A stretch of DNA of 64,000 nucleotides, taken from the NCBI GenBank assembly GCA_964016885.1, contig OZ024741.1:91698001-91762000 (forward strand), given 5' to 3'. Positions 1 to 64,000 of this stretch are shown here, piece after piece. This DNA comes from Eledone cirrhosa (lineage: Eukaryota). The translations under genes were made by a program, and so were the position numbers. Position 1 is the first letter of the stretch; each line of letters starts with the position of its first letter. The notes below the pieces were generated by a model that made no database searches, was not told where the DNA came from, and worked only from the letters and a program-made list of their open reading frames with translations.

Positions 1-1536
1 TATCCCCCTTGTTCGGATCCTTTCTCAGCAGTGCCACCGCTCCTCGGCTCACAGAACTGGGAATTCTCCCGTTCTGTTGCCAGTTGCAGTAGACGTCCGC
101 CAAGAGGCCTCCGAACAAGTCTGGCATCTGTACGTAAAGTTCATAGGGCAGACCATCCAAACCAGGCGATTTACCCCTTGTGCAGCCAGTCATTGCCTCC
201 CGTACTTCAGCGGCTATTATCGGCTTTTCACAACACTCAGCCTCAATGGCCGAGAGCCGCGACAGTCCGTCGAGGTAGACACTAAGGTCCATCCTTCGAT
301 CCGGCCCGCCGCTGCCTCCGAACAGCTGTGCGAAGGGTGGCTGAAAAGCTTCACACATTTGCCCGGGATCAAGTAGTATGCGCCCGTCGTGGTCCACCAA
401 AGCCGGATCGTGGCTTTGTTGCCACGACGCGCCTCCGCCACTCGGGCCCATTGAACGGCTTTCGTCCCCTCGGGTCTGAGAGCACGCACCCTAGCTCAGA
501 CAACGCAACCTTCGTGCTTTGCATTGAAGAATTGGTCAAGGGCCAATTTCGCCGCAAGTACGTCGGTCGCGATGCCTTTGCTAAGCCCCTCGTCTAATTT
601 TCTAACTAATTCTCCCTCTGCACTATTTTTCTCTATTGCTAAAGTCTTACTAAACCTAATGGACTCTAATCTAATTGCTCTTTTCAGAGCAAACCACCAC
701 TTGTTGTTGACGATGGCCCCCGCCAACTCCCGCTTAACTAGTTCGCTAATCCGGTCTCTGTAGGCCTTGCGCGCTGGTAAGGACGCGTTTAGCTTCCAGT
801 AGCCGGGTCCTCGTCTATGAAGCCTATCTAAGTCAAGCACACAGATCACGAATTTGTGGTCCGTGTAGCTGACTGTCTTGAATTATGGACAGCCTATGCT
901 AGACCTATCTATTTCCCTACAAAATACTCTATCTAGATATGATCTGGATGACTCTATGCGATTTGTCCAAGACCACATTGGCACATTCGGGAAATCCAAT
1001 CGGTACCTGTCAGACAGTTCAAAACGCCTGAGAAGGTTGGTGAGGCTCTTGCACCCTCCTCCCCTATCCGCTGATCCCACACAGTCCCAGCGGTCATCTA
1101 AGATCCCGTTCCAGTCGCCCATTAACACTAAAGAGCGGGACGTTCCTAGAAAGGTCTCCATACGCCGGAAGAAATCAGGCTGCCCTGCTCCTGTTGGGGC
1201 ATAGACGGCCACTAGCCTGAAAGCTTGCCCGTCTCTGCTGGTCACGTCCAGCACCACCAACTTACCTTCTGGGTCCAGGAAGATGGCGCGTATAGCGAGA
1301 TCCAAACCTCTCTGAAAAAGCACAGCAACTCCTCCCCCCGATCCCGGATGGCTGGGAGATTCGTACACATCGTAGCCGCCGAAGATCGGTGCGAAGGCAC
1401 GTGCTTCGGGGATTCTGGTCTCGCTGATGGCCACTTTATCTATGTTTAGTGACCTGAGGTCGTTGAGCATGTGGCCCTGCTTCCATGACGACCCCAAGCC
1501 ACGCGCATTTATGCTGCCTATTCTGAGTGAGGTCAT
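1..1536 (-). pseudogene. Tx1 ORF2 (APE + start of RT) with nonsense mutations
   Basis: MTSLRIGSINARG...GDWN...YLDRVF. Stops at 883-885 (CAA>TAA) and 496-498 (AGA>TGA) relative to the intact copies. Confidence 0.9.
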
Positions 1537-1570
1537 GTTGAAATGGAGTGGAAAAGATGGGAAAGACCAC

Positions 1571-3471
1571 TTACCTTACTTCTCGTAGAGGAAGGATGGT
1601 TTTTCCATCCTTTTCACAGCTTGTGGCCTCCTCCGGAAGGATGTCCTTATAAATCCTCCTGGAGAGTGTTTGTCGGAAGTCTCCGATGTCTTTGGGGAAT
1701 TTTTGTTTTGTGTCGTGTACGTTTTCTCTGTGATGCGAGTGATTTGTATGTGTGGAGGTGGTGTGAACTTTTGGGTTGTTGTGTAGTCTTTTTCTGTGAT
1801 GCTGGTGTTGTGTTGCATGTAGTGTACTAATTGGTTGTTGTTCAAATTTAATGCTGTGTAGTGTGTATCGTTTTGGTTGTTTTGTTTTGTTTGTGTTTGT
1901 TGTGGGTTTGTTTCTGTTTCGCTTTTTGGTGACTTTTGTGGTGTTGGTGATGGTGGTGTTGGGATTAATGATGGTGATGGTGTTGGTGTTTGTGGTCATG
2001 GTGTTGGTGATGCTGGTGTGGATGGTGGCATATCTGTCCTAACTTTTTTGTTTGATAGTTTATTTGTTTCCCTCTGTATTTTGTTTTTGGAGGGGGAGAA
2101 GAGAATTTTTTCTTTTTTGGTTTCTTTTTTTCTTTTTTCCTGATACCGTTTCCCACTCCTCGTCGTCACAATCTGTCTCCAGTTGTGATAGGCCGGGGAG
2201 TGGAAAATCCTCCACATGCGTTGGTTTTGGTTGTGGCGTGGTGGGTGGTGGTGGTGTTGGCTTTGCTACTGTTGCTGGGGTTGTTGCTGTTACAGTTGCT
2301 TCTGTTGTTGCTGCTACAGTTGTTGCTGCCATCTCTACTGCTGGTGGTGTTGATGGTTGAGTCACTGGGGTGGGTAGGACAGGTGGCCTCAACCTTTTAG
2401 CCTGAGGGCAGAAAGCCCTTAGGTGTGTTCCTTCACCACAAACGACACACCTAGGCCTTCTGTCCTCGACAATTACGATGAGGTAGCTGCCGTCAGTGAG
2501 GTCTATTACCTCTGGGATCTCCTCAATGCTTTTTTGGTCCGCTTGGATCAGGAGCTCCATCCAAGATCCGGACCAGTTCTCCTGCTTTTCTTTCACTATT
2601 TCGATTATCTTGGTGTTGTCTTCGATGCCGGCGAGGACGGCAGCTATTAGCCAGGGAATTTCGATGGCCGGTGGAACGTGGGTGACCCTGATCTTTACGA
2701 GTCTCTGGCCACAATAGCTTGGGACGAGTGTGAAGTCGTCACTTCTTAATGGGGCCATGGAGTGTTCTCTAGCCTCCTGTGGTGTTTCAAAGAACACGTC
2801 CACGGTTCCATATTTCTGCCCACGTCTGATGTGGGTTTTTTTTGCCCACACATGTCCCAAAACTTTTTGGATTTGGGACTCGGATGCCCGTTCCACTCGG
2901 CGCGATTTTATATTAATTGTTCGATAAGACACGGTGCATAGGCGCCGATGCTCCATTTTATTAGGGGGGGGTGAGGCTGACCCTGTACCCATCTTTCTTT
3001 ACCATTTGTTTGGCTTCTTCTAATTCCTCCTGAGTTACCTGAAATGCTTCGCACTGTTTTGCTAATCTGGCAAAACTCAGGGTGGTTTTCTTAATTTCAT
3101 TGTTGCAGTTGTTGTTATCGTTATTTTTGTTATTATTAATTTTAGTTTCAGTTGTTGGTGGTGGTGGCGTCACTGATGTTCGGTGTGGAAGAGTTCATTT
3201 TGGTTGAATTCATTTCGATATCACGAGTTAATTTATTTTTTTCTTTTGTTTCTGTTGTCGCGGTGATGGGGGGGGTTGTCGCGGTGGTGGTGATGGCGGC
3301 TTTAACACCTGCAGTCATTGGTAATGGCAGGAAATGAATATCTGCCTGAGGCAAATTTAAAATATTGCTACTGCTTATATTTTTAGTGTTGGCAAACGTA
3401 GTAATATTTACAATGGTGGTGTCGGTGTAAGGTGTTAGTTTGTGAGGAAGGAGTGACTCTGAGTCATCCAT
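1571..3471 (-). pseudogene. Tx1 ORF1 (nucleic-acid binding, CX2CX4HX4C), frameshifted
   Basis: Pieces 3148-3471, 2961-3173, 2060-2992 and 1571-1999 are collinear with ORF1 of family A; contains CVVCGEGTHLRAFC. Confidence 0.85.
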
Positions 3472-3685
3472 GATTTTTGAAAGAAAAATTTTTGTTTGAT
3501 AATTATAAAAGTTTAAATTTGGGGCTCAAGGCCCCAATCTTTTTGTGTGTCCTTTTCAGATAACAATGTATGTGCACTTATATACAGTTAACAATAAAAG
3601 TTTTCCATGAATGGCAATTTTAAACAACTGAAAATAACAAACCTTTGCGGAGCTCATGATGATACGATTTACTACGTAGCTCGCC

Positions 3686-3692
3686 AATAATA

Positions 3693-3785
<93 letters not shown>

Positions 3786-3795
3786 TAATAATAAT
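3686..3795. repeat. (AAT)n microsatellite, junction between Tx1-A' and the Dong leader
   Basis: Seen directly. Confidence 0.98.
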
Positions 3796-3991
3796 GTGTA
3801 TCATTTGTGAAATAACAACTCTTAGTACAAATGCTACGTAAAGCACCCGGCTTGAGCCCCAAAAATTCGGACCCAAAATATATTGTTATAAGGCTCAAAT
3901 ATTCAAATATTCAACTTTGTATTGTACACTGTATATCCAAAAAAGAAAATGGCTATAAATGGAAGAAGAACCCCCCCTCCTCTCCTCTGTC

Positions 3992-4128
3992 TACACTATA
4001 TAGAACAGCCAAACTCACCAACACCAGAAACTAGATACACTATATAGAACAGCCAAACTCACCAACACCAGAAACTAGATACACTATATAGAACAGCCAA
4101 ACTCACCAACACCAGAAACTAGATACAC
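3992..4128. repeat. 3 x 44-bp tandem repeat in the Dong leader
   Basis: TACACTATATAGAACAGCCAAACTCACCAACACCAGAAACTAGA at 3992, 4036 and 4080. Confidence 0.9.
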
Positions 4129-4835
4129 CACCCACCTCATCACCTGTGTACACTAAACACAACAGCCAGATAACGGCAATTTCACCACCACCGCTCACTA
4201 CTGCCATCATTACCACCACTATCCCATCACCGCCGCCACCACTCTTCACTCCTTCACTGACCACCACTGCCTCGGTATCGACATCACCACCACCACTGTC
4301 TCAGTATCGCTACCGCCGCCAGTCTTCCACTTCACCTAGCTGGCTGCTGCCACCACATTATAGAATTCCTACTACTAAAAAATAGGAAGGCATCAAAATA
4401 TATAGATAGACTCAAAAGAAAAAAGAAAAAACAAACAACAAAACCAAAGCAGCACAGCAACAACAGCAAAAAACGAGAAAAACAAACAGAGAAAAACAAA
4501 AACAAAAAAAAAACAAAAAACGTAAAGAAAATAAGAATGAAGAGAGAAGCAGGCGGACGGACAGAGAAGAGGGGGGAAAAACTAAAACTAAAAAAACAAA
4601 AACTAAGTCAGACATTCGAACACTACATTACAATGAAACTTATGCTTATTCATTTTTGGGGCCCTTTCTGCCTGTGTGTTTGTTTGTTTATGTGTGTTCG
4701 TATACAGCGTGGTGATAATGCCACACAAGGGCCAAGTGGAACGGCGAATCCACGGATGGTTATGTAACCATACATTCGCCAATCCTCGATAAGAGTGTTT
4801 AAATATCGAACATAAACAGTTCGAATAACGGTGAA

Positions 4836-7800
4836 ATGGAGACTAGAACGTCATGTGACAGACTCTCACCCAACAGGTGCCCCCTGGCTCAGCAGCAGGA
4901 ACCTGACTGTCAACCAAATACTGCTGATGTTGGAGGAAGAAGAAGAAGGAAAGGGGCCAGAACCAACTGGACGAAAGAATTGAATAGAACTGTTATGCAA
5001 TGTTACCTGAAAAGTAACCCCAAGGAGAGGGGCTACAGGAGACGGATGCATAACATCTGGAACGAGATTGGTCTATTTCAATTAGATGAACAAAAATTGG
5101 CCGGGCAGGCTCGGGTAATAAGAACTAATAGGTGGATAAGCGAGCTGGAACTGGAGGAACTGAGCAGAGAGAATGGCTTGGAGATGGCGGGTGTAGTATG
5201 CCAGACAAGCGAGCCAGTGGGAAATGAAGGTGAAGAGGTCCTGAGAACGGAGAAACCACCCGAAGCAGACAATGATCTGAAGACTGAGATAAATAATACC
5301 TGGAACAGAGATACGGCCACTGAGGAGATGAATGCTGACGGGCTAGGACAAGATTCGGTTGACATCCTAAATTTAGTGGTAGATGAATTGAACAATGATA
5401 GTGGGAGACCTATGAACCTAAGATTTGTAGACAGGAAAAAGTTAAAAGAAACAACAGCTAAGGTAAACAAAGTCATCCCATACCTTGAGACGAGGAGCCT
5501 TCACCAGTGCAACAATATCCTCAAAGCAACAGCAAATACGGTGAGGAAACTACTTGGTATAAAAGCGAGAGGAAACAACAGACAAGAAAGAGCAGAGCCG
5601 TGGTGGAAGAAACGACTGAGTGGTCAAATCGGGGAAATGAGAAATGACATAGGAAAGCTTGAGTCACTACTGAATGGGACACTAAAAAACATAGGCACTA
5701 AAGATAGACTGGAAATAAAGTACAAAACTAGGAGGAAAAAGCTAAATATTATCATAGAGGAACTGAAGCAACGCATTGTAGCAAAGAGTGCAAAAATCAG
5801 GCGATACGAGAACAGAGTCAGTCAGTATAAACAGAACCGCATGTTCGACAACAACCAAAAGATGCTGTTTGGACAGCTTGAGGGGAAAGAAAGAGGCAAC
5901 GACTTGATCCCTGGGGCGGAACAAACTAAAACATTCTGGAGAGGAATATGGGAGCAGGATGTTAGACACAATGCCCAGGCAGGGTGGATTGAGACAGTAC
6001 AGAGGGAGATCGGTGAGCAGGCACAACAACAAACTGATTTGAGTATCACAGTTGAAACTCTTAAGGGGCAGGCCAAAAACCTAACCAACTGGAAATCACC
6101 AGGCCCAGATGGTGTGCAGGGGTATTGGATTAAACATTTAACATCCCTCCACCCGAAGCTGACGGCCATGTTCAATGACTGCTTGGTGTCGGGTGAGGTG
6201 CCAGAGTGGTTGACAAAAGGTACCACAGTTCTGATAATGAAAGACCGAATCAAGGGTAATGATGTTACCAACTATAGACCTATCACATGTCTGTCCGTAA
6301 TGTGGAAACTGTTGACGAGCATTGTGTCTGAGGAAATCTACCATCACCTCCACACAAACAACTTGTTACCGGACGAACAGAAAGGATGCCGAAAGAAGTC
6401 ACGTGGTACAAATGACCAGTTACTTATTGATAATATGGTAATGGGGAATTGCAGGAGGAGACACACTCATCTTGCCATGGGATGGATAGACTACAGAAAG
6501 GCATTTGACATGGTGCCTCATTCTTGGATCACCAAAAGCCTGGAGATCTTCAGGGTGTCAGATAACATCAGACAGTTGCTGGGCAGGAGTATGGGGTACT
6601 GGGAGACAGAGTTGACATCAACTGGAGTATCCTTGGGAAGCGTGAAGATCAAGAGAGGTATCTTCCAGGGAGATAGCCTGTCCCCTCTGTTGTTTGTCCT
6701 TGCCCTGATGCCCTTGACCATTATGCTGCGAAAAGTGAGAGCAGGATACATGTTGGGAAAGGGAGAGCTTACCATCAATCACCTCCTCTTCATGGACGAT
6801 CTTAAGCTCTTCGGGAAAAGTGAGAAGGAGTTGGATGTGCTTGTTGACACTGTCCGTATTTTCAGCAGTGATATATGTATGCAGTTTGGTATTAGTAAAT
6901 GTAGAGTCATTGTGATGAGGAGGGGTAGGTTGAGCAGAAGTAACGGGATCCAGATACCAACAGGTGAGATGATAAAGGAAATTGACTCTGAGGAAAGATA
7001 CAAGTATTTGGGCGTTCTGGAGGCTGATGGCATAAAGAACAAAAAAATGAAGGAATTGTTAAGAACTGAATACATTCGGAGAGTAAGGAGCGTATTGAAG
7101 TCACATCTGAACAGCAGAAATGCCATAAGCGCAGTAAATTCCCGAGCTGTGTCTATTATTAGGTACAGTGCGGGAATTCTGAGATGGAATGTTGCTGAAC
7201 AAAAAGAAATGGATAGGAAGACTAGGAAGCTATTGACTATCTACAACATGTTCCACAAGAGGAGTGATGTCGATAGACTCTACCTAAGGATATCTGAGGG
7301 TGGAAGAGGTCTTATCAGCATAGAGGACTGTGTTCAGATGGAGAAAAACAACCTATACAAATACGTGACCTATAGTAAGGAGCCAATGCTCAGAACTGTA
7401 CTGAAGGAGGGGACAGTAGGCCAGGGGATGTCCAAGGAGGAAATAACATCAAGGAGGAAGAGCAGCCTTAAGGGAAAATCCCTTCATAGTACCTTCTTTG
7501 AGAAAACTGAATTTAGAGATCCACAGACATGGAACTGGTTGAGAAGAGGAGACCTCAAAAAGGCTACAGAAGGAATGCTAATGGCTGCGCAGGAGCAGGC
7601 CCTCAAAACAAAGTGGTTGAAGCACCATATTTACAAGGAGGAGGCTAGCCCACTGTGCAGGATCTGTGGAGAGAGTGAGGAGACTGTGGCTCACATTGTG
7701 TCCGAGTGTAAACACCTAGCCCAGACCCACTATAAGGGATGGAGACACGATGTGATGGACAGGGTGATCCACTGGCACCTGTGCAAAGTAAACAATTTAC

Positions 7801-8228
7801 CACATTCTGAGAAATGGTATGAGCATAGGCCAGAGGCGGTGATGGAGAACAATCAGGTGAAGGTGCTGTGGGATTTTAGGATACAGACGGACAAAAAACT
7901 GGAACACAATAGACCTGACCTGGTGGTTGTGGACAAAGAAAAAAGATCGTGTCTGATTGTGGATGTGGCCTGCCCTTTCGACATGAGAGTGCAAGAGAAG
8001 GAGAGGGAGAAAATTAACCGATACCAGGACCTAAAGTGGGAGGTGAAAAGGATTTGGAACTGCCATGAAGTCAAAGTGATCCCGATTGTCATAGGCGCAC
8101 TGGGGACTATCTCCAAAAGTTTCCAGGGATGGTTAAAGAAAATCGGCCCCTTCACGCTTTTTGGAACGCTTCAAAAGGCATGCTTGCTGGGAACAGCAAG
8201 AACCCTCCGATACGTCCTGAATATCTGA
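4836..8228 (+). CDS. R4/Dong-type polyprotein: N-terminal Myb-like region, reverse transcriptase, CCHC knuckle, PD-(D/E)xK restriction-like endonuclease
   Basis: RTNWTKELN; YRPIT; QGDSLSPLLF; LFMDDLKL; YKYLG; CRICGESEETVAHIVSEC; RHD; RPDLVVVD..IVDVACP..EKINRY. Confidence 0.95.
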   Translation: METRTSCDRLSPNRCPLAQQQEPDCQPNTADVGGRRRRKGARTNWTKELNRTVMQCYLKSNPKERGYRRRMHNIWNEIGLFQLDEQKLAGQARVIRTNRWISELELEELSRENGLEMAGVVCQTSEPVGNEGEEVLRTEKPPEADNDLKTEINNTWNRDTATEEMNADGLGQDSVDILNLVVDELNNDSGRPMNLRFVDRKKLKETTAKVNKVIPYLETRSLHQCNNILKATANTVRKLLGIKARGNNRQERAEPWWKKRLSGQIGEMRNDIGKLESLLNGTLKNIGTKDRLEIKYKTRRKKLNIIIEELKQRIVAKSAKIRRYENRVSQYKQNRMFDNNQKMLFGQLEGKERGNDLIPGAEQTKTFWRGIWEQDVRHNAQAGWIETVQREIGEQAQQQTDLSITVETLKGQAKNLTNWKSPGPDGVQGYWIKHLTSLHPKLTAMFNDCLVSGEVPEWLTKGTTVLIMKDRIKGNDVTNYRPITCLSVMWKLLTSIVSEEIYHHLHTNNLLPDEQKGCRKKSRGTNDQLLIDNMVMGNCRRRHTHLAMGWIDYRKAFDMVPHSWITKSLEIFRVSDNIRQLLGRSMGYWETELTSTGVSLGSVKIKRGIFQGDSLSPLLFVLALMPLTIMLRKVRAGYMLGKGELTINHLLFMDDLKLFGKSEKELDVLVDTVRIFSSDICMQFGISKCRVIVMRRGRLSRSNGIQIPTGEMIKEIDSEERYKYLGVLEADGIKNKKMKELLRTEYIRRVRSVLKSHLNSRNAISAVNSRAVSIIRYSAGILRWNVAEQKEMDRKTRKLLTIYNMFHKRSDVDRLYLRISEGGRGLISIEDCVQMEKNNLYKYVTYSKEPMLRTVLKEGTVGQGMSKEEITSRRKSSLKGKSLHSTFFEKTEFRDPQTWNWLRRGDLKKATEGMLMAAQEQALKTKWLKHHIYKEEASPLCRICGESEETVAHIVSECKHLAQTHYKGWRHDVMDRVIHWHLCKVNNLPHSEKWYEHRPEAVMENNQVKVLWDFRIQTDKKLEHNRPDLVVVDKEKRSCLIVDVACPFDMRVQEKEREKINRYQDLKWEVKRIWNCHEVKVIPIVIGALGTISKSFQGWLKKIGPFTLFGTLQKACLLGTARTLRYVLNI

Positions 8229-8326
8229 GGCTGCAGGTAGTGGCTTGATATTCATTCCAACGGACTTTCCAGTTAACCAACATCAATGACTGAGATTCAA
8301 GGAATAACAACAATAATAATAATAAT

Positions 8327-8702
8327 GATTTCTTTATTAACCACAAGGGTTTACATAAAGTAGACATTAAGGACAGTACAGGACAATACAGGACGGTGCA
8401 AATGGGCATTACTGCGTGTAAAAAAAACAGAGGATGCAATAAAAAAAATAACAATGAAAGATTCCCCAATAGGGGGGGGGGAGACTTCCGAGGCACATTT
8501 GTGGAGAAAGCACATTAAAAGGCCACAGTGACCCTGACCACTAGGGCAAGTGCCCTCTCCCAGTTTTCCACCATTAATTTACAGACACATACTCAGAGTA
8601 GACCCATTCACTCGGGCCATACTTGCTTCTCTCACCCATCTTTCAACAAAATGCTGGGAAGAGAGCACTTCCCTCTCTACCCTGATTTTCCTTTTCAAAT
8701 GA

Positions 8703-8705
<3 letters not shown>
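8327..8705 (-). mobile_element. 5'-truncated Tx1 family-A copy (3'UTR + last ~40 codons of ORF2)
   Basis: Matches 8736-9113; flanked on both sides by (AAT)n. Confidence 0.92.
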
Positions 8706-8737
<32 letters not shown>

Positions 8738-8986
8738 TTTCTTTATTAACCACAAGGGTTTACATAAAGTAGACATTAAGGACAGTGCAGGACAATGCAG
8801 GACGGTACAAATGGGCATTTCTGCGTGTAAAAAAACAAAAACAGAGGATGTAACAAAAAATAACAATGAAAAATTCCCCAATAGGGGGCAGACTTCGGAG
8901 GGACATTTGTGGAGAAAGCCCAGTAAAAAGCCACAATGACCCTGACCACCAAGGCAAGTGCCCTCTCCCAGTTTTCCACCTTTAAT

Positions 8987-11900
8987 TTACAGATATATGC
9001 TCAAAGTAGGCCCATTCACTCGGGCCATTCTTGCTTCTCTCACCCATCTTTCAACAAAATGCTGGGAAGAGAGCACTTCCCTCTCTACTCTGATTTTCCT
9101 TTTCAAATGAAATTTGAAAAAGTCAATCAGAGCATCACCGAAGAGGTAAGTGCTCGTCTTCAGCCCTTTCAAACGTGTCCACCATACTATCTCTTTCGCC
9201 ATGGCCACCAGGCAGATAAAAACTGCCTGCCCTTCCCGGCTAAAGGAGGAGGGCGGGGCAATCCTCACGATGGACTCAGATGATAGCCGGATCCGTCCTA
9301 AACGCGACAGCAGGTGTTCGACATAAACCCACAAGTCAGCAATTTTCGGACACTGGACGAGTGCGTGCAGGACGGTTTCGTCGCCCTGCGCGCATCTCGG
9401 ACATGCCCGGCTGACGGCACCTCCATGCCTGTAGAGTTTATCCCGAACTGGCAAGGCTCCTCGGTAGCACTGCCAGGCCAGAGATTTCTGGAAGTTGTCC
9501 ATAGGCCCTGGCCCGAAAGTTCTTCCGAAGAGATTGGCTAGTTGATTTTCGTCGACGCCTAGAGTTTCCCCAAGTACGTCGTCGCTCTTCCCCTCCACTA
9601 ATCCTCTATAGAACGCCGAGGTGGAGTTTCCACCGATCACATTGCCCGATTGGTCGAGGGCTGTGAGCGCCTGAAGACATTCCAGTCTCCAGGCGCTCCC
9701 TCTCGGTCTTCGCTTGACCCAGGACTGCAGCTCCGTCAAGGAAACGAGCTGGGGAAAAACGCGTCTAGCAAACGGCGACCACACCTGATCACCGTCGAGG
9801 AAGAGGTGGAGATGTCGTAGCCTGAGCGCGTGCCTGCGCATCATCAGCCACGGCATGCCCAGCCCTCCACGTAGCGGGTGTTGACAACAGATGGACCGCC
9901 TGACCATCGGAGCACGTCCCTTCCACAAAAAGCGAAAGAGCAAACGCTCCAGCGCAGTCAGGCGAGGCTTAGGACAAGGTACGACGGTTAGGCGGTAGCA
10001 GATGACAGACGCGATGTACGCGTTAGCCACCTCCGCTCGACCTTTCAGGGATAGCTTCCTCTCCGCCCATTTCTGGGTGAGAGAAGCCACCCTGCTCGTC
10101 ACCTCGTCCCAGTTTTTGTCCGTCTGGAGGTCCGGACCGAACCAGACCCCTAGCAATTTAACCGGTCCGTCCGTCCAGCGCCCGACGACGCTGTTGGACG
10201 GCATGGACCTGCCTCTCCAGGTGCCGAGCTGCAGGCCCACTGACTTTTCCTGGTTGATCATTGCTCCTGTCACCGCTTCGTATTCTCTTAGTGTAGTGCC
10301 GATCGCCTCGATGTGTTTGGCGTTCGACACCACTACGGTGACATCGTCCGCATATGCTGACACGGATCTTCCGCATCCTAGTTCGCGCGGGACTCCCCTC
10401 AACGTCTCCAGTTTGTGCAGTAATGGCTCGAGAGTCAATACGTACAAGAGGGACGAGAGGGGACATCCTTGGCGGACCGAGCGCATGATGTTGAACGGTT
10501 CCGACAGGTGACCGTTCACTCTCACCACAGAGCAGATGTCGCTGTGCATGGCAGCGATCCAGCCTCTGAAGACGGGCCCAAAGCCAGCCGCCCTCAGGAC
10601 TGCCGCTAGGTAACGATGGTCGACCCTATCGAAAGCTTTCGACTGATCTAAATTGATCAAGGACCCACCCGTGCCAGGTTCCCTAGCTACCCTCTCTACG
10701 ATGTATCGCATGAGGTGGAGGTTGTCGTGGATGGATCTGTCGGGAATGGCGCATGTCTGCGCCTCTCCCACCAGACCACCAACGACAAGCGCCAACCTCT
10801 TTGCTAGCACCTTGGCCAAAATCTTAAACTCTGTGTTTAGCAGAGTTATGGGCCGGAAATTGTCTATGTTATCCCCCTTGTTCGGATCCTTTCTCAGCAG
10901 TGCCACCGCTCCTCGGCTCACAGAACTGGGAATTCTCCCGTTCTGTTGCCAGTTGCAGTAGACGTCCGCCAAGAGGCCTCCGAACAAGTCTGGCATCTGT
11001 ACGTAAAGTTCATAGGGCAGACCATCCAAACCAGGCGATTTACCCCTTGTGCAGCCAGTCATTGCCTCCCGTACTTCAACGGCTGTTATCGGCTTTTCGC
11101 AACACCTCGCCTCAGTGGCCGAGAGCCGCGGCAGTCCGTCGAGGTAGACACTAAAGTCCATCCCTCTACCCGGCCCCCCGCTGCCCCCGAACAGCTGAGC
11201 GAAGTGTCGCTGAAAAGCTTCACACATTTGCCCGGGATCGAGTAGCCAGCGCCCGTCGTGGTCCACCAAAGACCGGATCGTGGCTTTGTTGCCACGACGC
11301 GCCTCCGCCACTCGGGCCCATTGAACGGCTTTCGTCCCCTCGTGTCTGAGAGCACGCACCCTAGCTCTAACAACGCAGCCTTCGTGCTTTGCATTGAAGA
11401 ATTGGTCAAGGGCCAATTTCGCCGCAAGCACGTCGGTCGCAATGCCTTTGCTAAGCGCCTCGTCTAATTTTCTAACTAGTTCTCCCTCTGCTCTATTTTT
11501 CTCTATTGCTAAAGCCTTACTAAACCTAATCGATTCTATTCTAATCGCTCTTTTCAGAGCAAACCACCACTTGTTGTTGACGATGGCCCCCGTCAACGCC
11601 CGCTTAACTAGTTCGCTAATCCGGTCTCTGTAGGCCTTGCGCGCTGGTAAGGACGCGTTTAGCTTCCAGTAGCCGGGTCCTCGTCTATGAAACCTATCTA
11701 AGTCAAGCACACAGATCACGAATTTGTGGTCCGTGTAGCTGACTATCTTGAATTGTGGACAGCCTATGCTAGACCTATCTATTTCCCTACAAAATACTCT
11801 ATCTAGATATGATCTGGATGACCCTATGCGGTTTGTCCAAGTCCACATTGGCACATTCGGGAAATCCAATCGGTACCTGTCAGACAGTTCAAAACGCCTG

Positions 11901-12406
11901 AGCAGGTTGGTGAGGCTCTTGCACCCTCCACCCCTATCCGCTAATCCCACACAGTCCCAGCGTGCATCTAAGATCCCGTTCCAGTCGCCCACTAACACTA
12001 AAGAGCGGGACGTTCCAAGAAAGGTCTCCAGACGCCGGAAGAAATCAGGCCGCCCTGCTCCTGTCGGGGCATAGACGGCCACTAGCCTGAAAGCTTGCCC
12101 GTCTCCGCTGGTCACGTCCAGCACCACCAGCTTACCCTCTGGGTCCAGGAAGATGGCCCGTATGGCGAGATCCAAACCTCTCCGAAAAAGCACAGCAACT
12201 CCTCCACCCGATCCAGGACGGCTGGGAGATGCGTACACATCGTAGCCGCCGAAGATCGGTACGAAGGCCCGTGCTTCGGAGATTCTGGTCTCGCTGATGG
12301 CCACTACATCTATGTTTAGTGACCTGAGGTCGTTGAGCAGGTGACCCTGCTTCCATGACGACCCCAAGCCACGCGCATTTATGCTGCCTATTCTGAGTGA
12401 GGTCAT
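8987..12406 (-). CDS. Tx1 ORF2: apurinic-like endonuclease + reverse transcriptase + C-terminal CCHC
   Basis: SINARGL, ISETR, GDWN, YLDRVF, TDH; YWKLN; FRPITLLN, DQSKAFDRV, RQGCPLS, YADD; CPRC..ETVLHALVQC. Confidence 0.96.
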   Translation of the reverse strand: MTSLRIGSINARGLGSSWKQGHLLNDLRSLNIDVVAISETRISEARAFVPIFGGYDVYASPSRPGSGGGVAVLFRRGLDLAIRAIFLDPEGKLVVLDVTSGDGQAFRLVAVYAPTGAGRPDFFRRLETFLGTSRSLVLVGDWNGILDARWDCVGLADRGGGCKSLTNLLRRFELSDRYRLDFPNVPMWTWTNRIGSSRSYLDRVFCREIDRSSIGCPQFKIVSYTDHKFVICVLDLDRFHRRGPGYWKLNASLPARKAYRDRISELVKRALTGAIVNNKWWFALKRAIRIESIRFSKALAIEKNRAEGELVRKLDEALSKGIATDVLAAKLALDQFFNAKHEGCVVRARVRALRHEGTKAVQWARVAEARRGNKATIRSLVDHDGRWLLDPGQMCEAFQRHFAQLFGGSGGPGRGMDFSVYLDGLPRLSATEARCCEKPITAVEVREAMTGCTRGKSPGLDGLPYELYVQMPDLFGGLLADVYCNWQQNGRIPSSVSRGAVALLRKDPNKGDNIDNFRPITLLNTEFKILAKVLAKRLALVVGGLVGEAQTCAIPDRSIHDNLHLMRYIVERVAREPGTGGSLINLDQSKAFDRVDHRYLAAVLRAAGFGPVFRGWIAAMHSDICSVVRVNGHLSEPFNIMRSVRQGCPLSSLLYVLTLEPLLHKLETLRGVPRELGCGRSVSAYADDVTVVVSNAKHIEAIGTTLREYEAVTGAMINQEKSVGLQLGTWRGRSMPSNSVVGRWTDGPVKLLGVWFGPDLQTDKNWDEVTSRVASLTQKWAERKLSLKGRAEVANAYIASVICYRLTVVPCPKPRLTALERLLFRFLWKGRAPMVRRSICCQHPLRGGLGMPWLMMRRHALRLRHLHLFLDGDQVWSPFARRVFPQLVSLTELQSWVKRRPRGSAWRLECLQALTALDQSGNVIGGNSTSAFYRGLVEGKSDDVLGETLGVDENQLANLFGRTFGPGPMDNFQKSLAWQCYRGALPVRDKLYRHGGAVSRACPRCAQGDETVLHALVQCPKIADLWVYVEHLLSRLGRIRLSSESIVRIAPPSSFSREGQAVFICLVAMAKEIVWWTRLKGLKTSTYLFGDALIDFFKFHLKRKIRVEREVLSSQHFVERWVREARMARVNGPTLSIYL

Positions 12407-12441
12407 GTTTAAAATAGAGTGGAAAAGATGGGAAAGACCAC

Positions 12442-14538
12442 TTACCGTACTTTTGGTAGAGGAGGGATGGTTTTTACATCCCTTTTCACTTGATCGTCTG
12501 GTGAAGGGACCGTTGAATCGTCCCTTCGGCTGGTCGTCGGCTCTTCTAAGAGAATGTCTGAGTATACTCTTCGATTGATGGTTCCTCCTAGGTCCCTGAA
12601 ATCACCAACTGCGTTGGGGAATTTCGTTTTAATGTTTGTGTATTGTTTCTGTGCTATTTTTAGCAGTCTTATGTTAGTTGGCGTTTTGATTGGTGCTGGT
12701 ATTATGTAGTCCTGTTGTGAAATGTCTGTGTGTTCAATTATGTAAGTCATTAGTTTCTTGTTGTGTGTATTTATTGCCGTGCATTTGTTTTTCTGGGGGT
12801 GGGGTGTGGTTCTGCTATTTTCTTGTCGTTGTTGCTGGGTGTGTGTGTTTTGTTGTTGTGTTTGCGATGTTGGTGCTTGTGGTGGTGGTGTTGAAGGTGT
12901 TGTTGGCGGTGGGGTTGTCGCCGGTGGTGATGGTGGTGCTAGTGTCGGTGGTGATGGTGTTGGTGTTGTTGCTGCTGTGGGTCTCTTTGCAGTAGACTTT
13001 ACCCTTTTCTCATTTCTTTCCTCCCTTTTCAAAGGCGACGATGCGCTGCTTCTGCGTTTGTGCCTTCTTGCGACCTTTTGCCATCCCTCTCCCACCTCAC
13101 ACTCCATGTCTGATTCTGTGAGGTCGGGGAGGGGTACCAGCTCCACTCTTTCACTTGTTGTTGTTGGTGATGTTTGCACTGGAGTCTCTGTTGCAGCTGC
13201 ATTTGGTATTGCTGTTGTTGTTGTTAATATTTCCACTGCTGCTGCTGTTTTTGATTTCCGTGGCGTGGGTATGGGTGCCACGGACCTATCGTTCCTGGTT
13301 GCCGCTTGTCCTGTTGCTGGTAGCCGTGGAGCCGGATTCGGAAGGAGGGGGGTTTTCTCCTTTCTCAGGGTCTTCTCGTTGCAGAAGGCCCTGAGGTGAG
13401 TCTTCGATCCACAGCGAAAGCATTTCGGGCGTTTGCCCTCAACACTTATGGGCAGTTGAGTGCCGTTATCGAAGTCTATCACATCCGGGATAGCTTCGAT
13501 GCACTCCTGGTTGGTTTGGATTAGCATCTCAATGGAGGAGCCGACCCAATCTTCTCTTACTTTTTTCTGTACTTGCAGTACAGTTGTTTTGTCCTCGATT
13601 CCGACGAGGACAGACGCGGCCAGCCAAGAAGGGGTCATTCCGGGGGGGACGTGGGTCAGTTTGACCCTCACAATTTTTTGCCCGCAGTAGGAGGGCACCA
13701 ACACCATTTCCTCGCTCCTTAGGGTCACTACTGATTGGGCCTTTGCCTCCTGGGGTGTGGCAAAAAGTACGTCTACGGTGGCATATTTTTTGCCTCGGGT
13801 GATGTGCGTTTTCCGCTGCCACACAGACCCCAAGGCTTTTTGTATTTGGGCCTCTGTGGCTCTTTCCACCCTACGGGATTTTGTACTTACTGTACGGTAC
13901 GTGACCGTACAGTGCTCTTGGGTTTTGAAAAATTTTTCCGCTGCCTTGCAGATTGCTCGGTGTCCGTTCTTTGTCACCATCTTCTTCGCTTCCTCTAATT
14001 CCTCATTTGTTATGAGGATTGTTTCCAAATTTTTCGCAATACCTGCAAATGAGATTGGTTTTTCTCTGCTGTTGTTGTTGTCGTCAGAGCTGCTGGTACT
14101 TTTGTTGTTGCTGCAGGTACTACGACTACTGCCTCCGCCGCTGTTGCTGTGGTTGTTGTTGGTGTTGCTGCTGCTAATGCTGTTGTTGTTTATGCTGCTG
14201 GTGATGCTGTTGCGGCTGCTACTGTTGTTTTCATTGTCACTGTTGCTGTTGTTATTACGGCTGCTACTGCTATTATTCCTGACGTCAGACGAATGAACTG
14301 GGTTTTCGTATTTCCCGCACACCTGTTTCGTCGCTGTCGTCGTCGTCGTGGAGAAACCTTGCACGCTTTGCACGAGACTTTTCTTTTCTTTCGTCACTTG
14401 CGAAAGAGAAGGGAGGGAGAGAGACACATTTAAAGAAGGGAGGGAGAGAGACAATCTTCTCTCTGCTGTAGTGATGATTGAGGAAGAAGAAGACGGAATG
14501 AGTGGGAGTGACGTATGAAATTTCTTTTTCGTAGCCAT
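12442..14538 (-). CDS. Tx1 ORF1 (RRM-like core, CCHC zinc knuckle, N/S- and T/P-rich low-complexity arms)
   Basis: Open frame, CFRCGSKTHLRAFC. The first ATG (MATKKK) is at 14538; the ORF-track start at 14574 is a TTG. Confidence 0.9.
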   Translation of the reverse strand: MATKKKFHTSLPLIPSSSSSIITTAERRLSLSLPSLNVSLSLPSLSQVTKEKKSLVQSVQGFSTTTTTATKQVCGKYENPVHSSDVRNNSSSSRNNNSNSDNENNSSSRNSITSSINNNSISSSNTNNNHSNSGGGSSRSTCSNNKSTSSSDDNNNSREKPISFAGIAKNLETILITNEELEEAKKMVTKNGHRAICKAAEKFFKTQEHCTVTYRTVSTKSRRVERATEAQIQKALGSVWQRKTHITRGKKYATVDVLFATPQEAKAQSVVTLRSEEMVLVPSYCGQKIVRVKLTHVPPGMTPSWLAASVLVGIEDKTTVLQVQKKVREDWVGSSIEMLIQTNQECIEAIPDVIDFDNGTQLPISVEGKRPKCFRCGSKTHLRAFCNEKTLRKEKTPLLPNPAPRLPATGQAATRNDRSVAPIPTPRKSKTAAAVEILTTTTAIPNAAATETPVQTSPTTTSERVELVPLPDLTESDMECEVGEGWQKVARRHKRRSSASSPLKREERNEKRVKSTAKRPTAATTPTPSPPTLAPPSPPATTPPPTTPSTPPPQAPTSQTQQQNTHTQQQRQENSRTTPHPQKNKCTAINTHNKKLMTYIIEHTDISQQDYIIPAPIKTPTNIRLLKIAQKQYTNIKTKFPNAVGDFRDLGGTINRRVYSDILLEEPTTSRRDDSTVPSPDDQVKRDVKTIPPLPKVR

Positions 14539-15032
14539 GTTGTTTTTTTGTTTAAAATGAAATTTTGGGTACAAAACCCCAATAACTGGTTATTTAACCC
14601 CGAAGGGCCAAATAACGGACAGAAAGACCCCTCTCACGAGGAGGAGGGTGTCTTTATCAACAATTTGGTTCAAGTTTTAAACAATTTACAATTGTTTTAA
14701 CGGTTAAAAATTACTATACCTTACAGAGCCGAGCCTCCGTCAACCATGGCATTCAATAATAATAATAATAATAATAATGATTTCATTTATTGGCCACAAG
14801 GGCCGACATATAGGGGACAACACAATAGACAGGGACAGTGGGGGTTTACATAGAGATCGAGTAAGTATAAATAACAAAAAAAACAAAATAACAATGAAAA
14901 TACAACAATGAAAGTTCCCCAATAAGAGGGATCACCACCCAGGGTTGACTCAAGCACCCCACCAGTCCTGAGCCACCCGACGCTCCTAGGGCACCCGGGA
15001 AGGGCACCCCTCTCCTTCTCGAATTCACCAGC

Positions 15033-18000
15033 CTACAGGCGCATGATCAGAGTAGGCCCACTCACGCGGGCCATTCTCGCCACATTCACCCACCTTTCAG
15101 TAAATGTACTGGGGGGCAGCACTTCTCTCTCCACCCTCACCTTCCTTTCCAAGTGAAACTTGAAGAAGTTGATGAGGGATTGGCCGAAGAGAAAAGTGTC
15201 TGTCTTCAGTCCTTTCAACCTGGTCCACCATGCAACCTCTTTCGCTACTGCCACCAGGCAGAGGAAAATTGCCTGCCCTTCCTGACCAAAAGAAGGCGGC
15301 GGGTCAATCTTCACTATGGACTCGGACGATAGCCGGATCCGTTCTACACGCGACAATAGCTGTTCGACATAACCCCACAAGTCAGCAATGCACGGACACT
15401 GGACGAGTGCGTGCAGAACGGTTTCGTCGCTCTGCGCGCATCTCGGGCAGGTTCGTCTGACAGCACTTCCGTGCCTGTAGAGTTTATCCCGAACCGGCAG
15501 CGCCCCCCGGTAGCACTGCCAAGCGAGGGATTTCTGGAAGTTATCCATCGTCCCCGGCTCGAAAGTCCTCCGGAACATACTGGTCAGTTCTACTTCGTTG
15601 ACGCCCAGAGCCTCTCCTAGTACGTCATCGCACTTGCCCTCCACTAATCCTCTATAGAAATCTTGAGTGGAAGTTCCACTGACCGCATTGCCCACCTTGC
15701 AGAGTGCAGTGAGCGCCTGGCAACATTCCAGATGCCAGTCGCCCAGTCTCGGTCTCTTCTTGACCCAGGACTGCAGCTCAGTCAAAGAGATGAGCTGCGG
15801 AAAGGCCCGTCTAACAAACGGCGACCACACCTGTTCACCGTTTAGGCAAAATATCTGGAGATGTCGCAGCCTCAGCGCATGTCTGCGCATCATTAGCCAC
15901 GGCATGCCCAGCCCTCCACGAAGAGGGTGCTGGCAGCAGATGGACCGCCTCACCAACGGGACCCGTCCCCTCCACAAAAATTTGAAAAGGAGCCGTTCCA
16001 AATTGGCGAGGCGTGGACGGGGGCAAGGCACGACGGTCAGGCGGTAGTAGATGACGGACGCGATGTACGCGTTCGCCACCTCCGCCCGCCCTTTCAGTGA
16101 TAGCTTTCTCTCAGCCCATTTCTGGGTGAGGTTGGCTATCCTGCTCGTCACCTCGTCCCAATTCTTATCCACCTGGAGGTCTGGTCCGAACCAAACCCCG
16201 AGCAACTTTACCGGTCCGTCTGTCCAGCGCCCAACGACGCTGTTGGACGGCATGGACTTGCCTCTCCAGGTGCCGAGCTGCAAGCCCACCGACTTTTCCG
16301 GGTTAAGTTTTGCTCCCGTCAACCTTTCATATTCCTCCAAATGGGTGCGGATCACCTCGATTTCCGAGGTGTCCGACACCATCACGGTGATGTCGTCCGC
16401 ATAAGCGGACGCAGCCTTTCTACGTCCCGGTTCGAGCGGGATGCCCTGCAACAACTCCAGCTTCCGCAGTAGAGGCTCAAGAGTCAATACGTACAGAAGT
16501 GAGGAGAGAGGGCACCCTTGACGGACCGATCGAGAGATCTGAAACGGTTCCGAGAGGTGGCCATTAACTTTGACCACCGAGCGGATGCCGCTGTACATTG
16601 CAGCGATCCAGCTTCTGAAGACGGGGCCGAAGCCAGCCGCCTCGAGGACAGCCTCCAAGTACCGATGGTCGACCCTATCGAATGCTTTCGATTGATCTAA
16701 ATTGATCAGAGCCCCACCGAAGCCAGGTTTGCACCCAACCCTCTCTATGATGTATCGCATGAGGTGGAGGTTGTCGTGTATGGACCTGGTCGGGATTGCG
16801 CAAGTTTGCGCCTCCCCAACCAAATCTTTGACGACAAGCGCCAACCTTTTCGCTAACACCTTGGCCAAAATCTTAAACTCTGTGTTGAGCAGGGTTATGG
16901 GCCTGAAATTATCTAGTGTGTCCCTCTTGTTCTCGTCTTTCCTTATCAGCGTCACTACGCCACGGCTCACAGAACTGGGAATGCTCCCGTTCTGCTGCCA
17001 GTTGCAGTAGAGCGCTTCGAGGAGATCGGAGAACAAGTCTGGCATATTTACGTAAAGCTCGTAGGGCAGACCATCCAAACCGGGTGACTTGCGACTCGAG
17101 CAGCCGACAAGGGCGTCCTGAATTTCGGCTGATGTTATCGGCTCTTCGCAGCGCTCAGCGTCGGCCGTCGAGAGGCGTGGCAAGCCGTCGAGGTAGGGAC
17201 TGAAGTCCGCCGCCGTCTCCGACTCACCCATCCTCCCGAACAATCGAGCAAAGTGCTGGCGAAAGGCCTCACACATCTGCTTGGAATCGCTCAGTTCGTG
17301 TCCATCTCGATCCGTCAAAGACCGAATTGTGGTTTTATTTCCACGCTGCGTCTCTGCAAAGCGAGCCCATCGGGCAGCTTTGGTTCCCTCGTTCCTCAGA
17401 GCACGCGCCTTAGCTCTGACAATGCAACCTTCGTGTTTCGCATTGAAGAAATGGTCTAGTGCCATTCTCGCCGCTAGCACGTCTGTTGCAATGCCACTAC
17501 AAATAGCCTCGTCTAACTTAGCTATCAGCCCCTCCTCCTTTCTATTTTTCTCTATTGCTACTTCTTTGCTAAATCCTATCGAGGTTGCTCTAATCTCTCT
17601 TTTGAGTGCCCCCCACCACCTGTTGTTGACAACCCCCCCTGTCAACTTTTGCTTAACTAAGTTGTTGACCCGGTCCCTGTAAGCTTTACGTGCCGGAAAC
17701 GACATGTTTAGCTTCCAGTAGCTAGGTCCTAACCTACGTGTCTTATCTAGGTCGACCATACAGATCACAAGCTTGTGATCTGAATAGGCAACCGTTTTAA
17801 AATGTGGACATCCTACACTATTTCTATCTCTTTTCCTAATGAAAATCCTATCTATGTACGATCTAGATGACCCTATGCGATTGGTCCAGGTCCATACTGG
17901 CGCATTAGGGAAATCTAGTCGGTACCTGTCAGACAGTTGAAACTGGCTGATCAGGTACTTGAGGCTTTTGCACCCCCCGCTCCTATCAGATACTCCCACA

Positions 18001-18452
18001 CAATCCCAGCGTGCTTCTAAGATGCCATTCCAATCCCCTATTAACAGTAAAGGGCGAGACGTAAGCAGAAAGTTTTCCAGGCGCCTAAAGAAGTCCGGCC
18101 GACCGGCCCCAGTAGGGGCGTAGACGGCCACCAGTCTAAAGGCACCACCTTCGCTATTGCTCACGTCCAGGACCACCAACTTTCCGTCAGGATCCCGGAA
18201 GATTGACCTTACCTCGAGATCCAGACATTTCCTAAACAGCACAGCCACTCCACCTCCCATTCCCGGCCGACTAACAGATGCAAAGATCTGATAATCGTCG
18301 AAAATCGGCGCCAGTGCGCGTGTGTCGGAAATTCTGGTCTCGCTGATGGCAATTACATCCATTCCTAGTGACCTGAGGTCGTTGAGCAAGTGACCTTGCT
18401 TCCAGGGCGACCCCAGGCCACGAACATTTAAACTTCCTACTCTTATGGCCAT
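15033..18452 (-). CDS. Tx1 family B ORF2 (APE-RT-CCHC), 1139 aa
   Basis: SLNVRGL, GDWN, SDH, RQGCPLS, YADD, CPRC..HALVQC. Confidence 0.96.
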   Translation of the reverse strand: MAIRVGSLNVRGLGSPWKQGHLLNDLRSLGMDVIAISETRISDTRALAPIFDDYQIFASVSRPGMGGGVAVLFRKCLDLEVRSIFRDPDGKLVVLDVSNSEGGAFRLVAVYAPTGAGRPDFFRRLENFLLTSRPLLLIGDWNGILEARWDCVGVSDRSGGCKSLKYLISQFQLSDRYRLDFPNAPVWTWTNRIGSSRSYIDRIFIRKRDRNSVGCPHFKTVAYSDHKLVICMVDLDKTRRLGPSYWKLNMSFPARKAYRDRVNNLVKQKLTGGVVNNRWWGALKREIRATSIGFSKEVAIEKNRKEEGLIAKLDEAICSGIATDVLAARMALDHFFNAKHEGCIVRAKARALRNEGTKAARWARFAETQRGNKTTIRSLTDRDGHELSDSKQMCEAFRQHFARLFGRMGESETAADFSPYLDGLPRLSTADAERCEEPITSAEIQDALVGCSSRKSPGLDGLPYELYVNMPDLFSDLLEALYCNWQQNGSIPSSVSRGVVTLIRKDENKRDTLDNFRPITLLNTEFKILAKVLAKRLALVVKDLVGEAQTCAIPTRSIHDNLHLMRYIIERVGCKPGFGGALINLDQSKAFDRVDHRYLEAVLEAAGFGPVFRSWIAAMYSGIRSVVKVNGHLSEPFQISRSVRQGCPLSSLLYVLTLEPLLRKLELLQGIPLEPGRRKAASAYADDITVMVSDTSEIEVIRTHLEEYERLTGAKLNPEKSVGLQLGTWRGKSMPSNSVVGRWTDGPVKLLGVWFGPDLQVDKNWDEVTSRIANLTQKWAERKLSLKGRAEVANAYIASVIYYRLTVVPCPRPRLANLERLLFKFLWRGRVPLVRRSICCQHPLRGGLGMPWLMMRRHALRLRHLQIFCLNGEQVWSPFVRRAFPQLISLTELQSWVKKRPRLGDWHLECCQALTALCKVGNAVSGTSTQDFYRGLVEGKCDDVLGEALGVNEVELTSMFRRTFEPGTMDNFQKSLAWQCYRGALPVRDKLYRHGSAVRRTCPRCAQSDETVLHALVQCPCIADLWGYVEQLLSRVERIRLSSESIVKIDPPPSFGQEGQAIFLCLVAVAKEVAWWTRLKGLKTDTFLFGQSLINFFKFHLERKVRVEREVLPPSTFTERWVNVARMARVSGPTLIMRL

Positions 18453-18481
18453 GCTGGCAGGATGAATGGGAGAGGAAAGGT

Positions 18482-20344
18482 TTACTTACCTTCCGGGGTC
18501 TTGTGAAGGTCGGGTGGTTCGACCTCCATGGTTTGTGGGGTTTCTTTTGGGAACCCCTTTAATAGTCTTGACGTGGGTTTTACGTTCGGGGTTCCCACAT
18601 CCCGAGGAAAGCTCTTTCGAATTTCTTTGTATGAAGCGAGCGACATTCGCATCAGAAGCAAATTATCTGGTACGCGAAATGTGCTCGCTTCAAATGTTTC
18701 CCCGTCTTTTTCGATGTTTGTGCTTCGTGCTACATGGGCCATCAATTCCTTGTTGGCCCTTCTGGCAAGCACGAAGTTTTTAATGTTTTGTTGCTCGGGT
18801 TTTATTTGTTCGTGTGATTGTGGTGGTGATAGCTTTGTTAGTGTTGTTTCTATTGTGTCTGCGTTTGTTGTGGGTGGGGTGTCTGTAGTTTCTGATGTTT
18901 GTGTGTCTATTTGTTCTTGTGTCTGTTTAGCTTGTTTGCGTTTGGGGGATTTTGGTGGTTGTGTTGGTGATGCTGTGGGGAAAATGTTTGTGTGGGTGGT
19001 GTGTGTATTTTTTTTTGTGGGGGTGTTTGTGCTTTGTGGATTTCTTTTTTTTTTGTGTTTTGTTTTTTGTATTTTGGGGGACTTTGGTTTTCCCTCATCT
19101 TCACTGCTGGAGGATGAGGGGTCTGTGGCTGTGAGCGTGTTTGTGTCTGAGTGAGTGTTTATGTTCTTGTTCGTGTGTGTATTTTGGGGGGGAGGGGGAA
19201 TGGGAGAGCTTTCCTCGTTTCCCCCCTGGGTGTGCAATTTTGGTGGTTCCATTGTTGACGGTGTTGCTGGTGGTCCTTGTCCCGGCGTCGCCAGCAGTGG
19301 AATCTTTCGACCCCTTGCGCTTTTCGGCAGTTGAGGGCAGAAGGCTCGCAAGTGTGTCGTTTCCCCACAAAGGAAACAATGCGGCCTTTTGCCCTCAGTC
19401 ATTATATGCAACACCCTCCCGTTTTGGAGGCGGATGTGGTCCGGGATTGTTTTTACGTTTTCGGGTCTGATTTGGAGCAGTATCTCCAGATCAACCCCGG
19501 ACCAGTCGTCCCTGGCAGTTCTCGTTGCCTCTACCGGGACTGTATCCGTTCCTTCCACGATTACGCAACCCAGGAGCCACCACATATCAAGTCCTGGTGG
19601 AATCCTGGGAATGCGCACACGTGCTATTCGTTTTCCCATGTGGGAGGGGTACATTATGACCTTGCTGGTTTTGCAAGGGGTCATTGAATGCTTCACAGCG
19701 AGGGCTTCAGACTTGAACAGCACCGAAACGGTGCCGTATTGCCTGCCCCTCTCTATGAAGTCTGTGTCCTCTCTGATGTGTTTCAGTGCGGCTTCTATGT
19801 CAGCTTGGGCGATTATCGCTGCCCTCTTTGTCTCTACTGAGATGCATCTGAAATGCACCGTTCTTTTTTCCACTGCCTCAATGGCTTCTGCCGGGACAGT
19901 TAAGTTTGCCCAGGTCTGCTCTTGATTTATGATTTTCCAGGCCTGGGCCAACTTTTCCTCTCTGTTGGTTAAGTCGATGCTGTAGCATGGTCTCCTTTTA
20001 GCCGCTGCCACAGCAGCGAAAGTGTTCTTGTTGGTGTTGTCACTGTTGTTGTTCTTGTTGGTGTTGCTGCTGCTATTGCTGTTGTTGTTCTCCCCTGTGT
20101 CGTGGTTACCTTCTGTGCTGTTGGCCTTGTTGGTGCTCTCGCTATTACCACCTTCTGCGCTGTTCGGCTTGTTGGTGTTGGTGTTGTCGCTGTTACCACC
20201 TTCCGCGCCGCTCGGCCCGTTGGTGCTGGCACTGTCGCTGCTCACATTCGTGCTGGTGGCGCTCCTCGCCTCACCTCTCCTCTCAACGCTCAAGTCGCCG
20301 TTGCACGACAGCAGACCCGCCTCTAGGGGGCGTGGCTCCGCCAT
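18482..20344 (-). CDS. Tx1 family B ORF1, 620 aa
   Basis: CFLCGETTHLRAFC knuckle; core aligns weakly to family A ORF1 (RGRQYGTVSVLF vs RGKKYATVDVLF). Confidence 0.9.
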   Translation of the reverse strand: MAEPRPLEAGLLSCNGDLSVERRGEARSATSTNVSSDSASTNGPSGAEGGNSDNTNTNKPNSAEGGNSESTNKANSTEGNHDTGENNNSNSSSNTNKNNNSDNTNKNTFAAVAAAKRRPCYSIDLTNREEKLAQAWKIINQEQTWANLTVPAEAIEAVEKRTVHFRCISVETKRAAIIAQADIEAALKHIREDTDFIERGRQYGTVSVLFKSEALAVKHSMTPCKTSKVIMYPSHMGKRIARVRIPRIPPGLDMWWLLGCVIVEGTDTVPVEATRTARDDWSGVDLEILLQIRPENVKTIPDHIRLQNGRVLHIMTEGKRPHCFLCGETTHLRAFCPQLPKSARGRKIPLLATPGQGPPATPSTMEPPKLHTQGGNEESSPIPPPPQNTHTNKNINTHSDTNTLTATDPSSSSSEDEGKPKSPKIQKTKHKKKRNPQSTNTPTKKNTHTTHTNIFPTASPTQPPKSPKRKQAKQTQEQIDTQTSETTDTPPTTNADTIETTLTKLSPPQSHEQIKPEQQNIKNFVLARRANKELMAHVARSTNIEKDGETFEASTFRVPDNLLLMRMSLASYKEIRKSFPRDVGTPNVKPTSRLLKGFPKETPQTMEVEPPDLHKTPEGK

Positions 20345-20553
20345 GTTTTTTTGAGAAAAAAATTATTATTTTTTTCAAAATAAAGTTCAAATATTTGGGC
20401 CAAAAGGCCCAAATATTATGAGTTATTCCTTCACAGGATACAAATTAATGTCTTATAATGCTTCAGCGGTACAAAAAATAAACAATTCTCTACAATTAAT
20501 CCTCAAAAATTGCTTACTCACGGAGCTTCAAAAAACGTACATCCACTTTCGTC

Positions 20554-20603
<50 letters not shown>

Positions 20604-20864
20604 TTTCTTTATTAACCACAAGGGTTTACATAAAGTAGACATTAAGGACAGTGCAGGACAATGCAGGACGGTACAAATGGGCATTTCTGCGTGTAAAAAA
20701 AACAAAAACAGAGGATGTAACAAAAATAACAATGAAAATAACAATGAAAAATTCCCCAATAGGGGGGAGACTTCGGAGGGACATTTGTGGAGAAAGCCCA
20801 GTAAAAAGCCACAATGACCCTGACCACCAAGGCAAGTGCCCTCTCCCAGTTTTCCACCTTTAGT

Positions 20865-23800
20865 TTACAGATATATACTCAGAGTCGGCCCATTCACTCG
20901 GGCCATTCTTGCTTCTCTCACCCATCTTTCAACAAAATGCTGGGAAGAGAGCACTTCCTTCTCTACTCTGATTTTCCTTTTCAAATGAAATTTGAAAAAG
21001 TCAATCAGAGCATCACCGAAGAGGTAAGTGCTCGTCTTCAGCCCTTTCAAACGTGTCCACCATACTATCTCTTTCGCCATGGCCACCAGACAGATAAAAA
21101 CTGCCTGCCCTTCCCGGCTAAAGGAGGAGGGCGGGGCAATCCTCACGATAGACTCAGATGATAGCTGGATCCGTCCTAAACGCGACAGCAGGTGTTCGAC
21201 ATAAACCCACAAGTCAGCAATTTTCGGACACTGGACGAGTGCGTGCAGGACGGTTTCGTCGCCCTGCGCGCATCTCGGACATGCCCGGCTGACGGCACCT
21301 CCATGCCTGTAGAGTTTATCCCGAACTGGCAAGGCTCCTCGGTAGCACTGCCAGGCCAGAGATTTCTGGAAGTTGTCCATAGGCCCTGGCCCGAAAGTTC
21401 TTCCGAAGAGATTGGCTAGTTGATTTTCGTCGACGCCTAGAGTTTCCCCAAGTACGTCGTCGCTCTTCCCCTCCACTAATCCTCTATAGAACGCCGAGGT
21501 GGAGTTTCCACCGATCACATTGCCCGATTGGTCGAGGGCTGTGAGCGCCTGAAGACATTCCAGTCTCCAGGCGCTCCCTCTCGGTCTTCGCTTGACCCAG
21601 GACTGCAGCTCCGTCAAGGAAACGAGCTGGGGAAAAACGCGTCTAGCAAACGGCGACCACACCTGATCACCGTCGAGGAAGAGGTGGAGATGTCGTAGCC
21701 TGAGCGCGTGCCTGCGCATCATCAGCCACGGCATGCCCAGCCCTCCACGTAGCGGGTGTTGACAACAGATGGACCGCCTGACCATCGGAGCACGTCCCAT
21801 CCACAAAAAGCGAAAGAGCAAACGCTCCAGCGCAGTCAGGCGAGGCTTAGGACAAGGTACGACGGTTAGGCGGTAGCAGATGACAGACGCGATGTACGCG
21901 TTAGCCACCTCCGCTCGACCTTTCAGGGATAGCTTCCTCTCCGCCCATTTCTGGGTGAGAGAAGCCACCCTGCTCGTCACCTCGTCCCAGTTTTTGTCCG
22001 TCTGGAGGTCCGGACCGAACCAGACCCCTAGCAATTTAACCGGTCCGTCCGTCCAGCGCCCGACGACGCTGTTGGACGGCATGGACCTGCCTCTCCAGGT
22101 GCCGAGCTGCAGGCCCACTGACTTTTCCTGGTTGATCATTGCTCCTGTCACCGCTTCGTATTCTCTTAGTGTAGTGCCGATCGCCTCGATGTGTTTGGCG
22201 TTCGACACCACTACGGTGACATCGTCCGCATATGCTGACACGGATCTTCCGCATCCTAGTTCGCGCGGGACTCCCCTCAACGTCTCCAGTTTGTGCAGTA
22301 ATGGCTCGAGAGTCAATACGTACAAGAGGGACGAGAGGGGACATCCTTGGCGGACCGAGCGCATGATGTTGAACGGTTCCGACAGGTGACCGTTCACTCT
22401 CACCACAGAGCAGATGTCGCTGTGCATGGCAGCGATCCAGCCTCTGAAGACGGGCCCAAAGCCAGCCGCCCTCAGGACTGCCGCTAGGTAACGATGGTCG
22501 ACCCTATCGAAAGCTTTCGACTGATCTAAATTGATCAAGGACCCACCCGTGCCAGGTTCCCTAGCTACCCTCTCTACGATGTATCGCATGAGGTGGAGGT
22601 TGTCGTGGATGGATCTGTCGGGAATGGCGCATGTCTGCGCCTCTCCCACCAGACCACCAACGACAAGCGCCAACCTCTTTGCTAGCACCTTGGCCAAAAT
22701 CTTAAACTCTGTGTTTAGCAGAGTTATGGGCCGGAAATTGTCTATGTTATCCCCCTTGTTCGGATCCTTTCTCAGCAGTGCCACCGCTCCTCGGCTCACA
22801 GAACTGGGAATTCTCCCGTTCTGTTGCCAGTTGCAGTAGACGTCCGCCAAGAGGCCTCCGAACAAGTCTGGCATCTGTACGTAAAGTTCATAGGGCAGAC
22901 CATCCAAACCAGGCGATTTACCCCTTGTGCAGCCAGTCATTGCCTCCCGTACTTCAGCGGCTGTTATCGGCTTTTCGCAACACTTCGCCTCAGTGGCCGA
23001 GAGCCGCGGCAGTCCGTCGAGGTAGACACTAAAGTCCATCCCTCTACCCGGCCCCCCGCTGCCCCCGAACAGCTGAGCGAAGTGTCGCTGAAAAGCTTCA
23101 CACATTTGCCCGGGATCGAGTAGCATGCGCCCGTCGTGGTCCACCAAAGACCGGATCGTGGCTTTGTTGCCACGACGCGCCTCCGCCACTCGGGCCCATT
23201 GAACGGCTTTCGTCCCCTCGTGTCTGAGAGCACGCACCCTAGCTCTGACAACGCAGCCTTCGTGCTTTGCATTGAAGAATTGGTCAAGGGCCAATTTCGC
23301 CGCAAGCACGTCGGTCGCAATGCCTTTGCTAAGCGCCTCGTCTAATTTTCTAACTAGTTCTCCCTCTGCTCTATTTTTCTCTATTGCTAAAGCCTTACTA
23401 AACCTAATCGATTCTATTCTAATCGCTCTTTTCAGAGCAAACCACCACTTGTTGTTGACGATGGCCCCCGTCAACGCCCGCTTAACTAGTTCGCTAATCC
23501 GGTCTCTGTAGGCCTTGCGCGCTGGTAAGGACGCGTTTAGCTTCCAGTAGCCGGGTCCTCGTCTATGAAGCCTATCTAAGTCAAGCACACAGGTCACGAA
23601 TTTGTGGTCCGTGTAGCTGACTATTTTGAATTGTGGACAGCCTATGCTAGACCTATCTATTTCCCTACAAAATACTCTATCTAGATATGATCTGGATGAC
23701 CCTATGCGGTTTGTCCAAGTCCACATTGGCACATTCGGGAAATCCAATCGGTACCTGTCAGACAGTTCAAAACGCCTGAGCAGGTTGGTGAGGCTCTTGC

Positions 23801-24284
23801 ACCCTCCACCCCTATCCGCTAATCCCACACAGTCCCAGCGTGCATCTAAGATCCCGTTCCAGTCGCCCACTAACACTAAAGAGCGGGACGTTCCAAGAAA
23901 GGTCTCCAGACGCCGGAAGAAATCAGGCCGCCCTGCTCCTGTCGGGGCATAGACGGCCACTAGCCTGAAAGCTTGCCCGTCTCCGCTGGTCACGTCCAGC
24001 ACCACCAGCTTACCCTCTGGGTCCAGGAAGATGGCCCGTATGGCGAGATCCAAACCTCTCCGAAAAAGCACAGCAACTCCTCCACCCGATCCAGGACGGC
24101 TGGGAGATGCGTACACATCGTAGCCGCCGAAGATCGGTGCGAAGGCCCGTGCTTCGGAGATTCTGGTCTCGCTGATGGCCACTACATCTATGTTTAGTGA
24201 CCTGAGGTCGTTGAGCAGGTGACCCTGCTTCCATGACGACCCCAAGCCACGCGCATTTATGCTGCCTATTCTGAGTGAGGTCAT
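20865..24284 (-). CDS. Tx1 ORF2 (APE-RT-CCHC), intact
   Basis: 1139 aa, same motifs as A1. Confidence 0.96.
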   Translation of the reverse strand: MTSLRIGSINARGLGSSWKQGHLLNDLRSLNIDVVAISETRISEARAFAPIFGGYDVYASPSRPGSGGGVAVLFRRGLDLAIRAIFLDPEGKLVVLDVTSGDGQAFRLVAVYAPTGAGRPDFFRRLETFLGTSRSLVLVGDWNGILDARWDCVGLADRGGGCKSLTNLLRRFELSDRYRLDFPNVPMWTWTNRIGSSRSYLDRVFCREIDRSSIGCPQFKIVSYTDHKFVTCVLDLDRLHRRGPGYWKLNASLPARKAYRDRISELVKRALTGAIVNNKWWFALKRAIRIESIRFSKALAIEKNRAEGELVRKLDEALSKGIATDVLAAKLALDQFFNAKHEGCVVRARVRALRHEGTKAVQWARVAEARRGNKATIRSLVDHDGRMLLDPGQMCEAFQRHFAQLFGGSGGPGRGMDFSVYLDGLPRLSATEAKCCEKPITAAEVREAMTGCTRGKSPGLDGLPYELYVQMPDLFGGLLADVYCNWQQNGRIPSSVSRGAVALLRKDPNKGDNIDNFRPITLLNTEFKILAKVLAKRLALVVGGLVGEAQTCAIPDRSIHDNLHLMRYIVERVAREPGTGGSLINLDQSKAFDRVDHRYLAAVLRAAGFGPVFRGWIAAMHSDICSVVRVNGHLSEPFNIMRSVRQGCPLSSLLYVLTLEPLLHKLETLRGVPRELGCGRSVSAYADDVTVVVSNAKHIEAIGTTLREYEAVTGAMINQEKSVGLQLGTWRGRSMPSNSVVGRWTDGPVKLLGVWFGPDLQTDKNWDEVTSRVASLTQKWAERKLSLKGRAEVANAYIASVICYRLTVVPCPKPRLTALERLLFRFLWMGRAPMVRRSICCQHPLRGGLGMPWLMMRRHALRLRHLHLFLDGDQVWSPFARRVFPQLVSLTELQSWVKRRPRGSAWRLECLQALTALDQSGNVIGGNSTSAFYRGLVEGKSDDVLGETLGVDENQLANLFGRTFGPGPMDNFQKSLAWQCYRGALPVRDKLYRHGGAVSRACPRCAQGDETVLHALVQCPKIADLWVYVEHLLSRLGRIQLSSESIVRIAPPSSFSREGQAVFICLVAMAKEIVWWTRLKGLKTSTYLFGDALIDFFKFHLKRKIRVEKEVLSSQHFVERWVREARMARVNGPTLSIYL

Positions 24285-24319
24285 GTTTAAAATAGAGTGG
24301 AAAAGATGGGAAAGACCAC

Positions 24320-26392
24320 TTATCGTACTTTTGGTAGAGGAGGGATGGTTTTTACATCCCTTTTCACTTGATCGTCTGGTGAAGGGACCGTTGAATCGTC
24401 CCTTCGGCTGGTCGTCGGCTCTTCTAAGAGAATGTCTGAATATACTCTTCGATTGATGGTTCCTCCTAGGTCCCTGAAATCACCAACTGCGTTGGGGAAT
24501 TTCGTTTTAATGTTTGTGTATTGTTTCTGTGCTATTTTTAGCAGTCTTATGTTAGTTGGCGTTTTGATTGGTGCTGGTATTATGTAGTCCTGTTGTGAAA
24601 TGTCTGTGTGTTCAATTATGTAAGTCATTAGTTTCTTGTTGTGTGTATTTATTGCCGTGCATTTGTTTTTCTGGGGGTGGGGTGTGGTTCTGCTGTTTTC
24701 TTGTCGTTGTTGCTGGGTGTGTGTGTCTTGTTGTTGTGTTTGTGATGTTGGTGCTTGTGGTGGTGGTGTTGAAGGTGTTGTTGGCGGTGGGGTTGTCGCC
24801 GGTGGTGATGGTGGTGCTGGTGTGGGTGGTGATGGTGTTGGTGGTGTTGCTGCTGTGGATCTTTTTGCAGTAGACTTTACCCTTTTCTCATTTCTTTCCT
24901 CCCTTTTCAAAGGCGACGATGCGCTGCTTCTGCGTTTGTGCCTTCTTGCGACCTTTTGCCATCCCTCTCCCACCTCACACTCCATGTCTGATTCTGTAAG
25001 GTCGGGGAGGGGTACCAGCTCCACTCTTTCACTTGTTGTTGTTGGTGATGTTTGCACTGGAGTCTCTGTTGCAGCTGCATTTGGTATTGCTGTTGTTGTT
25101 GTTAATATTTCCACTGCTGCTGCTGTCTTTGATTTCCGTGGAGTGGGTATGGGTGCCACGGACCTATCGTTCCTGGTTGCCGCTTGTCCTGTTGCTGGTA
25201 GCCGTGGAGCCGGATTCGGAAGGAGGGGGGTTTTCTCCTTTCTCAGGGTCTTCTCGTTGCAGAAGGCCCTGAGGTGAGTCTTCGATCCACAGCGAAAGCA
25301 TTTCGGGCGTTTGCCCTCAACACTTATGGGCAGTTGAGTGCCGTTATCGAAGTCTATCACATCCGGGATAGCTTCGATGCACTCCTGGTTGGTTTGGATT
25401 AGCATCTCAATGGAGGAGCCGACCCAATCTTCTCTTACTTTTTTCTGTACTTGCAGTACAGTTGTTTTGTCCTCGATTCCGACGAGGACAGACGCGGCCA
25501 GCTAAGAAGGGGTCATTCCGGGGGGGACGTGGGTCAGTTTGACCCTCACAATTTTTTGCCCGCAGTAGGAGGGCACCAACACCATTTCCTCGCTCCTTAG
25601 GGTCACTACTGATTGGGCCTTTGCCTCCTGGGGTGTGGCAAAAAGTACGTCTACGGTGGCGTATTTTTTGCCTCGGGTGATGTGCGTTTTCCTCTGCCAC
25701 ACAGACCCCAAGGCTTTTTGTATTTGGGCCTCTGTGGCTCTTTCCACCCTACGGGATTTTGTACTTACTGTACGGTACGTGACCGTACAGTGCTCTTGGG
25801 TTTCGAAAAAATTTTTCGCTGCCTTGCAGATTGCTCGGTGTCCGTTCTTTGTCACCATCTTCTTCGCTTCCTCTAATTCCTCATTTGTTATGAGGATTGT
25901 TTCCAGGTTTTTCGCAATACCTGCAAATGAGATTGGTTTTTCTCTGCTGTTGTTGTTGTCGTCAGAGCTGCTGGTACTTTTGTTGTTGCTGCAGGTACTA
26001 CGACTACTGCCTCCGCCGCTGTTGCTGCTAATGCTGTTGTTGTTTATGCTGCTGGTGATGCTGTTGCGGCTGCTACTGTTGTTTTCATTGTCACTGTTGC
26101 TGTTGTTATTACGGCTGCTACTGCTATTATTCCTGACGTCAGACGAATGAACTGGGTTTTCGTATTTCCCGCACACCTGTTTCGTCGCTGTCGTCGTCGT
26201 CGTGGAGAAACCTTGCACGCTTTGCACGAGACTTTTATTTTCTTTCGTCGCTTGCGAAAGAGAAGGGAGGGAGAGAGACACATTTAAAGAAGGGAGGGAG
26301 AGAGACAATCTTCTCTCTGCTGTAGTGATGATTGAGGAAGAAGAAGACGGAATGAGTGGGAGTGACGTATGAAATTTCTTTTTGGTAGCCAT
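24320..26392 (-). pseudogene. Tx1 ORF1 with premature stop
   Basis: TGG>TAG at 25502-25504 (PPGMTPS*) versus W in A1/A3. Confidence 0.9.
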
Positions 26393-26605
26393 GTTTTTTT
26401 GTTTAAAATGAAATTTTGGGTACAAAACCCCAATAACTGGTTATTTAACCCCGAAGGGCCAAATAACGGACAGAAAGACCCCTCTCACGAGGAGGAGGGT
26501 GTCTTTATCAACAATTTGGTTCAAGTTTTAAACAATTTACAATTGTTTTAACGGTTAAAAATTACTATACCTTACAGAGCCGAGCCTCCGTCAACCATGG
26601 CATTC

Positions 26606-26643
<38 letters not shown>

Positions 26644-26904
26644 TTTCTTTATTAACCACAAGGGTTTACATAAAGTAGACATTAAGGACAGTGCAGGACA
26701 ATGCAGGACGGTACAAATGGGCATTTCTGCGTGTAAAAAAAACAAAAATAGAGGATGTAACAAAAATAACAATGAAAATAACAATGAAAAATTCCCCAAT
26801 AGGGGGGAGACTTCGGAGGGACATTTGTGGAGAAAGCCCAGTAAAAAGCCACAATGACCCTGACCACCAAGGCAAGTGCCCTCTCCCAGTTTTCCACCTT
26901 TAGT

Positions 26905-29900
26905 TTACAGATATATACTCAGAGTCGGCCCATTCACTCGGGCCATTCTTGCTTCTCTCACCCATCTTTCAACAAAATGCTGGGAAGAGAGCACTTCCTT
27001 CTCTACTCTGATTTTCCTTTTCAAATGAAATTTGAAAAAGTCAATCAGAGCATCACCGAAGAGGTAAGTGCTCGTCTTCAGCCCTTTCAAACGTGTCCAC
27101 CATACTATCTCTTTCGCCATGGCCACCAGACAGATAAAAACTGCCTGCCCTTCCCGGCTAAAGGAGGAGGGCGGGGCAATCCTCACGATAGACTCAGATG
27201 ATAGCTGGATCCGTCCTAAACGCGACAGCAGGTGTTCGACATAAACCCACAAGTCAGCAATTTTCGGACACTGGACGAGTGCGTGCAGGACGGTTTCGTC
27301 GCCCTGCGCGCATCTCGGACATGCCCGGCTGACGGCACCTCCATGCCTGTAGAGTTTATCCCGAACTGGCAAGGCTCCTCGGTAGCACTGCCAGGCCAGA
27401 GATTTCTGGAAGTTGTCCATAGGCCCCGGCCCGAAGGTTCTTCCGAAGAGATTGGCTAGTTGATTTTCGTCGACGCCTAGAGTTTCCCCAAGTACGTCGT
27501 CGCTCTTCCCCTCCACTAATCCTCTATAGAACGCCGAGGTGGAGTTTCCACCGATCACATTGCCCGATTGGTCGAGGGCTGTGAGCGCCTGAAGACATTC
27601 CAGTCTCCAGGCGCTCCCTCTCGGTCTTCGCTTGACCCAGGACTGCAGCTCCGTCAAGGAAACGAGCTGGGGAAAAACGCGTCTAGCAAACGGCGACCAC
27701 ACCTGATCACCGTCGAGGAAGAGGTGGAGATGTCGTAGCCTGAGCGCGTGCCTGCGCATCATCAGCCACGGCATGCCCAGCCCTCCACGTAGCGGGTGTT
27801 GACAACAGATGGACCGCCTGACCATCGGAGCACGTCCCTTCCACAAAAAGCGAAAGAGCAAACGCTCCAGCGCAGTCAGGCGAGGCTTAGGACAAGGTAC
27901 GACGGTTAGGCGGTAGCAGATGACAGACGCGATGTACGCGTTAGCCACCTCCGCTCGACCTTTCAGGGATAGCTTCCTCTCCGCCCATTTCTGGGTGAGA
28001 GAAGCCACCCTGCTCGTCACCTCGTCCCAGTTTTTGTCCGTCTGGAGGTCCGGACCGAACCAGACCCCTAGCAATTTAACCGGTCCGTCCGTCCAGCGCC
28101 CGACGACGCTGTTGGACGGCATGGACCTGCCTCTCCAGGTGCCGAGCTGCAGGCCCACTGACTTTTCCTGGTTGATCATTGCTCCTGTCACCGCTTCGTA
28201 TTCTCTTAGTGTAGTGCCGATCGCCTCGATGTGTTTGGCGTTCGACACCACTACGGTGACATCGTCCGCATATGCTGACACGGATCTTCCGCATCCTAGT
28301 TCGCGCGGGACTCCCCTCAACGTCTCCAGTTTGTGCAGTAATGGCTCGAGAGTCAATACGTACAAGAGGGACGAGAGGGGACATCCTTGGCGGACCGAGC
28401 GCATGATGTTGAACGGTTCCGACAGGTGACCGTTCACTCTCACCACAGAGCAGATGTCGCTGTGCATGGCAGCGATCCAGCCTCTGAAGACGGGCCCAAA
28501 GCCAGCCGCCCTCAGGACTGCCGCTAGGTAACGATGGTCGACCCTATCGAAAGCTTTCGACTGATCTAAATTGATCAAGGACCCACCCGTGCCAGGTTCC
28601 CTAGCTACCCTCTCTACGATGTATCGCATGAGGTGGAGGTTGTCGTGGATGGATCTGTCGGGAATGGCGCATGTCTGCGCCTCTCCCACCAGACCACCAA
28701 CGACAAGCGCCAACCTCTTTGCTAGCACCTTGGCCAAAATCTTAAACTCTGTGTTTAGCAGAGTTATGGGCCGGAAATTGTCTATGTTATCCCCCTTGTT
28801 CGGATCCTTTCTCAGCAGTGCCACCGCTCCTCGGCTCACAGAACTGGGAATTCTCCCGTTCTGTTGCCAGTTGCAGTAGACGTCCGCCAAGAGGCCTCCG
28901 AACAAGTCTGGCATCTGTACGTAAAGTTCATAGGGCAGACCATCCAAACCAGGCGATTTACCCCTTGTGCAGCCAGTCATTGCCTCCCTTACTTCAGCGG
29001 CTGTTATCGGCTTTTCGCAACACTTCGCCTCAGTGGCCGAGAGCCGCGGCAGTCCGTCGAGGTAGACACTAAAGTCCATCCCTCTACCCGGCCCCCCGCT
29101 GCCCCCGAACAGCTGAGCGAAGTGTCGCTGAAAAGCTTCACACATTTGCCCGGGATCGAGTAGCATGCGCCCGTCGTGGTCCACCAAAGACCGGATCGTG
29201 GCTTTGTTGCCACGACGCGCCTCCGCCACTCGGGCCCATTGAACGGCTTTCGTCCCCTCGTGTCTGAGAGCACGCACCCTAGCTCTGACAACGCAGCCTT
29301 CGTGCTTTGCATTGAAGAATTGGTCAAGGGCCAATTTCGCCGCAAGCACGTCGGTCGCAATGCCTTTGCTAAGCGCCTCGTCTAATTTTCTAACTAGTTC
29401 TCCCTCTGCTCTATTTTTCTCTATTGCTAAAGCCTTACTAAACCTAATCGATTCTATTCTAATCGCTCTTTTCAGAGCAAACCACCACTTGTTGTTGACG
29501 ATGGCCCCCGTCAACGCCCGCTTAACTAGTTCGCTAATCCGGTCTCTGTAGGCCTTGCGCGCTGGTAAGGACGCGTTTAGCTTCCAGTAGCCGGGTCCTC
29601 GTCTATGAAGCCTATCTAAGTCAAGCACACAGATCACGAATTTGTGGTCCGTGTAGCTGACTATCTTGAATTGTGGACAGCCTATGCTAGACCTATCTAT
29701 TTCCCTACAAAATACTCTATCTAGATATGATCTGGATGACCCTATGCGGTTTGTCCAAGTCCACATTGGCACATTCGGGAAATCCAATCGGTACCTGTCA
29801 GACAGTTCAAAACGCCTGAGCAGGTTGGTGAGGCTCTTGCACCCTCCACCCCTATCCGCTAATCCCACACAGTCCCAGCGTGCATCTAAGATCCCGTTCC

Positions 29901-30324
29901 AGTCGCCCACTAACACTAAAGAGCGCGACGTTCCAAGAAAGGTCTCCAGACGCCGGAAGAAATCAGGCCGCCCTGCTCCTGTCGGGGCATAGACGGCCAC
30001 TAGCCTGAAAGCTTGCCCGTCTCCGCTGGTCACGTCCAGCACCACCAGCTTACCCTCTGGGTCCAGGAAGATGGCCCGTATGGCGAGATCCAAACCTCTC
30101 CGAAAAAGCACAGCAACTCCTCCACCCGATCCAGGACGGCTGGGAGATGCGTACACATCGTAGCCGCCGAAGATCGGTGCGAAGGCCCGTGCTTCGGAGA
30201 TTCTGGTCTCGCTGATGGCCACTACATCTATGTTTAGTGACCTGAGGTCGTTGAGCAGGTGACCCTGCTTCCATGACGACCCCAAGCCACGCGCATTTAT
30301 GCTGCCTATTCTGAGTGAGGTCAT
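26905..30324 (-). CDS. Tx1 ORF2 (APE-RT-CCHC), intact
   Basis: 1139 aa, same motifs as A1. Confidence 0.96.
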   Translation of the reverse strand: MTSLRIGSINARGLGSSWKQGHLLNDLRSLNIDVVAISETRISEARAFAPIFGGYDVYASPSRPGSGGGVAVLFRRGLDLAIRAIFLDPEGKLVVLDVTSGDGQAFRLVAVYAPTGAGRPDFFRRLETFLGTSRSLVLVGDWNGILDARWDCVGLADRGGGCKSLTNLLRRFELSDRYRLDFPNVPMWTWTNRIGSSRSYLDRVFCREIDRSSIGCPQFKIVSYTDHKFVICVLDLDRLHRRGPGYWKLNASLPARKAYRDRISELVKRALTGAIVNNKWWFALKRAIRIESIRFSKALAIEKNRAEGELVRKLDEALSKGIATDVLAAKLALDQFFNAKHEGCVVRARVRALRHEGTKAVQWARVAEARRGNKATIRSLVDHDGRMLLDPGQMCEAFQRHFAQLFGGSGGPGRGMDFSVYLDGLPRLSATEAKCCEKPITAAEVREAMTGCTRGKSPGLDGLPYELYVQMPDLFGGLLADVYCNWQQNGRIPSSVSRGAVALLRKDPNKGDNIDNFRPITLLNTEFKILAKVLAKRLALVVGGLVGEAQTCAIPDRSIHDNLHLMRYIVERVAREPGTGGSLINLDQSKAFDRVDHRYLAAVLRAAGFGPVFRGWIAAMHSDICSVVRVNGHLSEPFNIMRSVRQGCPLSSLLYVLTLEPLLHKLETLRGVPRELGCGRSVSAYADDVTVVVSNAKHIEAIGTTLREYEAVTGAMINQEKSVGLQLGTWRGRSMPSNSVVGRWTDGPVKLLGVWFGPDLQTDKNWDEVTSRVASLTQKWAERKLSLKGRAEVANAYIASVICYRLTVVPCPKPRLTALERLLFRFLWKGRAPMVRRSICCQHPLRGGLGMPWLMMRRHALRLRHLHLFLDGDQVWSPFARRVFPQLVSLTELQSWVKRRPRGSAWRLECLQALTALDQSGNVIGGNSTSAFYRGLVEGKSDDVLGETLGVDENQLANLFGRTFGPGPMDNFQKSLAWQCYRGALPVRDKLYRHGGAVSRACPRCAQGDETVLHALVQCPKIADLWVYVEHLLSRLGRIQLSSESIVRIAPPSSFSREGQAVFICLVAMAKEIVWWTRLKGLKTSTYLFGDALIDFFKFHLKRKIRVEKEVLSSQHFVERWVREARMARVNGPTLSIYL

Positions 30325-30359
30325 GTTTAAAATAGAGTGGAAAAGATGGGAAAGACCAC

Positions 30360-32453
30360 TTACCGTATTTTTGGTAGAGGAGGGATGGTTTTTACATCCC
30401 TTTTCACTTGATCGTCTGGTGAAGGGACCGTTGAATCGTCCCTTCGGCTGGTCGTCGGCTCTTCTAAGAGAATGTCTGAATATACTCTTCGATTAATGGT
30501 TCCTCCTAGGTCCCTGAAATCACCAACTGCGTTGGGGAATTTCGTTTTAATGTTTGTGTATTGTTTCTGTGCTATTTTTAGCAGTCTTATGTTAGTTGGC
30601 GTTTTGATTGGTGCTGGTATTATGTAGTCCTGTTGTGAAATGTCTGTGTGTTCAATTATGTAAGTCATTAGTTTCTTGTTGTGTGTGTTTATTGCCGTGC
30701 ATTTGTTTTTCTGGGGGTGGGGTGTGGTTCTGCTATTTTCTTGTCGTTGTTGCTGGGTGTGTGTGTTTTGTTGTTGTGTTTGCGATGTTGGTGCTTGTGG
30801 TGTTGAAGGTGTTGTTGGCGGTGGGGTTGTCGCCGGTGGTGATGGTGGTGCTGGTGTGGGTGGTGATGGTGTTGGTGGTGTTGCTGCTGTGGGTCTCTTT
30901 GCAGTAGACTTTACCCTTTTCTCATTTCTTTCCTCCCTTTTCAAAGGCGACGATGCGCTGCTTCTGCGTTTGTGCCTTCTTGAGACCTTTTGCCATCCCT
31001 CTCCCACCTCACACTCCATGTCTGATTCTGTAAGGTCGGGGAGGGGTACCAGCTCCACTCTTTCACTTGTTGTTGTTGGTGATGTTTGCACTGGAGTCTC
31101 TGTTGCAGCTGCATTTGGTATTGCTGTTGTTGTTGTTAATATTTCCACTGCTGCTGCTGTCTTTGATTTCCGTGGAGTGGGTATGGGTGCCACGGACCTA
31201 TCGTTCCTGGTTGCCGCTTGTCCTGTTGCTGGTAGCCGTGGAACCGGATTCGGGAGGAGGGGGGTTTTCTCCTTTCTCAGGGTCTTCTCGTTGCAGAAGG
31301 CCCTGAGGTGAGTCTTCGATCCACAGCGAAAGCATTTCGGGCGTTTGCCCTCAACACTTATGGGCAGTTGAGTGCCGTTATCGAAGTCTATCACATCCGG
31401 GATAGCTTCGATGCACTCCTGGTTGGTTTGGATTAGCATCTCAATGGAGGAGCCGACCCAATCTTCTCTTACTTTTTTCTGTACTTGCAGTACAGTTGTT
31501 TTGTCCTCGATTCCGACGAGGACAGACGCGGCCAGCCAAGAAGGGGTCATTCCGGGGGGGACGTGGGTCAGTTTGACCCTCACAATTTTTTGCCCGCAGT
31601 AGGAGGGCACCAACACCATTTCCTCGCTCCTTAGGGTCACTACTGATTGGGCCTTTGCCTCCTGGGGTGTGGCAAAAAGTACGTCTACGGTGGCGTATTT
31701 TTTGCCTCGGGTGATGTGCGTTTTCCTCTGCCACACAGACCCCAAGGCTTTTTGTATTTGGGCCTCTGTGGCTCTTTCCACCCTACGGGATTTTGTACTT
31801 ACTGTACGGTACGTGACCGTACAGTGCTCTTGGGTTTCGAAAAAATTTTTCGCTGCCTTGCAGATTGCTCGGTGTCCGTTCTTTGTCACCATCTTCTTCG
31901 CTTCCTCTAATTCCTCATTTGTTATGAGGATTGTTTCCAGGTTTTTCGCAATACCTGCAAATGAGATTGGTTTTTCTCTGCTGTTGTTGTTGTCGTCAGA
32001 GCTGCTGGTACTTTTGTTGTTGCTGCAGGTACTACGACTACTGCCTCCGCCGCTGTTGCTGTGGTTGTTGTTGGTGTTGCTGCTGCTAATGGTGTTGTTG
32101 TTTATGCTGCTGGTGATGCTGTTGCGGCTGCTACTGTTGTTTTCATTGTCACTGTTGCTGTTGTTATTACGGCTGCTACTGCTATTATTCCTGACGTCAG
32201 ACGAATGAACTGGGTTTTCGTATTTCCCGCACACCTGTTTCGTCGCTGTCGTCGTCGTCGTGGAGAAACCTTGCACGCTTTGCACGAGACTTTTCTTTTC
32301 TTTCGTCGCTTGCGAAAGAGAAGGTAGTGGGAGAGACACATTTAAAGAAGGGAGGGAGAGAGACAATCTTCTCTCTCCTGTAGTGATGATTGAGGAAGAA
32401 GAAGACGGAATGAGTGGGAGTGACGTATGAAATTTTTTTTTTTTGGTAGCCAT
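30360..32453 (-). CDS. Tx1 ORF1
   Basis: Open frame from the ATG at 32453; CCHC knuckle. Confidence 0.9.
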   Translation of the reverse strand: MATKKKKFHTSLPLIPSSSSSIITTGERRLSLSLPSLNVSLPLPSLSQATKEKKSLVQSVQGFSTTTTTATKQVCGKYENPVHSSDVRNNSSSSRNNNSNSDNENNSSSRNSITSSINNNTISSSNTNNNHSNSGGGSSRSTCSNNKSTSSSDDNNNSREKPISFAGIAKNLETILITNEELEEAKKMVTKNGHRAICKAAKNFFETQEHCTVTYRTVSTKSRRVERATEAQIQKALGSVWQRKTHITRGKKYATVDVLFATPQEAKAQSVVTLRSEEMVLVPSYCGQKIVRVKLTHVPPGMTPSWLAASVLVGIEDKTTVLQVQKKVREDWVGSSIEMLIQTNQECIEAIPDVIDFDNGTQLPISVEGKRPKCFRCGSKTHLRAFCNEKTLRKEKTPLLPNPVPRLPATGQAATRNDRSVAPIPTPRKSKTAAAVEILTTTTAIPNAAATETPVQTSPTTTSERVELVPLPDLTESDMECEVGEGWQKVSRRHKRRSSASSPLKREERNEKRVKSTAKRPTAATPPTPSPPTPAPPSPPATTPPPTTPSTPQAPTSQTQQQNTHTQQQRQENSRTTPHPQKNKCTAINTHNKKLMTYIIEHTDISQQDYIIPAPIKTPTNIRLLKIAQKQYTNIKTKFPNAVGDFRDLGGTINRRVYSDILLEEPTTSRRDDSTVPSPDDQVKRDVKTIPPLPKIR

Positions 32454-32690
32454 GTTTTTTTGTTTAAAATGAAATTTTGGGTACAAAACCCCAATAACTG
32501 GCTATTTAACCCCGAAGGGCCAAATAACGGACAGAAAGACCCCTCTCACGAGGAGGAGGGTGTCTTTATCAACAATTTGGTTCAAGTTTTAAACAATTTA
32601 CAATTGTTTTAACGGTTAAAAATTACTATACCTTACAGAGCCGAGCCTCCGTCAACCATGGCATTCAATAATAATAATAATAATAATAAT

Positions 32691-35489
32691 AATACGGTGA
32701 GGAAACTACTTGGTATAAAAGCGAGAGGAAACAACAGACAAGAAAGAGCAGAGCCGTGGTGGAAGAAGCGACTGAGTGGGCAAATCGGGGAAATGAGAAA
32801 TGACATAGGAAAGCTTGAGTCACTACTGAATGGGACACTAAAAAACATAGGCACTAAAAATAGACTGGAAATAAAATACAAAACTAGGAGTAAAAAGCTA
32901 AATATTATCATAGAGGAATTGAAGCAACGCATTGTAGCAAAGAGTGCAAAAATCAGGCGATACGAGAACAGAGTCAGTCAGTATAAACAGAACCGCATGT
33001 TCGACAACAACCAGAAGATGCTGTTTGGACAGCTTGAGGGGAAAGAAAGAGGCAACGACTTGATCCCTGGGGCGGAACAAAGTAAAACATTCTGGAGAGG
33101 AATATGGGAGCAGGATGTTAGACACAATGCCCAGGCAGGGTGGATTGAGACAGTACAGAGGGAGATCGGTGAGCAGGCACAACAACAAACTGATTTGAGT
33201 ATCACAGTTGAAACTCTTAAGGGGCAGGCCAAAAAACTAACCAACTGGAAATCACCAGGCCCAGATGGTGTGCAGGGGTATTGGATTAAACATTTAACAT
33301 CCCTCCACCCGAAGCTGACGGCCATGTTCAATGACTGCTTGGTGTCGGGTGAGGTGCCAGAGTGGTTGACAAAAGGTACCACAGTTCTGATAATGAAAGA
33401 CCGAATCAAGGGTAATGATGTTACCAACTATAGACCTATCACATGTCTGTCCGTAATGTGGAAACTGTTGACGAGCATTGTGTCTGAGGAAATCTACCAT
33501 CACCTCCACACAAACAACTTGTTACCGGACGAACAGAAAGGATGCCGAAAGAAGTCACGTGGTACAAAGGACCAGTTACTTATTGATAAGATGGTAATGG
33601 GGAATTGCAGGAGGAGACACACTGATCTTGCCATGGGATGGATAGACTACAGAAAGGCATTTGACATGGTGCCTCATTCCTGGATCACCAAAAGCCTGGA
33701 GATCTTCAGGGTGGCAGATAACATCAGACAGTTGCTAGGCAGGAGTATGGGGTCCTGGGAGACAGAGTTGACATCAACTGGAGTATCCTTGGGAAGCGTG
33801 AAGATCAAGAGAGGTATCTTCCAGGGAGATAGCCTGTCCCCTCTGTTGTTTGTCCTTGCCCTGATGCTCTTGACCATTATGCTGCGAAAAGTGAGAGCAG
33901 GATACAAGTTGGGAAGGGGAGAGCTTACCATCAATCACCTCCTCTTCATGGACGATCTTAAGCACTTCGGGAAAAGTGAGAAGGAGTTGGATGTGCTTGT
34001 TGACACTGTCCGTATTTTCAGCAGTGATATATGTATGCAGTTTGGTATTGGTAAATGTGGAGTCATTGTGATGAAGAGGGGTAGGTTGAGCAGAAGTAAC
34101 GGGATCCAGATACCAACAGGTGAGATGATAAAGGAAATTGACTCTGAGGAAGGATACAAGTATTTGGGCGTTCTGGAGGCTGATGGCATAAAGAACAAAA
34201 AAATGAAGGAATTGTTAAGAACTGAATACATTCGGAGAGTAAGGAGCGTATTGAAGTCACATCTGAACAGCAGAAATGCCATAAGCGCAGTAAATTCCCG
34301 AGCTGTGTCTATTATTAGGTACAGTGCGGGAATTCTGAGATGGAATGTTGCTGAACAGAAAGAAATGGATAGGAAGACTAGGAAGCTATTGACTATCTAC
34401 AACATGTTCCACAAGAGGAGTGGTGTCGATAGACTCTACCTAAGGAGATCTGAGGGTGGAAGAGGTCTTATCAGCATAGAGGACTGTGTTCAGATGGAGA
34501 AAAACAACCTATACAAATACGTGACCTATAGTAAGGAGCCAATGCTCAGAACTGTACTGAAGGAGGGGACAGTAGGCCAGGGGATGTCCAAGGAGGAAAT
34601 AACATCAAGGAGGAAGAGCAGCCTTAAGGGAAAATCCCTTCATAGTACCTTCTTTGAGAAAACTGAATTTAGAGATCCACAGACATGGAACTGGTTAAGA
34701 AGAGGAGACCTCAAAAAGGCTACAGAAGGAATGCTAATGGCTGCGCAGGAGCAGGCCCTCAAAACGAAGTGGTTGAAGCACCATATCTACAAGGAGGAGG
34801 CTAGCCCACTGTGCAGGATCTGTGGAGAGAGAGAGAGGAGACTGTGGCTCACATGTGTCCGAGTGTAAACACCTAGACCAGACCCACTATAAGGGCTGGA
34901 GACACGATGTGATGGGCAGGGTGATCCACTGGCACCTGTGCAAAGTAAACAATTTACCACATTCTGAGAAATGGTATGAGCATAGGCCAGAGGCGGTGAT
35001 GGAGAACAATCAGGTGAAGGTGCTGTGGGATTTTAGGATACAGACGGACAAAAAACTGGAACACAATAGACCTGACCTGGTGGTTGTGGACAAAGAAAAA
35101 AGATCGTGCCTGATTGTGGATGTGGCCTGCCCGTTCGACACGAGAGTGCAAGAGAAGGAGAGGGAGAAAATTAACCGATACCAGGACCTAAAGTGGGAGG
35201 TGAAAAGGATTTGGAACTGCCATGAAGTCAAAGTGATCCCGATTGTCATAGGCGCACTGGGGACTATCTCCAAAAGTTTCCAGGGATGGTTAAAGAAAAT
35301 CGGCCCCTTCACGCTTTTTGGAACGCTTCAAAAGGCATGCTTGCTTGGAACAGCAAGAACCCTCCGATACGTCCTGAATATCTGAGGCTGCAGGTAGTGG
35401 CTTGATATTCAATCCAACGGACTTTCCAGTTAACCAACATCAATGACTGAGATTCAAGGAATAACAACAACAATAATAATAATAATAAT
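32691..35489 (+). mobile_element. Dong family 1 copy 2, lacking the 5' part, frameshifted near the zinc knuckle
   Basis: Matches 5535-8326; ORF split into 32658-34868 and 34822-35385; (TAA)n tail. Confidence 0.93.
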
Positions 35490-35588
35490 TGTTTCTACTT
35501 TTGGCACAACGCCAGCAATTACCCAGTTCATTACTGGTACTTTATTTTATCGACCCGGTAAGGATGAAAAGCAAAGTTAACCTCGACG
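35489..35588 (-). mobile_element. 5'-truncated tRNA-derived SINE (same family as 62244) with (ATT)n tail
   Basis: Reverse complement reads GAGGTTAACTTTGCTTTTCATCCTTACCGGGTCGATAAAATAAAGTACCAG...GTTGTGCCAAAAGTAGAAACAATTATT. Confidence 0.8.
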
Positions 35589-36670
35589 TTGTTTCTACTT
35601 TTGGGACTAATATTAATAATAATAATCATCCTCACTATGACGATGATGTAGCATGGTCGATGACGGTCAGCTCTCTCACTATGGCAACGACGATGATTGT
35701 GACTTCAATGGCAATGATTATCAATAATTTTAGTATCATAGTTGCTGTTGTTGTTGTGATTGGAGCAATGATTGTGACGATATTAAAGATAACTTTGTGA
35801 TGAATCAATATTTCAGCGTAAGAAAAATCGATATGACAGGTGAGGCTGATAAGACAATATCGATGAAAGCCATTTGATATATTTCTAACGCTTTTAATTC
35901 GCCTCCAAAAGGTAGGATGACGCTATCTCCATAGTTTTAACACGGGGAAGATAATCAAACATTTGAAGCACTTACGTCTTTCAATATCTAACCGCTTAAA
36001 ACAGCCCTTGGTTCTCTGATAGAAAACTGTTTATTTTGAAGTGTTCATATTTAACTAAAACTTCTATCATAATTTCATGTGAGAACATTTGTTGTTTCAA
36101 ACACCAGCTTAATAATATAGACATTTAATTTGGTCGTTTTGGAAGCCTCAACAATGCAGATGGGTAAATCTCCTGGTAACAGAATTCGGTGGTGAAGAGA
36201 GAGATGTAAGAGGAAATGTAGAATGAGACGTATAGTGTGTAGAGGAACGTAGGAAAGAGTGTAAAAATAAAAATAATAACACGAGATAGAGTTACCTTGG
36301 GAGAGATTTAATTGTCCCTATATTTCGGATTTCGCATCCATCAACTGGGGGGTTTACCGAGGGGGAAAGTTATCTGTCGGAGAGGAACGGTACGTGGACT
36401 CTGTTGTCCGCCGTTTGTGTGCAACTGAGATATTCTGTAGAATAGGTGCGGTCAAGCAGATATCTAGTTGTATTACTATTTCTCTTCAAAATCCTGATTT
36501 TTAACCTGAGGAAATTTCAAGTTCCCAGAGAAAGATTCTTTGTTTATATTTTTTGTTAGATTTATTTAGTTGATATTAAGTACAATAATTTCAAATGAAT
36601 ATTAGGTTGTTAATGTTGTGCAATAACATTTGTTGTGAATGAAATAAAAACGTTTAAAGTTTATGTGAAG

Positions 36671-36842
36671 CTGGAGCTTATCCCGGTTTCATTGGCTTTA
36701 ATCGACTGAGGATAAAAGACTGGACACCAGTCCATAGCAGGCCTACATTCTCCAGCTTTGCTGGTACACATGTCCAACTGTTTTGACTGGTGCACTGTGA
36801 AATGTCTTGCTCAAGAGCACGAACTCTAAGCCGTGCGCCTTC
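36671..36842 (-). mobile_element. Degenerate tRNA-derived SINE
   Basis: Reverse complement reads GGCGCACGGCTTAG...CTTGAGCAAGACA...CCTGCTATGGACTGGTGTCC...GAAACCGGGATAAGCTCC; head similar to 46468. Confidence 0.6.
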
Positions 36843-37010
36843 ACTAGATATTTTCTCTTTACTCTATGTAAGATAAAATCAGGATGGTGAACTGTTAAAG
36901 AGGGGAGGCATATAGAAAACCAAAAAAAGCTTAACGAACACCGTTCTATGTGATTGTTTGAATTGCAAAAATATTTGTCAAACCACACCCTAACATTACG
37001 AGGTAAGTCT

Positions 37011-37189
37011 CATTAGACGGAAAATGTGAAACTAGGACGTTTTTTCTTCTCTGGTATTTTAAAAAGAAATTCATATAACCTGGAAATAAAAATTTGATTT
37101 TGATTTTTTTTTTTTTTCAAAAACACAAAATACGTATTTCCAGGTCATGTATTTCCTTTATAGAAGAGAAAAATATTCTCTGTCTAATG
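37011..37189. repeat. Imperfect inverted repeat, possible MITE
   Basis: CATTAGAC/GTCTAATG ends; inner CATATAACCTGGAAATA/TATTTCCAGGTCATGT. Confidence 0.5.
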
Positions 37190-37499
37190 TGAAGTTTTCT
37201 TCATGATAGTATTGAGTGATTTGAACTAAGAACACAGTGCGCCAGAACAAATAACTCGGCATTTAATCTGAAGCTGTAGTGATCCACCTTGCCAATTCGC
37301 ATCTTATTCAAAATACTGCCTCACCCCAATAACAAACATCTGTAGATCAATACTTAGCAACTTAGTCACTGTTTATTCTATTTCTTCCACTTATTTTGTC
37401 TTTCCCTCACCTTTTACACTCTCGTCTCACCCATTTCTTTCTCACATTATGCGTTTCTATATCTTTAATCTGATTCGTTCATGACTCTAATCCTATGGC

Positions 37500-37786
37500 G
37501 CCCTTCACTCATGACACCACGGGTTTGTATCTGGACGGTTCCTCTCCTAGGTGCAAGATAAGGTAAAGTGTTTTTTTCTGGAAAAGCAACTGTTACCCAT
37601 GCATGCCTGTCTCCTTTCAGTTCCACTCTACCGATGTTGTCCAAGAGAAAGGCAATGACCGAAACAAATTAGCATCAGTATTATCGCAACTTATTTTTCC
37701 AGCAGAATGAATTGGAGCGAGGTGACACAACGTTCTGCCTGATCAAAGGATAGCTAAAGATTCTAACTACTATGCCACGCACATTC
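37500..37786 (-). mobile_element. Degenerate SINE (same family as 63843)
   Basis: Shares CCCATGCAT...CCGATGTT with 63961-64000; tRNA-like head TGCGTGGCATAGTAGTTAG on the - strand. Confidence 0.55.
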
Positions 37787-38675
37787 ACCTCTCTATAAAA
37801 ACATCCTAAAAACCTGATCTTTCTCCTAACATTTATAATCATTAAAATAGCGTGTCACGACAGTCTGTTGCTTGCTATTTATTATTTTTGATAATGTTTG
37901 TTTTTATTAGGCGTTTTTTTTTTTTTTATTAATGAAAGTAATTTGTTAAGAAGAGAATCTGTTGTATCGATTATTTTACTGGTAACATCCATGAGAGCCC
38001 CTTAACCTGGAAACAATCTGATAGGTTGTCTTGTATTACAACAGTAACAAATTACTCTGGTGTGATTGTTGGGAAGTTAGAAACACGGCGTTGTATTGAT
38101 CTCAATAATAATGCTATGTGGGATATATATAGAGGGGTAAACATAAAGAGAGAGAGAGACAGATAAGGAGAGACCGAGGGAGAAGAGAGATCATTAGAGA
38201 GATGTGTTTGATTATTAGCAACAGAGTAGGAGTGAACATATATATATGTGTGTGTGCGTGTGTGTCTGTTTGTGTGTGTGTGTGTGTGTGTCAGTATGTG
38301 TGTATGTATGGGTGTGTAGGTGTGTATTTATTTATATAAATATGTGTGTGTGTGCATGTGTGTGTATGCGTGTTACATACTGGATGAATATGAAAATCAT
38401 TTGACAGCCTTCCGCTGTGAAGGTTTTAAGGTTGTGACCACCGCCACTCATCCTTAGTCTCAACGAAAACAAGGGGAAGCAACTGACAACGTAGTTTCTC
38501 GCTTGTTAGTTGTCAAGGCTGCATATCCACCTAGTTCCCGCTGAGATAAGGATAATCTAGAGTCTTATACATGTCTCGCCTATGCGTATGAGCTGATGAA
38601 GTTCTTTTACATAGGGAGTGGTAGTCGACTAGGCTTAAATTCTTTTTAAAAATTAGTATTGGTACTCCAACTTAG

Positions 38676-38882
38676 CATTTCACCACCATAGGCGCTGAGC
38701 TGGCCAGCCGCGGGTGTGAGCCTTGCGAGTTGGAATGGCTCTTCCAGCGCATCTTCCTTACCATCCTCCGGGGAAACGCCTTCTCCATTCTGTCCGCCGG
38801 GGCTGTGGGGAGGCCAGCACGTGGGACCCCATTTGCTCACCATACAGAGAGATGGGGAGGGCGAGAGAGATGGAGGCGATGA
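38676..38882 (+). pseudogene. C-terminal fragment of a CRE-like RLE non-LTR retrotransposon ORF
   Basis: A frame not in the ORF track reads FTTIGAELASRGCEPCELEWLFQRIFLTILRGNAFSILSAG, resembling the (F/W)LFQRxSxAxQRGNAxxI C-terminal motif. Confidence 0.65.
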
Positions 38883-39165
38883 CAGTGGGAGTTCGGCTGT
38901 TCTTTCATGTTTACTTAGGTTACTATTTTCTATTGTATATAGTCTCATCAGGTTTAATAGAGAACAATGAAACAATAGAAAGCACTCAATACGTTTTGTC
39001 GAGTTTATATTTATTTATTTGTGTACATGATAGAGTCGTAGGGGCGTCATATAACATACAGTGTTTCTTGGTCATTCTTTTTATAGTCTCTAGGCCTGGG
39101 TACAGCAGATTTCTTCCAGGGAAAGATTGAAAGTAAGAGAGAGGAAAAGAGAAGGAGATATAGAG

Positions 39166-39331
39166 GAAGAATCGACACCAGCACTAGACTGGTACTTTTT
39201 TTTATCGACCTCAGAAGGATGACAGGCAAAGTTGACCTCGGCGGGATTTGAACTCAGAAAGCGGAGAGCCGGAACAAATGCCATAAAGCATTCTATCCAA
39301 CGTCCTAACGACTCTGCCAATTCGCTGCCTA
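39166..39331 (-). mobile_element. tRNA-derived SINE (family of 62244)
   Basis: Reverse complement: AGGCAGCGAATTGGCAGAGTCGTTAG (A box), GAGTTCAAATCCC (B box), GAGGTCAACTTTGCC..TCATCCTTC. Confidence 0.8.
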
Positions 39332-39862
39332 CGTGTTGTATAAAGGTTGTTTATGAAAAACATGTGACAGCCAACAAATGAGAAACTGCGTTGTCAGTTA
39401 CTCCCTCTTGCTTTTTCTGAGACTAAGGATGTGTAACGGTAGTCACAACCTTAAAAAAATAAAAACGGAATGCTGTCAAAGATGTTCCATAAACATCCCG
39501 TATATATATACAGATGTGTATAGCGCTATGCTGGAGCACCAGCATAGGCTGGATATATGTAGGCGAGAAATCTATAAGATTCTAGCTTATTTTTGTCTCA
39601 GCAGAAACTATGTGGATATGCAGCCTTGACAACCATCAAGAAGGGAGAAACAACTTTGTCAGTTGCTTCCCCTTGGTTTTTGTTTTGACAAGGATTTTCA
39701 CAACTTTAAAAAATTAAAAGAGGAAGGCTGTCAAATGTTTTTAATAAATATCCTGTATTCGACACCTACATACATATATATAATGCTATGTTGGAGCAGC
39801 AATGCTAATTTATATACATATATACAGACAGACACAGACACACATAACCGCCCCCTGCGCCC

Positions 39863-39896
<34 letters not shown>

Positions 39897-40426
39897 AAAG
39901 CAAGGATAGAGAGTAAGGATAACACATTATTAATGTTTATATGACCGTATAACACACACACTTATATAGATGTGTGTACGTGTGTGTGTGATGTGTGTGT
40001 GTCTGTGTCAATGATTGTATGCAGGTATGTATGTCTACATTTGTATGAGATGAGTGGGATGGTAATGTGTTAGAAGAGTAACTAAAAATAGGGGTTAGGT
40101 GGAGTGAGGTGAAATATATGGAAGGACAAACGGATCGAAGAGGGATGATATTGTCTATATGTTGAAGGCAGAGTGATTCGACTTGTGGAAATTTGCCAGC
40201 GAATTACTCATACGAGAAACATTGGAAGAAAAAGATGTCTAGAATTGATATTAGAAGAGAATAGAAGAGAGAATATGTTGTTATACAGTTATACAGCTTT
40301 GCTTTCGTCTGTAAGTCATCCATGTACCATTATTCTTTCTATTAATACCATGTCTGGTGTAGATATAGAGATGTACGGAAAACATCCTCCTACGTTTTGT
40401 TTGTAGAAGCATGTGAGCCTGTATGT

Positions 40427-40938
<512 letters not shown>

Positions 40939-40945
<7 letters not shown>

Positions 40946-41124
40946 TGAGATTCTACAGGACTAGAACTGTTTCATTCATTAGAAATCATCAGGAATCCTG
41001 ATGATTTCTAATGAATGAAACAGTTCTAGTCCTGTAGAATCTCATCTATATTAAAACTTTTATACTCTGCTATGTATTGAGTACCTTACTTACTGTGGTT
41101 ACCTCCGATTCAACCCGGAATAAC
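40939..41124. mobile_element. Penelope-like terminal fragment with a perfect palindrome (40939-41051) in (TA)n
   Basis: 56-bp arms around a single A at 40995; hammerhead core in each arm. Confidence 0.7.
40996..41043 (+). ncRNA. Type I hammerhead ribozyme core (stem I truncated by the inversion); mirror copy on the - strand
   Basis: CUGAUGA 40998-41004, short stem II, GAAA 41017-41020, stem III ACAG/CUGU, GUA site at 41034-41036. Confidence 0.6.
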
Positions 41125-41170
<46 letters not shown>

Positions 41171-41194
41171 TATATACATATATATAATATATAA

Positions 41195-41298
<104 letters not shown>

Positions 41299-41934
41299 GG
41301 GGTAACAAATAATAGTTAAATACAGTCCACCTAGGTAAAGTCCAGTTATGGTATTCCAGGTAGTGGATGATATTAACGCTTGGCTTGGTTTGACTCAACA
41401 ATGCGTTTTCATAGTGATGCTGCGGGTATGCCGTAATTCCTATGTTGTAAACACTTGGAGTAATAATAAATCAGGAAAGAAGGTTGACATGGTTTGCTAT
41501 ACAAAAAAGATTTAATCACATAGCTTACATTTGTTTCACTGAGCTGGCAGCTCCTGATTTACAGACGTACATATGGTTGCCGAACACTGTACGGCGTAAT
41601 TCGGGATGTTTGTTTACAAACAAACCGAGCATTATAATAAATGTTCGGTAAACCCATACGTACATATATATATATTTGTGTGCATGTATGTATATATATA
41701 CATACTACTGTACATCTGTACACATATATGTATGCACGTATAAATACTTATATTTAGGTATCAGCCGTACTAAGAGTGAGAAATGAAATTTCGTTTCATT
41801 CTTTTCCATATATATATACACACACATATATATATATACACACATATATATGTGCACATACATAAAAACATACATACATACATACACACATACATAAATA
41901 TGTGTGTATATATGTATGCATGTATGTATGTATG

Positions 41935-43396
41935 TTATCTCTTTCTCTTAATTTCGAGTATATTGTTTGACCGGCCACCTTCCTGGTGGCAAGGTTGTAA
42001 AAGAAAAAAAATTGTCATCCCTTGAATCGCAAGAATGTTTTGCAAATTTTGAAGGTGCCAGCTATCGCAGCCATTTGTAGACTATGAATTAGGGAGCTGC
42101 GCTCTTCGTCCGTAAATCCAAGTTCAGTCATACTTTGGTCCAAGCGTGTTGGTATATAACCCGTAGCTCCAATAATGATGGTATGAAGCTAAAGGTGTAT
42201 CTTGGATACTGGATTTGTAAACTCCTCATCAATGGTCCGTAGATGTCCTCCTTCTCCTGTATTTTTCTGACAACGTTTACACAAGTGGGCAGCTGATCTC
42301 CACAACAGAACACGTTTTCAATGTGTGGTCCCAAACAACAATATCAGGCCGGTTGTGCTTTGATTTGGTGGCAGTTTTTATTTTCAGGTTCCACCAGTAT
42401 TCCTTAGTGCCATCTGACTCAATATATTCTTCCTTGTTTGTTGTTAATTTTGTTTTCCGAAGTGCGTTCCAGATGGTTCTAGCTATCCCATTGTGTCTCA
42501 TGGGGAGGTAGTAGCGAGATGACATTCTTTCGCAGCTGGCAACAATGTGGCTTACATCTTCGAACTTTGTTTTACATAGCCTACAATTATTATCAGCTGA
42601 TGGCCCTCTTCTTTTGTGCAGCAGATATTTGGTAGGGAGTTCTTGTCCCTGTATTGCATAGAGATATCCCTCAAGGTATCGGAACTCCATGCCAGGCTTT
42701 TTGACTGGTTTATCCCCTCTATGGTCTATGTTTTACGTCTCAAGTATCCATGCACAACTTTTTCTGTAAATTGGTCAATTTTTTTATCTTGTTTGAACAT
42801 TGAATAGGATCTTCCGATTTCTCTGGGTGAGAGATTTATATCAGGCTTTATTCCATATCTCTCCTCCAGATCAGTGGCTATCCTAATGATAATTTTTTTT
42901 TCATGCTCATAAACCTGGGCAAGATGGTTGCCAACCTTTTTTTCTCTGTTGAAGATGTTGCTTCAGTGTTACTATCCGGGTCTCATATGATGTTAATATG
43001 GATTTTAGACCCGGCCACCTTCCTTGCGTGAGAAGTATAGCCTATCCACATCACCATTGATGTTAAAGTTCCCAGTAACACTGAGAAGTTTTCGAGTTCT
43101 AACATCCATCTCACTTAGTTCTTGCAATGACCAGTTCAGCAGGCCAAATGTTGGCGTTAGAATTGGCACAGGATAAGTATTGTGGGCAATGTATTTGTTG
43201 TACGCTGACAGTTCTGATGACCATATTTTCTTTACTCTTCTGAGGTATTCAGTTCTGGTTCTGTCCTTATTTATGGGTCCATCATATCTGAAATTCTCAT
43301 CCTGTCCAAGATATCTGTAGTTGCCACCTGACTGTAGAGGTTGTATTGTCAGGCCGTTCATCTCTAGATTTCTAGAGGAGGGCACAGCTCTTCCAC
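41935..43396 (-). mobile_element. 5'-truncated, degenerate R4-clade element (family 3) in (TACA)n
   Basis: YRYLG..VDRLYFSRKEGGR; CRLCK..EDVSHIVASC; RHN; RPDIVVWD..VVEISCP; stop at 42015; (TACA)n on both flanks. Confidence 0.85.
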
Positions 43397-43447
43397 GTAT
43401 GTATGTATGTATGTATGTTTGTATGTATGTATATATATATATATATA

Positions 43448-45155
43448 TATGAATAAAGTTAGTCCTTCATCAGTGATCTTCCAACCATCATTGGTATTTC
43501 ATCGCTTTAAAGACCATATACCTCCGGTTGGTGCGAGCAACGGCTAAAAAAAGTCGTTGGGACACGTAAATAAAGTGGACACGAGAGTGTAAACAAACAA
43601 AGATAGTCGTTAACGATTTCACCGAATTTATATTCATGGAAATTTGGGACTTGACTCCTTCTTCCTCACTTTTCGCTGCTTCACCATCTTTATTTGTTTA
43701 CACTCTCGTGTCCCCTTTATTTACGTGTCCCAACGACTTTTTTTAGCCGTTGCTCGCACCAACCGGAGGTATATGGTCTTTAAAGCGATGAAATACCAAT
43801 GATGGTTGGAAGATCACTGATGAAGGACTAACTTTATTCATATGTAACCCATTAGCAACCACGCAGCACGTTTATTCTCATATTTACACATATTTTATTT
43901 TTTTCACGCTGTGACTCGTCTATTTCGTTCTTACTGCTTCATCTTTCTCTGTATCTTTACCCTCTCTAGCAGTCACTCTCTCTGTTAGCCTCTTCCTCAC
44001 CCTTCACTCACTCATTCTCTGTTACTACCTCTCCTCCTCCTCCTTCTTCCCGTTTGACCTATGCGTAATTCTTTTCTTTCGCACCCTTGGTCAGGCAGGT
44101 CGCTTTTTTTCTCTCTCTCTCGTCTACGATTTCACAGAACTTACGTTCACCGAATTCACAGACTAGATCCCTTCTTCCTCCCGTTAGACCTGTACAGAAT
44201 TCCTTCCTTGCTCACATTTCAACCAGGTTTGATGGTCTTTATTCTCTCTCGTTCACGATTTCACCGAATTTATATTCATGGAAATTTGGGACTTGACTCC
44301 TTCTTCCTCACTTTTCGTTGCTTCACCATCTTTGTTTGTTTACACTCGCGTCACCTTTATTTACGTGTCCCAACGACTTTTTTTAGCCGTTGCTCGCACC
44401 AACCGGAGGTATATGGTCTTTAAAGCGATGAAATACCAATGATGGTTGGAAGATCACTGATGAAGGACTAACTTTATTCATATGTAACCCATTAGCAACC
44501 ACGCAGCACGTTTATTCTCATATTTACACATATTTTTTCCCCGCTGTGACCCGTCTATTTCGTTCTTACTGCTTCCTCTTTCTCTGTATCTTTACCCTCT
44601 CTAGCAGTCACTCTCTCTGTTAGCCTCTTCCTCACCCTTCACTCACTCATTCTCTGTTACTACCTGTCCTCTTCCTCCTTCTTCCCGTTTGACCTATGCG
44701 TAATTCTTTTCTTTCGCACCCTTGGTCTGGCAGGTCGCTTTTTTTCTTTCTCTCGTCTACGATTTCACAGAACTTACGTTCACCGAATTCACAGACTAGA
44801 TCCCTTCTTCCTCCCGTTAGAACGTGTTCAGAATTCCTTCCTTGCTCACATTCCAACCAGGTTTGATGGTCTTTATTCTCCCTCGTTCACGATTTCACCG
44901 AATTTATATTCATGGAAATTTGGGACTTGACTCCTTCTTCCTTACTTTTCGTTGCTTCACCATCTTTGTTTGTTTACACTCTCGTGTCCCCTTTATTTAC
45001 GTGTCCCAACGACTTTTTTAGCCGTTGCTCGCACCAACCGGAGGTATATGGTCTTTAAAGCGATGAAATACCAATGATGGTTGGAATATCAATGATGAAG
45101 GACTAACTTTATTCATATGTAACCGATTAGCAACCATGCAGCACGTTTATTCTCA

Positions 45156-45160
<5 letters not shown>
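43448..45160 (+). mobile_element. Non-coding Penelope-like structure: inverted segment plus ~2.4 direct repeats of ~640 bp, in (TA)n
   Basis: 43448-43604 is the reverse complement of ~43686-43843. Units start ACGATTTCACCGAATT at 43613, 44255 and 44889. Confidence 0.7.
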
Positions 45161-45235
<75 letters not shown>

Positions 45236-45335
45236 CAGTGTCCATACTAAAGCACTGGGGGCGAGTGAAATTTACGATGACTGAGATTGTGGGAATAAAG
45301 TTTTATATATTGAATATTAGAATAGTTAATTTTGC

Positions 45336-45489
45336 TACTGGTATGAAGATCTTGTCTGGAAATATAAATGTAAAACTACTGAGAACTATAAAGATATGAA
45401 GCATTTGTTTTGGTACTGGTATAAAGATCTTGTCTGGAAATATAAATGTAAAACTACTGAGAACTATAAAGATATGAAGCATTTGTTTT
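45336..45489. repeat. 2 x 78-bp tandem duplication
   Basis: TACTGGTAT.AAGATCTTGTCTGG.. at 45336 and 45414. Confidence 0.9.
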
Positions 45490-45665
45490 ATATTTATGGC
45501 TGTTCCCTTATGTTCATTTAAAGTCTTCATATCACTGTCGTTGTTAGACGAAAGAAATGTAATATTGACGAGACAAATAAAAGTACGATCGCCACTTGCA
45601 ATCTTCTGTGGTTTGGTAGTATATACCATTAACTCGCTTAGGGGTGCGACCAATTTGACAGTCAT

Positions 45666-45884
45666 TTCAATAGGTCCTCTGAGGTTGATGACGAGTATAT
45701 CAACACCATTCCCTGCAGACCCACCAAAGGTGTAATGTAAGAAACTCCTTCCCCAGAGGAAGTACAAATTGCTATGAAAAAGCTGAATAATGGTACGTCA
45801 CCTGGGATGTATAGTCTCTGTGCTGAAATATTCAAATTTGGAAGTGAAAACCTACTCCGTCGTCTAACTACCGTAATCCAAAAG
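45666..45884 (+). pseudogene. RTE/BovB-like RT N-terminal fragment
   Basis: FNRSSEVDDEYINTIP..*ETPSPEEVQIAMKKLNNGTSPGMYSLCAEIFKFG. Confidence 0.7.
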
Positions 45885-46467
45885 GTAGGAGGCAAAGCAT
45901 TTCTGTGAAATTTTGATTGAAATCTGTGGAGGAAGATTTGGGCAGACATGGGTTTGGCCTGTGATCTGACACGTGACAGATTCTTGGCAGTTCTGGGTGA
46001 TCTCACGTCGCATAGTGCTTCATAGTGAACAGGAGCGACTAGCTAATTATAAGGAAGATGTATACCTGTTTACTTTGTCCCAAATTCATGCTTACAACCT
46101 ACATTCTTGATAGCTGATCGTTAAAAAACGTTAAACGCAGTGGGATTTGAAGGAACATAAACATCAAATAGTATAAGTAAATATATACTCTGGAATGCTT
46201 GCTGCATAAAAACTGTATAGTAAAGTCGATGCTGGCATACATGATGTAGTAAACTAAGAGGTTTTAATTAATTCAAATTGCACCTTAAGTAATGAGAACA
46301 ATTAGATAATTATTAGTTCTCATCACTATAGATGTTATGTTAATTAATTAACATTTTTGGTCTACTACATCAATTATACAACTGTCCACTTTGCTTTTAA
46401 ATAATCTATGTCTTTTAGACCGGCATTTCAAAATTTCTGTCTCAGTCTACTTAATACCTCTTCGTTG

Positions 46468-46650
46468 GGATGACACGTGGCTTAGTGATTAGGGTGTTTG
46501 GAATACATTCTTAGTCATAAGTTCAATTCCCAGCAGCGTGTTGTGTCCTTGACCAAAACACTATATTTCACGTTGCTCTAGTCCACTCAGTGGGAGTCAA
46601 ATAAATTGTACTTGTAATTCAAGAGAAAACCAGATTTCGTTAAGACTGTG
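46468..46650 (+). mobile_element. tRNA-derived SINE, degenerate
   Basis: TGGCTTAGTGATTAG A box, GTTCAATTCC B box, GTGTTGTGTCCTTGA..CACGTTGCTCTAGTCCACTCAG. Confidence 0.7.
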
Positions 46651-46657
46651 TAATAGT

Positions 46658-46863
46658 GATTCCTGATTTAGGCACAAGGCCAGCAATTTTGAGGGAGAGG
46701 AAAGTCGATTAAATCGACCTCAGTGTGTTACTGGTGCTTTATTTATCGACCCCGTAAGGATGAAAGGCTAAGCTAATCTCGGCGGGATTTGAACTCAGAC
46801 CGTAAAGGGACGTAACTCTATGCTGCAAAGTATGGCGTCCGACTCTCTAGCGATACTGCCAAT
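46658..46863 (-). mobile_element. tRNA-derived SINE (family of 62244), head cut at (AAT)n
   Basis: Reverse complement aligns with 62253-62420. Confidence 0.85.
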
Positions 46864-46887
46864 AATAATAATAATAATAATAATAAT

Positions 46888-52687
<5,800 letters not shown>

Positions 52688-53993
52688 GGGAAGAAGACGC
52701 ACGAGGTGACGGAGGTCATGAAATCGCTCCCGTAAGTTTTGAATTTTTAACATATTTAAATCATTTGTGAAATAACAACTCTTAGTACAAATGCTACGTA
52801 AAGCACCCGGCTTGAGCCCCAAAAAATTCGGACCCAAAATATATTGTTATAAGGCTCAAATATTCAAATATTCAACTTTGTATTGTACACTGTATATCCA
52901 AAAAAAAATGGCTATAAATGGAAGAAGAAGAACCCCCCCCCCCTCCTCTCCTCTGGCTACACTATATAGGACAGCTAAACTCACCAACACCAGAAACTAG
53001 ATACACCGCCCACCCCATCATCTGTGTACACTAAACACAACAGCATTTTCACCTTCACCGCCACCGCTCACTACGGCCATCATTACCACCACTATCCCAT
53101 CACCGCCGCCACCACCCCTTGACTCCTTCACTGCTGCTGCCACCGCTACAGCACCATCACTACAGTAATACGGCTCAAATATTCAAATATTCAACTTTGT
53201 ATTGTACACTGTATATCCAAAAAAAAATAAAATAAATAAAATGGCTATAAATGGAAGAAGAAGAACCCCCCCCCCCCCCCTCCTCTCCTCTGGCTACACT
53301 ATATAGGACAGCGAAACTCACCAACACCAGAAACTAGATACACCACCCACCCCATCATCTGTGTACACTAAACACAACAGCATTTTCACCTTCACCGCCA
53401 CCGCTCACTACGGCCATCATTACCACCACTATCCCATCACCGCCGCCACCACCCCCTGACTCCTTCACTGCTGCTGCCACCGCTACAGCACCATCACTAC
53501 AGTAATACGGTCGCATCACCGCCACCACTGCCTCGGTATCGACATCACCGCCACCACTGTCTCAGTATCGCCAACGCCGCTAGTCTCTGCTGGCTACCAC
53601 TTCCACATTATAGAATTCCTACTACTAACAAAGAGGAAGGCATCAAAATATATAGATAGACTCAAAAGAAAAAAGAAAAAACAAACAACAAAAGCAGCAC
53701 AGCAACAACAGTAAAAAACGAGAAAAACATAGAAAAACAAAAACAAAAAAAGAAACCCCAAAAACGGAAAGAAAATAAGAATGAAGAGAGAAGCAGGCGG
53801 ACGGACAGAGAAGAGGGGGGAAAAAGTAAAACTTAAAAAACAAAAACTAAGTCAGACATTCGAATACTACATTACAATGAAACTTATGCTTATTCATTTT
53901 TGGGGCCCTTTCTGCCCGTGTGTTTGTTTGTTTATGTGTGTCCGTATACAGCGTGGTGATAATGCCACACAAGGAACTGCCATGAAGTCAAAG
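52688..53993 (+). mobile_element. Dong family 1 copy 5: leader plus a 21-nt remnant of the ORF 3' end
   Basis: Leader nearly identical to 47756-49036, then GGAACTGCCATGAAGTCAAAG (= 8056-8076). Confidence 0.8.
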
Positions 53994-54610
53994 GGAAGAA
54001 GACGCACGAGGTGGTAGAAGGTCATGAAATCGCTCTCGTAAGTTTTTGATTTTTAACATATTTAAATCAATTGTGAAATAACAATTCTTAGTACAAATGT
54101 TGCATAAACCACCGAGACAAGTCCCATAAAATTTCGGATCCATATTATATTGTTATATCGCTCAAATATTCAATTTTGTATTATATATTTTGCATTCAAA
54201 AAAGAAAATGGTTATAAATGGAAGAAAACACCCTTTGTCTACACTATATAGAACAGCCAAATAACAGCAATTTCACCAAAACCAGAAACTTGATACACCA
54301 CCTACCCCATCACACTAAATATAACAGCCAGATAATGGCAATTTCACCACCACCACCATCAATCCCAGCATCATAATAATAATTACTATTATTATTGTCT
54401 CAAGTTTTTTAGAAAATGTTTAATCTCAATTTTACGGGAATATGTCAACACAATATATATTAAACATACGCGACACACACTCATATATACTACATATCAC
54501 AAAACTCAGTAACGTCAAAGCCACCGCCGCCACCACCCCACCCATCCATCATTGCTACCACTATCCCATCACCGGCGCCACCACTCTTTCATTGCTACCA
54601 CCACTATTCC
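53990..54610 (+). repeat. Diverged paralogue of the Dong leader
   Basis: Starts AAAGGGAAGAAGACGCACGAGG; collinear with 47754-48200, with many substitutions and an insert. Confidence 0.75.
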
Positions 54611-54984
54611 CCTGTTAACTTGAGAGAGAAAGGGGAAGGTAGCGGTATCACTAGACAAGGGAGAGGCTAGCAAAAGATATAAATAGATTGACTTAGTGAC
54701 CTGGCCACCGGCCAAACGTCAACATCAACAACTATGGCACTGCTAGCTCACCCCTTCCTCACCAACAATATAAAAATCCCCAGCACCACCACCGACATAG
54801 CCAACAACAATAACAGGCAACTTCAGCAAAAAGTATATTATATTATTGCAATGCACTGGGTGATTGCTGGCCTTGTGCCTGGAGTGGAGACAATTATTAA
54901 TAATTTCATTCTTAAGCCACGCAATGCTCACATTAAGGAACCACTCATGATAATAACAATTTTAAAAAAACAACAAAAAGAAAA

Positions 54985-57900
54985 CCCCGTGACCAAGAAA
55001 TACCGGGATGGCGGCCGGCGGGGAATAGCCGTGTCTCTAGGGGAGAACGACCCCTCTAGTCTTGGTTGACACTCGTTCTAGAAGTGGTAACACGAAATGA
55101 TTACCCCTTGGCGGATAAGGATAAAACGCGACAAAATAAAGTAAATGTCTAATGATAAAATCTCATACCGGATCGGCCGTCACCCGGGTAAAAAAGGGCC
55201 GCGTCCCTCAGAGAGGAACCAGACTGGGGTCGAAAAATCAGCTAATGGTTCAAACCTTCCCATCACTTCGGAGCTGGAGACCTCCCATAACCGGAATACT
55301 CCTACTGTTGGCCCTCCATGCTCACCACCAAGAAATCCAAAGAAAAAGAGAGAAAAATGGTCAAGGGAAGATAATAAAGAAGTCCTTGAGGCTTTCTACA
55401 CTGCCATGTACTACCCATCAAATACATCGAATACAGAACAGACATATATCAACTGGAAAAAGAAACATCCCGAAAACAGAGGCTATATTGACAGTAACAA
55501 ACTAGCCAATATACGAAGAAATATTGTAAGAAAAAAGTTACTAACTGATATAGAAATTGATCAGATCAAGCTATTAGCACAAAGTCAGCGAAGGGAAAAT
55601 GAAACATGTGTCAGTGAAAACGAGGTAAATTGTAACACTTCGAATCCCAGGGTTGGGGCGGAATCACTGGCAACAGAACAAATTAAAGAAAGGATCGAAA
55701 AAGTGGAGGGAGTGCATGCTCAAGATGAAACTCCAAATGAAAATAATGAGATCGTAAATGATAAAGAAATGAATGAGAATGAACTTGCCAACTTGAAGGA
55801 TGAAATTATGATCGAATGGATGAAAATGAAAGAATCTGACATGGGGCAACGAGACACTCTCCCTAAGATCCAGAACTCCAAACAGAACCAAAAGATAATA
55901 CACAAGACTAACATAATTCTCAAAAACATTATCATCACAAACAAACTAAACATTACTGATTTAAATCATCTCTATTATGCATCGGCTAAAGTCACCACTC
56001 ACTTATGTGGAGTGAAGATGAAAAAACAAAGGAATTCCCACAAGAAATCTACTTGGCAAGAGAACATCAATCGCCAAATAAACCTTCTCCGATCTGACAT
56101 AGAAATTTTAACAAACTATAAAGTAGGTGAACATGTTAAACAAACTAAACTTAGAAAATTGAAAAAAAAGTACAGTATAAAATCAACAAGTGACATAGAC
56201 ATGCTGATAGAAATAATCAAACAAAAAGTGTCGGCCAAAGCTGCTCGTATAAGGCGCTTTGAAAAACGATCTAGATTCTATAAGGACAATAATATGTTCA
56301 AAAACAACCAAGGAAACTTCTACAGAAAAATTGGTAAGTCAACAATAACTGCTAAATCAATACCACCCAAGGAGGAAGTGCAAGAATTCTGGGAAAAGAT
56401 CTGGGCCGAAGAAAAAGTTCATAACATACATGCCCCATGGATAGACAGACAAATGAAAGATACAGCTCACCTTGAGGAACAAATATGGGAAAATATAATA
56501 GTCGAACAGTTGCGCTTGGCTCTAAGAAAAACCAGCAAATGGAAATCCCCAGGAAAAGACAAAATACAAAACATTTTGATAAATGCCTTCACAGAGTCTC
56601 ATGAGCTGTTAGCCCAACTTTACAATGAAATAGTTAAGGAGCCAGAAAAGATACCATCATGGCTAGTTAACGGCATTACATTCCTGCTTCCGAAGAATGA
56701 TGAGACAAACAATCCCCAAAATTACAGACCGATAACTTGCTTGACCACAATGTATAAAATGTTAACATCAGTCCTAACTGAATACACATATGACCACCTG
56801 ATAACAAATGACCTATTTCCCATTGAGCAGAAAGGGTGTAAACGAGGCTCATATGGCTGTAAGGATCAGCTTCTGGTTAACAAAATGATACTGGAAGATT
56901 GTCATAATAGACACAAAAATCTATTGATTGCTTGGATAGATTATAAAAAAGCATTCGATAGTTTGCCACACAGTTGGATTGAAAAATGTTTAGAGATTTT
57001 CAAAATATCCCCCGTTGTCAGGAGGTTTTTGTCATTCAGTATGAAGACATGGAAAACGACACTCCTTTTGAATAGTGAAACAAAATCACTGGAAGCTGGA
57101 GAGGTTAATATTTATTGTGGAATTTTTCAGGGTGACTCTTTATCACCGCTTTTATTCTGCATCGCACTTATACCATTAAGTAAAATGCTCAATGAAACAA
57201 AACATGGATATAAAGTCTATGACAAAACCATTAATCACTTGTTCTACATGGATGACCTGAAACTATTTGCAAAAAATGATGAACAATTGCAAGGGCTATT
57301 ATCCACTGTGGAGCAGTTCAGTGATGACATTAAAATGGAGTTTGGACTAGACAAATGCGCCAAAGCAACGTTCACCAGAGGAAAGCTGCTGAAGAGTTCA
57401 GACATTAATCTTGATCGGGGGAACGTGATAAGAGAACTTGATCAAGAAAAAACTTACAAATATCTAGGTGTTTGTGAAGGAGACGGAATCAAGCACTCGA
57501 CAATGAGGGAAAGGATAAGGAAGGAATGTTACCGCAGAGTAAGTGCAATCTTAAGAAGGGAATTGAATGCAAGGAATAGGATCGATGCCATAAACACGCT
57601 TGCCATACCAGTAGTAACCTACAGTTACAATGTCATCAACTGGTCAAGCACAGAGATCCGTAGGCTCGATACAAAAATTCGAAAACTCTTAACCATGCAC
57701 AGAATGCATCACCCTAAGGCAGATATAGATAGAATATATCTCCCTAGGAAAGAAGGGGGACGTGGGTTAATCCAGTTAGACATTGCGTTGAAAACTGCAA
57801 CAATTGGATTATCTACATATCTAAGGGAATCACATGATTGGATGATCAAACTCGTTTTGAAACACGAAAGCATCAAAAGATCATATTCCATTACAAAAGA

Positions 57901-58734
57901 TGCACAAAGATACAGTAATGGACTACAAATTTCAGAAGTCCCATTTACTGCTGAAATGGAAAACACAAGCCAACATAATAAAAAATGGATGCAGCCCATT
58001 ATGCTGTGTATGCAAAAAACAACCAGAGACCATTGACCATATAATTTCAATGTGCAGTCCTATAGCTCCAACCGAATACCTAAACAGGCATGACAGAGCT
58101 GCACAATACATACATTGGATAATGTGTAAGCATTTTGACCTGCCCCATCAAAAGAATTGGTGGGAGCATCAACCACCTCCCATACTTGAAAAAGATCACA
58201 TCTCAATCTTGTGGAAATTTAGCATCCAAACAGACCGAAAAATAGATGCAAATAGACCTGATATAATATTGAAGGACTTCAAAAAGAGGGTATGCCTGCT
58301 AATTGATATGACCGTTCCAATAGACAAGAATGTATCTATAAAAACATTTGAAAAATTGAGCAAGTATAAGGACCTGGAGATAGAAATTGGAAAAATGTGG
58401 AAATTGAGAACTAAAACAATACCAGTGGTTGTAGGCGCTCTGGGAATGATACCTAAGGGGTCTAATGATTACTTATCGCAAATCCCAGGAAACCCGCGTA
58501 TAGGAGAAATACAAAAGATAGTACTAATGGGAACTGCCCATATACTAAGGAAGATTCTGTCAATATAAGTACATCACAAGTCTAAACACTAAAGATGCAT
58601 GTGTGAGTATGTATGTTCTTTCTTGAACATGGCGGACCTTGTTGTCTCTTGAGGTCACTGGTTGTGACTTGGTGATAACTCGTATGAACATAAAGCAAGA
58701 TAAATGCAACTGTAATAATAATAATAATAATAAT
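54985..58734 (+). mobile_element. Dong/R4 family 2, near full length, (TAA)n tail
   Basis: Structured 5'UTR, RT-RLE ORF, 3'UTR, tail at 58713-58734. Confidence 0.9.
55145..58568 (+). pseudogene. Dong family 2 RT-RLE ORF with internal deletion/frameshift near 57975
   Basis: REKWSREDN; QGDSLSPLLF; FYMDDLKL; CCVC..ETIDHIISMC; RHD; RPDIIL. The segment equivalent to LHS..WL..G.L..EG..AAQEQ is missing. Confidence 0.9.
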
Positions 58735-59300
58735 CCTCACTATGACGACGATGCAACATGGTCGATGACGGTCAGCTCTTTCACTATGGCAACGACGATG
58801 ATTGTGACTAGGATTGGAATAGTAACACCGAAGCAGGATTTAAGATGTTTTCCAATGTTTGTGTATAATATGTTCATGTCCTACAAACACTTATGTATAC
58901 ATATAATTGTGATATAAGTATAAGCTTGTATATGTATAACCTCGTATATGTATGTGTATAACGCTCGTGTATGTATATGTATAATTCTCGTGCCAGTTTA
59001 TTCTACGAATTATAATTTAAGATGTTTTCGAATGTATAATTGTTGTTCTTCCTATAGTGGTTATTTTTCTTCTATTTCTGTACATATATATGATCAAATA
59101 TGCACATAAACCAAAACATACGTACACACATACATTCTCTCTACCACGTTTAAGTACATAATCACACAAACACATTGAAACACATGCGTATACTATTTAT
59201 GTAATACATCGTCTATCTGTCTGCCTTACCTCACGCTCTCTCTCTCTCTCTAAATATATATATATATGTGTGTGTCTGTGTTTATGTGTGTGCGTGTGTA

Positions 59301-59378
<78 letters not shown>

Positions 59379-59759
59379 CGTATATATATATAACACGCAC
59401 ATACACATATACATATAATAATCATGTACACACATATGCATAATTCAGTTGTATATGGAAGTTTCCGGTACAAATCGGCCCATAAAATGGCAGTGAAAGT
59501 GTTAATGGCAGAACATTTATCGAGTCCACAAATTTATAATAATGGTTTTGTGTAGACTACGAGATTTTTGCATGTCTGTGATCTTTGTATCTGATACACT
59601 GGCAGAGATAGCTAAAACTTAGTGGAAGTATTCACTTCTAATGTAACCAAATAAAAGTTTCAAAAACGATTCATTGATTAAGCTTCATCACTCTTCCTGA
59701 ATTATTTTGGTAAAATGCAAAATCGTAGCAACACAGTATATGTGATGGAAACTCAGTCG

Positions 59760-60285
59760 CTTCTGACGAAGAATGCTTCAGCTATTCGATCAATGGAACA
59801 TCCTGCTCGTGAAATGAACTCACAAGTGACTGAATATTTGACAGACACATGTTCCCAGTCTGTCCGTGAAGTTAACGGGCGGCTGGTTGAGCATTCCACA
59901 GACACATGTACTCTTAACGTAGTACTAAGTTTCAGCTTGATACAGTAAATGGCAAGGCTGACTCTTTGAATTACAAGTACAACATATTTTAGTGTATGTG
60001 TTGGAATCTCCGTCAGTTCTGACGGGCAATGGAGCAGCCTATCTGTGAACTTAACGTGCAAGTGACTGAGCATTCCACAGTTACGAGTTCACTTGATATA
60101 GTTCTCAAGGAGATTCAGCGTAACACACTGTGTAACAGCTGACTCTTTAATTTACAATTACAACTCATCTTGTTTGCCAGTTGAGTAGACTGGGGAAACG
60201 TGAAGTAGTGTTTCTTGCTGAAGGATGCGATGCGTCACCGGGAATCAAACTCATGAGCTTACGGTCGTGATCTGAACACTTACCG
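59760..60285 (-). mobile_element. Three tandem/nested fragments of a cephalopod-type SINE
   Basis: Repeated GTGACTGA.CATTCCACAG/ACACATGT blocks; tRNA-like head at ~60235-60285 matching 46468. The family name is from recall. Confidence 0.6.
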
Positions 60286-60503
60286 AATATCTTCTCGAAA
60301 GTTTCAACGATGCAGAGTGAACCATAATTTGAGCTTCATAAAGATATTGTAATTCAATAGACCAGAGCTTATGCAACAGAAAACAAACAGTAAATGAAAT
60401 ATGTTATAATTATTCAGAAAGTCTTATTGTACCTAAATATCACTTGTTAATTTTTTTTCTCTATAAATTACATTAAGTGAATAAATAGATAAATAAAACA
60501 ATA

Positions 60504-60670
60504 GGCGTGAGCACAGCAGGGTCGTTAATGAGTTCAATCGACAACCGCCTGGTACATAGTTTGTTCCCATGGAGCGGCTCATTGGATGAGTGCAGTCTAA
60601 TATAGCTACGGGTCGACTAATGCCCTGTACGTAGGATTTGCTACATGGAAACCGCAGAAGCCCGCCGTAT
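60504..60670 (+). mobile_element. Degenerate SINE ending in (TA)n
   Basis: TATAGCTACGGGTCGACTAATGCCCTG..GGATTTG..GGAAACCGCAGAAGCCCGCCGTATAT resembles a common octopus SINE body (recall). Confidence 0.5.
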
Positions 60671-60685
60671 ATAATATATATATGC

Positions 60686-60776
<91 letters not shown>

Positions 60777-60804
60777 TATGCATATGTATATATATATATG
60801 CATA

Positions 60805-60898
<94 letters not shown>

Positions 60899-60975
60899 TA
60901 TATATTTATAGGTATATATATATATACATATATACGATATTAATAAATGGTAACTATATTTATAAAACCATATTT

Positions 60976-61038
60976 ATTTCATTATACATATTTCAGGGAT
61001 ACCAAATTAAATTATGGTATGCTTTCATCAGACAAAAT
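60976..61038 (-). ncRNA. Minimal type I hammerhead ribozyme (one extra stem II mismatch)
   Basis: Inverted copy of 61518-61580. Confidence 0.65.
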
Positions 61039-61154
61039 ACAATATATAACATTATCTCCCCTCTCTCTATATAATATTTCTCTCTCTTGAGTTTTTCTAT
61101 CTGTCTGATGACTTAATATCTCTCTGTTGCTTTCCTCTGTTTTTCTTATTTCTT

Positions 61155-61295
61155 CCTTTTTTCTTTTTTCTTTTTTCTTTTTTTCTTTTTTCTTTTTTCT
61201 TTTTTCTTTTTTCTTTTTTCTTTTTTCTTTTTTCTTTTTTCTTTTTTCTTTTTTCTTTTTTCTTTTTTCTTTTTTCTTTTTTCTTTTTTCTTTCT
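61155..61295. repeat. (TTTTTTC)n repeat
   Basis: Seen directly. Confidence 0.95.
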
Positions 61296-61517
61296 TTCCT
61301 CCTGTCTTTATTTATCTCTTTCTTTTTTCTCCATGCATTTCTCTCTCTCCGATATTTCTCCACGTTTTTTCTTTCTCTCCGTCTTTTTCTAATTTTCCTT
61401 AACACTATGACTTATTAAAATAATATAAACAACTCACTATCCGGATGGCTTCCAAAAATAATGGTTGCATTTTAAAAGGGTACGTCAAAGCTTATTTGTA
61501 AAACTGTTATATATTGT

Positions 61518-61580
61518 ATTTTGTCTGATGAAGGCATACCATAATTTAATTTGGTATCCCTGAAATATGTATAATGAAAT
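61518..61580 (+). ncRNA. Minimal type I hammerhead ribozyme
   Basis: AUUUUGU-CUGAUGA-AGG.AUACCA/UGGUAU.CCU-GAAA-UAUGUA-UA|AUGAAAU. Confidence 0.75.
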
Positions 61581-61882
61581 AAATATGGTTTTATAAATAT
61601 AGTTTCCATTTATCGTATATCTACTCCAAATACTTGTCGAGTGCTTTATATCAGTTATAAAAATATTTACTTGTTGTATCCCAACAATTTTAAATAGAAC
61701 TTTTGCATATATATATATATATATATATATATTGTTATACTTGGGGAGGGTCATATTTGTGTAATATTGCCAGAATTAATAACAGAACACACTCACTGTT
61801 TGGTTGGTTTTCACTTCTCGCTGTCTTTTATATCTGCGATCTAACTTAATCGGTCCTCAATGTTGCCATTGACTGACCGCCG

Positions 61883-61992
<110 letters not shown>

Positions 61993-62243
61993 AACTGTGA
62001 AGTTTATCGGAATAATTCCATTTTACCTAACTGCAATCTTTGAAATACCGAGACTCTATTAATAATTGCTAATCATGGTAATTTAATTAATAAAAAAGTG
62101 AGTTATTCTCAAATTGCTTCCATAAATCTGCAACAACATTTCAAGCATCATATAAAATTAGGAAAAAACATTGACTGAGTGAGAAAAGATATTGACATTT
62201 ATTAATAATTCTTGTAATGCTTCTATTATTGCTATTACTGATA

Positions 62244-62428
62244 GGGCGGTGGATTGGCAGTATCGGTAGAGGGTCGGACGCCATGTTTTCCACCATAGTT
62301 ACGTCCCTTTACGATCTGAGTTCAAATCCCGCCGAGGTTGACTTTGCCTTTCATCCTTACGGGGTCGATAAAATAAAGTACCAGTAATGCACTGGATAAT
62401 TGCTGGCCTTGTGCCTAAAGTAGAAACA
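62244..62428 (+). mobile_element. Full-length tRNA-derived SINE with 19-bp target-site duplication
   Basis: A box TGGCAGTATCGG, B box GAGTTCAAATCCC; TSD ATTATTGCTATTA(C/T)TGATA at 62225-62243 and 62429-62447. Confidence 0.9.
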
Positions 62429-63252
62429 ATTATTGCTATTATTGATATTGTGTAAAATGTCTCTACCTCACCTTAGGAAATGCATACCTGTTCTTTAAAA
62501 GAGTATGATAATCTCTTGATTGTTTAAATACCTTTAGTTTCGATTTAGAATCCTCTTTTACAATCTTGTATTTTATAAATTTGAGATCTGTAATATCTTC
62601 AGACTTTTAAACCGTTTAATTTAATTTAAACGTTTAGATACGTCGTACGAAGATATTGTTTACATTTATCGTGTATAAGTTTCGTTTTATCTAAATTGAT
62701 TAATAATCTGTATTTAACTTGATTTATAGTATTGAATACAGTAAAATTTGGTTGAATCGAAATATTAATACTCTCAAGTGTAAATATAACTAATAATTAA
62801 TCCTATATGTAATTGACAAATATCGATTTAAATAGTATTGTTTATATAAAATGCTTATACAGATGCTAATATCTAAGTTAAGTTTAATAATATCATATTT
62901 AATATATTTGTAAGCACCATTGTTAGTTTATAATATTTTGAATTTTGAATGTTATAACTAAATTATTGAATGTATTTACTAATTTAAGTTTGCTCCAGAT
63001 TATCTTTGAAAATATGTTATACTATTAATTTTGATATAATATAATAGTTTAATTTCTTTCAAATATTATAGAGTAAAAATTTCACGGTATTTAATTGATG
63101 GTTTCTACCTAACTTAATATTTGAAAAAAAAAATGGTCACGCATCGTATACCTCTACTCTTCTTTTCCTTATGTAATTATATTATACCATCTATATGTCC
63201 CTTTCTTCGTTTTTATCTTCATCTCTCTATCTTTTCCTTTTCTCCTCTATTT

Positions 63253-63254
<2 letters not shown>

Positions 63255-63316
<62 letters not shown>
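63255..63316. repeat. (CT)n microsatellite
   Basis: Seen directly. Confidence 0.95.
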
Positions 63317-63319
<3 letters not shown>

Positions 63320-63582
63320 GTTTTTTTTCTCTAATACAGATATTTACATATTTAATTATTTAAATATTTAACAATTATGGAGTTATGTGTTTATGTATTT
63401 TACTTATCTATATATGTATTTATTTTTTTTTTTTCTACACATTTTCCTGCATACCCTCTCAATTATATGTAGTTTGTCATGTTACTACTTATGGTATATA
63501 AATATTGAGTTTTGTCATAACTAATCACTGCCAAGACTGGACTTGAACCATCAGCACAGTTGAGGTATGTCAGACATCAATT

Positions 63583-63648
63583 TATTTTATCTGATGAGGA
63601 CGTACTGGGGAAACAGCACAGTACCTCTGAAATATATATAATAAAATA
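63583..63648 (+). ncRNA. Minimal type I hammerhead ribozyme
   Basis: UAUUUUAU-CUGAUGA-GGA.GUACUG/CAGUAC.UCU-GAAA-UAUAUA-UA|AUAAAAUA; palindromic loop 3. Confidence 0.8.
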
Positions 63649-63842
63649 TATTTGATCACATGAATGTCTATATTTATTAATATTTTAAATTAATCTTAAT
63701 AACTCCAGAAAACTTTCTTTGTTGAGTGCTTCTAATCTAGTGTAAAACTATATTCATTGATCAATCAATGAACCTTGTTTAACTTTTGATTATATTATAT
63801 ATATATTTATGGGTATATATATATATATATATATGGGGCGGG

Positions 63843-64000
63843 GGGTAAAAGGTAAAGACCCCCTTCGGTCACGGATGACCATGGTATTTTCACCTAGAAA
63901 GTTCCCCTGCAAGGCACGCACAAGTCTGGGCAAGGTTGTTTTGTAGAAGACCAGCAGTTTCCCATGCATACCAGCTTCCCTTCTCTACACCACCGATGTT
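63843..64000 (-). mobile_element. 3' part of a SINE with a TTTACC-type tail, runs off the right edge
   Basis: Reverse complement ..CCATGGTCATCCGTGACCGAAGGGGGTCTTTACCTTTTACC; related to 37500-37786. Confidence 0.6.

What the first reader, a model, noticed from the sequence alone, without database searches (positions are those of the whole stretch)
1..35489. Self-perpetuating (AAT)n array shared by two unrelated retrotransposon clades in strictly opposite orientations
Seen: six Tx1-like (APE) copies, all on -, and two Dong/R4-like (RLE) copies on + here (four more on + at 46.9-58.7 kb). Every inter-element junction in this cluster is an (AAT)n tract (3686, 8303, 8703, 14755, 20554, 26606, 32667, 35461). 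Tx1 tails read (ATT)n and Dong tails (TAA)n, i.e. opposite strands of the same repeat. Established: Dong targets (TAA)n; fish Tx1 families Kibi/Koshi target other microsatellites; SART/TRAS occupy (TTAGG)n in opposite orientations but are both R1-clade APE elements. Inference: an APE and an RLE enzyme converged on one target and nick opposite strands, and each insertion regenerates target for both, building a >35-kb gene-free sink. Three ORF-intact Tx1 copies and one intact Dong ORF are candidate ATT/TAA-specific integrases.
Basis: partly seen in the sequence, partly recalled or inferred. Interest (0 to 1): 0.85.

Follow-up and report, generated by a model that had tools for sequence, protein, structure and literature searches.

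The report
Opposite-facing retrotransposons share AAT repeats
Two unrelated, recently copied retrotransposon lineages sit by the thousand in (AAT)n repeats across this 3-Gb animal genome, almost always facing opposite ways, likely because their enzymes start insertion on opposite strands of the repeat; the 38-kb array here is one of several such pile-ups.

Summary
Confirmed, and it holds genome-wide. The array (38.4 kb, starting 2.9 kb left of the window) holds six L1/Tx1-type (APE) copies on − and three R4/Dong-type (RLE) copies on +, with (AAT)n at every junction. Genome-wide, 1,596 of 1,669 TxA 5' ends abut four or more in-phase AAT units and 1 abuts the opposite polarity. Dong 5' ends give 825 AAT matches (some double-counted) against 4 opposite, among 1,141. 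The window's copies are independent insertions, not duplicates. Corrections: the locus is not special; the Tx 'tails' are largely target-derived; Tx specificity looks looser, about Y|ATTAT with 11–19-bp duplications. That is read from one TxA copy and from a tRNA-like SINE sharing the Tx 3' hairpin. Other arrays also grow by homology-driven duplication. Opposite-strand priming is inferred, not shown. Each ingredient has a precedent: Dong/(TAA)n, Tx1/microsatellites, APE and RLE on one site (Keno/Utopia), opposite orientation (SART/TRAS). My ten paper searches found neither an ATT-targeting Tx1 lineage nor this combination; Repbase and Dfam could not be checked. Verdict: new variant of a known kind, interest 0.5.

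The parts
1..3685 (-). TxC: L1/Tx1-type copy with TxA-type ORF2 and a different 5'UTR/ORF1; ORFs broken; extends to -2146
3686..3795 (+). (AAT)n tract, ~37 units, between two 5' ends (head to head), so it cannot be a 3' tail
3800..8302 (+). DongA: single ORF 4836-8228 (1130 aa; RT, CCHC, RHD, PD..D..K restriction-like endonuclease); first ~74 nt of the 5' head missing
8303..8326 (+). AAC-interrupted (AAT)n junction, tail to tail
8327..8705 (-). 5'-truncated TxA-like 3' fragment (91% to TxA)
8703..8735 (+). (AAT)11 junction
8736..14754 (-). TxA full length; ORF1 14538-12442 (698 aa, one CX2CX4HX4C knuckle), ORF2 12406-8987 (1139 aa; APE, RT, zf-RVT)
14755..14778 (+). (AAT)8 junction
14779..20553 (-). 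TxB full length, both ORFs intact; ORF2 75% identical to TxA; one substitution from a copy on contig C1
20554..20601 (+). (AAT)16 junction
20602..26605 (-). TxA full length; ORF2 intact, ORF1 interrupted by a stop
26606..26641 (+). (AAT)12 junction
26642..32666 (-). TxA full length, both ORFs intact; 5-9 substitutions from three copies on contig C1
32667..32693 (+). (AAT)9 junction
32691..35459 (+). 5'-truncated DongA with a frameshift
35460..35489 (+). AAC-interrupted (AAT)n, right end of the array
35490..35588 (-). 3' part of a tRNA-like SINE whose 3' end abuts the array; the family shares the Tx 3' hairpin
46657..46860 (-). tRNA-like SINE at the left end of the second cluster
46861..58734 (+). 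Second cluster: (AAT)9, DongA 3' piece 46888-47616, (AAT)44, DongA 47755-52607 (frameshift), (AAT)22, DongA 5'UTR 52686-53974, a non-AAT junction, DongB 53990-58713 (35% protein identity to DongA, similar 5' head), (AAT)7
62244..62440 (+). Solo SINE with a readable ~17-19-bp target-site duplication starting ATTAT (approximate limits)

Best explanation
The array is a nest of independent insertions by two unrelated, recently copied non-LTR retrotransposon lineages that both occupy (AAT)n tracts genome-wide in opposite orientations, likely because the L1/Tx1-type APE enzyme primes reverse transcription on the AAT strand and the R4/Dong-type RLE enzyme on the ATT strand. SHOWN: shared tracts, polarity, independence and layered ages of the window's copies, thousands of copies. 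INFERRED steps: (1) The Tx endonuclease cuts the bottom strand at about 5'-ATAAT|R-3' (top strand Y|ATTAT), an L1-like T|R step, and leaves an 11-19-bp duplication. (2) In a pure tract that duplication is 4-6 new AAT units, so each insertion leaves usable target on both sides for either lineage; Dong adds a few AAC-interrupted units of its own. (3) Tx recognises its RNA through a 3' hairpin with a CTTGT loop, which a tRNA-like SINE shares and so rides along. (4) When a copy lands beside the 5' end of a same-family copy, homology can template its 5' part and duplicate the spacer. This lengthens arrays elsewhere, but is not seen in this window's TxA pair.
For: Polarity: TxA 5' ends 1,596 of 1,669 with C(AAT)4 against 1 opposite; TxB 29 of 30; DongA 29 of 30 sampled; Dong 825 AAT matches (6 double counts in the 100 rows listed) against 4 opposite, of 1,141. 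Tract-centred sample, first 30 (AAT)>=8 tracts of C1: 21 Dong flanks all +, 13 Tx all −, 5 SINE all −, no exception. 5'-truncated Dong copies lack the RNA 5' end yet have AAT upstream in 47 of 57, with 0 opposite. Independence: the window's TxA copies differ by 29-51 substitutions from each other, while one is 5 from a copy on another contig; the window's TxB is 1 from another copy. Enzyme classes: best solved matches are L1 ORF2p (E 6.5e-51) and R2, with the C-terminal PD..D..K stretch aligned; catalytic motifs are present. Cut signature: 16 of 21 SINE 3' flanks start ATTAT; 10 of 21 have a duplication, and all 9 un-nested ones are preceded by C or T. One TxA copy has a 15-bp duplication at C|ATTGT (L184). 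Spacers between tandem TxB copies are 5-6 units in all 16 adjacent pairs. SINE and Tx 3' ends align (0 of 2000 shuffles reach the score for one SINE variant against TxA and TxB) and fold with the same CTTGT loop on different stems.
Against: No biochemistry was done. Only 8 of 15 5'-truncated Tx copies have (ATT)3 upstream; 6 have none (several (CTT)n or (ACT)n) and 1 is opposite. Three full-length TxA copies whose 3' tract is interrupted after 1-2 units (L166, L068, arr114_1147) show no matching duplication at the 5' side, which a fixed 15-bp duplication predicts. For the commoner SINE variant the 3' similarity is weaker (13 of 2000 shuffles against TxA, 64 of 2000 against TxB), so the SINE-based cut signature may belong to another LINE. 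8 of 21 SINE copies showed no duplication. 28 of 30 copies of a host repeat with a short internal (AAT)n are empty. Two adjacent TxB pairs elsewhere are fully identical, which points to plain tandem duplication or assembly duplication there. The flank samples come from the start of contig C1 and are clustered, so they are not independent.
Confidence: 0.78

Rival explanations
1. Polarity is set by pairing of each RNA's 3' end with the nicked primer, not by strand-specific nicking. Both enzymes may nick either strand of the AT-rich repeat, but only the strand complementary to the tail (AUU for Tx, AAU for Dong) primes.
For: Every readable Tx or SINE duplication starts with ATT. Dong 3' ends carry shared AAC-interrupted units that look encoded. 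A link between 3' microsatellite-like repeats and the first base of the duplication is proposed for RTE elements (PMC6007223, abstract).
Against: The base before ATT is C or T at 9 of 9 un-nested SINE sites, while the SINE's own base there is usually A, which points to a preference of the enzyme. In SART/TRAS the endonuclease sets the site (PMC7265360, passages). This rival is not exclusive of the best explanation.
Confidence: 0.3
2. Full-length Tx RNA begins inside an upstream (ATT)n and carries it along, so the 5' tract is delivered or annealed by the RNA. The enzyme's real target is only a short Y|ATTAT motif.
For: Full-length 5' ends have tracts in 96% of cases against 8 of 15 truncated ones. 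L166 has (ATT)12 at the 5' side and a single ATT at the 3' side.
Against: 104 of 127 Tx 3' ends are followed by four or more ATT units. Filled copies of a host repeat show the element inside the pre-existing tract (L271).
Confidence: 0.25
3. The array arose mainly by tandem duplication or unequal exchange, or is an assembly duplication.
For: Elsewhere, adjacent same-family pairs share their 5' part more than unrelated pairs (8 of 18 TxA pairs against 5% of 813; 7 of 16 TxB pairs against 3% of 222). Spacers are duplicated exactly (816 bp and 232 bp, 0 mismatches), and two TxB pairs are identical.
Against: In this window there are three Tx subfamilies and Dong copies from 82% to 98.5% identity. 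The TxA copies differ by 29-51 substitutions and group with copies on another contig. The adjacent pair differs from base 165 on.
Confidence: 0.06
4. No targeting: the elements merely end in microsatellite tails, as RTE elements do, and pile up passively.
For: AAT tracts are abundant: 26,354 of eight or more units preceded by a non-T base.
Against: Tracts lie at 5' ends, including head-to-head junctions (3686; 5 of 30) and truncated Dong 5' ends (47 of 57), with fixed polarity.
Confidence: 0.02

Closest known systems
Dong (R4 clade; Bombyx Dong, DongAg, snail DongBg)
   Same: Single RT-RLE ORF; (TAA)n on the sense strand at both ends. (TAA)n targeting, including in a mollusc, is stated in PMC3812793 (passage); R4-lineage placement in PMC3774820 (passages). 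Recently active Dong-R4 copies are reported in Octopus vulgaris (PMC13282606, table passage).
   Different: Two families only 35% identical share a similar 5' head. No Rfam ribozyme match was found at the 5' end. The tracts are shared with an APE element.
Microsatellite-targeting Tx1 families (Kibi (TC)n, Koshi (TTC)n, crocodilian (TTCC)n/(TTTC)n)
   Same: Two ORFs, APE-RT-zinc finger ORF2 closest to L1 among solved structures, simple-repeat target (PMC4494074, passages and section 15).
   Different: Target is (ATT)n / Y|ATTAT; an octopod-type host lineage (58% homolog in Argonauta hians); no poly(A) tail; thousands of copies.
SART/TRAS on (TTAGG)n
   Same: Two families inserted in one repeat in opposite directions (PMC7265360, passages).
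   Different: Both use the same APE-type endonuclease (R1 clade, recalled) and are confined to telomeres. Here it is APE plus RLE, at dispersed interstitial tracts.
Keno (Tx1, APE) and Utopia (RLE) in U2 snRNA genes
   Same: [quoted passage not shown]
   Different: They have identical 3' flanks, hence the same orientation, in a low-copy gene; insertions do not recreate the target.
Chimeric L1 insertions with duplication by cDNA annealing to nearby homologous DNA; SINEU with Tx1-Mar
   Same: Templated L1 insertions that duplicate genomic DNA are described (bioRxiv 10.1101/2024.08.27.596794, passage). A Tx1-mobilised SINE is proposed in crocodilians (PMC4494074, passage).
   Different: Here the homologous partner would be the neighbouring copy in a targeted array, with spacers up to ~890 bp; the SINE head is tRNA-like.

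Membership tests
L1 group (APE-type non-LTR retrotransposon) | [quoted passage not shown] | tested here: met
   PF03372, PF00078 and PF13966; best PDB match human L1 ORF2p, E 6.5e-51 against 1.7e-21 for R2; catalytic motifs present
L1 group (APE-type non-LTR retrotransposon) | Separate upstream ORF1 | tested here: met
   620-698-aa ORF1 overlapping nothing but the ORF2 start region
Tx1 clade | RT phylogeny grouping with Tx1/Keno/Kibi rather than with other L1 lineages | not testable with these tools
   No named Tx1 reference among the hits; no reference tree was built
Tx1 clade | Target-sequence preference | tested here: met
   preference is typical of Tx1 per PMC4494074
Tx1 clade | Zinc-knuckle (CX2CX4HX4C) ORF1 (feature recalled, not from a call) | tested here: inconclusive
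   One knuckle motif is visible in all three ORF1 types; Pfam zf-CCHC_4 only at E 0.22 in TxB
R2 group (RLE-type non-LTR retrotransposon) | Single ORF with RT and C-terminal CCHC plus PD-(D/E)xK-like endonuclease, no APE | tested here: met
   (R2 best match, second stretch over RPD..D..K)
R4 clade / Dong | RT phylogeny with R4, Dong and Rex6 | not testable with these tools
   Named hits are uncharacterised arthropod proteins (33-49%); no named R4 or Dong reference
R4 clade / Dong | Insertion in (TAA)n on the sense strand | tested here: met
R4 clade / Dong | HDV-like ribozyme at the 5' end (PMC3774820) | tested here: inconclusive
   No ribozyme family among the 51 Rfam matches at E<=0.5; no dedicated model was built
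SINE-LINE pair with shared 3' end | Shared 3'-terminal sequence and structure, and the same insertion signature | tested here: inconclusive
   Shared ~23-nt end and CTTGT-loop hairpin, strong for one SINE variant and weaker for the other; signature matches one TxA copy; other LINE partners were not excluded

The most novel reading that the evidence does not exclude
An octopod L1/Tx1 lineage shifted its endonuclease to ATAAT|R and its RNA recognition from poly(A) to a 3' hairpin, and so moved onto Dong's microsatellite from the other strand. The two enzymes, plus the SINE riding on Tx, now generate most long (AAT)n tracts in the genome. New cDNAs complete their 5' ends on the neighbouring copy, producing chimeric full-length elements and long duplications. 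The result is a self-feeding, telomere-like array system at interstitial sites.
Probability: 0.35. Interest if true: 0.7.

Novelty: new variant of a known kind. Interest (0 to 1): 0.5.

Why it matters
It gives a natural side-by-side test of what sets insertion polarity in target-primed reverse transcription (endonuclease strand choice or RNA-primer pairing), using two unrelated enzymes on one 3-bp repeat, with many ORF-intact young copies (15 of 28 full-length TxA copies have both ORFs at full size). It adds a likely new target to the Tx1 list and a candidate partner LINE for an abundant SINE. It suggests that a majority of long (AAT)n tracts in this genome are retrotransposon junctions (19 of the first 30), which matters for microsatellite markers and for assembly. 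As an insertion tool it is less attractive than R2, because the target is short and dispersed.

Tried and rejected
A BLAST-type DNA search of the own genome found nothing because common words are skipped; exact patterns were used instead. Public runs could not confirm the array: contigs are fragmented and cut at the repeats, and no RNA holder was listed. Contigs labelled as three other organisms cover both the TxA and Dong 5' regions, but their flanks could not be read. A single-sequence AlphaFold model of the APE domain had mean pLDDT 33.9 and was discarded; no fold search was run. Rfam gave only low-complexity matches below gathering scores. Cluster look-up and the Atlas gave no clade names. 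The idea that the long Dong 5'UTR derives from Tx ORF1 was dropped: only short low-complexity matches, best E 4e-4. A simple two-parent chimera test on arr55 did not fit unequal exchange between its neighbours, and that pair differs from base 26 although its 816-bp spacer is identical; this remains unexplained. L041/L061, a DongA 5' end at an internal TAATAA, gave no duplication because the far side is not the continuation. The earlier-findings look-up returned nothing. The supplement of PMC4494074, which may list further Tx1 targets, could not be read, and figures are not held.
Full report
OBSERVATION. The window is G000:C2:91,698,001-91,762,000 of a 3.0-Gb genome. Self-comparison, ORF lists and Pfam and a library-based annotation that includes 30 kb upstream confirm the description. 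From −2875 to 35489 the order is: (AAT)5, an old DongA fragment (+, 82%), (AAT)15, TxC (−), ~(AAT)37, DongA (+, ORF intact), tract, a TxA fragment (−, 91%), (AAT)11, TxA, (AAT)8, TxB, (AAT)16, TxA, (AAT)12, TxA, (AAT)9, a truncated DongA (+), tract, then the 3' end of a SINE. Nine (AAT)>=4 tracts and no (ATT)>=4 tract occur in 1-35489; 200 shuffles gave none. The tract at 3686 lies between two 5' ends, so it is not a tail. A second, Dong-only cluster lies at 46.9-58.7 kb; one of its junctions (53975-53989) is not a tract.

WHAT THE ELEMENTS ARE. The − strand elements have a 620-698-aa ORF1 with one CX2CX4HX4C motif and a 1139-aa APE-RT-zinc finger ORF2. Their best solved match is human L1 ORF2p, and catalytic motifs are intact in all four complete ORF2s. 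TxA and TxB ORF2 are 75% identical; TxC pairs a TxA-type ORF2 with another 5' region. The + strand elements have one ORF with RT and a C-terminal RPD..D..K stretch that aligns to R2; DongA and DongB are 35% identical. The names Tx1 and Dong rest on this architecture, on the target and on recall. No named reference was retrieved, so I built no clade tree. A 58% homolog in Argonauta hians points to an octopod host lineage. Recently active Dong-R4 (1,129 insertions) and L1-Tx1 (421) are tabulated for Octopus vulgaris; the passages I saw say nothing about targets (PMC13282606).

GENOME-WIDE TEST. An exact 21-mer at the TxA 5' end occurs 1,669 times. 1,596 continue into four perfect in-phase AAT units; 1 continues into the opposite polarity, and that one is a fold-back. 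All 30 fetched flanks had the tract; the neighbour across it was another Tx in 12, Dong in 9, a SINE 3' end in 5 and other DNA in 4. TxB has 316 5' ends, and 29 of 30 have three or more units. A Dong 5' 21-mer occurs 1,141 times, with 825 matches to a strict (AAT)3 pattern (6 of the 100 listed rows are double counts) and 4 opposite, the latter at AAT/ATT hairpin tracts. 29 of 30 sampled DongA 5' ends had the tract, 23 of them with another Dong or Tx beyond it. Exact 3'-end motifs occur 7,739 times (TxA type) and 4,569 times (DongA). Starting from tracts instead: there are 26,354 (AAT)>=8 tracts preceded by a non-T base. Of the first 30, 19 touch a Tx or Dong, 3 only a SINE, and 8 gave no hit; all 21 Dong flanks were +, all 13 Tx and 5 SINE flanks −. 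These samples come from the start of contig C1 and are clustered.

TARGET OR TAIL? 5'-truncated copies lack the RNA 5' end. After dropping hits with a same-family piece just upstream, Dong has (AAT)3 upstream in 47 of 57 and the opposite in none; some of the 10 misses are alignment breaks. Tx has (ATT)3 in 8 of 15, none in 6 (several (CTT)n or (ACT)n) and the opposite in 1. An earlier, unfiltered look gave 14 of 15 and 6 of 16. Tx 3' tracts have two or fewer units in 19 of 127 cases, so a long encoded tail is unlikely. One truncated TxA sits in non-repeat DNA with a 15-bp duplication beginning C|ATTGT (L184). Against a fixed duplication: three full-length copies with an early interruption in the 3' tract show no matching interruption at the 5' side.

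A SINE READS OUT THE CUT SITE. A SINE with tRNA-like A and B boxes (my reading of the sequence) ends in a sequence resembling the Tx 3' end. One variant aligns to TxA and TxB better than all 2000 shuffles; the commoner variant is weaker (13 and 64 of 2000); neither matches Dong. TxA, TxB and both SINE ends fold into a small hairpin with a CTTGT loop closed by different stems. In all 9 un-nested duplications the preceding base is C or T. If Tx mobilises this SINE (inferred), its cut is about 5'-ATAAT|R-3' on the bottom strand, a modest change from the L1 TTTT|AA rule (recalled). In a pure tract such a duplication is 4-6 units, which matches the 5-6-unit spacers in all 16 adjacent TxB pairs. This is the likely basis of target regeneration.

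HOW THE ARRAY GREW. Among 28 full-length TxA copies, the window's three differ from each other by 29-51 substitutions, while one is 5-9 from three copies on contig C1; 15 of 28 have both ORFs at full size. The window's TxB differs by one base from a copy on C1. The array is therefore a nest of separate insertions of layered age, not a duplication or an assembly artefact, although reads could not confirm it directly. It is not unique: mixed or single-family arrays of about 25-60 kb were found at five other places on C1, including ten TxB copies in a row.

A SECOND GROWTH ROUTE ELSEWHERE. In other arrays, adjacent same-family copies share their 5' part unusually often. The first difference lies beyond base 300 in 8 of 18 TxA pairs (one old pair dropped) against 5% of 813 unrelated pairs (pairs with 40 or more differences dropped), and beyond base 500 in 7 of 16 TxB pairs against 3% of 222 (pairs are not independent). 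Non-repeat or interrupted spacers are duplicated on both sides of a copy in 7 cases, not in 5, and 1 is unclear; two were aligned and are identical over 816 and 232 bp while the flanking copies differ at 57 sites. This fits a cDNA finishing on its neighbour, as described for templated L1 insertions (bioRxiv 10.1101/2024.08.27.596794, passage), or unequal exchange between alleles; I cannot separate the two. Two TxB pairs are fully identical. The window's adjacent TxA pair shows none of this.

MECHANISM. In the TPRT model the first nick is on the strand that primes minus-strand synthesis (PMC2881922, passages). Sense flanks of (ATT)n for Tx and (AAT)n for Dong then imply priming on the AAT and ATT strands respectively. 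Whether the endonuclease or RNA-primer pairing picks the strand is open. The C/T preference favours an enzyme contribution for Tx; the RTE precedent favours pairing (PMC6007223, abstract only).

COMPARISON AND NOVELTY. Dong targets (TAA)n, including in a snail (PMC3812793, passage; PMC3774820, passages). Tx1 families target (TC)n, (TTC)n, (TTCC)n and (TTTC)n (PMC4494074, passages and section 15). SART and TRAS occupy one repeat in opposite directions (PMC7265360, passages). Keno (APE) and Utopia (RLE) converged on the same U2 site (PMC4640811, passage). An O. bimaculoides Dong is mentioned without a target in the passages seen (PMC9115989). Passages of PMC4758252, PMC4824008 and PMC3747384 name octopus SINEs or Tx1 but no such pairing. 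Ten searches returned no ATT-targeting Tx1, no APE/RLE pair on opposite strands of one microsatellite, and no Tx1 partner for an octopus SINE. The library lacks most subscription papers; Repbase and Dfam notes, figures and the PMC4494074 supplement could not be seen and may already record this.

VERDICT. Real, genome-wide and well supported; a new combination of known behaviours with a probably new Tx1-type target. New variant of a known kind, interest 0.5.

Noticed in passing
G000:C1:423,361,889-423,420,187 (L228-L234): Ten full-length TxB copies head to tail, every spacer exactly (AAT)5, with a similarity gradient along the array and two identical neighbours.
   Followed up: partly
G000:C1:55.44-55.45 Mb (L093-L095) and C1:118.96 Mb (L100-L101): 816-bp and 232-bp spacers duplicated without a mismatch on both sides of a TxA copy that differs from its neighbour at 57 sites.
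   Followed up: partly
window 47755-48100, 52686-53040, 53990-54330: DongA and DongB are only 35% identical in protein but share a ~350-bp 5' head (75%), suggesting 5'UTR exchange. TxA and TxC likewise share ORF2 but not ORF1/5'UTR.
   Followed up: no
window 53975-53989: Non-AAT junction: the DongA 5'UTR is joined to a full DongB through a ~15-20-nt piece that matches the DongA 3' coding region.
   Followed up: no
window 35615-35700 and 58714-58800: Similar host sequence follows an AAT tract near the right end of both clusters.
   Followed up: no
L081, L082-L085: The rare opposite-polarity cases are fold-back 5' ends or AAT/ATT hairpin tracts.
   Followed up: partly
L248-L277: A ~950-copy host repeat with an internal AAC-interrupted (AAT)n; 28 of 30 copies are empty, one holds DongA (+) and one TxB (−).
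   Followed up: partly
window 43505-43785: A long inverted repeat within a ~640-bp tandem duplication (43607-45168) scored against a miRNA model below its gathering score; probably a small foldback element.
   Followed up: no
L183, L173, L061, L174, L104: Five other DongA copies with a full 1130-aa stop-free ORF; the window's intact ORF is the more divergent one.
   Followed up: no

Follow-up and report, generated by a model that had tools for sequence, protein, structure and literature searches.

A splice-donor-like motif on the ORF1 stop of Tx1-type retrotransposons from Eledone cirrhosa and its predicted long-range pairing with the 3'UTR

Non-LTR retrotransposons of the Tx1 clade include Kibi and Koshi, which target the microsatellites (TC)n and (TTC)n (PMC4494074), and the L1-Tx1 elements of Octopus vulgaris, of which 13 families were recently active (PMC13282606). 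As far as the passages covered from those papers describe them, these elements resemble the ones studied here in having two ORFs, an APE endonuclease, a reverse transcriptase (RT) and a zinc finger, a CCHC-bearing ORF1, and insertion at microsatellites; the difference from Kibi and Koshi is the target, which here is (ATT)n. In the passages covered, the Tx1 literature describes neither a splice donor on the ORF1 stop nor a helix between the ORF1-ORF2 junction and the 3'UTR.

Splice donors that act within retroelements are known from other groups. In the Ty1/Copia element EVD of Arabidopsis, U1 at the donor blocks premature termination of the full-length RNA and also permits splicing (PMC5580714). 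EVD is like the present elements in carrying a conserved donor at the end of gag, but it is an LTR element with a single ORF and a proven, used intron, and its passages covered describe no antisense arm, whereas the elements here, known from DNA alone, lack a conserved acceptor. A retained 5' splice site motif has been found to block export and polyadenylation of unspliced mRNA (PMC4380460, from the passages covered). Work on human L1 splice sites and SpIREs reports, in the part covered, that a functional donor is kept, that RNA structure or a protein is proposed to keep U1 away from it, and that splicing harms retrotransposition (PMC5860796); that donor lies in the 5'UTR, and no long-range partner is named in the same passages. 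In Lyosin, by the portion of the text covered, an L1 ORF1 is spliced to host exons and the ORF1 exon ends in an in-frame 5' splice site (10.1101/2024.04.25.591049), which is a domesticated host exon rather than a feature of an active element.

A structural parallel comes from tombusviruses, in which, according to the passages covered, an RNA-RNA interaction over ~3.5 kb joins a region just 3' of the first stop to the 3' end, flanks the polymerase ORF, and has been proposed as a quality control against truncated genomes (PMC3234231). Those are cytoplasmic RNA viruses that use in-frame readthrough, whereas here ORF2 starts at an ATG of its own in a frame that differs between elements, and a donor motif lies within the arm. 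Our literature search, with most subscription papers and Repbase Reports outside its coverage, returned no report of such a helix for a LINE.

Two element lineages and the donor-like motif

The window, the whole 64,000-nt stretch of contig OZ024741.1 analysed here, carries full and partial elements of an A type (copies A1, A2, A3 and a fragment), a B type, and an element A' that shares the A-type junction.

12442..14538, minus strand: A1 ORF1, 698 aa, with a CCHC knuckle and no Pfam match
8987..12406, minus strand: A1 ORF2, 1139 aa, with APE endonuclease, RT and zf-RVT
18482..20344, minus strand: B ORF1, 620 aa
15033..18452, minus strand: B ORF2, 1139 aa, 75% identical to A ORF2
8326-8702: A-type fragment, 5'-truncated, carrying the 3' arm described below
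12440..12446, minus strand: A1 donor-like GGTAAGT (GT 12445-12444, TAA 12444-12442), phase 2, rank 1 of 313 GT
18484..18490, minus strand: B donor-like GGTAAGT (donor 18489, ORF1 stop 18484-18482), phase 1, rank 1 of 290 GT
1574, minus strand: A' donor, phase 2
30363, minus strand: A3 donor, intact

The Pfam families Exo_endo_phos, RVT_1 and zf-RVT are matched in ORF2 of A and B, and ORF2 matches L1 endonuclease structures at 1e-5 to 1e-7. ORF1 gave no match in a Pfam search; a CCHC motif is visible in A, A' and B, and the Atlas neighbours of ORF1 are zf-CCHC and ZCCHC3-like (0.88-0.93). An (ATT)n tract precedes all six 5' ends, and five of five 3' ends lead into (ATT)n. From this architecture and from the call made in a sequence-only reading that preceded this work, the elements are likely Tx1 clade (L1 group) non-LTR retrotransposons. 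None of seven window proteins is present in the protein collection; a contig pattern search for the DNA of relatives gave 92 matches with no confirmed relative, and plasmids and phages gave no match.

In A1, A3, A' and B alike, GGTAAGT straddles the stop codon of ORF1. Ranked with a crude frequency matrix, the site is the best-scoring donor of A1 and B, as listed, and of A3 (312 GT); among the 157 GT of A', one other site, at 1265, scores equally high. The sequence-only reading had placed this donor in three ORF1 types, with coordinates (12445, 1574, 18489), motifs, intron lengths and frames that all proved correct. The motif is indeed in all three, but A3 had been overlooked and the three types reduce to two lineages. 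Counted upstream from the ORF1 stop, stop included, A' matches A at 35 of 40 nt, and farther upstream at just 5-8 of 20 per block; since the match is confined to the neighbourhood of the stop, the A' donor arrived with the A-type junction. A' ORF1 above ~1615 is a different type, and the 3' end of A' falls outside the window. By this comparison the independent lineages are two (A and B), not three, the A' junction being shared with A by descent.

Conservation at the nucleotide level, also claimed earlier, holds, B retaining 7 of 7 nt in another codon phase. The 7-mer as such is not enriched across the window (11 matches against 7.6 expected; 16 of 100 shuffles reach 11). The probability of GG..GT around a TAA stop is 0.004, and that of retaining 7 of 7 motif nt between A and B, given a 4-fold-site identity of 0.57, is 0.02, values that are overstated for a splicing role because the helix described below may itself preserve part of the motif. 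A2 is ORF1-dead and without the GT, as previously remarked (premature TAG in ORF1; G>A at donor +1, 24323); being one inserted copy with 11 private substitutions, it was dropped as evidence. An element-wide depletion of donors is absent against synonymous shuffles, and a 5'UTR intron ending ahead of ORF1 was rejected for want of a common acceptor.

Complementarity between the junction and the proximal 3'UTR

In both A and B the donor, together with the spacer that follows, is complementary to a stretch 3.4 kb away, within the first 10-45 nt past the ORF2 stop. The arms are as follows.

12419..12446, minus strand: A1 5' arm, with donor, ORF1 stop and 23 nt of spacer; 25 bp, -37.0 kcal/mol
8953..8979, minus strand: A1 3' arm, beginning 8 nt past the ORF2 stop; the part that pairs with the donor is the distal 8 nt
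18450..18499, minus strand: B 5' arm, with the donor exon side, ORF1 stop, spacer and ORF2 ATG; 40 bp, -52.0 kcal/mol
14993..15045, minus strand: B 3' arm, which runs across the ORF2 stop (15035-15033) into the proximal 3'UTR
1548..1575, minus strand: A' 5' arm, identical to A1, including the donor
30337..30364, minus strand: A3 5' arm, including the donor
26871..26897, minus strand: A3 3' arm
24297..24324, minus strand: A2 5' arm, donor +1 G>A, helix weakened to -31.3 kcal/mol
20831..20857, minus strand: A2 3' arm
8545..8571, minus strand: fragment 3' arm, the same as in A1, with the remaining 3'UTR different at 30 of 234 columns

When the junction is scored against non-overlapping windows of its element, the 3'UTR arm is its first-ranked partner (of 61 windows in A and 57 in B), and the 3'UTR arm in turn ranks the junction first (of 81 and 72), so that the best partners are reciprocal in both families. 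The junction-3'UTR duplex reaches -43.2 kcal/mol in A and -53.3 kcal/mol in B; shuffling either arm 1000 times produced no such energy in A or in B. Corrected for composition, the pair comes first of 10,296 long-range combinations of windows in each family (z -5.5 for A, z -6.0 for B); by raw energy the B pair ranks first and the A pair lies outside the top 8. The complementarity between the distant arms thus exceeds chance. It persists in A and B though the arms have diverged, in two lineages, which are too few for a covariation statistic. Pairing the A junction with the B UTR yields -27.7 against the cognate -43.2 kcal/mol, and the B junction with the A UTR -42.5 against -53.3; family specificity is one-sided, the B junction still pairing well with the A UTR.

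Within the A lineage the arms do not vary: the 3' arm is the same in A1 and the fragment at 28 of 28 columns, against the 30 of 234 differences elsewhere (P about 0.02), and the 5' arm is identical between A1 and A' at 30 of 30 (P 0.04-0.09). When 3.9 kb of A is folded as a whole, the minimum-energy structure contains the helix, and forbidding it costs 9.4 kcal/mol; the B global fold favours a partner within ORF2 (18194-18215), and imposing the helix costs 7.1 kcal/mol. A cruder search for ungapped inverted repeats does not place the helix among the 25 longest in A or B, and an Rfam scan gave no match at gathering score. In A the predicted helix engages donor positions -1..+6 and covers the whole U1 site; in B it engages -3..+1 and +5..+7 and covers most of the site. 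Folded alone, the junctions are unlike between families, and in A1, A3, A' and B local hairpins are predicted already to pair donor -1/+1. The stop codon of ORF1 lies inside the helix as well, as does the ORF2 ATG in the case of B, and a translational role fits equally. The spacers were correctly described before as pyrimidine-rich (74-79% as measured), a composition better explained by an arm of the predicted long-range helix than by a polypyrimidine tract.

Readings of the motif and the helix

The reading that we tentatively prefer, at a probability of roughly 0.4, is that U1 binds the nascent RNA and the 3'UTR arm then masks the donor, so that the full-length RNA stays unspliced and exportable. 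The motif, its rank, and the persistent complementarity are observed and the helix is predicted; from them we infer U1 binding, its timing and its benefit. While ORF2 is being transcribed the 3' arm would be absent and U1 snRNP free to load on the donor, where it would likely guard a long intronless transcript against early termination. As soon as the 3'UTR has been made, the 3' arm, whose sequence in A resembles the 5' end of U1, would out-compete U1, for which the computed duplex is just -10.4 to -12.2 kcal/mol. Masked in this way, the full-length RNA would be neither spliced nor retained in the nucleus through an exposed donor and would serve as bicistronic mRNA and as template, with ORF2 started from its own ATG; transcripts ending before the 3'UTR would keep the donor exposed and be discarded. 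Held more tentatively still is the wider proposal of a LINE with its own U1 mimic, whose 3'UTR arm would loop out the 3.4 kb of ORF2 and silence the donor on the complete transcript, as a full-length check gating export and retrotransposition.

Several observations weigh against this masking model: the B global fold prefers another partner, the A pair is outside the top 8 by raw energy, family specificity is one-sided, and only two lineages are involved. The local hairpins on donor -1/+1 mean that access of U1 to the nascent RNA would not be free, and poly(A) hexamers are scarce in ORF2 (none in A and one in B, with 0.7 expected), which counts against a suppressing role for U1, as there would be little to suppress. 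A U1 site suppressing premature polyadenylation had been offered as an alternative in the sequence-only reading and comes close to the masking model. The clustering of poly(A) signals was rejected as general support: amino acids account for the hexamers within the final 360 nt of ORF1 in the case of A (P 0.44), and less well in that of B (P 0.013).

The main rival, which we consider rather doubtful, is that the helix acts in translation, holding the end of ORF1 and the spacer against the 3'UTR and the stop of ORF2. Either ORF2 would be made only once an ORF1 ribosome melts the helix (gated reinitiation), or the helix would let both proteins be released beside the 3' tail; the likeness to a donor would be a by-product of a TAA stop within a G-rich arm. 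Both arms start at stop codons and the B arm takes in the ORF2 ATG, the ORF2 Met stands at its canonical place in A, B and P0096 (the sole ORF1-ORF2 read-through found), three of the seven motif bases in A come from TAA, and the tombusvirus 3.5-kb interaction is described, in the passages covered, as controlling polymerase synthesis (PMC3234231). A by-product does not account well for B, which retains all seven bases in the other codon phase with a TAA that does not serve as the stop of ORF1 and stays unpaired in the predicted helix, nor for a site that is the best-scoring donor in both A and B. Readthrough or frameshifting into ORF2 was rejected, as ORF2 is shifted relative to ORF1 by -1 in A and B and by +1 in A', with no shift in P0096, and in B a stop closes the ORF2 frame shortly upstream.

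It is improbable that the donor likeness arose by accident and that the complementarity merely reflects pyrimidine/purine bias or an ancient inverted duplication. The scan did cover many features, only two related lineages are involved, the B global fold is without the helix, and the helix is missing from the 25 longest ungapped inverted repeats; chance nevertheless sits poorly with a composition-corrected first rank in A and B despite diverged arms, with a duplex energy that no shuffle matches, and with arms invariant inside the A lineage.

Equally improbable is a donor joined to a distant acceptor to give a subgenomic, ORF1-only mRNA in the style of copia/EVD, where the helix would either loop out ORF2 or determine how much of the RNA is spliced. 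The candidate acceptor in A is textbook, ~130 nt past the 3' arm and 85 nt ahead of the end:

8821..8845, minus strand: A1 3'UTR acceptor-like site, T tract plus CAG with its G at 8821, rank 1 of 437

It is kept in the fragment copy, and its use would extend ORF1p by 20 residues. This alternative, also named in the sequence-only reading, is weakened by B, which has no AG behind its T tract at the homologous place (last AG 14949); the donor lies at the end of the structural gene as in EVD, but a conserved acceptor for a short mRNA was not found. An acceptor-like spot near the ORF2 C-terminus (9240, 15282) was rejected, amino acids explaining it (P 0.23, 0.13). The A helix covers the donor rather than flanking it, and the tblastn matches within the window include no ORF2-less copy.

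Least probable, and graded unlikely, is the first proposal made for this junction, a 52-53-nt intron joining ORF1 and ORF2 into a gag-pol-like polyprotein:

12393..12445, minus strand: A1 proposed 53-nt intron, in frame, with a weak acceptor and containing the ORF2 ATG (12406)

Splicing to 12393, 1523 or 18437 does take out 53, 52 or 53 nt and, for A, A' and B respectively, enters the ORF2 frame. The earliest AG past the A spacer is the in-frame one, and the final ORF1 residues of A (hydrophobic, Arg) resemble the ORF2 residues taken out. Human introns of 37-65 nt are known, frequently with poor sites (PMC4463651, passages covered). By one crude score, however, the A acceptor ranks 31 of 437 and the B acceptor 173 of 416, another score giving 15 and 191, and the two fall in different, non-homologous codons. 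The in-frame TAG of B stands behind three nearer AGs, and the best of these, CAG 18454 (rank 1-3), defines an intron of 36 nt whose removal leads to a stop 3 codons on, bearing out an earlier caveat; as had also been cautioned, the in-frame B product would lose residues aligned to the first strand of the L1 endonuclease (Pfam from residue 7, PDB from residue 4). The consensus 5' splice site is present, but a pyrimidine tract beside a first conserved in-frame AG is seen loosely in A and fails in B. ORF2 keeps its own Met, and no fused protein was found in protein sets whose coverage of these families is thin. A search for longer proteins matched ORF1 in 0 of 224 long candidates, which is weak evidence; an ORF1-like lead occurs in 0 of the 37 matches (of 161 stored) that hold the first endonuclease motif, 31 of which start at a Met 3-12 residues before it, although ORF callers favour such starts. 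An ORF1 C-terminal profile run over 833 candidates returned P0096 alone, itself in the query, and P0096 retains a 9-codon spacer and the Met and is therefore unspliced. P0096, which looks decayed, has Gly-Glu ten codons before the ORF2 Met, compatible with a phase-1 GTGAG donor, a weak hint from protein only.

For gene predictors, the donor invites false ORF1-ORF2 fusions. For LINEs themselves, the locus touches two open questions, how a long intronless RNA is kept intact and unspliced and how ORF2 is produced as a second cistron. Long-range control of this kind is known from RNA viruses, and a helix that ties the end of ORF2 to its start, to a consensus donor and to the ORF1 stop would be a compact handle on both questions, since its two arms of ~30 nt are short enough to disrupt and restore in a reporter.

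The donor on the ORF1 stop

Between positions 1 and 32,700 the minus strand carries head-to-tail elements separated by (ATT)n, with APE, RT and zf-RVT domains in ORF2 and all of the testable features of Tx1; the labels L1/Tx1 and Dong/R4 are in part our assumption. ORF2 of families A and B is 75% identical in protein and 57% identical at 419 four-fold sites, and only one relative carries a name: a gene model of Octopus sinensis, at 64% across 18% of the query, which makes an octopus the likely host.

Elements of the array (minus strand, within 1-32,700)
A', A-type junction with a different ORF1 type; 3' part beyond the window edge
5'-truncated A-type fragment (8326-8702)
A1, copy of family A
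B, second family
A2, copy of family A
A3, copy of family A

The sequence-only reading had placed a splice donor over the ORF1 stop in three ORF1 types, and GGTAAGT is indeed found there in A1 (12445), A' (1574) and B (18489, in another codon phase than A), as well as intact in A3 (30363), which was absent from its list; A2 has lost the donor G and has a premature stop in ORF1. The three types nevertheless represent only two lineages: over the 40 nt leading up to the stop, A' agrees with A at 35, and further upstream at background level, so its donor is not independent. By a crude matrix the site is the best-scoring donor among 313 GT in A1 and 290 in B, and the 7-mer shows no enrichment across the window. 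For two lineages, the chance of the motif around a TAA is ~0.004 and that of neutral retention ~0.02; RNA structure could inflate the retention. The donor is real.

The A' ORF1 type switches ~40-45 nt above the stop (about 1575-1620, against 12446-12490 in A1), and the reading frames of the common tail differ at its upstream end. A second strong donor lies 271 nt into ORF2 at Gly-Lys codons (12135 in A1, 1265 in A', 30053 in A3) and is missing from the homologous codons of B. Each element type also has a donor-like site some 30-45 nt in from its 5' end (about 14720, 20521 and 3643, minus strand), after a common GCTC motif; none is among its own element's top 8 donors.

Ahead of ORF1, all three 5'UTR types have a GC-cored hairpin at a similar position with different sequences.

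5'UTR hairpins (windows picked by eye)
14587-14614, minus: A1, z -3.1, 0/200 shuffles
20390-20420, minus: B, z -5.7, 0/200 shuffles
3520-3538, minus: A', z -2.3, 6/200 shuffles

Single-ORF RT elements of another clade, presumably R4/Dong-like, lie on the plus strand (4080-8329, 32691-35489, 48351-52634, 55145-58568) and occupy these (AAT)n arrays too, in opposite orientation; two clades thus have one microsatellite target in common.

Pairing of the junction with the 3'UTR

In both families a whole-element scan finds the best partner of the pyrimidine-rich spacer behind the donor at and just past the ORF2 stop.

Predicted helices
12446-12419 with 8953-8979, minus: A, 25 bp, three stems
18499-18450 with 14993-15045, minus: B, 40 bp

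The distal stem of A is predicted to pair donor positions -1 to +6 with a stretch we call U1-like on a partly assumed U1 5' end, while the B helix would engage the donor at -3..+1 and +5..+7 as well as the spacer and the ORF2 ATG. Either would hold ORF2 in a ~3.4-kb loop, its start adjoining its stop.

With the donor included the duplexes reach -43.2 (A) and -53.3 kcal/mol (B), and shuffling either arm 1000 times never gives energies this low. The arms are reciprocal best partners and, by composition-corrected energy, the best of 10,296 pairs in both families (all pairings of 50-nt windows separated by 300 nt or more), although by raw energy the A pair is not first. Arm sequences have diverged between A and B, and cognate pairing is stronger than cross pairing (-27.7 and -42.5 kcal/mol). 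Within the A lineage the 3' arm is invariant at 28/28 positions, against 30 differences in 234 flanking, and the junction arm at 30/30. The helix is part of the A global fold; that of B favours a site within ORF2 by 7.1 kcal/mol, and the helix is not among the 25 longest hits of an ungapped repeat search. A conserved long-range helix is, as a computed structure, well supported in two lineages.

The competing B site (18194-18215, minus strand), the second-best junction partner, overlaps a further strong donor-like site (18212). In A', the common tail and spacer may form a local hairpin (-25 kcal/mol, 0/150 shuffles) that can be an alternative to the long-range helix. The next-best pair common to both families (ORF2 offsets about +180 / +2305, z -4.6 and -4.2) may stem from common protein sequence, both arms being coding. 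In the B 3'UTR, about 14865-14875 (minus strand), a short complement of its own GTAAGTA donor stands where A has a 3'UTR acceptor; it may serve as a further masking site or be a coincidence.

Possible roles of donor and helix

Our preferred reading, at a probability of roughly 0.4, is that U1 would first have access to the donor and the 3'UTR arm would then mask it; two states are proposed because a donor kept only to be hidden would more simply be lost. During ORF2 transcription U1 would be able to bind (computed duplex -10 to -12 kcal/mol); with the 3'UTR transcribed, its much more tightly pairing arm would cover the donor, preventing both splicing and any block to export and polyadenylation. 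PMC5580714 describes U1 at the EVD donor as guarding full-length RNA, and PMC4380460 an exposed donor in unspliced mRNA as blocking export and polyadenylation. Support for the U1-bound state is thin, since ORF2 nearly lacks poly(A) hexamers and predicted folds already involve the donor in local hairpins.

Somewhat less probably, the helix would gate ORF2 translation and the donor would be a by-product, a gating for which the 3.5-kb tombusvirus interaction offers a parallel (PMC3234231); masking and gating are not mutually exclusive. Frameshifting and readthrough were ruled out, as ORF1-ORF2 frames vary. It is doubtful that the donor yields an ORF1-only mRNA, for although A has its rank-1 acceptor at 8821, B is missing one of this type; chance or relic status is equally doubtful.

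Least likely is the 52-53-nt intron proposed to fuse ORF1 to ORF2: its lengths (53, 52 and 53 nt in A, A' and B) and frames check out, but acceptors are weak, codons do not match and no fused protein appears among the candidates searched. The in-frame AG of A, though the first past the spacer, ranks 15 or 31 of 437; the in-frame TAG of B comes only 191st or 173rd of 416 and has three closer AGs ahead of it, of which the best would yield an intron of 36 nt and run into a stop 3 codons on. These acceptors fall in different codons, and the B product would lack the residues opening the endonuclease match. A protein search found fusion in 0 of 224 long candidates and in none of 37 matches with the first endonuclease motif (of 161 stored). 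The read-through relative P0096 joins the ORF1 C-terminus to ORF2 via a 9-codon spacer and Met, whose retention indicates that it is unspliced; it is a decayed relative read through in frame, and at the place of Gly-Lys-stop in B it has Gly-Glu. Very short human introns exist (PMC4463651), so the length by itself is no bar to such an intron.

The masked donor proposed here resembles one that human L1 retains and that is proposed to be concealed by RNA structure (PMC5860796), and the U1 proposal resembles the two uses of U1 in copia elements (PMC5580714). None of the papers listed by the literature searches concerned a LINE with an ORF1-stop donor paired to its own 3'UTR.

Follow-up and report, generated by a model that had tools for sequence, protein, structure and literature searches.

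The window analysed here, a 64,000-nt stretch of Eledone cirrhosa DNA (contig OZ024741.1), is a cluster of non-LTR retrotransposons within (TAA)n in a 3.0-Gb genome. The copy under study belongs to a group that we call family 2, and its features, together with the RNA structures predicted around its start codon, are as follows.

53991..58712, + strand: R4/Dong-type single-ORF non-LTR retrotransposon copy, family 2, followed by (TAA)n
53991..55144, + strand: 5' leader of 1154 nt with 13 upstream ATGs
54985..55032, + strand: 5' nested core, with P1 (54985-89 with 55019-23) and P3 (55003-06 with 55015-18) stacked on P1
54991-98 with 55060-67, + strand: closing stem of 8 bp, enclosing the hairpin 55037-59, read from the sequence
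55044..55079, + strand: 7-bp pseudoknot of loop 55044-50 with 55073-79, with the subfamily double change A55046G and T55077C
55086..55105, + strand: hairpin 55086-90 with 55101-05, known from sequence only and the least supported part
55106..55129, + strand: small terminal H-type pseudoknot, 4 bp and 3 bp, with an A-rich third loop
55130..55147, + strand: 15-nt A-rich spacer ending in an in-frame stop, then the ATG
55145..58036, + strand: ORF, 963 aa here, with open frames of 1216 aa in other copies
55168..55201, + strand: first in-ORF pseudoknot (55168-71 with 55184-87; 55174-78 with 55197-201), 23 nt past the A of the ATG
55206..55251, + strand: second in-ORF pseudoknot (55206-12 with 55223-29; 55216-22 with 55245-51)

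This copy is broken near 58030: the ORF ends at 58036 and the C-terminal part lies in a different frame. The family-2 ORF carries an RVT_1 domain, and a PD..D..K-type region, whose motif we take to mark the restriction-like endonuclease (RLE) type, is found at the C-terminus in the displaced frame and in homologues. A single-ORF RLE design is common to R4/Dong proteins. With (TAA)n at the 3' end of the element as well as at 5' junctions, the host element is an R4/Dong element, that is, a single ORF with reverse transcriptase and a C-terminal restriction-like endonuclease, inserted in (TAA)n, the clade name standing for these features and for the label of the initial annotation rather than for a place in a tree with named references. 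Family 2 is young and abundant, with 807 exact genomic matches to one 38-mer in its window form. Its 5' end lies near 53991: of 29 other copies, 13 extend as far as 53991-53995 and the rest are truncated at scattered points; the module that the initial annotation singled out (54985-55147) is therefore the last 160 nt of the 1154-nt leader and not the 5' terminus of the element.

The first ~340 nt of the leader are ~75% alike in families 1 and 2 (53991-54330, 52686-53044, 47754-48113 and 3800-4040), although the two families are only 35% identical in protein, which suggests that this common part is a swapped promoter-like segment. At 53974-53991 the family-2 copy adjoins a family-1 leader broken off within its own structured region, through a 16-nt joint with no TAA run that is possibly a template jump. 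Several two-ORF APE-RT elements lie head to tail in AAT runs on the minus strand (8987-32501), the Dong elements being on the opposite strand. Seven subfamily-2c leader matches at ~4.9-kb spacing (G000:C2:353612558-353642046) form a tandem element array.

Every complementarity that the initial annotation had named in the module is present in the sequence: CCCCG at 54985-89 with CGGGG at 55019-23; GACCAAGA at 54991-98 with TCTTGGTT at 55060-67, the closing stem; the AGAACGA loop at 55044-50 with TCGTTCT at 55073-79; GGTAA at 55086-90 with TTACC at 55101-05; and CCTT at 55106-09 with AAGG at 55117-20 plus GCG at 55111-13 with CGC at 55127-29, followed by 15 nt to the ATG at 55145. The module does not fold better than shuffled sequence when the window sequence is taken alone. 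Its nested fold has z=+0.51, with 138 of 200 shuffles folding equally well; 59 of 300 shuffles equal its knot-allowing helix score, and 107 of 300 have as many stems of at least 7 bp. The top-scoring genomic copies are near-identical and provide no covariation, and the contigs compared hold only few variants.

Distant homologues were collected by a metagenome scan with an N-terminal alignment, which gave 36 loci; both peptide patterns lie downstream of all modules discussed. Sorted by eye, these loci make up 15 lineages with some leader, two of them on contigs too short for scoring the 5' core. The scorable lineages share 25-37% protein identity with family 2 over 230-285 aa, and a global aligner puts most of them at 50-60% likeness in DNA, a few pairs reaching 61-70%. 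Searches of viral contigs returned one distant element (L031) or none, and a search of genome contigs returned one APE-type contig. Alignments of the upstream parts comprise 5-6 rows, some of them close relatives. Descriptors match 0-4 of 2000 shuffles per leader and, being drawn from the same sequences that they detect, show specificity rather than a probability of discovery.

The leaders of these homologues vary widely in length and content. In L053, L059, L064, L065, L069 and L072 the leader is predicted to form yet another small pseudoknot, around AGGAGAAGG...CTC, which is present one to three times in each. In two groups (L052/L055/L056/L081 and L053/L057/L068/L080) a compact 5' leader follows (TAA)n directly and holds two hairpins and a loop pairing that change in concert; these leaders are likely a separate structured RNA family, loosely core-like. 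A motif around GCGATATAAGC...TGAATA is common to RTE-like leaders upstream of the ORF (L089, L092, L096). Many Dong ORFs start with M-x-T-R or similar (family 1 at 4836-4847, L059, L062, L063, L070 and L091); family 2 does not.

The best-supported structure is a predicted tandem of H-type pseudoknots at 55168-55251, just outside the coordinates of the initial annotation and inside the ORF. Across 18 rows, 88.6% of 414 cells are paired and 14 of 23 pairs show double changes; none of 500 shuffles reaches any of these measures, and slid controls are 27-41% paired. The cell counts are inflated by related rows, yet one pair occurs as five pair types; in the fourth helix, the outer three pairs are weak. 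All 15 Dong lineages aligned possess the module. In the window, as in 11 of the 13 loci for which this was tried, the first knot follows an in-frame AUG at a distance of 23, 26 or 29 nt. The model matches 27 of 29 other loci, 13 of which came from a pattern for the same motif or from likeness and are thus not blind finds. Among these loci are the older Dong family of the genome, where the module is present and the leader is different; decayed RTE-like copies; and L096, an APE-type element where the first knot is in another reading frame and is followed by a weak match to APE that stays under the curated cut-off (E 0.0036). Judging from their broken ORFs, the decayed RTE-like copies of the genome apparently read the first knot in the third frame. 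Double changes within the ORF swap two amino acids together (G/A/D/T/V with P/A/S/T), and these paired swaps, along with the occurrence of the first knot in other frames, argue that the RNA is conserved and not the peptide. The first knot is common to elements whose endonucleases are unrelated, which suggests a host partner.

Upstream of the start codon, the small terminal pseudoknot that the initial annotation had proposed is borne out in homologues. All 42 of 42 cells are paired over six rows and two of seven pairs show double changes, a result that 8 of 500 column shuffles reach, with slid controls at 21-50%. The knot recurs in 4 of 15 distant lineages (L059-61, L062, L063 and L070), and its distance to the AUG is 15 nt in the window, 14 in L059-61, 16 in L062, 13 in L063 and 13 in L070, with unrelated spacer sequences. 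Applied to 590,144 bases, its descriptor gives three other matches, all of low complexity and two of them the same place, and 0-3 of 2000 shuffles per leader also fit it. In its homologue form, the knot was not found in the Eledone cirrhosa genome. An in-frame stop stands directly before the ATG in subfamilies 2a and 2b. Initiation by stop and restart was considered and rejected: subfamily 2b has lost the ATG at 55097, whose 15-codon frame ends immediately upstream of the main ATG, and the L059 and L063 spacers contain no stop.

We propose that the predicted knots bracket the R4/Dong start codon and position the ribosome there, with 54985-55147 as the upstream half of the arrangement, a reading for which we find the scales evenly poised. 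Ribosome positioning fits best because the AUG distances are kept on both sides, the spacer sequence is free, the leader is AUG-rich, and there is sharing across endonuclease classes. The spacings hold among lineages with 31-37% protein identity over ~265 aa. The small ribosomal subunit would arrive at a single-stranded stretch of ~40 nt around the AUG with no need to scan the entire leader. The upstream knot, placed close to the mRNA exit side, would fix the spacing to the P site; the downstream knots would stall the subunit at the AUG, much like the alphavirus DLP, a stable structure 25-40 nt downstream of the AUG that promotes initiation under eIF2 phosphorylation. According to the accessible text of PMC4872096, DLP activity peaks 25-28 nt from the AUG, with natural values of 27-31 nt. 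The in-ORF knots resemble the DLP as a stable structure in coding sequence, 23-29 nt from the AUG as against those 27-31 nt; the DLP, as described there, is a stem-loop that acts while a capped viral mRNA is scanned, whereas here a tandem double pseudoknot is predicted in a retrotransposon. Against positioning, the 23 nt of the window fall short of the 25-nt lower limit given for the Sindbis DLP in the same text (PMC4872096), and a capped transcript from near 54980 would make internal entry unnecessary.

The initial annotation had also likened the module, loosely, to compact viral IRESs, among which those of type 6 bind the ribosome factor-free. In size and knot count this comparison is apt: as portrayed in the accessible text of PMC12221177 and bioRxiv 2024.04.17.590008, the type 6 (dicistrovirus IGR) IRES is likewise compact at 120-190 nt, with three pseudoknots, the small one last. 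The comparison breaks down at the last knot, which does not abut the first codon but is set off by a 13-16-nt spacer of varying frame. In those accounts, type 6 PKI abuts the first, mostly non-AUG codon, whereas here a spacer and an AUG follow, with an in-frame stop in family 2. Set against accessible text descriptions of type 6, where PKIII is nested in PKII and the L1.1 loops are conserved, the nesting order of the module also appears to differ, and Rfam gives it no match at E up to 10.

An unlikely but serious alternative is that the element's own protein has its binding site in the knots, chiefly the two within the ORF, for use in particle assembly, template choice or second-strand cleavage. 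The single-ORF RLE design of R4/Dong proteins and the presence of the in-ORF module in all 15 Dong lineages aligned speak for such a site. So does R2Bm, likewise a single-ORF non-LTR element with structured RNA in its 5' coding region, where a structured 323-nt segment directs second-strand cleavage (PMC2346776, accessible text). Likened by that description and not by sequence, the in-ORF knot differs from R2Bm in occurring also in an APE-type element and at a fixed AUG distance. Protein binding leaves the fixed AUG distances on both sides unexplained, and both the first knot of the APE-type element and the absence of the module from family 1 count against it.

At the other end of the leader module, the initial annotation had drawn a hairpin at 55005-55037, which we scored, as read from its text, in the register 55005-16 with 55028-37. 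This hairpin fares no better than chance, with 61.7% of cells paired in homologues, which is the shuffle level (179 of 500). An alternative of CCGG (55003-06 with 55015-18) and GGC/GCC (55010-12 with 55028-30) has 35 of 35 cells paired and two double changes, which 21 of 500 shuffles reach. P1 (CCCCG/CGGGG), also named at the outset, is retained: all 4 of 4 homologous rows, L070 among them, keep it paired, and its letters differ in L063 and L070, P1 in L063 being tabulated by coordinates rather than by alignment columns. In the core, a conserved GAAAT precedes P3, and the 8-nt loop pairs (55008-12) with 55028-32 after a conserved TA. The cores of L063, L066 and L067 align nearly gap-free with the window, and G55031A in subfamily 2b turns a U-G into a U-A in the alternative reading, keeping the pair. 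The core descriptor detects 3 of 15 distant lineages, its other matches being AT-rich junk. The L073 and L052/L053 lineages have a looser likeness to the core that the descriptor missed, and we count them as misses; a core alignment with the L052/L053 lineages was loose and did not hold. A pattern for homologue-type cores in the genome found only mutated family-2 copies.

The core has the HDV-like order of a nested double pseudoknot (P1, P2, P3, loop pairing, P4, P2'). The HDV consensus has a P1 of 6-7 bp starting from a purine, a 3-bp P3, a pyrimidine-rich L3, an adjacent P1.1 and a J4/2 with a catalytic C. The core, in contrast, has a 5-bp P1, 4-nt linkers that interrupt P2/P3 and P1/loop pairing, a purine-rich loop and no J4/2 strand bearing a catalytic C. 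An HDV descriptor built on this consensus gave no match in 53951-55300 and weak matches in 1 of 23 leaders (L059). That weak HDV-like match (L059:5-330) begins at the 5' end of its element after (TAA)n and has a GC/GC P1.1 variant. An HDV reading on GAC/CCCTCTA/GTC (55047-61) was discarded for want of a second P1.1 pair and a J4/2 consensus, and inspection by eye spoke against a hairpin ribozyme, a hammerhead or a twister, judged by the cores of these ribozymes; the Rfam ribozyme models (twister, hammerhead, pistol, hatchet, hairpin and others) gave no family match. For R2, R4 and Bombyx Dong, elements of the same clade, the accessible text of PMC3774820 and PMC6765202 describes HDV-like ribozymes at the 5' end. 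Whereas those ribozymes lie at 5' ends, the family-2 core sits ~1 kb inside the element in most full-length copies. With the HDV strand order and without the catalytic features, the core might conceivably derive from the 5' ribozyme that other Dong elements carry, no longer cleaving, or stand in its place.

Less likely still than protein binding is that the 5' core sets the RNA 5' end, as an undescribed self-cleaving ribozyme or a 5' exonuclease block. The L063 and L070 elements begin directly at P1 after (TAA)n, and 22 genomic loci begin 0-8 nt from P1, the corresponding counts being 3 for a control anchor and 19 across the 29 nt that follow; the conserved unpaired GAAAT and TA, the HDV strand order and the active HDV-like ribozyme at the Bombyx Dong 5' end (PMC3774820, accessible text) point the same way. 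The junction excess at P1 is mild (2-4-fold), however, and microhomology with TAA can explain it, and the A-rich 28 nt upstream of P1 are also junction-rich (at least 30 minus-strand matches, the P1 ones included again). Efficient cleavage would strip the leader, but 13 of 29 other copies retain the whole 1-kb upstream part. In L066 and L067 the core lies just before the AUG with further leader upstream, and the HDV descriptor and Rfam are both negative.

Between the core and the terminal knot, the loop/downstream pair AGAACGA/TCGTTCT shows a compensating double change in a genomic subfamily, at the very partner positions that the initial annotation had named, which is a single evolutionary event that was searched for after a sighting in L048. 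G at 55046 occurs in 160 genomic matches; among the 100 listed, 89 have C at 55077, 10 keep T (G-U) and one has G. The pair-breaking single change, C alone at 55077, occurs in 10 genomic matches as against 807 of the window form. In 26 copies with G55046, positions 55046 and 55077 are the only fixed differences from the window in 54985-55147, with 55115 (in a loop) polymorphic. Five fixed differences among the three subfamilies fall in the module, and all keep pairs or sit in loops or spacer; the subfamily change at 55098 is in the loop of the GGTAA hairpin. For the closing stem, the only counterpart in homologues is a position-equivalent analogue in L063, read by eye. Compensatory changes back the two 3' pseudoknots and P1, whereas the hairpin 55005-55037 is not kept in homologues.

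The idea of one conserved ~160-nt unit has to be given up, since only 2 of 15 distant lineages combine the core with the terminal knot, and what lies between them varies. Nor is the proposed parallel in element order with 4660-4835 supported: the family-1 leader there matches neither descriptor, and the in-ORF module is absent from family 1, the in-ORF model finding only 55160-55265 and one chance match across the window. Candidate helices can be drawn in the family-1 leader too, one of them long-range, and 44 of 300 shuffles do as well, which is again the shuffle level. Its 4685-4700 segment has ~12 bp of long-range complementarity with 4807-4819, in competition with a local terminal knot. 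The description of the module as structured and possibly undescribed holds, with a multi-pseudoknot structure backed by compensatory changes and no Rfam match at gathering score across the window; around the module, four chance matches appear at E up to 10, and Rfam searches of 20 homologous loci yielded microRNA and CrcZ noise and one tRNA only.

For ribosome positioning, the patchiness of the upstream modules (core in 3, terminal knot in 4 and both in 2 of 15 lineages) is a difficulty, as is family 1, which is equally young and high-copy in the same window and has none of the modules. It is improbable that these are independent, interchangeable modules for stability, export or pausing, stacked by chance with no joint action on the start codon: leaders differ widely, some with repeated copies of another small knot, and the modules do occur separately, but the AUG distances are narrow on both sides. 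Very improbable is chance complementarity in a young repeat, which would fit the shuffle-level scores of the single sequence and the unconserved hairpin 55005-55037 but is largely refuted for the two 3' knots and P1/P3, though not for the closing stem or the GGTAA hairpin, by double changes in distant lineages and in the subfamily, at partner positions named beforehand, and by descriptors that match 0-4 of 2000 shuffles.

A wider form of ribosome positioning, which we regard as doubtful, would be an initiation device common to invertebrate R4/Dong and RTE-type elements, in which a ~40-nt AUG window clamped by two pseudoknots allows cap- and scanning-free loading. The downstream knot would then have moved between two classes and been kept in three frames, and the core would be an HDV-order fold with lost or altered catalysis.

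For the translation of non-LTR RNAs whose leaders are long, AUG-rich or uncapped, the ideas that we found in print build on HDV-like and twister ribozymes. HDV-like ribozymes of non-LTR elements have been proposed to act as IRESs (PMC6765202, accessible text). Twister variants at the 5' end of Perere-3, as presented in the accessible text of PMC8501958, are likewise a multi-pseudoknot structure before a non-LTR ORF, with a 4-bp stem and an 8-nt loop; the module differs in having no Rfam twister match at E up to 10, and the conserved twister residues were not seen. The accessible text of PMC13282606 makes no mention of pseudoknots, ribozymes or UTRs. Searches of Rfam and of the accessible literature, which takes in few subscription papers, found no description of the modules, and the RNA flanking the start codon is apparently undescribed. 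As a short set of covarying knots with fixed AUG distances, it is directly testable. The in-ORF knot explains a puzzling conserved N-terminal peptide as a by-product of selection on RNA, and recoding the 5' end of such ORFs, as in gene-insertion tools, could destroy a functional RNA.
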